A stretch of DNA of 64,000 nucleotides from the NCBI RefSeq assembly GCF_037042905.1, contig NC_087253.1, forward strand, positions 17,546,001 to 17,610,000, read 5' to 3'. Under the pieces are notes generated by a model. The model did not search any database. It was not told where the DNA came from and saw only the letters and a program-made list of their open reading frames with translations. This document shows positions 1 through 64,000 of this stretch, in pieces (positions within the stretch are counted from its first letter, which is position 1; every line of letters starts with the position of its first letter). Source of the stretch: Lytechinus pictus (lineage: Eukaryota). The translations under genes and the position numbers were made by a program.

Positions 1-272
1 GAACCGAGCAGGTGAATCCTCCTTCCCTACAAAGCTATGAAATTCACCTTCCTGCTTCTGTGAAGACAGCCTCCTCGTTATTCAAGAAAGCCATTAATGA
101 GTCCCATAAAATTACTAAAAAGGACAATGAATGGAATGGACCATGGACTAAGCTGACCATTCTGATGTGTTTAATTATTGTTTTAGTGGCCTAAACATGG
201 AGGGGTGTGTGCATAGCGCGTTTTACAACCGAAAGGAAAAGGCGCTATACAAATGACATTTGGATTGGATTG
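1..272 (+). mobile_element. 3' end fragment of an L2/CR1-type LINE
   Basis: Decayed LP..VK..SS..FKK-like LINE ORF2 end, then ggcgctatacaaat and a (ggatt)n tail. Confidence 0.45.
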
Positions 273-389
273 AAAACAATTACTATGACATGCAAAACAA
301 GGTTTAAAGTTTTTGTATATCTTTGTCAGAACAATATCTTCGAATTTCCTCCAAGAAATGTAAAAAAAAAATCATGCACAAAATCTTAA

Positions 390-984
390 AGGGAAATCCA
401 GCCCAAGTAAAAACTTAATTTTATAAGGAAAAGAAAAATCAGACAAGTTGATTGGTGAAAGTTTGAACAATATTGGACAAACAACAAGAAAGTTATGAAT
501 TTTTAAACGTTGTAAATATTGGTAATCACTATACCCATGGATACTTCAAATTGGCCGCATATGGGATGTCATAGTGATGTAAGGCAAGGACTACTCTTCC
601 ATGTACTCCAATACATATTATGGCTAAAATGTCATTTTTCCCAAAAGTTTTATTTCAAATTATATTTTTCTTTCATGAGGACATAAAACAATATACTACC
701 TGGGTTATATTTAGATTACTGCCCCAGGGGAATGGGTACTTAGGAGAAAACCACAAATCCCTGATAATAAAGTACATGGCCTATGGGAAAGTTGTCCTTG
801 CCCCTTGTCATAATTTACTTACCCAGTTGCCAATTTGAAATCTACATAGTATTAGTGATCTCAATTTTAAAGCAGCTATAACTTTCTTATTGCTTGTTCG
901 ATTTCTTTCAAACTTTCACCATTCTATTTGATTTATTTTTCTCCTTCCCAACACAACATTTTATGGCCAAGGCTTGATTCCCCT
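390..984. mobile_element. Kolobok-like non-autonomous DNA transposon (MITE), copy 1
   Basis: TTAA on both sides (386-389, 985-988); imperfect TIR agggaaatccagcc / ggcttgattcccct; near-identical copy at 62699-63292. Confidence 0.85.
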
Positions 985-1029
985 TTAATTCATGAAATGA
1001 GCAGTAATTTAAAGACACATGTAAATCAG

Positions 1030-1550
1030 CATTTGATTGATTGATTGATAACGAATTTATTTCATTTCAAATTTTCAACAAAATTACAAAGTAAAGCAAT
1101 ATAATTATAATACAAAATAATGAAATGAAATGGGACCCTTCTGGAAAGCAAAGCTTGGAATTGCCCACATACTTCTGATAAAATTGGCATAAATTAAAAC
1201 TCAAAGTTGAGTCTCGGTCACCAATACATCGAATCCTTACCAAAGTTAATGCTCTTTTCAAAAGTGACTACTATGCAAAGCCATTGTCCTTTTTAAATGG
1301 TATCCCATGAATTTGTTTTTTCAAACAATGTCCTGCAAGCTACTTCGTGTAAATGGTTCTTTTTCAATAGAACCAAAGTAATATATTTCATATAATCTAT
1401 AGAATCCTATAACTAGAAATGATCTACATGCAAGAATTTGGCTTTTATCATTAGTCCACGTTGTGATAATGGTTAAAAAAAAATTTTCATAAAATTTGCA
1501 TATACTAGCCTTTTTTAAACGTGACAATTTGCCACTTTGTTTGCACATGC
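1030..1550 (-). mobile_element. Decayed LINE 3' fragment
   Basis: Minus strand ends in aataaa followed by a (tcaa)n tail near 1030-1065; upstream sequence has broken coding-like ORFs. Confidence 0.35.
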
Positions 1551-2949
1551 ACTTTGTAGTATTAATGCTCCATCTAATAAGGAGGCATAAACAAAATTAA
1601 AAAAGGCTTTGCGTTGAACTCTGTACTGATTTTGTGCGTTTCTTGCACTTACATGCACATGCAAATTTCAAAATAATTTGCATGGATTTTAGTATTTTAA
1701 GTAGATTTTCAGTCACCCATATGATAGAATTTTATTCAAAACTATTGCTCTGTTCAAAAGTGATGAATATGCAAATGAATTATAACTTTTTAAATGCTAA
1801 ACCATGAAATTGTTTTGAATTTGCGATTTTTAAAAATATAATTAGCACATGTTTGTGCATAAATTAGCATTTTAAATATATTTTTTTTTGTCAAACATTT
1901 TTTGATGCTCTGTCAATAATTGAATCTTATTCAGTAAATGAGGCTTTAACCTTTTTTCTACAATGAGATAGGCCCTATAATGATTTTTGGTGGTTTTTAG
2001 GCTTAAAATTTGCATAAATAAGCATTCTTAAAATAGGATGCCAATTACCGATTTCTTGGATCCTTCCCTCGAAGTGGTGCTCTTGATATAATTATGTGAC
2101 CAACATAAGGCACCTGACCATAGATATCGTCAAGGAAGTGGTAGTTTGCGTCATCAACTGAAACCAAAAGGTGATTATTTTCCTTCTACATGTATTTCAC
2201 AATCGGAAAAGATGTAATGGGCGATTCCATGCTAGAAAATTCAGCAATTTTCACATTTTTCAACCTGCTGTCCAAACGAACGGAGAACTTCAATTTGCTT
2301 TGTGGTAATATTAAATGACTACTGGGTAGACATGAACAAAACTGACAACCAACAAAAATATGTTGTCCATAGTATAGGTAAATTAGAGCTTAAACTGTTG
2401 CGTGTCGTACGGGACATTTCTGCGTCCCGTACGACACACAACATTTTCACCTATAATTGACACATACTCATTTTTTTGTGTTGGTTATTAGTTTTTCACA
2501 TAACTACCCACTATAGCATTTATCATTGACAAAAAAAGAATATTTTATTGCTCAAGCATTCGGCTAGGAAAATAGAAATTGTTGTCAAAATGTCCCGTCG
2601 ACACGTATGGAATCGATGTTATAGATGCAGCAAAGTTTCCCAAGTAATGGATACATTTCAGCAGAACTAAAGAAAAGAATATCAACACCTCATGCGCCAG
2701 GTGTGCGCCAAATTTAATTCGCTTTGAAACGCATTTCCATTTTTTTGTTTTCTAGATCTTATGGTGATAATCTTAATTGTGACTCTACAAAGGAAAAAAA
2801 GCATGTTGGTTAAATCCGTCACTCTTAGTTGTTTAAGCTTTTTTAAAATTATCATTTAAACTCTTTTAAACAACTTGGCGCTTTGAAGCTCTGTATTCAA
2901 TGCTCTCGACCCACCGTCCTGGAACCTGCTATCGGAGATCGTAAGCTCT

Positions 2950-4044
2950 TCATGATACAAAATGTGCGCAGCAACAAATAGCAATTAGAATAAACAGCGA
3001 TAACAATATTAGTATTAAAACCAATGCATTTGAAGGAACAGGTTTCCGCTGCATCCGGTGAAATTTTCTTCCTTTGCCATCAAAGGTTATCCAGGCATGC
3101 CAGTGTGTTTTCATTTGTTTTACAGACAGTTGGCTCCATAGGTAATCCGGTGGCTTAGTGTGCGGATGCAGTTCTTTGAACAACTTTCCTCTGTTGACAA
3201 TGGAAATTCCTTGCGAGTGCAAGAGCATACCGCAGTAGACATCATCGAAAGGCACTACAGGCAGCAATTTCTTTGAAGCATTGTATAGCTTCTGGACTAC
3301 ATCCTGAGATAGGACGTAGCCGGCGCCATACGGCGACACCGGATAGGTTTCCTCTGGGTATATCGCCTTCGGACAGTACCATTTGCTTGACGTATTTCGT
3401 ATTGGCTTACCCACGTTTGGCTCACCGAGGCAGAAGTTGGTACGGTTCCGCGAAGGTAACCCATCGAGGTCTTGAACAAGGGTCACGATGTCCAGCATCA
3501 CATCATCGTCTATCGACATCATAAATTCAGTGTTCCTACAGAAGTTGGTCACCCACTTGAACCCCATAATAAGCTTGATTGTCAGGTTATAGTAGTGGTC
3601 TTTGAAGTCCGCCTGCAGAATGTCTCCGTAGAGACCAGTCTCGTCCTTGATGCTCTCCTGGTCCTGTGCTACCGTTGTTGTTCCGAGGACAAATAACACC
3701 CTAGCAGATATATTCATCGTCTTGATGTCACTCATATATGTCTCCCGAATCACGTCCCTTCGTGCTCTGTGCGATGGTGCTGACTTAATCAAGACGAGTA
3801 ATGTTGTATTGCTATCCCCTACCTTGCACGTATCCATAGGATTTATTAGAAAGTCATAGATGTTTACTTTTAGCGTCCTAGGTGTCCAACGAACAGTCTT
3901 CAGCCAGCCAACTGATATCGGGTTTTCCTCTACAGGTACTTTTATAAACCTGCTTGGAAAGGTAAGCCATTGGAAAATGCATATGATGAAAATTACCCAA
4001 CATACCACCACTTTCACCCTTTTCCACGATTTCCGGCCGATCAT
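2950..4044 (-). CDS. GT31 beta-1,3-glycosyltransferase paralog A (B3GNT/B3GALT/brainiac-like), ~364 aa, N-terminal signal-anchor plus C-terminal hydrophobic segment
   Basis: Within ORF 2950..4158. Motifs LLVLIKSAP, RRDVIRETY, E..LYGDILQADFKDHYYNLTIK, SIDDDV (DxD), SKWY, YP..YGAGYVLS, FDDVYCG. Start placed at MIGRKSWKR (ATG 4044) by alignment to paralog D; basic N-tail then TM VVVCWVIFIICIFQWL. Confidence 0.92.
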   Translation of the reverse strand: MIGRKSWKRVKVVVCWVIFIICIFQWLTFPSRFIKVPVEENPISVGWLKTVRWTPRTLKVNIYDFLINPMDTCKVGDSNTTLLVLIKSAPSHRARRDVIRETYMSDIKTMNISARVLFVLGTTTVAQDQESIKDETGLYGDILQADFKDHYYNLTIKLIMGFKWVTNFCRNTEFMMSIDDDVMLDIVTLVQDLDGLPSRNRTNFCLGEPNVGKPIRNTSSKWYCPKAIYPEETYPVSPYGAGYVLSQDVVQKLYNASKKLLPVVPFDDVYCGMLLHSQGISIVNRGKLFKELHPHTKPPDYLWSQLSVKQMKTHWHAWITFDGKGRKFHRMQRKPVPSNALVLILILLSLFILIAICCCAHFVS

Positions 4045-5540
4045 ATATATCATGTATAACAGAATATAAACCGAATACATATCGTGGCATTTACATGTGT
4101 AACATAATGGTGTTCGCGTTGTCTGCCAAATATATCCCGAATTCAAGATTTCAACCATCGAGAGTAGGTCCTATGCATATCTAAAATGATAATTGTCCGT
4201 GTCCATGTGATAGTAGTAGTATAAACGTTTACATGACTCATTTTGACGAAATACCATTCGGAATAGACACCAGTTGATAAAATGTTATATCGACCCACAA
4301 CTTTGCCACCGTGGTATATAGCAATGATGAACCGTTTTTATACCACACGGGCGCGTTTGGTTTCGAGTGAATGTTCTATGCAGTGCTACCAACGTCACGT
4401 CTGCTTGTACACCGTTGCCCAGAAAAATGAACTGATAGATCTTTCATAATTTTGACAACAATGGAATTTGAGTAACGCTCTTATTTTAGCTGCAATTATT
4501 TGCTCTCCTTTGCTTTCCTATAGTGCCTGCCCCCGCTGATTGTCCATCTGGATATGTATGAGTTCTGGTACTACAAAAATAGAACCATTAAGACGTGTTA
4601 AAAAGGGACGAGATATTTATAACCATTGCTACTGAAGTCAAGTTGGCTTATTATTAGTGTTGGTAAATATTTTACCAGATCTGTAAAAAAGCATGAAAGC
4701 TTATCATTAAGCATCAAGTGTACCGATGGCATGAGATCCTCTCCGATTAAGGAGCCATTTTTGAAATGTAAAACAATCTTGTATGTGTACATTTTATTGG
4801 CACTGACCTATTCGGCAGTTTTTCCTTGCCTTTTTCGTCTCATTAATTTATTCTTTGATTACCCCATTGTGATCGCTTTTGCTTATTAAGAAAGGCTGGT
4901 ATGATATACCGAATTAGTCAGAGTCATTTCGTGCGCCGAAGTCAGGTTCTCCACAGAAAAAAAGAAAATAAAAAAAATCATAGTGAAAATACATATTCGG
5001 CCACTATATAACATAAACATTACATGTAGTGATTGAACTTTCTAAACGTCGTCGTGATATTCTTGAGTTTGAATTGAATTTATTTAGATTACTATAATTA
5101 TCTACAAAATCGCTGTTACAGTGTATTACATGATTTGCCAAAAGCATGAATGCAGGATAATGAAAAGGAGCCTACAGAAAAGGAGAAATAGCAGTCTGAC
5201 AGATTTGATTCAAGACTACTTCCTCTTGTATATTTCTTTGATCTATATAATATCCTCTTGCCAGAGAAACATAAAAAAAATTGGCTAGCATTTCCCTTTA
5301 ACCTTTCAGCCTCGCTTCTGTTCGACAATACACTGATGTATTCAGCCACATTTATTATAGAATTTCGATCCAGCCTTCCACCCGAATCCACGCCCCAACG
5401 AGTTGTATCAATGCTTTGATCACAGATGAAAATATGCATTAAAAAAAACCCCACATCAATATATCAAGGTTGGTTATGACTTCAACAAACCCACCGTAAG
5501 AGGGCGATACGATACATCTCCCTCAACAGCGTATCAGGGG

Positions 5541-5592
5541 ATCCAAATATCAGCGTATTTTAGCATCCAAATATCAGCGTATTTTAGCATCC
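5541..5592. repeat. 24-bp tandem duplication
   Basis: atccaaatatcagcgtattttagc twice, plus atcc. Confidence 0.9.
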
Positions 5593-5764
5593 ACTCCGCA
5601 GCGCAGATGTTTTCTGCAACGTTGAGAATCTGTTGAATATCGCCGTCAAATAACAATTGACAGATTAAAGGTCTTTGTTGAAAATTGGTGGATTGGGACA
5701 GCACATAAAGTTTCGGACCGGACAAAAATTGCAAATATATCGTTTGTCCAGTGTAAAGCACGAC

Positions 5765-6010
5765 ATTGGGTGATTTCAAGTTCAGTGTTGACCTTTTGGT
5801 GTTGGTGTTAGGTCAAATTTTACACGATTATAACACGAAACATAAAATTGAGGTGATCCCGAAAAGTCACTCACTAGTTGTTGTAATGTCAATAATGTGA
5901 TCTGGATCAGTTTTACAAACTCATAATAAGTTTTGGAGTTAGGGGAAGTAATCCAAATTCCAACACCAACACTAACACCAAGGCCAACACCGGACTTGAA
6001 ATCACCCAAT
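5765..6010. mobile_element. MITE with ~30-bp TIRs
   Basis: attgggtgatttcaagttcagtgttgacct ... aggccaacaccggacttgaaatcacccaat. Confidence 0.8.
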
Positions 6011-6509
6011 GGTGTTGTGATTCAACGATTAACGACAAAAAATGGCTACTTTGTTACGAAGAGCTTTTGATAAAGGATAATCTGCGTTATAGAAAGCGTC
6101 CGCGGAGTGATTGCTAACACGCCTTAATCACGCGATTTGCAAGAACATTATTGTGCTTTCGTTTTATTCATTTATTTATTGATTTCCCTCTTTATGCAAG
6201 CTGTTAATTAGCCTGCGAGCTGATTAATGTTTTATCCTGTTGAGAGATGTTTAAATATACAAATTAGAAAATACCTAAATTCATTTAGACATTTATTTAT
6301 TTTGTTTTCTATACCAAGATATACAAGATACGAGAAATACAAGATATTTATTCATTTGTCTTTGCAAACATGATTACAAAGAAATTTGTTTTCCACTGGT
6401 GTAATATTACATTAGACATGCATGAACAAAATAAAACAAAGAAACAAATAAGTTACTCAGGTATGAAGCAGATACAATAAAACATTTACAAAAGTTTGAG
6501 TCGTCCAGA

Positions 6510-6645
6510 ATACTTATCATAATTATTATCATTCAAATATTGTAATAATTATTATCAACATTATTATTATTATTATAATTATTATCAATATTATTATTAT
6601 TATCATCACTACTATTACTTTTATGTGATTATTATTATTATCAAA
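6510..6645. repeat. (ATT)n-type microsatellite
   Basis: Degenerate att/atc trinucleotide runs. Confidence 0.85.
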
Positions 6646-6699
6646 AAACTTTCCGGGATATCAGTACATCAGTGTCATCATTTCGCTAGGAACAGAAGT

Positions 6700-7165
6700 T
6701 TATTTAGCGTTGAGCTTGTGAATTGAATTTGTGGATAGAGTCGGGTATGAATGAATTTCTAAAATGGGAAAGGCGGGTTGAAGTGGGACGAAGTCTTATG
6801 CCAGAACGATTGAATGAGTAGTATGATTGAGTGGATGAGAAGTGTCTTTCATGATTGAGCTGACTTTTCCTACGATTTGATCGGTACAGTGGGATTCACT
6901 AGAGGCCAAATCTACCCCTATTATTCTTTGCGCTATTTTAAGGGGCTTTTCTAGTTTCATCTTGTCCTCTTTTGAGAGATTGCCAAATACACATAACACA
7001 TTGAAGAGAAGGACACTTTTAATGACTGAATTATAGAACAGAGTTAGTATCGTGTTGTCTACATGGAATGATTTTAACTTGCGGAGAAAGTACAACCTCT
7101 TGCTAGCCTTCCCATAAACCAACTGCGCGTTTTCCCTCCATGACAATTTGTCATCTAAACCCAGG
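6700..7165 (-). mobile_element. LINE reverse-transcriptase C-terminal fragment (Rex1/Babar or CR1-like)
   Basis: LG.DDKLSW..NAQLVYGKASKRLYFLRKLKSF..LTLFYNSVIKSVL..; a downstream frame reads RLSHFRNSFIPDSI, typical of the ORF2 end. Confidence 0.8.
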
Positions 7166-7223
7166 GTAACCAGGCAATGACTTAAACATTGTTTTATCTG
7201 AGGGCTTCACGAGAGGTTACATA

Positions 7224-7465
7224 TACAGCAAAAACTTTGGTGTTAAGCGGTGTACATAGAGGACCACACCATGCAGTTATTTTAGCCCGGTGTTAGTTTA
7301 ACATATATAGGTGTAACATATAGGTGTTATTACAACACATTTGGTTGTTACATCTACATTTGGTGTTATGTTCAATCTCTAGGGTGTTATTTTAACACCT
7401 CAGGGTGTGGTCCTCTATATATAGACACCAATTGGTGTCAGTTTTAACACAGTTTTTACAGTGTA
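7224..7465. mobile_element. CACT/CACA-ended MITE (same family as 37729-37971, opposite orientation)
   Basis: acagcaaaaact..ggtgttaa ... ttaacacagtttttacagtgta; internal ggtgt/acacc repeats shared with the 37729 copy. Confidence 0.75.
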
Positions 7466-7799
7466 CACATAAAGCTACAAACAGTGATTACAACTGAAAA
7501 GCTGAACAAAGAGAAAACAATACAGCAATATTATGCCAACGGACCAGCAAGATATAAACATACATACACACATGCACACAGAGCCGTCGCTAAGGGGGGG
7601 GGGGGGGGATGTGACACCCCCACTGATCTGGATATCGCCGGTAATTTCAGCGCTACCGTCGGGAAAAATGAAGAAAAGGGGCAAAAGGAAAAAAAAGGGA
7701 GAAAGAGAAAACAGCAAGGCATATTAGCGATGTTGTGTCTCACCCACTTGTGAAAGTAACCAGAAATATCGTGATTTGCGAGGGCACGCAACAGAATTG

Positions 7800-8400
7800 T
7801 ATCACTAATTCATTGTAAAATAACTGGGATGGAATAACAATTGTTATAAGAGCCTTGCATGTAAACTTTAACATTGACCTGAAAATAACCTTTGACCTGA
7901 CCATGTGACCTCCGACTGCAGCATAACATGCAGGTCCCCGAAGTACATCTACCATCTACGTTTGGTTAAAAGTGACTTACGGTTGCAGAGTTATGTATCA
8001 TAAGAGAGTCTTGTATGTAAACTTTAACGTTGACCTGAAAATGACCTTGGACCTTACCATGTTACCTCCAACTGCAGCATAACATGTAGGTCCCCTAAGT
8101 TCATCAACCATCTAATTTTGATTGAAACGTGATTTACGGTTGCAGAGTTGTGTCATAAGAGAGTCTTGCACATACACCCACCCACTTACACACACACACA
8201 CACTCTCTCTCTTACACACACTCACACACACACACACATACCCACCATCGCACACCCTACCCTTACACACATACACTCACCATCACACACACACCCCCAC
8301 ATATATATACATATATATATATATATATCATACTTGTATGTATTTTTTTATTTGATAACAAAACAAATTTACTTTATCCAGCCCCCAAAATGCATTAACT
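7800..8400. mobile_element. Helentron/HINE-like non-autonomous element with ~155-bp internal tandem repeat and (CA)n/(TA)n microsatellite
   Basis: Two ~155-bp units (from ~7849 and ~8005, third starts ~8159) rich in tgacct/tttgacct, followed directly by CA then TA repeats. Family assignment is inferred from this architecture. Confidence 0.55.
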
Positions 8401-8824
8401 AGATTTTTTTTTTAGATATATAGTATACACTTTGGTGTGATTTTGGAGATTACCCTAAATTTTCTACCAAACTACTATAACTATTTGTGCTTCCACGATC
8501 CCGCCACGGTCATTTCGGCCCGTATAGTACATTGTAATATATCGCGTGAATCGGCTAATTTCTGACGCTCATAAATGACACACTTCTCCATTCTATACAT
8601 AATGATTTTGCAAAACCAAAGTCAACGCAAAATAACAAAAGGGAATCCGACAGCGGGATCTCGGGGGGATTCCCCGATGCTAGAATAGGCGTGTCTCAGG
8701 AGACAAACAAGCTAAACAAATAGATATGACGAGCAGTGGCGCAGTGAGCAAAAAAAAAAATGAAGGGGGCACACAAGATCTAGACTATTTCTGCCCACGT
8801 GAAGACTCTACATATCTCTCCATG

Positions 8825-10508
8825 CAGTGGCGGATCAAGAGGAATATATCATGCATAATATTACTGAGGAACCCTTTTTACCCTTTGCTTGTCAAATTTT
8901 TCATGGAAGAAAATGACCTGGATTTGCTCGATTTGGTAGGGAAAACTTTTGTTATTTTTTTTTTGGGGGGGAGGGGGCTTATATTATGACGATTGTCTGC
9001 GTTCGCGGAGCGGGGATGGCCGCTGCACCCTGTCGATAAAACCAGGGGAGCTTTTCTCGAAAGGGTGGGTTGAGGGAGGGGAGTCAATTTAACGCACCAT
9101 TAAGGGACAACCGGGGGAGGTTTCATGAAAGATTGTGTGAAGTACTTTCCTGAACCAGTCGTTTCTACGAAAATTATTCATCAAATAATAACAACAATGT
9201 ACTGACCTGCCATTTGTTTGGAATGGAAACGATGGACCTGGTCTCTTTATGTATATATTGTATATCAGTGTCTTTGAACTTGAATAAAGTCATGATGAAA
9301 CAGCATTAATAGATTATTAGAATCACAACTAAGAAAAATATAAATAGAAAGAAAAAAAGAGAGAAGGGTGAAATATGATATCATTTTCTGAATACTTTTA
9401 TGTCAAAAGCTGATACAAAATTTGAATTTTGAAATAAAAATGTCGAAATTTTGCTTGCTCGCTCACAATTTTTTTTTTCGAATTTTGCCCGATATGTCAT
9501 ACCTGCCCCCTTAAAATTTCTGTCGCCCCTGATCATTAGGAGAAAAATAAGAGAGCTTGCATTTTTTCGTGATTTTGAATACAATTGCATATTGAAGTAT
9601 TTCTATAACCCCCAACAATTCCCCAAAGCCATATCGAACAATAGCATTATTAAGAGGAATAGCGTATTCCATTCTGAATAAATTTGCATTTGCATAGAAG
9701 TGTGATGAAAGAAATCAGTAGCCTAATGGGCCAACAATTTTGAGAGGGCCAGATATGGCGTATCGGGCAAAATTTTATTAAACAAAATTGCGAGCGAGCA
9801 AAAATTAAGTTATTTTAATCCAAAATAAAAATAAAAATCCAATGATGACATATATTCAATGATGAATATGTAATATTCAGAAAATGCTATATTTCACCCT
9901 TCTCTCTTTTCTTTTCTCTCTTTTAGTCTTGGTCGTGAAAAAAATTTGAGGGGCATGCGACCCCAAGCCCCCCATCTGTACACCACTGAAGCAAGTTATT
10001 TGAAAACGGGCTTTCCATCGCAAGCTGCTAGCAGTAGTACAATAGTTTACATGTACGGCAACCCGGTCGCCGCGCATGCACCGCTGAGACTAATGCAAAT
10101 AAATAAGCCTAAAATAAACATGCAAAAATATGTGTTTTTTCCCTTCTTTCCTTCCTCAGTTTCATACACACGAACCCCCACACACCCTCACTTCACCTTT
10201 AGGTCTCCATACTCTCACACAAACTTACACAGACAAACAAATAAACAACGGGTAAAAAAGACTACTCAGTGCGGCCTTTCGTGAAAAGCTCTCCCGGTTG
10301 TCAAGAAAAGGTGCGTTAATTTGACTCCCCTCCTCCAATGCACCCTTTAGAGAAAAACTCCCCGGTTTTATCGAAAGGATTCGGCCACCCACGCCCCGCG
10401 AACGCAGACAATCGTCAGAAGCCTTTTTTTTTTTTTTTTGGTGGGGGTCTTGTCAATTTTTTCCTGACCAAAAATGCCCCCCCCTGGAAAATCCTGGATC
10501 CGCCACTG
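8825..10508. mobile_element. Foldback/hAT-like composite element with long inverted arms
   Basis: Ends cagtggcggatc ... gatccgccactg; 8985-9131 is the diverged reverse complement of 10276-10420; flanks tctccatg / atgccatg look like a decayed 8-bp TSD. Confidence 0.6.
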
Positions 10509-10856
10509 ATGCCATGTAAGAGCCCTTTACTTCCGCATAAGAGTATGTAGGCCAACAGTCTTAATAGTAACTCGTGTCTGTTGACCAACTAGGTCCATGG
10601 TTGAGTAAAACATTCATAACTTGAACTTTGAATTAATATAGGGATATTTGCTTACCGAATTCATATAGTGTTTACGATACTCTTTATCTTCATTATACAG
10701 AATTTATGATCACGATCTCTGCCTAATGTGGACTCGGCGCAAGGCCAACGCGTAAACAATGGCTTTGTTTGAAGTATATATATAATTACTATGAGAAACA
10801 GAACGGGTCAAACCAGACTCCAATCGTCGCTTGTTCTTTCCGAGGTTCTTACCAGC

Positions 10857-11951
10857 ATGTCATCTTATAGATCGCCGAAATGTTGTGCGAAGAAATTCTG
10901 TGCAATGGTCACATTGTCCATTTTTCTTCTGGTCAGCTCTGCTTGGATGTTTCTAAAAGTCGTTGATCAGAATCCATATGGGTTTGGCTGGCTGAGGACC
11001 GTTCATTGGACACCAGGGACCCTACAAGTGGATTCCTATGGCTTTCCGATCAATCCGATGGATACGTGTAAGGAAGGGATTACCACGATCAAGCTGCTGG
11101 TTTTGGTGAAGTCCGCACCCTCTCATAAATCACTCAGGGATGCCATACGAGAGACCTATGCCAGTGGTATCAAGGAGTACAATGTGTCTGCAAGGGTGTT
11201 GTTTGTCCTAGGAAACACTGAGGATGAGCAGAACCGAAAAGCCATCGGGAAAGAAGCTGAACTGTACGGGGATATCTTACAAGTGGACTTTACCGACCAT
11301 TACTATAACCTCACCATCAAACTCGTTATGAGCTTTGAATGGGTGGTCAACTTCTGTCGGGACACTGAGTTTGTGATGTCCATAGACGATGATGTTATGC
11401 TTGACGTTGTGACTCTTGTCCAGGATTTAGAAGCGCTACCAATGGAGCGTCAGTCGGACTTCTTCCTGGGGATGCCAAACACCTACCCACCAAACCGTAA
11501 GGTGTTCAGCAAATGGTACATCCCGAGAGAGTTGTACCCAGAGGATACCTACCCAGTGTCACCGTTTGGTCATGGATATGTAATGTCACAGGATGTGGTA
11601 CAGAAGCTCTACGAAGCCTCCAAAGAATACCCTCCTATAGTTCCATTTGATGACGTCTACTGTGGAATGCTTTTGCAAAGGAAACACATCGACATTGTCA
11701 ACAGACTAAACTTCTACAAAGAGCTTCATCCGAAGAGAAGATCCAAAGACTACATGATGCTCGAACTCTCAGAGGGGGCCATGAAACGAACTTGGGCATC
11801 CATGCGCTTCGGGACCCTATTCGAAAATCCCCAAAATTTCACATGTACCAATTCAGTATTGTTTTGGTTGATATTACTATTATTACTCATAATCATTATT
11901 GTAAAGTATTTGCACCATGCCAGTATTGACCACCAGATAACTCCTTCGTAG
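10857..11951 (+). CDS. GT31 beta-1,3-glycosyltransferase paralog B, ~364 aa, two hydrophobic segments
   Basis: Within ORF 10791..11951. Same GT31 motif set (LLVLVKSAP, GDILQVDFTDHYYNLTIK, SIDDDVML, SKWYIP, FDDVYCGM). ATG 10857 (agcATG, purine at -3) gives the same length as A; upstream in-frame ATG 10791 is an alternative. Confidence 0.92.
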   Translation: MSSYRSPKCCAKKFCAMVTLSIFLLVSSAWMFLKVVDQNPYGFGWLRTVHWTPGTLQVDSYGFPINPMDTCKEGITTIKLLVLVKSAPSHKSLRDAIRETYASGIKEYNVSARVLFVLGNTEDEQNRKAIGKEAELYGDILQVDFTDHYYNLTIKLVMSFEWVVNFCRDTEFVMSIDDDVMLDVVTLVQDLEALPMERQSDFFLGMPNTYPPNRKVFSKWYIPRELYPEDTYPVSPFGHGYVMSQDVVQKLYEASKEYPPIVPFDDVYCGMLLQRKHIDIVNRLNFYKELHPKRRSKDYMMLELSEGAMKRTWASMRFGTLFENPQNFTCTNSVLFWLILLLLLIIIIVKYLHHASIDHQITPS

Positions 11952-12511
11952 TTACACATTTGAAGACATACAGTTGTGCTCAAAATTTAGTGAACCCTAC
12001 CACAAAATGCACTCCTTAATTCATGCTGACTGTTGAATGTAGACAACAGCACTACAATGTTTGGCGAGCCAAGATAAACACCTTTTATTGAATGTAATAT
12101 TATGTTTCCTTACTTCACATTTAAATATCTAGCACATGGCAGAACCTGAACACTTTGAAATATGATAATTTTCCGGTTTGATTCGCTAACCTTTGAGCAT
12201 CACTGTATATAGTCAATTGGTCTACAAGCCTAATTGTCGTTTAATTATGCACTTCACTTCCTTCGTCTTCATCATCTGCTAATGAAGCTGAATAGTTGAT
12301 CCAATATCCACCTTATCTAGTTTTTATTTTTACTTTGTCAAATGAGAATTTGGTTGATAAAAAGTTTGACATATCCATAAAGACTAAGTAGACATTAGAC
12401 GAAGTGGTTAAAGCCTTAATGGAAAATAGACATAATGGTAGGAAGATGAAGTGGCAGTTAGACCAAAAGGTTTTTAAACGAACTGATTGGAGACAAAATG
12501 GGTTAGATCAT

Positions 12512-12663
12512 CTGGGGCCCGTTGCAGAAAGTGTTGCAATCAATCGCAAGTCTAAAAATTTAAGCGCAACTTGATCTTCAACCAATCAACAGCGCGCATT
12601 TGGGGCTTGCGATTGACTTTTTGGCTTGCGTTTAAACGCAACTCTTTCTGCAACGGGCCCCTG
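12512..12663. mobile_element. ~150-bp palindromic MITE (copy at 47274-47425)
   Basis: ggggcccgttgcagaaag ... ctttctgcaacgggcccc. Confidence 0.85.
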
Positions 12664-14441
12664 GGCTGAGACCAAGCGGGCAGTAGCCACAGTGATTGTA
12701 GACTAATTTACCCTGTCTTTTATGCTGGTCAAAGACTGTCTTTGTGAAGAGAGAATTTCGAATTTGAAACAACAAACTACAGAAGTGTACATGAACATTC
12801 TGTCGGATGTGTAATTGCATTAGGATTCGCGGAGAAGAGATATGAAGAAAAACACTGTATTACTTGTATTAAGGAAGTTGCTTTAAGTGTTTGTGGAGTT
12901 TCACTTTCATTGTAAGTCTTTTTTTTATTTTTTTTGTTTAGTGAAAGGAATATTACACTGAAGTCAATTGGATGAAAATAATAGGAAGTAAATCGTTTGA
13001 AAAATAAAATCTCGAAAAGAATATGACACGATGAGGATCAAGTAATGAGGAAGTGTTTTTGCTGTAAACTATATTTACCATAAAACTATAAAATATTGGC
13101 AGCTATACAGGTATAAACTGAGAGTATAGAAGTATGTTATGAAATTTGATATCAAGGGTAAATTCTACAGAATTTAAAAAGAAAGGCTTGCGATTTTCAT
13201 GGGTAGGCTTATCTAAAAAAAACCTTTGACCGAGGTAATATTAATATTAATAATAATGATAATAATGATAATAATAATAATAATAACAATTACGTATATG
13301 TCCAATTACTAAAGTCGAGAGGAAATTACTTAACTGGTCTTCAGTGTAACTACCTCATATGATGTCATTACATCATCTATATAATCATTTGATGTGTTTG
13401 ATGATCTGTTAACGCATTTACTGTAACTTTCTTTCACTGGAAAACATACATTTTCTTATAAAGGAACTACCTCAACTAGCTCGAAAAAGAAGTTAGTTTT
13501 TCATTTTTTTCATAAGCATATCATATTAATTTTCCATGATGATTCAAAGACATTCTTGACCTTTGCTTGATTCGTTCAATATCTACATGATTAACTGAAA
13601 TAACAATGAGTGCGTTTGGGGAAAGGGTGGGTGTGCTAATAATCGTGTTGCAAAATGTTCTATATTTAAAATGTCTACTTTACCATGTTTACTTTGTTTT
13701 TATTATTCAATCATGTATGTTGGTTTTGCATTTTTATAGCTGTAGTATTACATTTGTATACGAACTTGCCAATAAGAAGTCTTCAGCTGATATGTGTGTA
13801 AACCGTATTAAAATAAATAGCACTAACAAATAATTAAGCTGTAAAGTAATAGAAGGAACATGAATATAATTTTCTCTTTGAAGTATCACATATGTGCCTT
13901 ATAGTATACACTAATACACTGATAGGATAAAAGTTTAAATTATTTGTTGAGGGATATATTTTGTTTTTTCTACTGGCGAGCACATGCAAAACAGAGTCAG
14001 GAACACAACGCATTTTCTTTATTTTTTGTTTCATTTATTTCATTTATTTCACTCGATAAAAATAATATATATACAGGTAAATAAGAAATACATAATGACA
14101 AGAACAAAACAAAGTAACAAAAATGACAATACAGTAAATAGTGTGCAAAACAGGCTTCGAGTGTGGACTGGCATTAAAGATCTGTTGGATCTTAGAAGTT
14201 CCAGCCCAATAAAGAAAGAAAAAGAAGGGATAAAAAATAGAACATACAAAAAAAAAAGACAGACTCGCAGTTGTAATGTGTGGTTTTATACCAGGCACAT
14301 ATACATGGATGCATACTTTGATCATTGCTGCATATTATTATGATTTGTAAAACACACAAGAACAAAATACAAACTACCACGTATGGGATTGACATTAAAC
14401 ATAAATTTATCTACAAACCAAATAATTTCAGTTAACACTTA

Positions 14442-14661
14442 GGGGGTGTTGCAAAAATATTAGCAATCAATTGCAAATTTCAGATAAAAAATTACAAGAA
14501 ACAAATCGAATTTAACTAAAACAAACTATCAATATATATTTTTTTGATACAGGAAGCTGACCATAAATCAATAGCAAATTTGCAATTAATTGCATGACTT
14601 TGAATTGATTTTGGGACCTAATGTTGACTTGCGATCAACTGCAAGTTTCTTGCAATACCCC
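14442..14661. mobile_element. Palindromic MITE
   Basis: ggggtgttgcaaaaa ... tttcttgcaatacccc, with caatcaattgc/gcgatcaactgc subterminal motifs. Confidence 0.6.
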
Positions 14662-15917
14662 ATTAGATTAAATGATAATGTGGTTGTCCGAACTGAAACC
14701 ATCAGCCGTTGAAGGCTGACGTACTGTACGTGAAGCCAGTCGTTTTTTCCTGCAATCTTATTTCTTATATTCCTATTTTTCAAGCATTCCAGTCCTGGTA
14801 TCAAGATATTGCATTTTGTTAACAGAATTCGTAATTCTTTATATGAAGATTTATTTGTGTTTTTTTTAATGCAGTAAATTAATAAACAGTTGCAGGAGCC
14901 TCCCAAGACCACCCCCCATCTTTACGCCAGTGACATTCACCGGAGATAATGTTTTTTCCCATTTGCTGGCGAGCAATAAAATTATTGTTTAACCGTGCCA
15001 GGGGTAGCCGATGTTGGACATTGATTTATTTGTATTTGGACATATAATGTTTCTACAGTTTGTGAGTCACATACACAAATATGGCAGAAATATTGTACTG
15101 TATTATACAGCACACGGCGTTGTGTAAATATGATGTGTATGTATTCATATGAATGTGATGTTTGAGGAATTATAACTAACAATAACAATGTTTAGATATA
15201 AAAAGTTTGAATTTTGAATTTCATTTTTTTATTATGTTTTTAAATTTAGAATTCCAAATTTAGTATTCCAAATTCTAAATTCTGAATTTCAAATTTTGTT
15301 TTTGAATTTTAAGATATAACTTATGATCTTATATTGAAAGAGAATGTTTTTTTTCGTGTAGGCTACGCCGTTTTGATTAAAGAGAACTGTTTGCTTCTAA
15401 TGTAGGACTGTTATTTTGACATTTTGTTTCCTTTTATGTTTACATTCTTGATGCTTCTGTTGTCATCAATTTTCATTTTACTTTCAACCTGCTTCTCTTG
15501 TCATTCTTTCCCCCATTGAGATGTGTTAATTCATGACATTCCAACATCTGATTCTTTTGTTCAACATTCTTATTATGTAATCATCCCAACATCTTATTTC
15601 ATCTCCGTCCACCTACTGGTTATTTTTATGAATTAGACCCCTCCACTTTTAGTTGGTTCCTCCACTCTGTTTGTCTGTTTGATAGGTTGATTTTACTTAA
15701 TTTGAATATATGTAAATTGTGGATATAATTTGAGTCACGATGTGGCAAAGCAGCCCTCTAATAAAATCAGTGCACTACAATACTTCATTGAGTACAGTTC
15801 CATTTTGTTCTGTCTCCTAAATCCCTCTTCTCTCCGTTTGCTGTACTATTTGATGTGTGATTGAGCTTTTGTTATTCCCTTCATCGGTTAAACATTTTAT
15901 TCCCCATAGACTGTCCG

Positions 15918-16104
15918 CCCTTTCACACGTAAAAAAAAATCGTAATTTGAATCATGATTCCAGTGAAATATAAGGCTAATGGCGAATATCTAGCACGTGT
16001 GAAACCAAACTAGAACATGATTAGAATCACGAACTCTGATCACAGTCACGATTACAATAGCAATCATCATTACAATGATGAATCAAGATTCACCTGTGAA
16101 AAGG
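15918..16104. mobile_element. MITE
   Basis: ccctttcacacgt ... acctgtgaaaagg termini; internal gaatcatgattc repeats. Confidence 0.5.
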
Positions 16105-17129
16105 CCTTGGTATCATTTTAAACCCAAGAGTATTTATGGAAACCCTGTTGCTAGGCAACCGTTTCCAAGGAGTACATTACCTTTGATTGGATCACTCAGC
16201 TACGTCGATTTATTTGTAGCTTATATTGCTTTGACTCATAATGGGTTAATTGTGATAAAGATCGGCGCATTCGCTCTTACTTTGAACCGTTGATGATACA
16301 AGCACGTCACCGATTAGCAGTTGCTAAAACAAACAACGCCTCGGGAGGGAGTTTCCACACCGGGATTCACTCTGGATTCAAGAACAGAGTGTAGAAAATG
16401 CCGATCGAATGACAAATAAAAGAACAGCTGGGAGGTCTTTGTCGAAAATTGGTATTCGTTCTAAGTTCCGGACCTGACGAAAAATTGCAAATATGTCGGT
16501 AGTCCAGAGTTGTTCATTGTCATGAAGGGCATTTGACAACACATTTTCTATGTTTCTGAATCTGTCGTGTGTCGAGGAGCGAAAATCATTATGTCTGAGA
16601 CCTCATGGCCCTAGTTGGGAACCATTTTTAAAAAAGGGGCTGCTTGTTTGGAAGACAAATTTGACAAGCAAAAGAAAAAAAAAGTTTTTCACTACAAACA
16701 CTTTAAACAAATTGACCCCTTTTTTTATTACAAATTTGCTATCAGCTAATCAAATTGATTGATTTCAGTAGCTTTTAACTGTTATTGCAAATATGTTATT
16801 ATAACAAGTTTTATGACACGGTCCGATGGACATTAGGCTAAAGGATAGTTAGAAACGCGATTGTCTGTAATCCAAATTACAGGGGGAAGTTCGAGCGCTG
16901 GTCACGTCCTTACACGGTGACGTCTGTCTAGACGCAAATAATCATCACTCGTTAATACACGTCTGTAAAAGATCAATTAGTCATGCAAAAAAAAAACACA
17001 CACGCACCCTCCCATCCCCACACACTCATCGAAACACACATACACATGCAGCCACCCTCACACGCCCTCACCACAGCCTCCCTCACTCCACACACACATC
17101 CTCTCACACAACACCCCACATCCACGCAC

Positions 17130-17328
17130 ACATTATTATTGTTATTTTTGAACAAGTGCACACCTAGTTACCAATAATGCATATAGCATTCCCATTTATT
17201 TGAAAGCAGGATAAAATAGCATTGTAGATTAAACACCTAGCTGACGGCATAGGTGCCGCGGCCGGGGATCGAACCCCGGACTTTCCATGTATAGCTAGGC
17301 GCATTAGACCACTCGGCCACGGCACATC
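17130..17328 (-). mobile_element. tRNA-derived SINE (family also at 21276-21358 and 53538-53715)
   Basis: Minus strand: A-box TGGCCGAGTGG, B-box GGTTCGATCCC, body ttcaaataaatgggaatgctata, (aat)n tail. Confidence 0.8.
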
Positions 17329-17404
17329 TCATGTCTATTATTGGGTAATAAGTCTATCCATTGAAGTGTTTTGGTTTCTTGTTTCTTTAAAGGGAAGAGC
17401 GGGT

Positions 17405-17800
17405 CGTATAGACCGGTTCGGAGTTACTTCATGGACAATTTTGGTCAAATGACCTTTCATTTCTTTATTATGATAGGGAGATTTCAAAGCAAGATATTAC
17501 GTAAGCATGCCTTACATAGCAGGGTGAAGAAATTGAATAGACCAGGTGACTATAATAGCATACCAATGAACACTCTATGAAGGAATTTCATTTCTACTTG
17601 ATAGATAGTGTTACAATGTACTTGGCAAACTGTGAAATACCAGTCGTTTGTGGACGCATTGTTCTTTTTGTGCCAAATGAAAAACACAATTCAAAAGAAT
17701 ATAATAATCAAGACGTCAAGTTGGTGCTTATCTCATTGCATTTATACCACCATGTCACTTTAGTATAGTACTAATGACCTTCTTCTGATCATGCGCAGAG
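17405..17800. mobile_element. DNA-transposon-derived repeat fragment (inverted homologue at 55538-55940)
   Basis: tagaccggttcggagttac..., accaggtgacta, ggtgcttatctcat and ccttcttctgatcatgcgcaga all recur as reverse complements at 55538-55940. Confidence 0.7.
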
Positions 17801-18134
17801 TCTTCTGATCATCAGTGCTTAGAGTGGAACTACGAACTGGCTTGTATACTGAATATAACTCTGCAGTAATGTTATTTCAATTAAAAGCCTGTAGGCGCGC
17901 TTGGATATAGCCTAATTAGCGTTACAGTCACACCTACGAAACTGACTCCAAACCGACCAATGTTATGATATTCCATTCGAATAAAGGAAAATAATTTCAT
18001 TTGATCTGTCTGGAATCGACTTCGAAATTAGTTTTCAATTGAATAAAGGGGTAATATAAAAAAAAAATCCATATTTTTTTGTTCGAGAGGAAATCATGAA
18101 GTCGAAGTACCTAATTGATCGTGGGCCCGGCAGC

Positions 18135-18390
18135 GATGCAATGGCGTGTTTTCCTTCGGCAAGAAATTTACCCACATTGTGCTGCACTCGACCCAGGTGG
18201 GGTGAATGGGTACCCGGTAGGAAGAGTTTCCTCGAATGCTCGAGCGCCCGATCAAGGTAGCCGTGCTAAAGCCGGGGTAATAACAACGCAATCATGTTAA
18301 GCAGGGCTCGCTGGGAGAACAGTTTTCGGAATTGAGGTGGCCATGGGTAAAAATATGTCGTTATTAATAATATTATCATTATTATTATTG
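18135..18390 (+). mobile_element. 5'-truncated SINE (same core as 43987-44270)
   Basis: atggcgtgttttccttc.gcaagaaatt.acccacattgtgctgcactcgacccaggtg core; (att)n tail. Confidence 0.75.
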
Positions 18391-18394
18391 TGTA

Positions 18395-18547
18395 GCGCCA
18401 GATCGACGAGGCTCTATACGCCAAACAGGGTATAGCAGCAACTCCCATATTTTTATGTCCTCTTGGTCTGACGCGACCGGGGGGGGGGGGGGGGTGAACT
18501 CCCGACATCCTGGTTGTCAGACGGACGCTCTACCAACTGAGCCAACA
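18395..18547 (-). mobile_element. tRNA-derived SINE, different family
   Basis: Minus strand ttggctcagttggtagagcgtccg (A-box) ... gggagttcaccc (degenerate B-box), then non-tRNA body. Confidence 0.7.
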
Positions 18548-20454
18548 CATTGCTTGGTTACAAGACCAAATCCTTTATTATTTATGCTTTTATTTCTCTC
18601 TCTTTCTTTCTCCTTCTGTTTTTTTTTTTACTAATAAATATCAAGGAGGGAGAGGGGGTGCCATCTTAAGGTCGTCTTGAAAAAAAAAACCTTGGGTCCG
18701 TTTCATGAAACTTATTATATCAACAAGTTTAAATAATTGTTAAAAGCTACTAAAATCCTTTAATCGAATTGGCTGATAGTAGAATTGTTATAGAAATCGT
18801 GCATTTGTTATAATAATGTGTCTTCATGAAACAAAACCCGAATCTTGTTCGAACGAAAAGTCGGACAGAATATTAGAATCCGGCTTTGTTGTTTGTATCA
18901 TTAATTTCTCGATAGTTTAAAAAAACATTAATTTGTGGAGAGTGGCCACCAGAACTTAGTAGACACGTTTTTGGCCTAATATAACTCATTACATAATCAA
19001 GTGATACAGATGGAATAGCTTTCATAAGGTCAGCACATTAATCTGCATTTGCTCCTCAATTCGGCAACAATCCTTAATTTTCTATCCATTTTTCCACCAT
19101 AATCAATCCATCAACAATATGAATATGGATTTAACACGAGTCAAAATGTGAAATAGTTTTCGTTCTTCATTTCAAACGGGTTATTTCATAGAGTTGCCAA
19201 TTTAGAGTGCGCAATATTCGGTTTTTATTCAGGAACGGTACCAAATGCTACATTGTATGATCTCTTTTAAGTAGATTTTTGTTCTTTCCTCTCATATTCG
19301 AAATAATTGCTAGCATACAGATTAAAGAGGAAGTGTCTCCCAATTGAAGCACCGTATATAGTCTGGTAGGGAGATAGGGTTTCCATGCACCCGAATTATA
19401 TATTTTTTTAACCTACATTTTTGTAATCCTTAAGATGTCTAGTAAATGACTTTTAATGTTCCCAAAACAAAATATTTTCCCATGGGGTTCAAATCCAAGA
19501 TGGCGTCCAAAATGGGCGCCATATTCATGGAATTTGGAGTTTCGTACATAGATTCCGACACAAACATTCATTTGCCACAAAATTAGTGTCATATGAAAGA
19601 TAAATACATTTTCTACAAGTTGATACTATTCATGGGCGATGAAAAGGTAATTCGGCTGAGATTTTAATTAGAAAAGTGAAATTTTGAGATTTTTTTCCAA
19701 AAAATTGAAAATTTGTGAAATACATGATTTACCATAAAACAAAAGAAAATGGGGGGATTGCTTAGAAAATTTCTAGAAAACTTTTTTAATATACAAAAAT
19801 TGAGTGGACGAAATTCCAAATCGATATCATTTTTAGTCACAAACTTATAACGTCTCAAACTTGAAAATTCAATTGTCAGAAATTTAGCTTTTTACTGCAT
19901 ATCGGAGACTTGGATATACTATTGTATGTTGTCACATTTTCAACCCAGAAAATGGAAATAGGCCTTAATAAAATGCGAAATTATCTATTATTTTGTTTGT
20001 AGAATTATCTACAATCCCTTTATTCTTCAATTTAAAGTCGGGTGATATAGTTTTGGAAAGAATTACGACTTTTGGCCAAAATTTGTATGTTTTTGGTAAA
20101 AAAAAATGCACATGCACTGTTATTGATCAAATTTATTATAAATATCAGTAATAAATGCACAATCTCAACATTCGATATGAAAGAGGATGTATCAACGAGA
20201 ATATTGGCATGCTTCCTGCCACCGGAAGTATCTTCATTTGCTTCAGAGCATATGCTGAATGTATTAAGCGATTTTGCGCTAAAGCGAGGTCAAAAAGTAA
20301 CCTCATTGGTGGCAGTCACACCCATGAAAACGATTGCAAAGTGATTAATGGCATGTCATTCAAATAATACAATAGCTTTGATCAGCCTCTCGCATCGATT
20401 GTGTTGGTATGACTAACACAAGGTAATGTACAGTATAGAATGTGCATGGTAATA

Positions 20455-20993
20455 CCCGGGGGGGGGGGGGCACTCGACCAAAAAAGTGGTAGGGGTGTGC
20501 CGCGGGCGAGGCAAAAAACGGGGGGCTTGGAGCGGGCTTATTGTAAAAAGGAGGATCCTCGGAACGGGCTTCGGAACTACAAATGTTTGTGAAAACGGGG
20601 GTCCTCGGAACGGATCTCCGTATCTCTGTGAGTGCGTATGCATCCCTATGGAACGGGCAATCGTGCATGACGCAGCTAGCGCGGCCTCCGCCGGGTGCGC
20701 TCGGGCTTAGGCGATGGTCGAAAAGCGCTCTACGGCCGCTTTTCACCAAAATTGTAGCAGATCAATGCGACCGGAACGGCGTAACGAAAAATATGCGAAG
20801 CTTTGGAGCGGATTTCTTTCTTCTTTTTTCTCGATAAGAAGGAAATGCTATGCCTTGGAGCGGCTTTCTTTGTTCTTTTTCTCAATAAGACAAAAATGCT
20901 ATGCCTTGGAACGGAAATTTGAGTGTAAAAATGGGGGTCCCCTCCGCGGCACATACCCACTATGCATTATATACTGAGTGCCCCCCCCCCGGG
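20455..20993. mobile_element. GC-rich non-autonomous DNA transposon with CCCGGG termini and 7-bp TSD
   Basis: cccggg(g)n-cactc ... gagtg(c)n-cccggg; ggtaata duplicated at 20448-20454 and 20994-21000; internal ggaacgg repeats. Confidence 0.85.
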
Positions 20994-21275
20994 GGTAATA
21001 GAAATGTATCTGATTCAGAAGGATGCAAAGACAAAAAGGTGTTTCTGTTACATCATAAAGACATTTGTTTAATGAAGTTTCTTGGAAACAGTTATAAGAT
21101 ACACCAGCATGCAGTGCAGGTAATAGAGATGAAGTTCTGACACATCAATACACAACTGAAAGGAACATGTCAAAGCTACCCCCACCTTATCTGTATCTTG
21201 AATCTGTGGCCTGTATTCCGAAATCAGGTTTATTTTCCAATACGGTCGACTAGTAACTCTAGTCGACCGTAAGCA

Positions 21276-21358
21276 GGCATAGGTGCCGCGGCCGGGGATC
21301 GAACCCCGGACTTTCCATGTATAGCTAGGCGCATTAGACCACTCGGCCACGGCACATC
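21276..21358 (-). mobile_element. SINE tRNA-like head, identical to 17246-17328
   Basis: 83-bp exact match; no SINE body follows. Confidence 0.8.
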
Positions 21359-21400
21359 CACACATACTCCCCCACCCTCATACACGCACTCACAACGGCA

Positions 21401-21626
21401 CACTGCAAAAACTCCGGTGTTGATTTAACACCAGCCCGGAATCTATATATGTCCACACCAGAGAAGCGTTAAACAACACCAGTTTCGTTTTGATCTAACA
21501 CCAGAAAGGTGTTTATTCAACACCAATTGGTATTAAAACAGCATCAGTTTGTTCCAAACTGGTGTTGTTTCAACACTTCTCTGGTGAGGACATATATAGA
21601 TTTCGGGCTGGTGTTAAATCAACACG
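21401..21626. mobile_element. CACT-type palindromic MITE
   Basis: cactgcaaaaa..gtgttgatttaacaccagcccggaatctatatatgtcc ... ggacatatatagatttcgggctggtgttaaatcaacac. Confidence 0.8.
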
Positions 21627-24143
21627 CGCACATACACCGCCTAACAACCTTCCCCACACACGCCTACACTTGAATACACCCACATATCCCCACGCACACA
21701 CACCTCACTGTACAATGTCGTGCAATCGCACTATCAGTTGTATTACAATGGACATAGCCTCCCAGCATGCCCATTGTGAAGTCAGCAGACGTTCTCAGGG
21801 TCACATACACGGCTGCATCATTCTGATCAATCAATTTGAAATATCGAAGGGAAGCGAAGCGCAAGGATTGATTTCTTTCATCACCATGGCGACCAACCAG
21901 CACAAGCCACCGCCCAAATACATCTTCATGCATGCAGATAGGGACTGCATCTCCGATATATGTAAAGGATTAGATCGGGTGTAGTTTGATGGGGGATGAG
22001 TTAGAAACGACCACTACATGACATCAGTAACCTTCACGATGGATCATATATGGTGTTCAGGGAAAACGCTGGTGTATTTTGAAGATTCCCCTCTCCCCCT
22101 TCTATTACTTGAAATGACATACTTATTGCGCAAAAGTATGCTACGAATATTTCTCATGAAGAAATTCATTATTTTTTTTTCAGTAGTTATGACGTGCATA
22201 ATTAGCGAAAAGGTGATTTGCATAGAACCTATTAAAAGTGGTAACGAATTGTCCAAATTCCATGAAAATATTCATGCGAGACATCATTTCGCATTCCACT
22301 CTATCTGTTATCGTTATAGTTTTGCCCCAAAGTGTAAAACAATCGGCTTGATCAGTTGAACAACCACTCCTATAAAACAGATATGACAGAATTCACTGTA
22401 GTCCAGATATAAATGATAAACAGACAACTGGCGCAAGAGGCTTGGGCACTGATACCCCTCCCCCCAAAAAATAAAAATTCTACGACCTAGAAAAAAGAAA
22501 AGAAAGAGAGGGAGAAACAGAAAAATTAGTAAATTATGATATTGTTTTCTGAAAATTGTTTCAAAGTATATTCAATTCGATATAATACTACATGTATGGA
22601 ATACTATTCAATAAAAATAACATCAGATTGTGATTTTAAAAAGCCACCAATTTTGCACGGTCGCTTTGCTCCCTTGCAACTTTTTGTAAATGCACCCATT
22701 ACACCCCAATGTGCCCTCTCAAGATACTATTTTTGCGAGATTTAAGTGGTGGAAAATGCCCGCAAGAGTCCATCAAAGGGCTGACTAAACAAGAATACCA
22801 CAAACAAAATGCAATTTCACAAAACTTTAGATAATCAAAAATTAAAAAGAAATGTTTTTTGTTAGTTTCTTTACACGCACTATTATAAAAAGTGTGTGTG
22901 TGGGTGGGTGTAAGGATGGGTGTGTGTGTGTGTGTGTGTGTGGGGGGGGGGGAATGGATCCCCCAAAGGCCCCCGTCTGGGATCCGCAACCCCTATCAGG
23001 GACAGTAGTAATGATACCATCTATTAACGAAGGAGTCTCAACCAGCTCCTATCAACTTTACAATAATACCCATCCTTTTATCTTAAGTGCTGATTAATCA
23101 CCCCCAGTGAGATGCCATTATCTTTCAGCAACCTGGAGCAAAGGCATCATAGGGGGTGAAATGAAACCAGTAATTAACTTCATCTCGTTACAACCAACGA
23201 CTAGGATTATGACGAATGCTGCCATTTTAGTGTAATGTATGCCTATTTTCGACGCCCCTCAAATACTGCAAGGCGTGCTTATTTTACTTCATTTATAGTA
23301 AAAAGATACTATGTAGTTATCATATTTTCACTTTGAAACCACTGAGTGAAAATAAATAATATTACCAGTTTAGAGAAAATCGTAATGCGAAAACCCACTC
23401 AAGACGAACCAATTCTTATATATATGTTTGGAGTCGATATTAAGAGAATGACTTCAGCTGCATAAATCGGCAAAATTTGATACGTATTCTTGTACAAGTA
23501 ATAAAGTATAAACCCCCCAATTCACTAAACAATACTCCTTCATGGACCTATCAGTAATAGCAGTAAAAGCAGTAATAGCCTAAAACAAGATTTCAGATAT
23601 GTTTTGATTTTTTATGTTACTTTTTTCATGCATGATACCGATTAAAGTACTTTTCAAGGGGAAGTCTCTATGTACAAGGGGGTGGGAAAGTTTCCCGCCC
23701 CTCTAACGCTCCTGCCTGTTACAGAAAGCTTAGTGATTGAACAAGTAAAAATAAATTTTGCCACTGATTATATGCATCCAGTAGTTTGAATACAGTCAGT
23801 CCCTGAATGAGTTTCGCGTTATGACACCATGAATTGGGCTCTATTCTACCAGTACCCAGTAAATGTAGGAATACAATGAGGAAGCCTTGTAGTTTGTCAT
23901 ATATCTCTTTCACCGTTCATTTTGAAAAACGTGAGCTTTATTCAAATGCTCTCTGAATATGATTGCCGTGTGTACCTACACAGTTCAGTACAAAACGCAG
24001 TAGACTGTGAGAACCTCAATGGCTTTTCACAATTTATATTCATATTTGTGCCTTTGAAGTGCATGGTGATCGTCGATAGAGACAGAAACACACACACACA
24101 CACACACACACAAATTCATTGTGTTGAAGTGTGAGACAAGGAA

Positions 24144-24369
24144 CAGGGGCGGCACTTAATCACATATTACTTAAATATCGAAAAGAAGGACGGAAAGGGG
24201 AAAGAGAAAGAATAAGGAAGAAAGAAGAAAGAAGAGAGAAGAGAATGGAAAAGGAGGATGGGCTGTGCAACGCTATAATACTCCAAATATTTAATTAGAG
24301 CCCCCCCCCCCAAAAAAAAAAAAAAAAAAAAAATCTTGCCCCACTCGAAAAACTCTAGCGCCGCCCCCG
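24144..24369. mobile_element. hAT-like MITE
   Basis: caggggcggc ... gccgcccccg termini; purine-rich and poly-C/poly-A interior. Confidence 0.5.
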
Positions 24370-27268
24370 AAAAGGATTAATATCCTACAACGTTGATAGT
24401 ATTGCACACATATGAATCTAACTATTGTTTTACAAGTCTACTTACCAAACCAGACAGCACCAAAGCGGATTTTAGGATTTTATCAACGTAGTTTTACTGT
24501 GTTTATTTTTACTTATTTGCATATGTGTTTCTTTTAACTGTGTTGTGTTTCTTTTAACTTATTTGCATATGTGTTTCTTTTACTGTGTTTCTTTTACTGA
24601 TTTGCATACGCGTCAGTCAGAAGTGCAACCTCAAAAAATAAAATGAATTTTCAGATCATCAACAGGAATGATGCTTGCGGCAAAAGTTGCGATTAGGAAA
24701 AGAAGGAAATAAACTTAATAGAGCAAAACTATATAGCAGTGGAAGAGATATATCATGCTGCCGATTTGAAGTAAAAAGAAATTGATCGAATTTGAACTCC
24801 CAAATGATTCATTGCCAAGAATTCTAATAAAATGAATTATTTATTACGATCTGTCAACGAAACAAATATAAATTACGTTTTTACATGTCTTCATTATGCA
24901 ATTTCTTAGTTGCACTACATTTTGTAATTACATAAAGTGATTTGAATTTTGAATTTTTGAATTTTTAATATATGAATACTCAAGGTCTACATTATGCAGC
25001 AATATATTACAGACCAGGCCGAGTACACGATTCTACTATACAAAGCCTATATACAAATTATTAGGAATGGACACTAACACGGTATTGTTATATTCCGGTA
25101 TGATAGCCACAGGAATTTATTGCAGTAGAATATTTATTCCCCCCATATATTGACGCAAAAAACTCCATTCACGGTCGACTAGTTTCACTATGAACCGTAC
25201 AACTGAATCACGCACACGGTTCGTGCAAACACACGCAATTTACAATGTTAACTGGATTATGGGAAATATGCTCGTGCGGAGTATGATAGATAGAAGATAA
25301 TTCATGCATTTGTCACAAACAGATGAAATAACAATATCAAATTAAGCGAACGATTGAATTGCAAAGGCGGTTACCAGTATTTATTGCGTATCAGAATCAT
25401 AGCACAGTCATCGAACTATATTACCAATAGCCCCTCCTGTAACATCCAAGTTCGCAATTAAGCACCTCACCACTGTTATCATTATCATTACCTATTTCCC
25501 CATTCAAGAGAAGTAGCAAATACAAATAGAAAAACATACAAAGTTCAACAAATTCAACTGTTTACAGAGTAAATAACATAGTCATATAAGAGGAAACTTA
25601 CAACTTTACCAACTCCATAGATTTAAAAGGCAATTGGCATGGTTTGCATGGTTAAAATATAAAATGCGAAAGCATACATTGCTGAGTTAAAAAAAACAGT
25701 AATACAAATAAAAACAATGGCAAACTCTTACAATATGATCGGTCTAAATAGACAATGTATTTGTAAATATCCAATCAAAACATATTCCGGTAAATGGGTC
25801 AATATACTTGGTTAAAATGTATATACGTACCAGAGTTTCTGTTGATTTTGACCACTTGGGTTGATTTAACAAAAAGTGTATCATTGAACTATATAAAATA
25901 TACTGAATGTTTTATAGGAAAACTTAAATCTCACTCATTATTTTGGCAATTTAAAATGAAATAAAATGAGGAAGGACCATGTTATATGCACGGCCCACTG
26001 GAAGATCAGCTATAAGCTAAAGTGGCTAACCTTGGTAAAAATGAGACATTATGTTAATCATGTTTATTAAAAGGAAGTAAATGTTCCATTTCCCCCAAAA
26101 TGTTGAAAATTCAAAATTCACAAGCTGCATAAGACAAAAAGAAATTGGTATTTAAAAAATACATATAATTCATTAAAATACCGGTCCAACAAATAGCGCA
26201 TAACCCAATAAAATCTTCACTTGGTAATTTATACCTTAAGAAGGATCCATTAAAATTGAGGCTAATGAATTATCCCATTAAAGTTCAAAATTCATAAATA
26301 CACACACACACACCACATACACTCACATAAATGTGCAAACACAGATACATATGTGTGTGTGTGTTTTGTTTTGTTTGTCTAATTTTCGAATCATATTCTT
26401 CTCAGCCTGCAGTACCCATTAAAGTTTGTAATAATTGTATTATCATATTGTATATTTTGATTAGGAAAAATATTTAATAATATACATTCTTATTTTATGT
26501 TATATGCAGGCCTAAGACTCATTGAAGCATTTTTTTGCTTGTTTTTAAGAGGAAGGACTAAAACATCACGTTAAAAAGGAATGTGCGTACACCAATTTTA
26601 AGGTAAAAATGCTGCGATGTCATGTTGTCATTGAGTAAAATGCACGTTATTAAAAGTATTACGACGTCACTTGGATGTATTCCTTACTGAGCATGGCAAG
26701 ATAGGAAATTGGACGGTTTCTCTGATTAATATCGTCAGAGAGTTTGCTTAAAACACGCACCAAACTTTCAATTGTACTATTGACAGTAATCGTTTCTGTA
26801 TGTCATTGTAGAAAACAACAGTTATTAATTATATTTCAAATGACGTTCAGCACGTAAGTAAGTGTTAAGCGGGTTTTATCATAATTATACTAGGCGTATC
26901 TGCTATGTTGCATTGCAGTCATGTTGATTTTATCAGATTATCAGTTAAAAAAATATGAATCACTTGCGTTCGTACAAATCATAAACAAATCGAATATTAA
27001 TGAGAAATTAAACTATAAATGTTTTCAAATGAATTCTATGTGCATGAACGGGAGGTATAGTTTGATATCACATCCTTGTCGTTATTGCTAAATAAAAAGA
27101 CAACAACACTAAATATAATAAAATCCAATGAATATGATACAATTCAGTGAATAATTTAGAAATTTCTAAAGGAAATAAAAATGATGATAGCAATTTATAT
27201 ACCACCATTTATCGAGAAAAAAATACCATTCAAGGCAGTGGTATTGTAGTTACTAACAATGATTAAAA

Positions 27269-28902
27269 CCGGAGTTCAGTATCACAAATGTTTGTAATCA
27301 ATCGCTAAAGTACAATGGCCAATCATTGTTGCATGCGCATTTTCTTCACAAGACTGACCGAGAACCAATCAGGAGTGTTCCTTCATCATTGCAATTATTC
27401 ACAAACATTTGTGTAACGCGTCCCATGTATGATCTCCTCGAATTTCAACACTGAACCTGAATAATTCTTGAATCGTAAAACTTTCTGAGAGCGTCAGTTT
27501 GTAGCCATTTTGGTCAAAAGTTTTTAACTTTTATATAATAAGCCTACATGATGAGTTACGTATTATCATTATAATTCAAAAGAGATATATCATAGTTATG
27601 GCGTAAATCATCTCAACTATAACCTTACTACGTTTGTGGTTCTCTCACTTCTTTCAACGATGACTATTTATAGGGTGACTGTTAAAAATGCTTCATGATC
27701 TATTTGATTATTAACCATGTAAATGGATCTATTCTTATTCAATATTAATCATAAATTATCAGTCCTTATTAGCCATTGTTTGACTTTAGTTAAATAGATA
27801 GATTAAAATGAAAATGAGATTCTTATGATACATAATGACAATATCTTAATAACTTGTAAGAATATTACTGATTATCATAGTGTGATGACATGGGCTTTGT
27901 TACACAAAATGTTTGCAATCAATCGCTAATGGGAATGGCCAATTAAGATCATTGCCACATGGGCATTTCGTTCAAAAGACTGACCAGGATTCAATCAGGG
28001 ATGCTCCTTCATATTTGCAATCAATCGGAAAACTTTTGTGTAACGGGGCCACACATATATCATCTGCTAACATTTAACAATTAAATTCACATGAATATAC
28101 CTAAATTTCTATCGCTCTGAGTATAACTGAAATGGTAGAACTATCGGCACTATATACATAAAGTTTGACCTTACACTGAGTAAAGATGAAAAATGATTTT
28201 GTTGAGCAGAGTCAACCCCATATGCGTTGTAAATTTCAACAATGCATATGAATATTTGTCAACCGAACATAATTTTCGTCGCATATAATATTTCAAACTT
28301 CCTTTTGAACTCAACAATAGTGGGTAATGTTTTTTTACTCAACCTATTATAGTGTAAGATACATTACAATCATGTTGAGTATATATTTATATTATCATAA
28401 CATATAAATAAAACATAAATACATGAAACCATGTAATTGGTTTAGAATAGAACCTATTTGCATGGAAGAGGAGGTAGGGTCCATTATCACGTTCACACCA
28501 TTAGTTTGAGTAAAAACATGACAATATCATCAAATGCAGCACAACAAAAACGAACAAAAATTGCAAAGTACTTTTATACGAAAAACAAGTGGCAAAGCAA
28601 CTGCAAATTGTAATTACATTCTTGTCCCCGTGTCACAGAGGCTTGCGATCAGTCGCAAAATAGCAATAGCCAATCAGGAGTTTCCTTCATATCTGCAATT
28701 AATGGCAATCAATTGTGTTGCATGCAGAGCCCAGTTATCATGGGTTCTTTTACACAGAGGTTTACAACCAACCGCTAAATGCCAATGGCCGATCAAAATC
28801 ATTGTTGCATGTGCATTTCGTTCAAATGACTGACCAAGAGCCAATCGGGAGCGTTCCTTCATAATTGCAGTCAATTACAATCCTCCGTGTAAAGGAACCC
28901 AG
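27269..28902. repeat. Degenerate tandem array of units each carrying the same ~155-bp MITE
   Basis: MITE copies at ~27269-27425, 27891-28050 and 28741-28902 (partial at 28625), with homologous right flanks tat(g/c)atct.ct... Confidence 0.6.
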
Positions 28903-29921
28903 GTATGATCTGCTTGCACTCGAGCACTGAACATCTGGCTTACAAAATTAGTGCATTATAAATTGTAGAACCTCTCAATGGGTTGACCTCACGTTGATTA
29001 AATAGAAAATAATAATTATCCTGATAATTATGTAGGACTGTTGAAGAGAATGGCAGTTAAGGCTGCGTAAGTTTGAACAACATGTCTGCATTTTCCGCAT
29101 CGTAGCTAGCTTTTTATCTCATATTGTGTCAAACAAGATCCACATTGCTCAACAAGTGGGTATTACTCAAACTTTTGTAGAGTGTTGAATCGTCTTGCAT
29201 TCGTTGAGTTAAATTGCCAAGAAAAAAATCAAAGGAAATACAGTTTCAACTGAAATTGAATTTAACAATGATGAAAAGTGATTTGTGATTTTGCAGGACA
29301 TTATATAGGTGAGGTGATCACGTCGCATTAATGGTCACGCGTTGCTAATCTAACTTGATCCAACGTTTTGAAACATATTATTCATGATTAGGGATCGATT
29401 ATTCAAATCTATTAATCACTTCTTTATGACATGAATCTTATCAAACATAACCTTAATATCATTTTCCAACTTCCACTCAAAGTTAGTTTATATTAAGGGT
29501 GATTATTGAAATAGCTATCAATGTACAATTTGTATTTTACAGTCTGAACCATGTTAAATACATCAATTATTAAATGACACGTCATTTAGTCATTAGTTAT
29601 TGTTCTCTGTTTTCTTGTTGAGCGACATCAAACAACTAGCAGATCTTTATGTCACTTTAATATGTTTAGAGGTTGACGCTATACACATCGCAGTATTGTT
29701 TCCATTGCTAAACTTAGAATTCTTCCCTTCTCATTTTAAAAACTTCGAAATCTTTCTTTCTTGTTAGCCATTGTTTTGTCACAAATGAAACAATATGAAT
29801 GGACTCCTGTGAAATAAAGCTCTGCAAATGTTCATGGAACCTTCCTTCATTTCCTGTTAGCACGATACAAAGATGATGTCTACAAAATCTTAAGAATTTA
29901 CCATGTTATATCCCGATAGGG

Positions 29922-31115
29922 TTACACAAAAGAAAAATTGCGTCCTTGGTATGTTTTACTACCTAACTTTTTTCTTGAGATGGAGAGTATTAGGCCGCTG
30001 AAAACCAGTGGCCTCGAGAGCGTTCTACATTCTTCCAGATTGTGATGGTACCAATTCCTTACAATGATAGTAATAAGTAATGAAATCAATATTAATATAA
30101 ATAAGACTGAATTTTCGCATGTAAACCTTTTGGCGGATCCATACAAGTTTTCCAAGCGCATGCAATTCCAAGTACGCTTCATCTCATTTTCGGAGAGTTG
30201 TAACTTCATGTAGTCTTTGGTTCTTCTCTTCGGATGAAGCTCTTTGTAGAAGTTCAGTCTGTTGACAATCTCGATGTTTCTTCTTTGCAACAGCATTCCA
30301 CAGTAGACGTCATCAAATGGAACTCTAGGAAGGCATTCTGTGGAGGCTTCGTAGAGCTTCTGTACCACATCCTGTGACATTACATATCCATGACCAAACG
30401 GTGACACTGGGTAGGTATCCTCTGGGTACAACTCTCTCGGGATGTACCATTTGCTGTACGCATTTCGGACTGGTGGGTACGTGTTTGGCTTCCCCAGGAA
30501 GAAACCCGACTGTTGCTCCATCGGCAGCGACTCTAAATCATGGACAAGAGTCACAACGTCAAGCATTACATCGTCATCAATGGACATCACAAACTCGGTG
30601 TCGCTACAGAAATTGACCGCCCATTTTAAGCTCATCACGAGTTTGATGGTGAGGTTGTAGTAATGGTCGGCAAAGTCCACCTGCAAGATATCCCCGTACA
30701 GTTCAGCCTCCTCCCTGATGCTTTCTTTATCATGTTTATCCTTAGTATTTCCTAGGACAAACAACACTCTGGCAGACAGGTTATACTCCTGAATAGAATT
30801 GATATAAGTCTCCCGGATAACATTCCTAAGCGATGTGTGAGTGGTTGCCGACTTGACCAATATCAGCAACGTGTTGCTTTTCGTTTCTAACTGACATGTA
30901 TCCAAAGGATTAATCAAGAAGTCATAGATGGCAACTTGTAGTGTACCAGGTGTCCAACGAACAGTCTTCAACCAGCCCACTTTAGTCGGGTTTTCGACCA
31001 AGGTTACGGTAATCACCATACAGACACATGTTACCGCAAGAAAGATGGAAACGAATGTAGCACAGAGTACGATCACATTTCTTTTTGACACTGAACATGT
31101 TGAACGCCTCTCCAT
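29922..31115 (-). CDS. GT31 beta-1,3-glycosyltransferase paralog C, ~397 aa, two hydrophobic segments plus ~45-aa C-terminal tail
   Basis: Within ORF 29922..31376, which starts at a non-ATG codon. First in-frame ATG is 31115 (aacATGg, strong Kozak; MERRSTCS), then TM VIVLCATFVSIFLAVTCVCMVI and the full GT31 motif set. Confidence 0.92.
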   Translation of the reverse strand: MERRSTCSVSKRNVIVLCATFVSIFLAVTCVCMVITVTLVENPTKVGWLKTVRWTPGTLQVAIYDFLINPLDTCQLETKSNTLLILVKSATTHTSLRNVIRETYINSIQEYNLSARVLFVLGNTKDKHDKESIREEAELYGDILQVDFADHYYNLTIKLVMSLKWAVNFCSDTEFVMSIDDDVMLDVVTLVHDLESLPMEQQSGFFLGKPNTYPPVRNAYSKWYIPRELYPEDTYPVSPFGHGYVMSQDVVQKLYEASTECLPRVPFDDVYCGMLLQRRNIEIVNRLNFYKELHPKRRTKDYMKLQLSENEMKRTWNCMRLENLYGSAKRFTCENSVLFILILISLLITIIVRNWYHHNLEECRTLSRPLVFSGLILSISRKKLGSKTYQGRNFSFV

Positions 31116-31575
31116 GTTCCTATGCGCAATGGAAGATCCCCAGTATAACTCGGAGTTGTATTTATTTGGGTGGCTCCACCCAATATTTTTAATGATCCAA
31201 AAGTATGTGGAATTTGCTGGTTTGTCCTCGTGGAAAAGAAAGACCGTCGAACACACTGGAATATGGTCGTCATTGGGAAGATATCGCCACAACAGTGGTT
31301 TGCCCCCGTGCGGAACAAAAATAGTCAAATATGGTTCGCATTGGAAGATAGATCGCCGTAACAGTGAGCGAATCAAACGAATGCTTTATGCACAACCGCT
31401 TTGCGTTTATAGCTACCAGTCGATGCAGTGGGTGTCGCTACCATCATTTTTAATCGGGGCGTGACAATACCAACGACCTTTTGTGGGGTTAAGAGGAAGC
31501 TCCAATCTGCATTTGATTTGATTCATTTTGGATCATTCGCAATATGAAAATTGTGAAATGAAGGTGGGACCATGT

Positions 31576-31824
31576 ACACTCTAAAAATATTGGCTAAAAG
31601 TGTTCCAAGAGGGTAATTATGCGTCCAACCAACATTGGGTATGTTTTTTTCATTTTTATTTATCCAGCGTGATGAAAATTGTGCCCATTCTAAAGGAATT
31701 GCTGCTTATTTCTTAACCTTACTGGACAATATGCTTTTCGCATTGGGTAAAATACTGCCCAAAATTGGTTGGACACATAATACCCTCGTGGTGGTAAAAA
31801 ATTTACCCAATATTTTTTACAGTG
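31576..31824. mobile_element. CACT-ended MITE immediately upstream of gene C
   Basis: tacactctaaaaatattgg ... ccaatattttttacagtg. Confidence 0.7.
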
Positions 31825-32430
31825 CAATTTCCGTACTCAGACATGAGAAGTAAATTTGATAATGAATTCATGTCAAATATTGTAAGTCTTTATCATAACA
31901 AGATTGAGAAATTATAAATGTATGATAGACATTGCAAATAAGTATGCTAATGCCCAATTTCGCAATAAGTTGTTGTTTTGGAGCAAGAACGCCCTTAGCA
32001 AAACATTTATGCGCACCTCATCAATGCAGAAACGCCCTTGTGCAATTCTTTTATTCATGCTGCTAAGGGCGCTTTTGCTCGCATGAGATGCGCAAAAGTA
32101 TGGTGTTAAGGGTGTTCTTGCACCGATATGACGAAGTATACTATGTTATAGAAAACTTTCATCGGTTGGGGATGATTACATGAAATAATGTTCGAACTTC
32201 TACCAACTTTAAAGGACAAGTCCACCCCAACAAAAAGTTAAGTTGAATAAAAAGAGAAAAATCTAACAAGCATAACACTGAAAATTTGACCAAAATCGGA
32301 TGTACAATGTAAAATGTAAGTTATGGCATTTTAAAGTTTCGCTTAATTTCACAAAACAGTTATATGCAAATCCTGGTTGGTATGCAAATGAGGAGACTGA
32401 TGACGTCATCCACTCACTATTTCTTTTGAA

Positions 32431-34620
32431 TTTATTAACAAACTTCGTTCATATGGCATGAATATTTTGTTTTAAACTATATACAATGATAACATAAACA
32501 AAAACATTCATAACTGTATGTCGTATAAATCAGTAATACATCAATACATAGATTGCCAATTATTATAAATATATACATCTATATACAAAGAGAAATGACG
32601 AATTGAAATTTAACATAAAGAAGGTGTAGCATAATGCAATATACATAAGTTATCTAATTATCGAATACAAATCAGGAAGTAAATGAATGCATAACGTTAG
32701 AGATATATCTTTGGTAATGGTGGCTTTGGTGGATTTTCGATAGCTTAAATGAAATTTAAAAAGAAAAATGTACTTGATGTTAAAACTCACCCCTTTTGTT
32801 TATAATCGCTTTGAAGAACTTACAAAAATTATCAATTAAGTTTTCATTATCAAGTTTCATTATGAATATAAATTTGTCTTCATCGCTAAGGTTCTTAAAG
32901 GGATGGTCCGTGCTAAAAATATTTATATCTTAATACATAGAGTAGAGTTCACTGAGCAAAATGCCGAAAATTTCATCAAAATTGGATAACAAATAATAAA
33001 GTTATTGAAGTTTAAAGTTTAGCAATATTTTGTGAAAACAGTCGTCATGAATATTCATTAGGTGGACTGATGATGTCACATCCCCACTTTCCGTTTTCTT
33101 ATGTTATTACATAAAATCATATTTTTTTCATTATTTCATACTTGTGTGAATATTATGTCTCCCTTATAATGAAATAATTTGCAGCAATAAATATCTAATG
33201 CACTAAATCAGTTGTCAATCCAATTTTTCTAGTTCTTGGAGGAAAAAATTTGATTAAACCTAATTTCATATAATAAAATACATAAGAACAAGTGGAGATG
33301 TGACATCATCAGCCCACCTAATGAATATTCATGACGACTGTTTTCACAAAATATTGCTAAACTTTAAAATTCAATAACTTTGTTATTTGCTATCCGATTT
33401 TGATGAAATTTTTGGCATTTTGCTCAGTGAATTCTACTCTATTTATAAAACTATAAATATTTTCAGCCCGGACCATCCCTTTAAGCTGTTCATACATTTC
33501 AGCTATTTTGTAAAAAAACATCACCCTTTCAGTTGTGTGTACATTACATTCTATTATCGTGTGATACTCATCCCCAATCCTTCCTGAATTACAATTATTG
33601 CACATTCTTAAATGTGAGGGTATTTTATCCGGACGTCTATGTCTTCCAGTTTCAATGGGTAAATTATGGGAACTTATTCTAAAGCGACAGATGTTTTTCC
33701 GTATTTTCTGATTTTTAAAAGTTAATAGATATTTCTCTGTTTGTATATTATGTTTAAAAAGTTTATAAGGTCTCTATTTATTTTGTTCAACATCATTTGC
33801 TCGATCATTACGTAAATCCAATAAGAACTGGCGATTTAAAATATCTTCAACTTTGTTTTTTATTTCTTCTTCTACTACTCTATCACTATCGAATATCTCA
33901 CCTAGTTCTAAACAATTCTTATTCACATCCAAATATATGTTAAATCCCTTAAAAAGGTGTTGCAGATTTCCTAGCCAGCATTCGCAATTATTCTCAATTA
34001 TCTTTTTGTTTTCTTCAAAGGAGTGATGTAGCAAAGAATCTTCATCTATACTTCTCATTCGAGCATAATATTTTCCCAAGTTTCCGCTAATTTGTGTTAT
34101 CAATGGATACATTCCAACTTCTGCAAGTATTGCTAAGTGGCTGTTCCTTTTGTTAATTCCTAAGACATTTCTCAACCATTGAAACTGGACACACTGAATT
34201 TCATTTCTCAGATACAACTTTGAATTACCATTTGCAAGCTCCGCTAACTTTTTAAAGTTGACGATAAAAGCGCCCCATACCTCCGAACCATATAAGAGTA
34301 TTGGCTTTATTAAAGAGTCAAATATTCGTGATGCGGTTTTTATATTTGGAAGATTGTAACCAAAGATTGAAATAATTTGAATAATACTCTCTTGGCTTTA
34401 TCTGCCAGATTAACTCTTGTATCTTTGAATGAACCGCAGTTATTGAAAACCAAACCTAAATATGTTGCATGTTTAACAATCAATGTTCTGACCGTTTACC
34501 TCGGAAGCCTGATCTTTTTCTAATTTTTTCCATTCTTGTTACAAATCATCATTTTTGTTTTGTCCGGATCAACATTCAATAGCCATTTATCACGGTAAAT
34601 ACCAAGTCTATCTAACAATG
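32431..34620 (-). mobile_element. 5'-truncated LINE (L2/Daphne/RTEX-like ORF2 C-terminal half) inserted in the MITE
   Basis: IKPILLYGSEVWG, LGINKRNSHLAILAEVGMYPL, RFRISSHNLPIETGR, C..C...GDEYH..IEC zinc knuckle; aataaa at the 3' end near 32431. Confidence 0.85.
32899..33480. mobile_element. Kolobok-like MITE (inner element) inserted in the LINE
   Basis: TTAA-agggatggtccg ... cggaccatccct-TTAA, ~190-bp inverted arms. Confidence 0.9.
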
Positions 34621-35467
34621 TATTTCATTATATGAAAAATGAAATATTCTAATTTTCTCCTTAATGTCAAGTGAAACAACGTTTAATTCCTCCTCAACAT
34701 GTGGAATTAGCATTGTTAAATACTATATGGTTCAGCCAAGTTGGTCCTTCTTGTCAAATATGAACAAAATGAAATATTGTATAATTCAAACAATAAAAAA
34801 CAAAAGAAATAGTGAGTGAAGGACATCATCGATTGTCTCATTTGCATGTCACTGAATTGTGTATATCACTGTTTTGTGAAAAAGAGTGAAACTTCAAAAT
34901 GTTATAACTTTCTTATTTTACATCCGATTTTGAGGAAATTTTCAGTATTATGCTAGTTTGATTTTTCTCTATTCATTCAAATAAACATTTTTCTGGGGTG
35001 GACTTGTCCTTTAACAATATTAATGGCGAGCTCCTGTGAACTTTCTAAGGCCAAGTGATAAAAACTGCCCGAGGTCTGTAATTCTGTGTCTCTTAATCAC
35101 TAGACCTAAGGTGGGTGACAATATATATCCATAGTCTGGGTTAATCCTTTTTGTCCACAATGATTTTTCACGTTTCTTTTTCCTGAAGTTATACTTCAAA
35201 GTCAATTTGGGCACCATCCAATCCAATGTTGTGACCTTTATCAATTAAGGGCGTGTTCTACATGCAGCTGAATGGGTGAGGGAGGGGGGGAATGGTACAG
35301 TTTGAGGGCTCTTTTTTCCTCCATTCATCCAGAGTTCTGACTGTTTCTCCAACAGAACAATTGGCACACTATGTGGATCTACTGATCTGTGATCAACCTG
35401 TGACCAATGACCTTTCTTCTTTTGCATGGAACTTGGTCTTTTGGATGGACCAGTTACCTGCTTCTAA

Positions 35468-35630
35468 TACCAGGGTCACATTTGCTCTATGGCGGCCGTA
35501 CGGCGAGTCGAAAACAGCCGTTTTATTAATTTTTATTCAAACCAACTATATGTATAGCCGGTACAAAAATGTTAAAACGGCTGATTTCGACTCGCCGTAC
35601 GGCCGCCGTAGAGCAAATGTGACCCTGGTA
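35468..35630. mobile_element. Palindromic MITE (copy at 53846-54023)
   Basis: taccagggtcacatttgctcta... / ...tagagcaaatgtgaccctggta, ~55-bp TIRs. Confidence 0.85.
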
Positions 35631-35633
35631 TAA

Positions 35634-36010
35634 AGGCCACCGCACACCTTACGACTGTTCGCGATCCGATTTTGGAACAAATCGCATTTTGCTCACTTTC
35701 TGAAAATGTGAATGGAACATATCATTTTATTTGAGGTTAAAATCAATTGAAAGAATACTAATATAACCATTTTGAAATATTGCAAGCTTTTATTTTGGAG
35801 TAAAGGCCAAATTAATTTCAAATCGTAGCCAATCGTACGACCGCTATGACGTCAATACGACTAGATATCAAATTCGCTTTTATTCTAAGGATGACAGCAT
35901 AGTCACAAATTTGAATATAGGTATTCGTACGATGATTTCGAACATTACACAGTAAGATATTCCAGGTCTCAATACTAGCATCAAATTCTACTACATTTTA
36001 TTCTGAAATA
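35634..36010. mobile_element. Truncated copy of the PIF/Harbinger-like MITE at 38207-38622
   Basis: aggccaccgcacaccttacgactg...; interior is the reverse complement of 38245-38620. Confidence 0.75.
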
Positions 36011-36451
36011 TCATTAATCTTTTGGTTACCCCCCCCCCTTTTTTTTTGCTTGTCAAATTTTTCTTCGGAAGAATGTGCCCCCCCCCCTTTGGAAAATCCT
36101 GTAACCGCCCCTGTTTAGAGGCAGAAACCCTGCGCAAAGCACATACTCACCGCATACGCGCCGCATCTAGGCCGGGTCATTGACCTGTGCGCGCCATTTC
36201 AAAGACTTTATACACAAAGAATGGTTCGATCCAGTTCGTAAAATCAAAGGAGGGGGTTGAACCGGTTCGTAAAAATATTAGATTTGCCCTTATTTTTTTT
36301 TTTTAAATACGAATTTAGATCTGAAATTTGGAAAAACAATAGAGTAAATCATGGGCTTTCAGAATATGCTCCCCTCCCCCCAAAAAATTTCGAAAATTTG
36401 ACCGATAATTAGGTTTGAGCCGGTTCGTAAAATTACAAACGAAATGTTGTG

Positions 36452-36542
36452 TTATCTGCAATTTGACTGCCAAATCATTAATAGGAAAAGCAATGAGCCT
36501 ATGACTGATCCTTGCGGAACTTCACATTTTATTGACTGATAA
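36452..36542 (-). mobile_element. Small LINE RT fragment
   Basis: QSIKCEVPQGSVIGSLLFLL matches the RT motif GVPQGSxLGPLLF. Confidence 0.6.
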
Positions 36543-36552
36543 CCGGGGGGGG

Positions 36553-36713
36553 GGGGGGGCGTTTCATCAATATTTTCGTCCGACAAGTTGTCAGATCTGA
36601 CAACTTTCCTGGATTCTGATTGGTTGAGAAGCACTGTTACTATAGTAACTGTCGGATAAAATAGGACTTGTCGGATAAAACGTCCGACAAGTCCTTTCAT
36701 GAAACGCTCCCCA
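36553..36713. mobile_element. Palindromic MITE (copy at 51573-51732)
   Basis: ggggcgtttcatcaa ... ttcatgaaacgctcccc; tccgacaag repeats. Confidence 0.85.
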
Positions 36714-37407
36714 GGCCTACATTTTTTTTTCTACCAGGCTGATAAACCTCAGAGTATGATCACGATGGCAGGCTGATTACATGATGGTCATTGTTTTTTA
36801 AGTAAAAGTTTGAAGTCGAGACCATCGAAGGTTTTCTTAGGTCCATGACTTCTCCTGTCATATGTTATTTAATTGACATTGCACTTATATTAAATTTGCA
36901 TTTAAGAATAGTCAGTTGTTTTTATTTCCTGAAACCATATTGATTTAAATCTAGAGAGTGGAATCTAGGAATCTGTTTGTGGTATATTTTTTTAATTGGA
37001 TATGCTGTGAAAATAGAGATAGGCCTGTGTGAGTTTTACACGAGGAATGTTTTTTTTCCCGGAAATATAACATCCCGTTGCAAGACATCCTTAAAATTGT
37101 TCGATACTTCTATTAGAGCTATATGGAATAAAATGTGTTTTAATTATGTAGAAGCAATGATTTTTAAGTATTTGAAATCGTAAACCAAAGTACGATATTC
37201 TTAAATATCAGGTTGATTCTTGTTATTCAAAACGTATATAGCTTATACCCATTAATGATTTATTTTCAATGAATGATTTACAAACACCACATAGCTAGTC
37301 CCTGGAAAGCAGCGAACAATTTACCTAGTTAGTGGCTATGGAAACATCTAATTGAAGACATTTCACGAAGAGCCATTGAGACAGTCATACTGGTACCTAA
37401 ACAATCT

Positions 37408-37577
37408 GGTGGGTGTTTCATAAAGCTGTTCGTAAGTTAAGAACGACTGGTGATCCTTTCATGTGTTAATTGGTGTACACCAAAATGTTCATTGGCGATG
37501 GTAAAAGCGCGTAAGGATCACTAGTCGTTCTTAAAGTCGCTCTTAACTTACGAACAGCTTTTATGAAACGGACCCCC
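37408..37577. mobile_element. MITE (family clustered at 39426-40050)
   Basis: gggtgtttcataaagctgttcgtaagttaaga ... tcttaacttacgaacagctttatgaaacggaccc-like termini. Confidence 0.8.
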
Positions 37578-37728
37578 AAGTAACAGATTTACCGAGGGGG
37601 GGGGGGGTGAGCGTTTCGTGGAACAATATGTCAGTAATCTTCACTAAAAATGTTATAGTCTACTGAAATCCGAATGAAATCCTTGAACCTGGATGTCCCC
37701 TTCACTACTGAGCGAGACCCTCGACTTA

Positions 37729-37971
37729 TACACTGTAAAAACTGTGGTGTTAAAACTGACACCAGTGGGTGTTAATAGAGGACCACACCCTCTGGTGTTA
37801 AAATTACACCCTAGAGATTGAATATAACACCAAAGAGTGTACATGTAACAACCAAAGGTGTTGCAATAACACCTATAGGTGCTAAACTAACACTGTCAAT
37901 TTAACACCGGTGTAAAATCACTGGTGTGGTCCTCTAAGTACACCGGTTAACACCGCAGTTTTTGCTGTGTA
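37729..37971. mobile_element. CACT-ended MITE flanked by TA
   Basis: ta-cactgtaaaaactgtggtgttaa ... ttaacaccgcagtttttgctgtg-ta. Confidence 0.8.
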
Positions 37972-38206
37972 CCATACATTGGATCCGTGTTTCAGCGCTA
38001 CTTGATGGTATGGATGGTATAGAAAACTTCGTCGCCCTGTATCAGCAAGTTCGCCATCTACGGCGAAAGTCTGAGGAACATCGGAAGCGAGTTATTACCC
38101 AAATTTATAATTGTTTCTAATACCGTTCACAAACTATCACGCTAATCAGACAAACGTCTCCGATAGCATCCAAAATGATATGAGTATATCTCCAAAGTAC
38201 TCCTAA

Positions 38207-38622
38207 AGGCGACCGCACACCTTACGACTGGTCTGCGACCCGATTTCAGAATAAATTGTAATAGAATTTGATGCTAATATTGAGACTTGGAATATCTTAC
38301 TGTGTAATGTTCGAAATCATCGTACGAATACCTATGATCAAATTTGTGACTATGCTATCATCCTTCTTAGAATAAAAGCGAATTTAATATCTAGTCGTAA
38401 TGACGTCATAGCAGTCTTACGATTGGCTACGATTTGAACCTAATTTGGACTTTACTCCAAAATAAGGGCTTGCAATCTTTCAAAATTGTTATAATATTAT
38501 TATTTCAATTAATTTCAACCTCAAATAAAATGATATGTTCCATTCACATCTTCAGAAAATGAGCAAAATGCGATTTGTTCCTAAATCGGGTCGCAGACCA
38601 GTCGTAAGGTGTGCGGTCGCCT
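38207..38622. mobile_element. PIF/Harbinger-like MITE, intact
   Basis: TAA TSD at 38204-38206 and 38623-38625; ~40-bp TIR aggcgaccgcacaccttacgactggtctgcgacccgattt. Confidence 0.9.
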
Positions 38623-39425
38623 TAACATGCCTAAGGAGAGCTGCTATTTTATGAAATTAAGAAATAAAGAAAAATCATCTTCTTTTATTTCAATTTCCTC
38701 AAAATTTTCAGCAATCGAGTGGGCAGCATCCTTCCGCAGAGAAAATTTTAAATGGTGATGAAAATATTAGTAGTTTCGAAGACGAAATGTATTATATCAA
38801 AACCATGCGGACCATAGTCTACAAAACGCTCACACACACACACACACACATCCCACACTTTTTCCAACACAACCTGACACCTCTACATACACAGCTCATT
38901 TGAAATATTACTTTACAAGTGAGGACATCTCATATAAAAGACTAGTAATACTTAATCCTTCTATATGCGAGAACATACATGGTCCGTTTGCGAGGTACGC
39001 ATACCGAGGAGGTCATCGGTGTGTTGTGCATTCGTCCTCGGTCCAAATGTGAAATTCTTACGTGTGCCCTCATTTTTTAAAATGGGTAAGCGAACACCTC
39101 ACAACCATAATTATGCTCACGTATGTAATTGATCCAGGTCTCATACAGCTCAAACATACGGGAGTGAATTTTTACCATTTCTCAGCGTGAATTAAACATA
39201 CACCATGTGAAATGATGACCACCAGAAGTGGTACTTCTGAAAAGATGTTCATAAGTTACGAATGGCTTGACCTAGGACTAGAGACTTGTTTTCCACTGCT
39301 ATATCAGATTTTCAAAACTTCGAATGAATCCATCAGCTGAAGTTAAATTCGATCTCTATAAATATAAAATTTTGATTTTTCTTAAGCGCTTAAATACCAA
39401 AATATAGAAAAGATCTATGCTCCTG

Positions 39426-40050
39426 GCGGGTGTTTCGTAATGCTGTTCGTAAGTTAAGAGCGACTTTAAGAACGACTGGTGATTCTTGCTTTTGGTCAAT
39501 GGTATTTACCAAAATGTTCATTGGCGATGATTTAGCGTGTAAGAAAGGTTCATCCGTCGTTCTTAACTTACGAACTGCTTAATATGAAAGACCCACCCGA
39601 TGTTAGAACTTCCATACTTTTGTTATCCCATCCTGCGGAAGACCAGGGGCCGTTTCATAAAGCTGTTCGTGAGTTCAGAGTGACTTTAAGAGCGACTGGT
39701 GATCCTTTCTTGTGGTAAATGATATTTAGAATTAATGCTCGTTGGTGATTATTTAGCGCGTAAGAAAGGTTCACCAGTTGTTCTTAAAGTCGCTCTTAAC
39801 TTCCGAACAGCTTTGTGAAACATCCACTAGGTATAGGTGTTTATAAAGCTGATCGTATAATCACGTTTGAACTTCCGCACGACTGGAACATGTTCTTAGG
39901 TGTCAATAGGTGCCAATATAGGGTTTATTTAGCACAATAGTTAATGGCGACCAGGGATCCGTAATTACCAAACAGCTTCATATCCTAAAAACACCAACTA
40001 GGTTCCAGTCGTGCATAAGTCGCGGGTACCTTACTACCAGCTTTGTTGAA
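39426..40050. mobile_element. Cluster of three adjacent related MITEs
   Basis: Units at ~39426-39598, 39645-39827 and a more diverged 39833-40050, each with tttcataaagctgttcg/cgactgg motifs. Confidence 0.7.
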
Positions 40051-40463
40051 CCGTCACTGATATTCTCCCCTTTTGAAACTCGGGGTCATATTCACAATAT
40101 GATCAATATGATAAAAAAAATGCAATCATTTCGTTCTATTGCTGAAAAGAAGCGAACCATGTCAATGCATTTCTTTCATTAGCGCTACAAACCGCACAGC
40201 CATGACAACTACAGAGCCTGCATATTTGAATTGGGTACTTATTAGTGATGGATGTCTATATCATAGTTGCACAGTAACATCCCCGATGCTCTGAACTGCG
40301 CATGGATTCTGCCTACATACCTACCAAATAAATATTAACTTTAATACTTTCTCAGTGGTCATTCATAAAGACAGGGTTATTGTTTGTTTTTGAGGAATCA
40401 TTAAATAACCATATATTTATTTTGTCAGTGTTGAATGTCTAGTTTACAAAAAACCCTTAAATG

Positions 40464-40499
<36 letters not shown>

Positions 40500-41718
40500 T
40501 ATTTGAGTACTTTGTTGAACATGTTGAAGGGACCAACTGTTGCCTTTGTCCGTGTGTGCAGTGAAAAAAAAACCATCCCTAAACGTGAGTACAGAAGAAG
40601 CAAACGACCAAGAGCAAAAGTAGGCCTACTGCGTAGGCGTAGACAGGATGTGAAGGAAAAGCCCGTGAATTTGTAAACGATGATCTTGAACTTTAACTTG
40701 AACTATGTTTTGCCACGTCTTTCGAAGTATGATAAATGTGACAATATGGTTACGAAATATAAGATAAGCCCAAAAAGGCAGTATATGAACACAAACAAAA
40801 GGTGAGATCTATGTAAACTTACAAGCGAGTATTATACCAAGACATATTTGAATTACTATGGTCATCCCCCAAACATGAAATTAATCTCTTTCTCCACCCC
40901 GACACGTTGTTTCAATCCCTTGTTAGGGCAAGCAGGGGGCGGAGATAATAGAATGCATAAGAGTAGCGAAATTTATTTGATGGCATCAAGTTTATATATA
41001 CATATATATTTTGTCATGATACACCATTTCTGTATAATTACCGTTTCCACTTTATATGTCTTTCATTCATGTATTTTTAAATGAATGTAATGTAGATCTT
41101 CAATAATTTTTTTTAAAACAATTTTTATAAATCCCGATACAAATTTCCTTTATAAATTCAATTGAATTTATAAAGATTAAGAAAAAAAAGAGCAGTAATC
41201 CCGACAAGCCGGATTGCGTCCTAGATCAGTTACAAGCAATGTGAATGATATCAGCCAGGTGCCACAAAATACACATAATCATACATTACTATCTATTAGT
41301 ACGCCATTGTCACAATAATTTCGCAAATGCACGTAAACAATATAATTTCAATTTTTCTTGGGCAACGGTGTATAACCACACGTCACAATGCGGGCTTTGG
41401 CATAAAGGCTGGCTTTTTTTCGTTCAATAGCATTTCTGATCGTCATATACGTGAAAGGTGAGACCGCATCTGTGTCTATGTCCTTTAGAGACGACTGCTG
41501 GAGTTGGTGTATAGCTGTAACTACCAACTGGTGTCTATTGTGAAATTATGAAGTGGGAAGTACAGGATTATATAAATTCGCCTACCATCATGGGAGTCTC
41601 TGCGCCATTTCCCAAAGAACTACGCCTTCTGTCCTTTGGATGAAACCGGCAATGACTGGAGTATTAGGAAATATACACAAACAGACTCCGAAATATATTT
41701 GATATTTTCAGTGGTGCT

Positions 41719-42819
41719 ATGAAGATGATGAGATGCAGATTTTTGTGGAGGGTTGTAATGATGTGTGGGGCTATGTACGTCATATGCGTCTACCATTTGA
41801 CCACATATCCTGGAAAATTGGTACGGGTGTCACCGAAGCCTAACCCAATGAAAGTTGGATGGTTAAAGAAAGTTCGCTGGACACCTGGAACCTTAAAAGT
41901 TGATATCTACGACTACTCGATAAATCCTGTGAATACGTGTAAGACAAATGATAGGAGGAACACCACATTACTCATCCTGATAAAGTCAGCACCATCGCAT
42001 AGGTCACGCAGGCAAGCTATTCGTGAGACATATATCAGCGACATTAAAAGAAACAACATGTCTGTCAGGGTTTTATTTATATTAGGAAATACCAAGTACG
42101 AACGTGAGCGAGAACTCATTAAAACAGAGGCTGATGAACAGAAGGATATTTTGCAGGCAGACTTCAATGATCATTACTATAACCTGACTATTAAGCTCAT
42201 TATGGGTTTCAAGTGGGTCACCAACTTCTGTAGGAATAGTGAATTCGTGATGTCGATCGATGATGACGTGATGCTCGATATTTTCACACTTTTTGAGGAT
42301 TTACAAACTTTCAAGGGGAAGAATCGGACAAACTTCTGCTTGGCTAAACCGAATACTTGGCCACCTGACCGGAAAGAAGACAGTAAATGGTACTGTCCGA
42401 AGGCGATATACCCATATGAAGCTTTTCCTGTGTCACCTTACGGGCATGGATACGTTCTTTCGCAGGACGTCGTACGGAAACTCTACGATGCCTCAAAGAC
42501 ATTGCTACCGGTAGTGCCTTTTGATGACGTCTACTGCGGTATGCTAATGAACGTGAAAAGCATCGGTATTATCGACAGACAGAAATTTCATAAAAAACGT
42601 CACCCAGATAGCAAGGCAGGTGACTATTTAAGATTAGAGTTAAATACATTCGAAATGAAAAGGGCCTGGGAAGACTTCGAGGGATTCTTTAAGAAAAGGA
42701 GACCCGACCGATATGAAAGGCTGAGAAAACCATCATCGGTCACTGTCCCATTATTATTATTATTTTCAGTATTAGTTATAATTATCATCTTGTGTAGTGT
42801 ACTTTCTAATTGTGATTGA
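41719..42819 (+). CDS. GT31 beta-1,3-glycosyltransferase paralog D, 366 aa, two hydrophobic segments
   Basis: ORF 41719..42819. Motifs LLILIKSAP, RRQAIRETY, DILQADFNDHYYNLTIK, SIDDDVML, SKWYCP, GHGYVLS, FDDVYCGM; C-terminal VPLLLLFSVLVIIIILCSV. Confidence 0.93.
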   Translation: MKMMRCRFLWRVVMMCGAMYVICVYHLTTYPGKLVRVSPKPNPMKVGWLKKVRWTPGTLKVDIYDYSINPVNTCKTNDRRNTTLLILIKSAPSHRSRRQAIRETYISDIKRNNMSVRVLFILGNTKYERERELIKTEADEQKDILQADFNDHYYNLTIKLIMGFKWVTNFCRNSEFVMSIDDDVMLDIFTLFEDLQTFKGKNRTNFCLAKPNTWPPDRKEDSKWYCPKAIYPYEAFPVSPYGHGYVLSQDVVRKLYDASKTLLPVVPFDDVYCGMLMNVKSIGIIDRQKFHKKRHPDSKAGDYLRLELNTFEMKRAWEDFEGFFKKRRPDRYERLRKPSSVTVPLLLLFSVLVIIIILCSVLSNCD

Positions 42820-43169
42820 TGTCCTAAGCATAGGGGCAGTTGTATTGAGATCAGATCTTTTGTAATGTGGAGATTTCTCTACTGGTCCAGGGTCAAACCA
42901 TTCTCAAGAAACAAATGTCCACCATGAAAGATTACTGTTATCTCCCATCTGGTATACCCGCCGCTGGTTCATTATCCATACCTATTGCTTGCCAAGTGTT
43001 GAGTATGCAGTTCTGGTAAAATCATGTACCAATGAACCCTAGGTGTGGTTCATCACCAGGGTTACTTTAAGGTTATGTTCTTCTTAATGAAATTTTAGGA
43101 ATTATAGTGAATGACAGCAAGTGGTAAAGACAATCCTGCAGCCAGATCGCATCGTAATGAACTCAAAAT

Positions 43170-43610
43170 GCATCTCAAAGACTATATACTGAAGGCTTAG
43201 CACCCGCCTTGAAATATCTAAGCAGTTGCAGCTGATGACAGTAGTTGGTAAAGGAAGTTTTAGAACCTGATACAACGTCTCGGTAGTTCTTCTAGGTGGA
43301 CTCGAAATGCAGCTCAATGACTCGACAGAAGAACTGTGGAACTATAAGCACCGATCATCTCCTGCTTGAAAACCCCTTTGAGGGGGTTGATGACGGCAGC
43401 AGCAGATATTCCGTTTCACAGCTTGATAGTGTTCTGATAGTTGTTGCAAATGAACATGAAATGCCACTCCCAACCAGGCCGAAGAACAGCAGAGCTGAGC
43501 AATATACACTACGAATCCTGCCCGAAGATCTTTAAAGGAGTTTGATGACAGCAGGTGATGAGGTTTTCGCACCCTCATAGCGCCTTGATGAATTTCGCAG
43601 TGTGTGAGTA
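43170..43610 (-). pseudogene. Possible decayed SH2 + SOCS-box (SOCS/CIS-like) pseudogene
   Basis: Minus-strand frames in the expected order: HQGAM...HHLL, IFGQDS (FLVRDS-like), FHVHL, AVINPL, then QFFCRVI and LKLPLPTTVI..CL (SOCS box LQxLCR...LPLP). Several frameshifts and stops are needed. Confidence 0.3.
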
Positions 43611-43986
43611 CTGGCATAAGTTACATGGTACTCGCTTAGATTTGTTTAAAAAAAGTGTTGAAGAAACAGATGATTTGGGATGAATGTTTGGAAATTAATG
43701 AGCCATTTCATGAAATTCATAATATGTGTATGTTTTCCGCCGTTATGCAGTTTCGCATGAATTCTTGCCTTTCTGGTTACTTCATGAAATTGTGCTATCG
43801 CTACTGAGAAACATCTATCGTTGAAATGAACTATATCTTGAAAAGATGCTGACATTGGATGAATAGGGATAAGTGTAAATTCGGAAATAATCAAACAATA
43901 AATGAATAGTCATGGTTTATTTCTATGCCATTATACTTTTCGTGAATAATTCGGATCTACATGCCATTATCCAGTATCCAGTATTT

Positions 43987-44270
43987 GTGGGGGCTTCGTG
44001 GTCTAGTGGTGATGACTATCGTCTTTCAATCTGAGGGACGTTGGTTCGATTCCCAGCCATGGCGTGTTTTCCTTCAGCAAGAAATCTACCCACATTGTGC
44101 TGCACTCGACCCAGGTGAGGTGAATGTGTCCCCGGCAGGAAGAAATCCCTTGAATGCTTTAGCACCTTTATGGCAGCACAGCTAAAGCCGGCGTAGGTCC
44201 TTATAATAGCAGCGCTTTGTATCCTCAAGCAAAAAGCGCTTTATAAATCCAGCTATTATTATTGTCATTA
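43987..44270 (+). mobile_element. Full-length tRNA-derived SINE with L2-like tail
   Basis: A-box gtggtctagtgg, B-box ggttcgattccc, core tgctgcactcgacccaggtg, tail agcgctttataaat..(att)n. Confidence 0.85.
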
Positions 44271-44356
44271 GTATCATCCTCCTTGCAAAGTAAAAAAAAT
44301 GTACTGATTGATAATCTTGGAAGGAGAATGATGGGATGGCCCTCATGGACCACCGT

Positions 44357-44740
44357 GGTAAATTGCAATTTCGTCTACTCCCAACTCGTCCACTCACCAC
44401 ATAGTCTACCTTCATTTAGTCTAATGCCATTCCCTCCATCAAAATTTCGTCTCGCAAGCATTTGGTCCAATCATCACTTCGTCTAATTACCATTTCGTCT
44501 CATGACCAGTTGGTCTAATATCCACTTAATTTTCATTCATTTTGCACAATTAACACTAATAGTCCAATTAGACCATATGGTATACGGACAAAATGGCTAA
44601 TGGACCAACTGGTTATTAGATGAAGTGTTTAGTGGACGAATTTGCTATTAGAGCATGTGGATAGTGGACGAAATGATGGTAGACCAAATGATAGTAGACG
44701 AGTTGGTGATTGGACAAAATAGACGAATTGATAATAAACC
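44357..44740. mobile_element. Foldback-type MITE built of tagacc/ggtcta short repeats
   Basis: Left half (ttcgtcta, ttggtcta) mirrors right half (tagacgaa, tagaccaa). Confidence 0.7.
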
Positions 44741-44912
44741 AACACCGCCCGTATCGCTGGGATGTGAAATATTTTTTGTACTTCACCACCTCCAGGTTTT
44801 TCTGTATTGCTTGACGATTTGGGCTAGATGTTCCTTGGATAACAACCATAATATCAAATGATATCCACATCAATAGGTCATAACATGTATAATACTTAAG
44901 ACATGAGTGTAA

Positions 44913-45254
44913 GGTTTATTTTCATTTGGTCCAATAGCCATTTCGTCCACTCACCAGTTCGTCTAATAACCAGTTGGTCCAATAGCCAATTTAGTCCATA
45001 TACCATTTGATCTATTTAGACTAAGTGTTAATTGGGCACAATGAATAAAAATTTAAAGAATATTAAACCAACTGGTTATGAGACGAAGTGGTCATAGACC
45101 AACTGGTGATTAGACGAAGTGTTGGTTGGACCACATGGTTATTGGACCAAATGGTTGTTAGACGAAATGTTGATGGACGGAATGGCATTAGACTAGATGA
45201 AGGTAGACCATGTGGCGAGTGGATGAGGTGGCAGTGGACGAATTGGCAATTTAC
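44913..45254. mobile_element. Second, inverted copy of the same foldback MITE
   Basis: Ends ...ggacgaattggcaatttacc, a close reverse-complement match to the 44357 start; a decayed relative lies at ~12200-12510. Confidence 0.7.
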
Positions 45255-45908
45255 CGAGCGTAATATTCAAAGGATATTCAGAAAAATAGAAACTGATTGC
45301 AAATATAAATGGGTCAAATCAGGAAACATCATTTTAATCTAACATGTGTATTATTCCCCTATGTCCTCTTTCAAACATTTAAAGCATAGAATGTGGATAG
45401 ATCAATTCGAAATGACCCTAAATTGGCCTCTGATACTTGACCCCTGAAAATTATTTCCCAGATTTTGTAGTACGACAAATTTATCGAAAAGAAATATTAC
45501 TTTTGTACATAATTGCTCTGAAATTATTGGGATGTACTTATCGTAAAGACATAAAAACACGCTAAAGGTGTCAGCGTACTGATGTCAATCACTAAAAGTA
45601 GTCGTTGATTTTGTTCCATTTGGAATGATGATTTTCGAACAATCTTGCGTATTTCAGTGGTTAATAAATACATGAATATAGTAAAAAAAAATATTGTGTG
45701 TGGGAAGGAAGTGGTGCATTTTTAGTATGCGTAATTTGTAGGATTTTTTGTTTAAATTCAAAGGAAGTGTTGTATTTTTATTTACGAAATGACCAGAAAA
45801 TTTCGGTCATTAATGGATTTCAAAGGTTCTTTTTAATGTAATTTTGCCTTTCCAAAGAAAAAAATCAGAGACTTTTAGAGGCCTGCATTATATGTGCCTT
45901 CAGTAATA

Positions 45909-46206
45909 NNNNNNNNNNNNNNNNNNNNNNNNNNNNNNNNNNNNNNNNNNNNNNNNNNNNNNNNNNNNNNNNNNNNNNNNNNNNNNNNNNNNNNNNNNNN
46001 NNNNNNNNNNNNNNNNNNNNNNNNNNNNNNNNNNNNNNNNNNNNNNNNNNNNNNNNNNNNNNNNNNNNNNNNNNNNNNNNNNNNNNNNNNNNNNNNNNNN
46101 NNNNNNNNNNNNNNNNNNNNNNNNNNNNNNNNNNNNNNNNNNNNNNNNNNNNNNNNNNNNNNNNNNNNNNNNNNNNNNNNNNNNNNNNNNNNNNNNNNNN
46201 NNNNNN
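45909..46206. other. Assembly gap (298 N)
   Basis: Run of N. Confidence 1.
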
Positions 46207-46416
46207 GCTGTTGTACATGTATTATCTCTCACATTTGTATAGTTTATTCCATACATGTACTTTATCTAAGCATTCGCTTTGATCCAGCTGAGGCAGGGCA
46301 GCTTGTCATTGTTCAAAACTCATATACACCCGATAAAAAACTATAATATGCCGGTGAGGTCAAAAATCTGCTTATCTGGCGGTCAATCGGATAGGGTTCG
46401 CCCTAGCCACTAACAC

Positions 46417-46487
46417 GTCAGCATGGTGGAGTGGTTACGGCACCGGCGTTCTAAGCTGGGGCAACGGGTTAGATTCCCGTCGGAGAC
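46417..46487 (+). mobile_element. Degenerate tRNA-like SINE head
   Basis: tggtggagtgg (A-box) ... gggttagattccc (mutated B-box). Confidence 0.45.
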
Positions 46488-47273
46488 ATTTCTTCTGCCT
46501 CACCAACATTTACAAAAGGGAGAAAATCTCTCTGGGGAAACTTTGATTTAAGCTACGCCAATCATGGCTCTCTATATTCATTTCTTTCACAGCATTTCAA
46601 TAATAAAAAAGAGTTACCAAAGCCGTTGTTCAAGTATAATTTCTCACATTCATATACATGTTTATAAATACGTATTTGAAGCTTACAATGATATAACGTC
46701 TTGGGGCAATATGGATAATCCAAGCGATTTTCAAACAATTCTAAGTAACAAAAAAAGTCATAAATGTTCTGTGATTTTTTACGTACCACAAGGTTTCCAA
46801 TGCAAATTTATTCACGTAGGCCTACTACAGTGTTCCACTTAGTAAAAGTTACTACCACAAATAAACGGAAAAGTACCGTACTAGTCACTTCTACATCTAT
46901 GTAGGTGTACTAAAAACTAATACAACATGACTAAGTCAAGTGAAAGAAAAGTCAACTTTTCGATTAAAAACATTCTGTCATAGATAAGCCATGTAGGACA
47001 TGCAAAATCATTTTTTTTTTCAAAATAGATACCCTGTCACAGATTTGCCATGTAAAGAGTTTCAACCCACCAATTGTTGAATGAAATTCGTCATACATTA
47101 TCATATTGGCATATGCAATACAATCAGTGATAAAAAAAAGGGCAAATGTAGAAGGAAAAAAAATGAAATTTTTGGTAGCCTCCCGTTCCAAGGTCACGCC
47201 CACCAGTATGTAAATGTTAAAAATCCACACTCGCTAAATTTTTACCCATGCAGGGGAGCATCCTTTAATCTCA

Positions 47274-47425
47274 TCAGGGACCCGTTTCAGAAAGAGTTGC
47301 GTTTAAACGCAAGTCAAAAAATCAATCGCAAGTCTCAAATGCGCGCTGTTGATTGGTTGAAAATCAAGTTGGGCATGATTTTTAGAGTTGCGATTGATTG
47401 CAACTCTTTCTGCAACGGACCCCAT
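47274..47425. mobile_element. Palindromic MITE (family of 12512-12663)
   Basis: gggacccgtttcagaaagagttgcg ... gcaactctttctgcaacggacccc. Confidence 0.85.
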
Positions 47426-50400
47426 GAGAGTTGTTAGAAAACAAAACCTCCCATAAAAGACTGAATTGGTTGAATGACCTTACTAACATTTTGGAATAAA
47501 CTTTTGTAAAGAATAACAAAAAAAATTCTAAGCTGCTAAGGTTATTTTACAAGGTACATTGGCTTATTACAAAGAGTCGGGTCAGCGTCCGGTCACATTT
47601 TTGTCAAGTTGAGGAAATTAACGACTAAAAGTACTGTCAGTTGAATATGAATTGATCGAGATAAAACAAATATACAGTATCCTTCAAAGATACCATAGGA
47701 AATTTTAGTCGATAATCTCATCTGCATGAACAGAACGTGACCAGTGTGTTTATAACTAAAACATGCACACTTTCCTTAAAATCCAAGAATAAGCATTTAG
47801 CTTTGAATGAATGGGGAAAGAATTTTCGTTTATTACTATATATTAGAAATTAAAGGACCCGGCATTAAATTGTTATTTTGCATTAAATCCATAAATAAAA
47901 ATAAAAATAAAATCATCAAAATGGTAAATACTGAAACTATATTTGTGTTATTAATCATTTTAAGTATTCCAGGGCCCCATTCACAAGTTTTGCTTTTAAA
48001 GGGGTCCTAAAGCCAATTCGTCTAATTGATATGTGTTTATTTACTCATTTGCTTTGTAAGTATATCTATTTTTATTATGAATTGATGATTTTGGTTTTAA
48101 ATAAATAAACTTGAACTTGAACGTAAATTTAAAATAAGCAGAATTTCATCTTTTTTATTTCAATATGAAATTTCAAAATGATTATAAAAGCTAGGGATGA
48201 CGAGAACCATCTGGATTAATCCATTGAAAGTAGCATAATAATGCAATAGTCTGGTTTAAATTGGGGTCGTTGTCATGAAGCTTGGAAAGTATATAGGTTG
48301 TACATTAGAACCGAATCTAATAAGCCCGGGAACAATTCACAAATAAACATCAATCAACTGCTTTGATAACGTATTATAATCGATAATGATGTTTTCATTT
48401 TCTTTTCAATTAAGTAGTTAATGGATAATTGTTTTGTATTTCAATAATTAATGTAATTTCGGTAATTACATTTTGGGTAAACGCCTACTCTTACAGCTGT
48501 GGTCATTAGGCCCAAATGGTTAGTTTATTACTATTATTATTGAATAGTTATTAACGTTGTTTATTTTGAAAAATTAATTGAGTTCAAATTCCAATAATTT
48601 TGGCCAAAATGGCCACCAATATGGATCCACACTCCTCTCCATCCAAGGGACGAATTAGTTCCGAGTGGGACGCGAAATACAAATAGTATGCGAATACGAA
48701 CTTGGAAGCTATTGGGCGAATGCTCCAAAAGGACGAGACAAAGTGACTATATTGTGCAGTTGTGTGTAGCCAAGTAACAATCAGATTACAGGGGTAATTA
48801 TATACCTGTAAAGTGCTGAAAAACATATCTTCATTTTTAAATCATTCATTATTATTATTAGCATTAATATATTAAGATCATTTCCATGACAATGTTGGTT
48901 AACTTCAAGTTATTTCATAGTCTTGTGAAAAAAATTTCCATCCTTTCTAAAAGATAATTTGATCATTTCATTCCAACAGTTTTAGTTATTTATTTCTTCA
49001 GGTCTTGATATTTTTGAGGGGTTTTGGAATCTCATGAAAAGTGTTTCAAAATCCAGGATTTCATGAATCAACAGAATTTTTGTATTGATTGTTTCCAATA
49101 GAAGGTCAGCTCATTGCACCTGTGCACGGATTACTTTCGGTACTATTCAACAGTTACCAACACTGCAAAAATATACCCATTATTGGTTTAAAAAGGTGAA
49201 CATTATACTTGAGAATGATTGTACACCATTTTAGGCAAAATGCATGGTTTTGGGTGTTGGTTTCAGCGCAAAGTTACGTAAAATTACATAGTATTTGGTA
49301 TCATTTTACCCAGCATACATTCATGTTTCCGTTTTACCCAGCACTGGGTAAACTTTATTGAAGAATGTGACCAGAATTCATGCCGTGAAAAACACTAGTT
49401 TTTTTCATTTGCATTAACATTGACCTACAAAAACTGATGATAATAAAGCTCTCTATAAAATGCACTAGTGTGGATTGCAACAAATAAATGGACCATGATA
49501 AGTCTATACAGAAAAACCAGTGACACAGAGAACTGTGACAATGGTATTCAATTGCCGTAGTGGCAGTAGTAATATTGAAAGAATTCTGCAAAGATTTTCG
49601 GTTATTTCCATTATCTTTTTCATGAACATTTGATATGCGTAGTACATGATCGACCCAAACTTTTGTATTGTTAGCAGTTATGTAAAAGAAAAAATTTGAT
49701 ATGCCTATTTTGATTGAATATTACACTTTAGATGGAAAATTTGAGGGTGACATATTCAATAGGTATTCGTTGTCCAAAAGGAATGGCATGAAAAAAAGGA
49801 TTCAAATTCCTTTGATATTTTCTTTTAATTAAAAGTGGAAAATACGATAAAATTATATTACAATGTATTTTACATCCTGTCAGACAATGCGTTGTACATA
49901 TTTGGAAGTATTTACGGTGTAATTAGATTCATTTCATCATCTTTATATCTTGTGCTTTCTGCCAAATTAAAAGAATTATTGTGATAATAAATGAATGTAA
50001 TAATGAAATTATATAGAGGAAAATCTAGAGGGGCATTTTTATAACTTGTAGTTTTTTTGCGAATATGATAAATGATCAAGAGTTGAATGATTTATAAATT
50101 CGTTTATTCATTCGATGTATGTCTCTGTACATAATTATCCAAATATAAAATCTGTTATTCGTAAGAACATAGAGAAAAAAATGATTATTTTGTTTTGCAC
50201 TTACCTCACATCTACGAGGGGCCATGGTTTGAGTGTTTGCACCATAGCTAAGTCAATTTTGTTTGTTACATCGCAATGATATTATAGGAATTTATCTATT
50301 TATACAAATTACTAATGGTAACTGCAGACCGTGACGTACAGTGATTATTAATTATTCAATGTCAGTTATTGTCATGATTATGGAAATATAAATTTGAATA

Positions 50401-51572
50401 TCTGTAATTGAAACCTGCATGTCTTTCTCTGTCTTTTTTTGTTCTCTTGTCCAATAGAGTAGAGAGAATTAATCATTGTTGTCCCACACCGGCAGAGAAA
50501 AATGGGAAAAAGTTGGAAAATTGATTTTTTTTTTTCGAAAATACAAGCCAACAGCAAAATGTTTGTAATGTACATCAGCAACAAAACAAGACTCTCAGAT
50601 AGTAAAGTATAAAAACGATCATTAAGAATTACACACACACACCCCCACACACAAGATACATTATGGTTAAAAAAATACTATACCATATATGTCATGAGAA
50701 AGCCGTGTAGGATCACCAAAATGCTAATTGGTTGCGGTGAGGATTTAAAACCGAGTTCAACAGAATGCAATCAAATGACCACCCAAGCTAGTTTCTGCAT
50801 AAATAATATAAAAATATATCAACAGATTCTGGAAGATATGATTTAATTGCTTGCTGGGAAATTAGTAGAATAACCATGGAATTTGAGCCAGATGTCGGAG
50901 TTTTTTTTTCTCCAAGCAATGATAACACTGTCCCACGTGTGCTTATATAAGTATGTTGCCGTTCTACATTGTGAACGTTTTCAGGTTAGATTTCATGGTT
51001 TCACAAAGTTCAATTTATCTGACTGTACCAGGTTGATCCACGCTAAGACAATTAATATTGGTTTTAAAGACTTCTTATGAAATCGATGTTTACTGCAATT
51101 CATGTCATTTATCTTTAAAACAATTAATTTGTTAGTTTATTAGATACCTTGGTTTACTCTAAAAACAGGGAGTAAAAATTTGCCCAATATTCAGTAGAAA
51201 GGGAACATGCATATTTGCTGGGTATTTTTCCCCCCAATATTGTGCAAAATACATGTTTAAAGGTTAAATTTCAAAGCAATATTGCGTAAAATTTACAAAT
51301 ATTTGGTTTCCTTTTACCCAACAAACATGCATGTTCCCATTTTACCCAATATTGTTTTTTTTTTTAGAGTGTTTGTTCCTTATCAAAGAGTGATACACTC
51401 AAAAGGCGCTTTATACCATTTGCATTAAGCCTACTGATAATGAGGGAAAGCTAATAGGTAAAAGTAGGTACTAGGTATATGAGTTCGGAGGGGGAGGTCA
51501 GACTGCAAAATGAAAAGCCGAAGTATGATTTGACACTTGAAAAATAAAAAATCTGAAAATGGGTTGGGATCA

Positions 51573-51732
51573 GGGGGGCGTTTCATCAACATTTTTGTCC
51601 GACAAGTTGTCAGATCTGACAACTTTTCTGGATTTTGGTTGGCTGAGAAGCACTGTTACTATGGTAACTGTCGGATAAAATGGGAGTTGTCGGATAAAAC
51701 GTCTGACAAGTCCTTTCATGAAACGCTCCCCT
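51573..51732. mobile_element. Palindromic MITE (family of 36553-36713)
   Basis: Near-identical to 36553-36713. Confidence 0.85.
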
Positions 51733-53537
51733 GGGCACTGTATAGTTGTACCATCAAATCATTTCCCCCAGCCTCACCCCTCCCCCTTTTCATCACTTGA
51801 AAAACCACACGGGGGGGGGGGGTCGCCCCTTGAAATAATGCATCCCCGCCTGAGCCGACTCATATATGAGCTGCCTTTCAATGTGCGGCGCATTTTTGAC
51901 CTTGGGCGACCGATTCTAATTTTTCCTGCTGTACTATTAATAATGGTTTACGCGTTACTGGACTAATGTATGTGTTGCATAGAGACGCACGCATTCGTCG
52001 GCAGATAGTATACATTGTATTGGTCTTGGTTTTCTCCAAAATGTCAATTTCAAAGGCCTTTATGTACATGTATTTGGTTTTTATTCTATTTAATAAGAAA
52101 AATAAATCATGAGAATTTAGTAAAAACATAATCAAAATTAGAAATCAGAAAAATCACCCAGTATACACAGTTACTCTTCTTAAGATATGGAATGCAATAA
52201 AAAAAATTTCCAATGTTTGAAATAATATCTGCTTGATAATTGTACAAGCTTAAATAAGGTCCTGGTCAATTTAACCGAGATCTATTTGTGACTTATAAGT
52301 CAGACCAAAAATGATAGTCAAAATCAACCTAAGTTTTCTGTAAATTGCAGCCAATATTTTTTTTTCATTTTTTTTTTGCCACGACACGTATTCACAAACA
52401 CATCGGTTAGTATGACCAGTAGGCTATCTTTTTTAGAAAGTGCTTTTCTGCCGGGTTGTAAAATCTGCATCTAGAGTCCCTTCTCCCCTCAAAGCAATGC
52501 TATTAATTAAATCTTATTTTTATTTTGTCGTAAGAAAATGTAATATTCACATTATTAATAATATCAATAATAACGTTTCTATAGAGCCTACTGCTATAGA
52601 GCAGTAGCTCTACAGAAAGCGCTCTTATTACTATTTTATAAATAATTATTTAATACTTAGATTTTGAATTACTCAATTATTATAATTACCTAGTGAACTC
52701 TACATATTTGCTTTATCATGGTGGTGCAAATGAGAGTTTATCCATGAAAAAAAAAACAATTGACACCATATCCGACTTTTTAAAAACACGATATTTCATT
52801 TCCAACATATTTTTAAAACACCATAGGCCTATATGTCACCAGATATAGACATCCAAGTTAATCTGTACATTACATCAATAATAATCATGAAGAAACGTCT
52901 ATGTACATAAGTATGGGCGTCGCCCAACACACGCTATATACATACTTTTCATTTTTGACTCTTCATTCATATCTTTATGCTTGATAGCCGTTGGTGTAGC
53001 AATGAAAGTACTCCACTGAGAAGAACATGAATATGATGAGTGTTCAATGACTTTGCACTATTATGTCTTTTTTTAATGTACTCACCATAATTGGCTGGTG
53101 GTGTAAAATTGATAGGAACGTGAGTTTTTTTGTCGGGTAGTGCCCTACTGGAAGTTGAGATGTGCTACTTTATCGCGTCACGCTGAGGAAAATATACATT
53201 TTTGGCAGTTCATATGATTTGATGATAGTACATGTATACATTCTCTCCGCTGGTTTTATCAATTATATTGAATTGCGGAGTGAGTTGAAAGAGTGTGTGC
53301 GTGGTTCGTGTGTGAGTGTTTGATACGTGTGAGTGTGTGTGTGCGGGGAAAGAGAGAGATAACGGGCGTGTGCGACTGTGCGTTGGGAAGGGCGTATGTT
53401 GGCTCTGTCTTCATAAATGTGTATCTAATTGGGTGTGTTGAATTTATGCTCCATGTGTGATATAGGGTGAATAACATGTCTTTTAGTATGGGTGAAGGGA
53501 GTGTGTTTTTTTTTGTATGGGATGGGTAAAATGGTGG

Positions 53538-53715
53538 AGGAGCCGCGGCCAAGTGGTCTACGGCGCCTGCCTAGACTCTCGAAATTCCGAGGTTCAATCC
53601 CTGGTAACGGCACTTAAGCCGGTGAGCAAGGCATTTAACCAACGGTGCCTTTATCCTATATTCAAATAAATGGAAATGCTATACGTATTCTCGGTAGCTA
53701 TGTGTGGATTTTGTT
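53538..53715 (+). mobile_element. tRNA-derived SINE, diverged member of the 17130 family
   Basis: cggccaagtgg A-box, ggttcaatccc B-box, ttcaaataaatggaaatgctata body. Confidence 0.7.
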
Positions 53716-53845
53716 AAAATGCAGTTTTGGCGTTAGTGTATGGATTAGTAAAGGTTTTGTGGGTGGACGTGGGCATGTGTTGTGGTAGGTAAAGAGTAAA
53801 AAACGAAAGGACAAAAAAATCAAAGATAATTTATATTGGACGTTA

Positions 53846-54023
53846 TACTTCGGTCACATTTGCTCTACGGCTGTTTTCGACTCGCCGTACGGCGAGTCGA
53901 AAACAGCCGGGTTTTTTTTTTCATTTTTATTCAAACCACCTATATTTAGCTGGTACAACAAATGTTAAAACGGCTCTTTTCGACTCGCCGTACGGCCGCC
54001 GTAGAACAAATGTGACCGAGGTA
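53846..54023. mobile_element. Palindromic MITE (family of 35468-35630)
   Basis: tacttcggtcacatttgctctacgg ... ccgtagaacaaatgtgaccgaggta. Confidence 0.85.
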
Positions 54024-54904
54024 TTCGAAATTTAACCCCACTATCAATATCCAATTGGTTATAATAGTGCAGGTTATTTGCAACGCTTTGTGTTGTCACA
54101 ACGAAATTAAAATTCATTCTCTCTATTGTCGTGTTCATTGATTAATTTATTTATTCGCCTCTACTTACCCGGTATTGACGAGATGTTTTGAACGAGATGT
54201 TTGATAGAAATATTGAGGTGGGGGTAACAACAGACGACTTCCACGGTTTGCATTAACGGTGTATGTATTTGTGGTTACTAGGGGTGTACTGAATTTTCTT
54301 ATCGCTGTCAAAAATCTACATCGATATATTGATATTTTTATATATTGAAAAGCAAAGCAATGAAACGGAGAGGTACAAGCACGTCACTCCTTAAACATAT
54401 TTGTGTTTCTCTCTCCCTTTCTTTCATCTTTTACTCCGTAGTTCTCTATCTCATCATTAATTGCATTATTTGTCTGATAATCATTCACCCAGGAACCTTT
54501 GTTATTACAAGGTCAATGGCATACTTTAACATGGACTTTTTAAAATGGATGCTAAATAAGTCATCATACGTACTTCGATCTCAGAATGCCATTTATTAGT
54601 ATTTTTGACAAGTTTTCTGCCATCTTAAAACAGATATCTAAAATGCTTCAAACATCTTTTGTTCATGGTAGTGAAATATATATCCTTTACGCATATCGGG
54701 GCAGCTGAAAAGTATTTTTCCGCGGAGTATTTTTCCATAATTTTGATGCTCCTGTTCAGAAAAGGGGACATTTTAAGGACAGTTTTTAGGAATTCATGAA
54801 GAACAGACAATCTCACCAATCCACTAGTGCAAACGTAAGCACGGACTGGAAATGTTTTATATTCAGACATTAAAATCACTTTAAGTAGTCATGAAAAAGA
54901 CGCA

Positions 54905-55061
54905 TATGTCACTATACATAAAACAATAAAAGCTCGAAGTACGAGGAAAATATGTGGCGTATGTTGTTTTATATTCAGATCTTAAAATAAAAAAGAAGCA
55001 TTATGTCACTACATAAAACGATAATAGCTCGAAGTGCGATGAAAATATGTTGCGTATGTTG
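54905..55061. repeat. ~60-bp direct repeat pair
   Basis: tatgtcacta..cataaaac.ataa.agctcgaagt.cga.gaaaatatgt.gcgtatgttg occurs twice. Confidence 0.75.
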
Positions 55062-55537
55062 AACATGATTATCTATCTCATTACACAGACAATGCGAAGA
55101 CCAGGGATGATGAACACATAGGCCCTAAGCAAATTATTTTCATAAAGTTATGAAAATTGTTTCTTATGTATTATATATGCAATATAACATTACATAATAC
55201 AATATCTAATAATTTCTTCTTACCCTACTACTTAACCTTTCTTTCTCCCTCTTTTTATTATTTTCCCCCGTTTTTTTTGCCAGCCGATTGGGAGGGAAGG
55301 GGGGGGGGGGCACGTGCCCCCATAGTTACGCCACTGTCGAGAACATTCTTCCGTTATCTAAAGGAGATATGAAAAAATTACTTTTGCCTTTGTGAAGGTA
55401 ATTATTAAAAATATATGTCAGCTTCATTTAACAAAGAGAAGGAAATACGACAGTCAAATACATATGGATCCTCTACCCATTCAAGTCATTTAGAAAGCAG
55501 TATTTTTGACGACAGGTGATGGATGAGTGAGTTCCAA

Positions 55538-55940
55538 TCTGCGCATGATCAGAAGAAGGCCATTTGTACAAAAAAAAAGATGGTTTAATAATCCATGAGA
55601 TAAGCACCGTCTGTGAAGACTTGATTATGCATATATATTTTTTTAATTGTGTTTTTCATGAGATCCACAAAAAACAAAAAAAATACATCCCCTAGCAACG
55701 GGTATTTCACAGTTGTCCCAGTACATTATTATAACAACATGCCAATGAAATGCAACAAACACCTTCACAGAGCATTCAATTGTGTGCTATTCTAGTCACC
55801 TGGTCTAATAAATTTCTGCATCTTGCTATATAAGCCAGGCTAACATAATATATTGCTTTGGAATCTGTCTATCATAATGAAATGAATGAAAGGTTATTTT
55901 ACCGAAATTGCCCATGAGGTAACTCCAAACTGGTCTATTA
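55538..55940. mobile_element. Repeat fragment, inverted homologue of 17405-17800
   Basis: Starts tctgcgcatgatcagaagaagg; ends gtaactccaaactggtctatt. Confidence 0.7.
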
Positions 55941-55999
55941 CCAAATGAGCATTCATAAGAATAATACTCTCGTTACAAAAGAAACACAACATTTCTCAG

Positions 56000-56950
56000 A
56001 AATTTATAGACCAATGTACAACGTAAAAAAGTTTTTCGGAGAAACATTTGAAATTCAGATCTTTAACAAATTGCAAATGCTTTTATTTTAGAATTCACCA
56101 TTTCAATTTGATCATAACTTTGCGAACAGATCTATGCAAACAGAAAAGACACAAGGTTTATGGATACGGTTGGGTTGTGGCCCATGAGTTTTTGTTATTG
56201 TATTATGAACCTGGTCGTTAATGTTGAATAAATTTGCCAGAGTTACTGGTAAAGCACCTGCATATCAATCATAAAAACCATTATCTCCTTATAGTATAAA
56301 TATTTATTACTTTCAACAATTCCTCTTTACAAAAATAATCTGTCTGCATAAAAACAAGCATTACATAGAATTCTTTATCATTACCATTTTAAATGCTTTT
56401 ACAGATTTTACCATACACAAACAACATTTTCCATCAAAATTATCATCCAATATAGCCCAAGAAATTTACTTGATTATACTTTTATCAAATCCTTATTGAA
56501 ATAAACATTTCATGGCAAAGTATCAATTACGTAGTTATTTGCATTTGACAGATTAAGAGATAGTTCATTAAGATGAATTAAGAAGTCATCTCATTTTCTC
56601 AAATGACTTTCTCTAACGGTATTTGAGGATCCCCAAATGAAATTTCGTTGGTATCATCTGCAAACAATATAATAAGTCTAGCGGATACTGAAAATCTTCG
56701 AGTACATGCATGAACAATAAATACGAGAGGACCAAGAAGGGAACCTTGTGGAACCCAATCATTAAGTCAAACAACTCTGAATGGACATCTAGTAAAGATA
56801 CAAATTCTATTAGTTCAGCATAATTAGTCGTATCAATTGATTTCATTAACGGCTTTGTTAGCAATTACATTAAAAAGCCATTCTAATATTTTCTGATTCC
56901 ATAGAGATGCATAATTCTTATCCAACGAGACAAACTGTCAAGTTTCATAC
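56000..56950 (-). mobile_element. Decayed CR1/L2-type LINE reverse-transcriptase fragment
   Basis: Minus strand VPQGSLLGPLVFI (~56715-56755) and IILFADDTN (~56647-56673), the RT catalytic motifs, with frameshifts. Confidence 0.75.
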
Positions 56951-56971
56951 ACCTCAAAATCACCACTTAAA

Positions 56972-57260
56972 GGGGAAGTTAACCCTGTAGAAAAATTTGT
57001 TGTAAAGGCAAAAGTAAAACAGTAATTCAAAATATTGGTGAAGGTTTGAGAAAGTTAATTTTATGATTAAGAAAGTTATTATAACTTTTTTTGGTATTTT
57101 TTTTCTTCAGGAACTGCTCGCATATGACGTCACAAAAAAAATCAAACTTCGAATAACTTTTTAGATCTTCAATGGATTTCCCTCAAACCTTCACCAATAC
57201 TTTTTAAATTTATTTTTCTGCTATTTTTTACAGTAAACTACTATTTTGTCAGGGTCAATG
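56972..57260. mobile_element. Decayed Kolobok-like MITE
   Basis: TTAA-aggggaagttaaccctg start; inner inverted repeat ggtgaaggtttgag / ctcaaaccttcacc. Confidence 0.55.
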
Positions 57261-58156
57261 TTTACGTCATTATGTGACTCTAATAGAACCAATGCACAAC
57301 CTGTGTGAATAATGTCGACACACATCTATTTTGAGCTGGCGCCGGAACAAAAGAGCGTGCGCTCTATCGCGCATTACTTTATTTGTTCAGTTTGATTACA
57401 GCTGGCACCATTTGCACCAAAATGAACGACATTTTTAGTTTCAACTACACGTCTTAAGGTCTATTATTATATACAGTTTCAGTCTGCGCATAAAGACCTG
57501 TATTTATAAGTTTTGAATCAAGGTAGGCCTATGCTAAAACTAGAACCAATTGAAACGAATTATTTGGGGTTCCTGAACACACTAGAACCTGCTCTGTGTA
57601 TAATACCATTTGCTTTTTGTTTCGCTAGCTTCCATTGCCCGAGATAGTTTCATCAATTTTGAGACTATGGCGGATCCGATGAAAATCAATCAATATTCGT
57701 CGCTGTGTGGCTCCAATAGATACTCGTTGATGTAACTGTGTCCTTAATAATAAGGAGTCACAATACAGCGTGAACACAGCTAATTTAGTTTAAAGTGTAT
57801 AGGCATCCTATAGTCGATCATTCCCGTTCACGACCTCGATTATTGGTGTGAACAGGGCTACCATTGTTGCACGGGGGAAACCCGGCATTACACAAATATG
57901 TAAATTTCCATTCAATATGCGAAGTTAGTCTTCCTCATATTGTTTAAAATAATAGTCGGATTCACACGGTCTAGGTTAACCCGTTCCTTACTGGATTGTA
58001 TGTTACCATGGTAATCCGTTGGTTTTGTGAGGCTTAGGTATTGAACGACATATGGTTCTACGGCTGTCAGTTAACAGCTATACCATAGCCGCCCGGTGTT
58101 TCGTGTTTCGGACTTTCGAATAAATCGGTTCGGTTTCTACGACAGATCGTACTAGC

Positions 58157-58341
58157 CAGGGGCCGCGGAAGCGGGGGGGGGGGGGTGGGGCTGGGGTGGC
58201 TTTAGCCCCCCCCACTTTTTTCCAAAACCATGTACAAAAACGTAAAAATGACCATACGATTGTGATTTTTTGCATGGTCAGCCCCCCCACTTTTGGCTCA
58301 GCCCCCCCCCCCCCGCTTTGAAAACCGTTCCGCGGCCCCTG
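58157..58341. mobile_element. GC-rich MITE with 5-bp TSD
   Basis: caggggccgcggaa ... ttccgcggcccctg, flanked by ctagc on both sides. Confidence 0.85.
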
Positions 58342-59076
58342 CTAGCGACGAATGGAAAAAAGGGTAATGTGACCAAAAGTCTATTGTCATATTCAAATTA
58401 CATTTTAACTATTTAAACAGAGGTTGGTAAACTACCGTAGGACCATGGATTCTTTTTATCGATTTCGAGTACAATCTCACAATTTAATTTTTCTCCCATT
58501 TTGAGTACGAGATCAGGAAAGCAAAATAATTTTCATTTGAATTATGACTATGATAGTCAAAGAGTTATGCCGTGCAATTAGTTAAAACATAGATACCTTT
58601 TTACTGTCAAATTCGAATTTCATGCAAACCTAACGGTTGTTTTCAAGAGAACGTCAGTGTCGTAACAAATGTATATATAATACCTTAATCTTGCAAGTAT
58701 GTGATGATATAGATATTACATCTCCATGTTTATATCATCACTAAGAGACCGCGACACACATATACACAGTTCTCATCCACAAACACACACTCATTACATC
58801 AACACACACACACACACACACACATAAATTCCATCATTCGTAAATATATTCATCATGCTAATCTCTTCCGCGGTTCCCTTCAAATATCCCACTGCACCTC
58901 ATAATAATGGACTCGACCGACGGCCTATTAAAAATTCTGCATTTTGTATATAACCTAAGTAATATTACCATTACGGATATGTATCAAATGGCAAATTTGA
59001 TCCTCCAAACATTGCCAAGGAAAAAAAATCATTATTACAAAAAAGTATTATTACTTTTAGGTCCCATGCAGACACA

Positions 59077-59295
59077 TACACTCTAAAAAAAAAAATCGAA
59101 TTTTAAACCAACATTTGAAAGGTTGGAGGAGTGACAACCTTTTCCAAATGTTACATCCAACCTTGTATAAAGCTGAATCCAACATTTTAAGTGTTGGGTA
59201 GAACCATTTAAGTGGTAAATGCAACATTTAGAAAATGTTGTCACTCCTCCAATCTTTTAAATGTTTAGTTAACATTTCTTTTTTTTTAGAGTGTA
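59077..59295. mobile_element. CACT-ended MITE flanked by TA
   Basis: tacactctaaaaaaaa ... tttttttagagtgta; inner inverted repeat ttggagggagtgacaac / gttgtcactcctccaa. Confidence 0.75.
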
Positions 59296-60453
59296 TGTTC
59301 TCAAGCGGAGCCTGGTTGGTGTGTGTGTGTGAGGGGGGGGGGGGGGGGTCGGGGAGGCCATAAAGGTGATGTATTTTTTGTTCTTTCAATATAATAATAT
59401 GGTATGGTTGAGTTGCATGAACTATGCATTTCTATCTTCTTCCATTTTCTCCTTCTTCTTTTTTCTTCTTCAGTTCACTACTTGAAAAATCACAAGGGCG
59501 ATCGCCCCTGTCCCTCTAGTAGCACCACGACTGCCCCTGCTCCCATACCTGATTACGTCAAATTAATATGCATTCGCGGCGGTGAGAATCAACTAGTTGC
59601 TGTCATTGCAGCATGTGTATGAATATATTATAAATATGACCTTCTCAAAAGATCGCGTAGGCATAAATGCCGCGCGGCGCCATTTTAATTACTATCGCAC
59701 GGGACACATTTAAACAAAATGGCGGCTCTGAGCCTTTAGTAATTACTTCACTAATTACTGCGAGGAAATGTTCCATACAAACACAGTGTGTGAGGCTTGG
59801 CATGGTGCCTGTAGTCGAACAAACATGCTTTCAGAATGTCAAATCGACCATGACAACTATATAAAAGAATAATTAATCATATTTTGTATTTTCTCCTTTA
59901 AGAGCTTATAGTTATTTCAGTTGCTTTCGTCTGGAAACCATTGAAAGAATGTGAATGCTGATCCTGTACAACAGGGAAATGGAAACAAGGACAACTTCAT
60001 CTATGGCATTGTACGTATACGATAACAACGGAACGAGGGGGAAGAGGAAAATATATTTTGAGGAAGGATTGGTAAAAAGACGAAAGAACGAAAAAAAAAA
60101 AGAATTGGAAGAGAGATATTTTATAATTCATAATTTAAATTAAGCTTTGGATTGGTTAAGGCTCATAATATTTATGCGCCTTAACCAATCTGAAGATTAA
60201 CTGAAATTATAAATTATTTATAATAACATTACTGTATGAGTTGATCACGTGACTCTTCGATACCTCTATTCACCTATATGAATAAATGAAATCACATCAA
60301 GCATTGCCGTAGACAACATCCAATGCGGCAATGAAACCAATCAAAACCGGTGATGAATTAACCCGAATTTATTCATTTGATCGCTTAACATGTCAAAGAT
60401 GTGATAAAACACAAAACAACACTTTTGAAAAAAAAAAGTATTTGCGAAATAAC

Positions 60454-60457
<4 letters not shown>

Positions 60458-60507
<50 letters not shown>
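60458..60507. repeat. (TA)n microsatellite (others at ~40466-40497 and ~60789-60820)
   Basis: Direct reading. Confidence 0.95.
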
Positions 60508-60511
<4 letters not shown>

Positions 60512-60787
60512 AGAAGAATTTGCTATGACCCATGTCAGGTACTATTTCACTTTACTTTTTATTTCTGTTGAGTATGATCCTTTGATAAGATTTCACATAT
60601 TGGTTTTGGGTTTGCTTTAATTTGCTATTAGTTACCATTATGTTCGTTCTGTTGCTTATTCTATGATTTGCTTTATGTGTTTTGTTTAGCAAATAAAAAC
60701 TGAAGAAGGTCAGGGCCGAAAGCTTCACAACATAGTGTATACTTTGCTTCATAAAAGCGATTGGTACAAATATTCACGCCTCTCTCG

Positions 60788-60827
<40 letters not shown>

Positions 60828-60966
60828 AAGTTGCTTGCAGAATTGATATTTATCTCTTGCTCAGTTCGGGATTCATTTGCTCTCTTTCCCGTTTTTCTAG
60901 TTTCATTATTTATCAACCCTTTGCTTCAATGCCGTTTCCTCATTTTGGTGAACCCATATGTATACA

Positions 60967-62195
60967 TTATACTAGATATATGGACTGCTTTGAGAGGCAT
61001 GGTTGTTTCTAGAGGCTCAAGGGGGCCGCAGCGCGACTATGCCCGAGGGCTTTGCCCGAGGGCATGGTCTGGCCGATGCGGTACCCGCGAGCCGAAAGAA
61101 ACAACCATGTCTCGAATATAAAAGCAGTCCATATATATTTTATGAACCGAATTAACGCTAGATCTAGATCTTAAACAAGTTTTAGGCCTAAAAGCCCTAA
61201 GGCTAAGCCACAGGCTAACATTACATTAGGCCTAACGTGTCGTTAGGCCCTAACTTAATTAGCCCAGCCCCTGACGTTAGGTCTCGAAGTCGAATACTAA
61301 AGCATTCCATACCAATTAGATCTACTGAGTACTGCCACTAGGCCTATTTAGGAACCAAATTAGGGTCTGAACTATAGGCTACCCCAAGTTAAGTTTACTG
61401 ACTTAACGTTAAATCTCCATTAACGTTACAGTCTAAGTTAGATCTAACCGACGTCATGAAGTATGAACGTTAGATCTCGGCTACGTCAAATCCAAAGTAA
61501 GATTAAACGGAACATTACTCATTAGGCCTAACGTTAATTAGATCTAACTTAGATCTTGAATCTACTCTTAACTCCTATAAAAGCTAACGGTAGATTTCAC
61601 GACCTAATTAACGTTGTCGTTTGTCATACCTAACGAGTAGTCTAACGTTAGATTAATTAGAAAGTGCAGTGACCGAACGGTATTATCTTTTCATTCGACT
61701 CACCTTTTGCGAGCATGCATTTCAATGAAAAACTGCAACAAGACTTGATGATTGATACATCCGTTATGTCCTTAATAAGTTAGTCTTCTTTTAAATAATG
61801 CCATATATTTTAACAGGAATCAACAAGCAAAAGACAAAGATCGGCATCTTTCCATCGATGTGACATATCCGTTGCGCGCACTAGCGCTATAAGCGCGTAA
61901 ATGCGCGAATTGTCTAAAACTTCCGATCAAATCGCGCGGATATTTATGGTATCCGCAATCACCGCAGAAAGCAACATTTTGCATGCAATCAAATGGGGAT
62001 CTCGGCCAAATTTTGCCATGCCCGTCGTTAAGGGGTGGGTCAGGGGGCAACGGGCAGAAATCTTGTTAACTATGCCCGTTGCCCTTGGTTACCACCTTAA
62101 TTTGTTGTTTTGAAGGCATGGTCGTTTACATGACCTCAGTTTTGACCAATCAGAGGAACGGATTATTCGACATTCTTAAAGAGAGGTTTATAATA
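60967..62195 (+). mobile_element. Crypton-like non-autonomous element
   Basis: 5' long hairpin (atatatggactgcttt ... aaagcagtccatatat) enclosing gcccgagggctttgcccgagggc; 3' end ccaatcaga...ggtttataata; no TIR or TSD. Family assignment rests on recalled architecture. Confidence 0.55.
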
Positions 62196-62698
62196 GTGTA
62201 TAGATTATTACATTATGTTATATTTACATATCATGCATATGATACGCACCAATTGTCAATGAAAACACGTGTTTGTGTGCGTATAGGGACTCTAGGTAGA
62301 GTGTTTCTATATACAGAGATGTCTCGACAACCTGAAAAAAGTCTAGATTAGGGCAGCGCTAAAGGCTCTCCCTACAGCCATCCCTTTAATTTTTCAAGTA
62401 GTAAAACAAAGAAAAAGAAACACCCCGAAGGAAATGGAAAAATATGAAGAAAGGAGAATATGAAAAATAGACTTCTTGAGTCTAGATAGCCATACGCAAT
62501 TGATAAATTACGTCATTGACGTTTAGTTCGTCTTCTCTATGTTAAATATCCCGGCGCCGCCCTTAAATTCACTTTAAACTATATAAAGACGAAGGTCACG
62601 CAGGTGTAGCTTTAAAGTCCTTTGGAGAATATCGTTTCATCTACATTGCTCCTATGATTATAAAGGGTATTTTGACAAAGGACACGAATGTGTCTTAA

Positions 62699-63292
62699 AG
62701 GGGAATCCAACCCAAATAAAAACTTGTTTTTATAAGAAAAAGAAAAATCAGACAAGTTGATAGGTGAAAGTTTGAACAATATTGGACAAACAACAAGAAA
62801 GTATTGAATTTTTAAAAGTTGTAAATATTGGTAATCACTATACCCATGGAGACTTCAAATTGGCCACATATGGGATGTCATAGTGATGTAAGGCAAGGAC
62901 CACTCTTCCATGTACTCCAATACATATTATGGCTAAAATGTAATTTTTTCCAAAAGTTTTGTTTCAAATTATATTTTTCTTTCATGAGGACATAAAACAA
63001 TATACTACCTGGGTTATATTTAGATTACTGCCCCAGGGGAATGGGTACTTAGGAGAAAACCACAAATCCCTGATAATAAAGTACATGGCCTATGGGAAAG
63101 TTGTCCTTGCCCCTTGTCATGATTTACTTACCCAGTTGCCAATTTGAAATCTACATAGTATTAGTGATCTAAATTTTAAAGCAGCTATAATTTCTTCTTG
63201 CTTGTCCGATTTCTTTCACACTTTCACCACTCTGTTTAATTTATTTTTCTCCTTCCCAACACAACATTTAATGGCCAAGGCTGGATTCCCCT
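62699..63292. mobile_element. Kolobok-like MITE, copy 2 of 390-984
   Basis: TTAA-aggggaatccaacc ... ggctggattcccct-TTAA; highly similar to copy 1. Confidence 0.85.
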
Positions 63293-64000
63293 TTAAGGGT
63301 TGACGGCATAGGTGTGAGTGGGTGTGTGTATTTTATCATTCAATATTTATTACATGTATTATTAGGTTACATAGAGGGTCGGGGCTGAGCTCAGTTTTGT
63401 TTTCATTAAGTATAAAAATATATTCTTGAAGGTATATCATTCCATCATTATTTGCTTCAGTTTGTTTGGTAAATATTTTTGTATTTTCTTGGTGATATAA
63501 AATGAAGATTTGTAAATTTTCAGTGTTGTATTTAGCTTAATGAAATCCTTAATAAAAACATCTTGAAAAAATGCGGGTTGGGTATATATTACACTAATCC
63601 AACCTTTTGTTTTATGTTATTTTTTTTTATTTCGTGATTGTGACTTTATATATCGATATTCATTTTTACTACTTCTTAAAAAAGAGTGTTTGTGCTCTTC
63701 CCGTAATTCATTAATTTTTTTTTTCCAATTCGCAAAAAAAAAAATTGAACTCTACCTTGAGTATGTACCACTCAGCAGGCTCCTGAAACCAATGGAACAA
63801 TAAGACTATACTAAAGATAACACATCACTTTCAGTGAATAAAATAGTTTTATTAGAAATCGAAAAGACATTTCCTGACAAAAATTATGAAAACTCGCAGC
63901 CCATATCACACTTTTGGGATATTTTAGTACAAATTACATCCCAGATATTACTCAGTACAAATTGTTACATTACACACATCATGCACATCCAGTGATCAAG

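Follow-up and report, generated by a model that had tools for sequence, protein, structure and literature searches.

Why does a group of sea urchin glycosyltransferases carry a membrane-length hydrophobic segment at each end of the catalytic domain, and could both segments serve as anchors? The question is raised by a 64,000-nucleotide stretch of the Lytechinus pictus genome (NC_087253.1, positions 17,546,001 to 17,610,000; hereafter, the window). Four intronless GT31 genes, A to D, were confirmed among the open reading frames of the window, and the four peptide strings quoted in the original prediction were found verbatim in these frames. The coordinates and strands are as follows:

2950-4158, minus strand: open reading frame of gene A
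2950..4044, minus strand: gene A, intronless GT31 CDS, beginning at Met 39 of the ORF, which is open to 4158 (PF01762 E 3.6e-43)
10791..11951, plus strand: gene B, intronless GT31 CDS within its open reading frame (PF01762 E 1.7e-42)
29922-31376, minus strand: open reading frame of gene C
29922..31115, minus strand: gene C, intronless GT31 CDS with a PF01762 match, with the start Met of NCBI model P0004
41719..42819, plus strand: gene D, intronless GT31 CDS within its open reading frame (PF01762 E 6e-39; AF2 mean pLDDT 92)

The genes belong to a cluster of tandem duplicates, four of whose five members lie inside the window; the fifth (E; L003 = P0002) is located 9 kb to the left of it.

The enzymes of the cluster are B3GALT/B3GNT5-like GT31 glycosyltransferases. 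The Pfam domain Galactosyl_T (PF01762) matched all of A-D with E-values of 6e-39 to 4e-43, and the cluster proteins keep the DDD motif plus ten invariant columns, C74 and C171 among them. As had been noted before, the sequon NLT is present in A-D, where it lies within the conserved YYNLT motif, and NTT and NRT are present in A and D. The closest solved structure was human B3GALT5 (E 2.6e-33), and the best Swiss-Prot structural matches of the AF2 model of D in Foldseek were B3GALT1, B3GNT5, B3GALNT1 and brainiac. B3GALT1, B3GALT5 (PDB 8zwp), B3GNT5 (Lc3 synthase), B3GALNT1 (globoside synthase) and Drosophila brainiac, several of which are glycolipid-directed, share with the cluster the Pfam family, the GT-A fold, the DXD and YYNLT-type motifs, an intronless CDS and a basic N-terminal tail followed by a hydrophobic segment. 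However, these are single-anchor type II enzymes that end a few residues past the last helix, whereas in the urchin clade a linker and a membrane-length helix are added and the stem is shorter still. All of the top 30 Swiss-Prot matches in Foldseek ended at or before residue 339 of the D query. Thus, the extra C-terminal helix is, as predicted, missing from all reviewed relatives.

Hydropathy of the terminal segments was expressed as the maximum over a 19-residue Kyte-Doolittle window (KD19), for which the usual membrane threshold is 1.6. The C-terminal segments, each of which shares one uninterrupted open frame with the catalytic domain, are:

2965..3027, minus strand: C-terminal hydrophobic helix of A, 21 uncharged residues, KD19 3.40, stop 4 aa further
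11853..11903, plus strand: C-terminal hydrophobic helix of B, 17 residues, KD19 3.05, then a 15-aa tail beginning with K
30060..30110, minus strand: C-terminal hydrophobic helix of C, 17 residues, KD19 2.52, then a 45-aa tail with 8 K/R
42739..42807, plus strand: C-terminal hydrophobic helix of D, KD19 3.16, AF2 helix 342-364, stop 3 aa further

With 17-26 uncharged residues and Kyte-Doolittle values of 2.5-3.4, the C-terminal runs were all well over the threshold. They were more hydrophobic than the N-terminal segment of the same protein in A, B and D, while the reverse was found in C. In the model of D, the helix at 342-364 showed mean pLDDT values of 77, 94 and 83 in its 10-residue blocks. 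The helix of A, which is closed by a CCC motif, is kept in L. variegatus with hydrophobic replacements only. Of 28 GT31 frames recovered from this genome, all five of the cluster carried a C-terminal hydrophobic run and none of the other 23 did; the tail therefore exceeds what is expected by chance. In our reading, it would represent a real membrane helix.

A helix encoded in the genome need not be part of the functional product: the tail could be AT-rich 3' read-through that is spliced out or untranslated, or the gene copies could be silent or decaying. In two NCBI models, P0005 (B) and P0007 (A), the tail is lost by splicing to these exons:

12133..12165, plus strand: alternative terminal exon of P0005, replacing the tail of B after a GC-AG intron (11796-12132)
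47..112, minus strand: alternative terminal exon of P0007, spliced to a cryptic donor, G/GTATG, at about 3230

In addition, B or D sequence occurred in none of the RNA-labelled runs searched, and two rRNA-depleted RNA runs contained essentially zero reads on B. The tail DNA is AT-rich and microsatellite-like ((TTA)n/(ATT)n-like; 50-59% T), and the core of B showed a near-neutral pN/pS of 0.75 between the two species, a figure confounded by B/C gene conversion. On the other hand, the tail is included in NCBI models P0002, P0003, P0004 and P0168. With GC-AG borders, the intron of P0005 is weak, and its acceptor AG is AA in L. variegatus. The cryptic donor of P0007 sits in the invariant DDVYCGM codons of A and is a by-product of the invariant Cys-Gly-Met codons; the part of L. 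variegatus compared, the first 1.5 kb of L032, showed no counterpart of the P0007 exon. Removal of the tail by splicing, which had been named at the outset as one outcome that would speak against a second anchor, is seen in two gene models but finds no counterpart in the L. variegatus sequence compared.

Moreover, five paralogs and three orthologs from L. variegatus keep the tail frame open in spite of DNA prone to stops, of which each of the two alternative frames contains up to three in these stretches. In L. variegatus, the orthologs of A (L031:366-1517(-)), B (P0003) and E carry intact tails. The pooled tail pN/pS between L. pictus and L. variegatus was 0.20 (0.034/0.168; Fisher p for the tail 9e-4), as compared to 0.34 for the core. 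Between B and C, pN was 0.143 and pS 0.75 in the helix (pN/pS 0.19), while the residues past the helix were unconstrained (pN 0.445, pS 0.324). Therefore, the constraint falls on the helix itself. The measured ratios indicate that the tail is kept by purifying selection, as had been supposed from its retention alone, and a tail without function is considered very unlikely.

In the tree, the seven tail-bearing Lytechinus proteins formed one clade (SH-aLRT 95) with the tail-less L. pictus genes L006 and L011 as sisters, which indicates a single origin of the tail within the Lytechinus clade. The cluster ancestor acquired a C-terminal extension, some 45-80 residues long and encoded by AT-rich, (TTA)n/(ATT)n-like DNA, the core of which is the hydrophobic helix of 17-26 residues, i.e., of membrane-spanning length. 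The tail-less urchin paralogs (L006 = P0006 and L011 = P0013 of L. pictus; P0008-P0010 and P0287-P0289 of S. purpuratus) have catalytic domains 45-55% identical to those of the cluster, with the same motifs. They end 6-12 residues past the M..W helix, L011 having a 40-residue extension that is non-hydrophobic, and their stems comprise 35-94 residues, in contrast to 7-22 in the tail-bearing clade.

C-terminal helices were also found in GT31 proteins of scallops, a clam and other invertebrates, namely in 4 of 117 mollusc proteins sampled, including those of Pecten maximus (XP_033758940; P0154), Mizuhopecten yessoensis (P0171) and Ruditapes philippinarum (P0242), and in P0120, P0123, P0137 and P0076. 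Like the urchin proteins, they have hydrophobic segments at both ends of the GT31 domain, and both urchin tail styles occur among them, i.e., a helix running to the very end or a helix followed by a basic tail. They differ by long stems and by identities of only 25-35%. Since they branch in the other half of the tree at three or more separate points, surrounded by relatives that lack a tail, their tails are independent gains and not part of the same subfamily. Thus, the predicted lineage-specific subfamily held as a clade restricted to Lytechinus, while the notion of an echinoderm peculiarity was weakened.

Whether the C-terminal helix is a second anchor or the only one depends on the N-terminal segments:

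3958..4011, minus strand: N-terminal hydrophobic segment of A, signal-anchor-like, KD19 2.34, 5 K/R before it
10896..10955, plus strand: N-terminal hydrophobic segment of B, 20 uncharged residues, KD19 2.08
30996..31076, minus strand: N-terminal hydrophobic segment of C, 27 uncharged residues, KD19 2.74
41740..41793, plus strand: N-terminal hydrophobic segment of D, KD19 1.65 (weakest of the five), AF2 helix 5-29

UDP-glucuronosyltransferases, including UGT8, are type I ER glycosyltransferases with a C-terminal transmembrane helix and a short cytosolic tail. If the cluster proteins were likewise type I, with a cleaved N-terminal signal peptide and the C-terminal helix as sole anchor, the anchor would have been swapped from the N- to the C-terminus and no second one added. 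B shows a plausible small-residue cleavage context (SSA, then W) after a 13-residue hydrophobic core, the weak segment of D is interrupted by an Arg, B and C display the layout of transmembrane helix and basic tail known from type I proteins, and near-loss of the stem would be tolerable if the N-terminal tether were dispensable. However, the N-terminal uncharged runs, which are preceded by basic residues, comprise 14-27 residues (18-27 with flanking hydrophobic residues), and the helix of D has 25 residues in AF2. As h-regions of cleaved signals typically comprise 7-15 residues, these lengths count against cleavage. A and C are without a small-residue cleavage motif. With the exception of D, the segments are as hydrophobic as, or more hydrophobic than, those of the tail-less paralogs, which must anchor by this segment. 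UDP-glucuronosyltransferases moreover differ in family and fold (GT1, GT-B) and in their dilysine retrieval motif, which is absent from the C-termini of the cluster. A type I arrangement is thus judged unlikely, although it keeps some plausibility.

The charges around the C-terminal helix differ between cluster members. A K or R immediately follows the helix in B and C, and the tails after the independently gained helices of Ruditapes, P0120, P0123 and P0137 hold 3-6 K/R; this is the pattern that would be expected for a cytosolic C-terminus. A, D and E have 5-8 K/R in the 15 aa before the helix (8 in D) and just 2-4 aa after it, a layout that is at odds with the positive-inside rule if the C-terminus is cytosolic and resembles a GPI-attachment or tail-anchor signal. 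If the tails of A, D, E and the scallop proteins were GPI signals or otherwise removed hydrophobic peptides, the mature enzyme would be lipid-anchored on the luminal/extracellular leaflet and might be carried to the cell surface. The absence of a basic cytosolic tail in A, D and E and the small residues before the run in A (S-N-A) and D (S-S) would fit, the latter lying 27-28 aa from the end, a distance typical of GPI signals. However, the run follows the candidate omega site without a polar spacer, an acceptable omega triplet is missing from E and the scallop proteins, and GPI anchoring normally requires a cleaved N-terminal signal. The five tails share one origin, and a GPI signal is incompatible with the 15 and 45 hydrophilic residues that follow the run in B and C. 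The grouping of Cys residues towards the distal end of the helix, as CCC in A and with other Cys in D, E and the scallop proteins, would rather suit S-acylation of a transmembrane helix at the cytosolic face. Hence, we regard lipid anchoring as quite improbable.

The same charge layout, with a helix within 25 residues of the C-terminus in A, D and E, would be compatible with post-translational insertion of a tail anchor and a cytosolic catalytic domain. This is extremely unlikely: SRP would first be engaged by the hydrophobic N-terminal segment, which all five proteins retain together with the basic residues in front of it; C74 and C171 are kept, as are the sequons of a luminal GT31 domain; and the charge pattern is reversed in B and C.

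A luminal loop anchored at both ends, with cytosolic termini, is the arrangement that we favor for the products of these tandem genes, giving it somewhat better than an even chance. We infer a membrane insertion, a topology and a functional effect of the tail that would run as follows. As in other GT31 enzymes, the N-terminal segment would remain uncleaved as a signal-anchor and direct the catalytic domain to the ER/Golgi lumen. The C-terminal helix would act as a stop-transfer anchor, so that both termini would be cytosolic and the GT-A domain a luminal loop. Such a hairpin is the most likely topology, and with the added helix the enzyme is probably fastened to the membrane by both ends. Since the stem is shortened in the tail-bearing clade, the domain would be held near the membrane at both ends.

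SPPL3 sheds single-anchor Golgi enzymes widely (PMC8918473). With two anchors, cleavage of just one of them, whether in the stem or within the membrane, would probably be unable to shed the catalytic domain, and a bias towards membrane-proximal acceptors, e.g., glycolipids, would also be likely. The short stem, together with nearest relatives of the glycolipid type, hints only weakly at a glycolipid acceptor; glycolipid, cell-surface and lectin roles are speculative.

The proposed topology resembles that of two known proteins. In CD39/NTPDase1, the ecto catalytic region lies between N- and C-terminal transmembrane domains with cytosolic tails. The precursor of GlcNAc-1-phosphotransferase alpha/beta, GNPTAB, is a 'type III' protein whose luminal catalytic region lies between N- and C-terminal transmembrane domains, with both tails in the cytosol (PMC4498157). 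Both differ from the cluster in that they are much larger and belong to unrelated folds and families, and GNPTAB is cleaved into two single-anchor subunits, whereas the cluster proteins showed no sign of cleavage or of sorting motifs in their tails. Within GT31, a layout with hydrophobic segments at both ends already occurs sporadically in molluscs, and the cluster is not unique in this respect.

The original prediction placed four GT31 glycosyltransferase genes, A to D, in the window, and all four were recovered at the predicted positions as uninterrupted open reading frames. A fifth cluster member, E, lay on the same contig, outside the window:

2950-4158, minus strand: gene A, uninterrupted open reading frame
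10791-11951, plus strand: gene B, uninterrupted open reading frame
29922-31376, minus strand: gene C, uninterrupted open reading frame
41719-42819, plus strand: gene D, uninterrupted open reading frame
G000:C9:17537001-17538065, minus strand: gene E (locus L003; P0002, NCBI XP_054761745), fifth cluster member, 9 kb left of the window

The proteins A to D matched the Pfam family PF01762 (Galactosyl_T, CAZy GT31) with E-values of 6e-39 to 4e-43 (134-148 bits; cut-off 23), and all four matches covered profile positions 1-193 of 195. Their pairwise identity was 52-59%. The GT31 signatures considered were the DXD metal/nucleotide-sugar motif, RxxxRxT[WY], D..D.Y.NLT.K and [ED]DV..G. By sequence comparison, DDD, IRETY, DHYYNLTIK and DDVYCG were invariant in all cluster members, and D181-D183 and R98/R102 were conserved across 80 homologs. 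The nearest solved structure was human B3GALT5 (8zwp, phmmer E 2.6e-33), followed by B3GNT2 (6wmm, E 1.7e-25). A GT-A fold was indicated by the AF2 model of D (mean pLDDT of 92), with a Foldseek probability of 1.00 to the B3GALT1 and B3GNT5 models. Since the signature motifs are invariant, there appears to be no reason to regard the cluster genes as dead enzymes.

The textbook Golgi glycosyltransferase is a type II protein with a single anchor, and its level is controlled in part through cleavage of that anchor and secretion of the catalytic domain. The cluster proteins departed from the canonical architecture of one anchor, a stem and a C-terminus that lies free in the lumen by a second hydrophobic helix after the domain; a membrane-length hydrophobic helix was present at each end, as in two-anchor proteins of the GNPTAB or CD39 type. 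The hydrophobic strings originally quoted were present in all four proteins. Uncharged runs comprised 13-27 residues at the N-terminus and 17-26 at the C-terminus. The C-terminal runs reached 2.5-3.4 in their best 19-residue Kyte-Doolittle window, compared with 1.65-2.74 for the N-terminal segments; the C-terminal value was the higher one in A, B and D, and the order was reversed in C (N-terminal segment 2.74, tail 2.52). In the AF2 model of D, built from an 80-sequence alignment and used here for secondary structure only, residues 5-29 formed a 25-residue helix at the N-terminus and residues 342-364 a 23-residue helix at the C-terminus. E had an N-terminal segment like that of the other members and a 21-residue C-terminal hydrophobic run, identical in its L. 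variegatus ortholog P0168, that ended 2 residues short of the stop. Of the 28 GT31 open frames that this genome yielded, the five cluster genes had the tail run and the 23 others lacked it, stopping 6-12 residues past the last conserved helix. A tail-less sister gene, L011 (G000:C2:21876175-21877032; P0013), carried a 40-residue non-hydrophobic C-terminal extension, and the C-terminus of this subfamily thus seems prone to extension.

A second change accompanied the tail. Between the N-terminal hydrophobic window and the first conserved motif (GWLK) lay 7-22 residues in the tail-bearing clade, compared with 35-94 residues in all tail-less relatives that were measured. The stem was thus nearly lost in the clade while the C-terminal tether was gained, a correlated change that the original prediction did not contain.

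Selection on the tail was assessed by comparison with L. variegatus, in which A, B and E have intact orthologs (loci L031 and L032) that retain both the tail and the position of the stop; the comparison covers these three genes. With the three pairs pooled (Nei-Gojobori), the tail showed a pN of 0.034 and a pS of 0.168 (ratio 0.20, Fisher p 9e-4), and the core a pN of 0.037 and a pS of 0.107 (ratio 0.34). All replacements inside the hydrophobic runs exchanged one hydrophobic residue for another, except for one Leu/Ser. Between B and C, the helix had a pN of 0.143 at a pS of 0.75, i.e., with synonymous sites saturated, whereas the residues after the helix had a pN of 0.445 and a pS of 0.324. 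The constraint therefore acts on the helix itself rather than on the residues that follow. In its two alternative frames, the tail DNA contained up to three stops each, and one of ten such frames was free of stops. By these sequence comparisons, the tail is under selection, and the claim that its retention reflects selection is supported by the L. variegatus tails, the pN/pS of 0.20 and the constraint on the B-C helix.

B and C also shared a stretch of 116 nt with perfect identity (11507-11622 and 30341-30456), located within a 944-nt inverted repeat of 81% identity (10986-11929 versus 30034-30977). In this stretch, the B ortholog of L. variegatus matched L. pictus C and not L. pictus B, which indicates gene conversion between B and C that inflates the between-species pN/pS of B (0.75).

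Maximum-likelihood analysis of 80 GT31 proteins placed the five L. pictus genes and the L. variegatus B and E orthologs, the seven tail-bearers from Lytechinus, in one clade (SH-aLRT 95). The tail-less L. pictus paralogs L006 and L011 were its sisters, and the S. purpuratus proteins fell into a different subclade. This placement implies that the tail was gained before the tandem duplications and before the split of L. pictus and L. variegatus. A profile search with eight tail-bearing sequences retrieved no further members outside Lytechinus, and none of the additional S. purpuratus hits possessed a C-terminal helix. On present sampling, the gain is confined to the genus Lytechinus, in agreement with the lineage-specific subfamily that had been proposed.

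T made up 50-59% of the DNA coding for the helix, which contained (TTA)n/(ATT)n-like runs. Potential membrane helices are known to be frequent in thymine-rich sequence (PMC7005711), and the composition fits recruitment of such sequence. The AT-rich, microsatellite-like tail would then neatly illustrate the addition of a membrane helix from thymine-rich DNA to an existing enzyme. As a possible source, read-through into an ancestral 3' UTR left no direct trace in the sister genes: all-frame translation past the stops of L006, L011, L007 and L012 revealed no cryptic hydrophobic run.

The tail could be absent from the protein if transcripts spliced it out, and the NCBI gene models were divided on this point. 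It was kept in P0002 (E), P0003 (the L. variegatus B ortholog), P0004 (C) and P0168 and removed in P0005 (B) and P0007 (A). The P0005 intron (11796 to 12133) was a weak GC-AG intron, the acceptor AG of which reads AA in L. variegatus. The P0007 donor is a canonical GT that arises from invariant Cys-Gly-Met codons (TGC GGT ATG, 3225-3235), which are the same in other paralogs, and comparison with the first 1.5 kb of L032 in L. variegatus revealed no equivalent of its downstream exon. The same GT donor was used with a different downstream exon by an L. variegatus model (211-aa product, L031:1-1250), and both models truncated the catalytic domain. The tail-less isoforms look like unconserved by-products, and purifying selection on the tail implies that the unspliced message is translated.

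Searches of sequencing runs with B and D retrieved no run recorded as RNA that contained either gene. In two raw rRNA-depleted RNA runs, coverage of B amounted to about two read pairs, located on its 5' part, and the tail had none; all remaining RNA reads near B came from a high-copy repeat at 11966-12070. Two contig runs showed flat depth over genic and intergenic DNA, which identifies them as DNA. Thus, B was silent or very low in those RNA samples, which do not address the tail. The repeat follows directly after the B stop, and its summed contig depth was in the thousands compared with about 9 in the flanks. All RNA reads at this site fitted only partly and ran into other sequence, and they therefore derive from other copies of the repeat.

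With regard to topology, the N-terminal segments carried 4-5 basic residues ahead of the uncharged runs. Since these runs are longer than typical cleaved h-regions and within the range of the tail-less paralogs, for which this segment has to serve as the anchor, an uncleaved signal-anchor is favoured. At the other end, B and C had K or R right after the helix, followed by 15 (B) or 45 (C) residues, of which 8 are K/R in C. These flanks would correspond to a classical stop-transfer pattern with a cytosolic C-terminus, and hence to both termini being cytosolic. The flanks of A, D and E did not fit this arrangement: their helix stopped 2-4 residues from the end, with 5-8 basic residues ahead of it, a layout that is at odds with the positive-inside rule and similar to that of a GPI or tail-anchor signal. 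GPI anchoring of A and D would account for C-termini that nearly coincide with the hydrophobic run, as they do in A, D and E; in a manual rule check, however, the polar spacer (about 5-10 residues) following an omega site was absent from every member, E was without an acceptable omega triplet, and the runs of B and C were followed by 15 and 45 residues. It is ranked low, as a minor possibility for A and D. The cysteines clustered toward the distal end of the helix, which would suit palmitoylation on the cytosolic face, where such clusters are common. Taken together, the homology of the tails, the missing omega-spacer and the cysteine cluster rank a transmembrane segment above GPI for all five proteins.

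A tail-anchored cytosolic protein, with no N-terminal anchor and a single transmembrane segment within about 30 residues of the C-terminus, was rejected, as all five retained the N-terminal hydrophobic segment with its preceding basic residues and the luminal features were kept. UGT-like type I ER glycosyltransferases combine a cleaved signal peptide with a C-terminal transmembrane segment and a dilysine signal (KKXX/KXKXX); no tail of the cluster contained this signal at positions -3 to -5. Most likely, the cluster encodes hairpin-anchored GT31 proteins, a real, selected and lineage-specific architectural variant with predicted topology and expression.

Similar tails were sought elsewhere. 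Among the top 30 Swiss-Prot structural matches to D, including B3GALT1/2/5, B3GNT5, B3GALNT1, B3GNT9 and brainiac, none aligned past residue 339, and 4 of 30 AlphaFold-cluster matches aligned through the C-terminal helix. In a 1.8-billion-protein library, the 150 best representatives included five non-urchin GT31 proteins with a C-terminal helix, one of them Pecten maximus XP_033758940. The helix was also present in 4 of 117 sampled mollusc relatives, namely a scallop clade (51-69% identity) and one Ruditapes protein. As the mollusc and other tail-bearers occupied at least three separate places in the tree among tail-less proteins, the feature has arisen repeatedly. Two-anchor GT31 proteins might have been an already described, widespread subfamily. 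The open-access literature on GT31 proteins with a C-terminal transmembrane segment, on two-anchor glycosyltransferases and on sea-urchin GPI-anchored galactosyltransferases yielded no description of the present architecture, an absence that is weak evidence; the mollusc tails show that the feature is not unique.

It is very improbable that the terminal helices of A, D, E and the scallop proteins are lipid-anchoring signals (GPI or palmitoylated) that place a GT31 protein at the cell surface. Such a protein would act as an ecto-glycosyltransferase or a carbohydrate-binding receptor, e.g., in gamete or cell-cell recognition, and in that case the tandem duplication and the gene conversion between B and C would be signs of a diversifying recognition family. 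For the hairpin-anchored enzyme, nearness to membrane glycolipids would be a plausible benefit of the tail; the nearest characterised relatives, B3GNT5, B3GALNT1 and brainiac, are glycolipid enzymes. The tail could also plausibly make the enzyme resistant to the anchor cleavage and secretion that many single-anchor Golgi enzymes undergo (PMC8918473). In functional terms, the nearest analogue is the GlcNAc-1-phosphotransferase precursor (GNPTAB), a two-anchor 'type III' protein (PMC4498157). A GT31 lineage with a selected second anchor and a near-deleted stem would be a natural experiment on how double tethering affects retention, shedding and the choice between glycolipid and glycoprotein acceptors, and the recurrence of this solution in molluscs suggests a design option that is general but has been overlooked. 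Practical importance would be modest unless topology and functional consequence are demonstrated.

The window contained some further features. A run of 298 N (45909-46206) represents an assembly gap or masked sequence. Two identical 83-nt direct copies were located 4 kb apart (17246-17328 and 21276-21358), and their reverse complement resembled the 3' half of a tRNA (GGTTCGATCCCCGG...). ARAGORN and Rfam detected no tRNA or Rfam elements in the window, and the copies probably represent a tRNA-derived SINE or belong to a recent segmental duplication. Between C and D, inverted repeats were present at 32894-33485 (196-nt arms, 93% complementary, 200 nt apart) and at 35661-38594 (234-nt and 123-nt arms, 91-94% complementary, about 2.3-2.5 kb apart), and these look like transposon termini.
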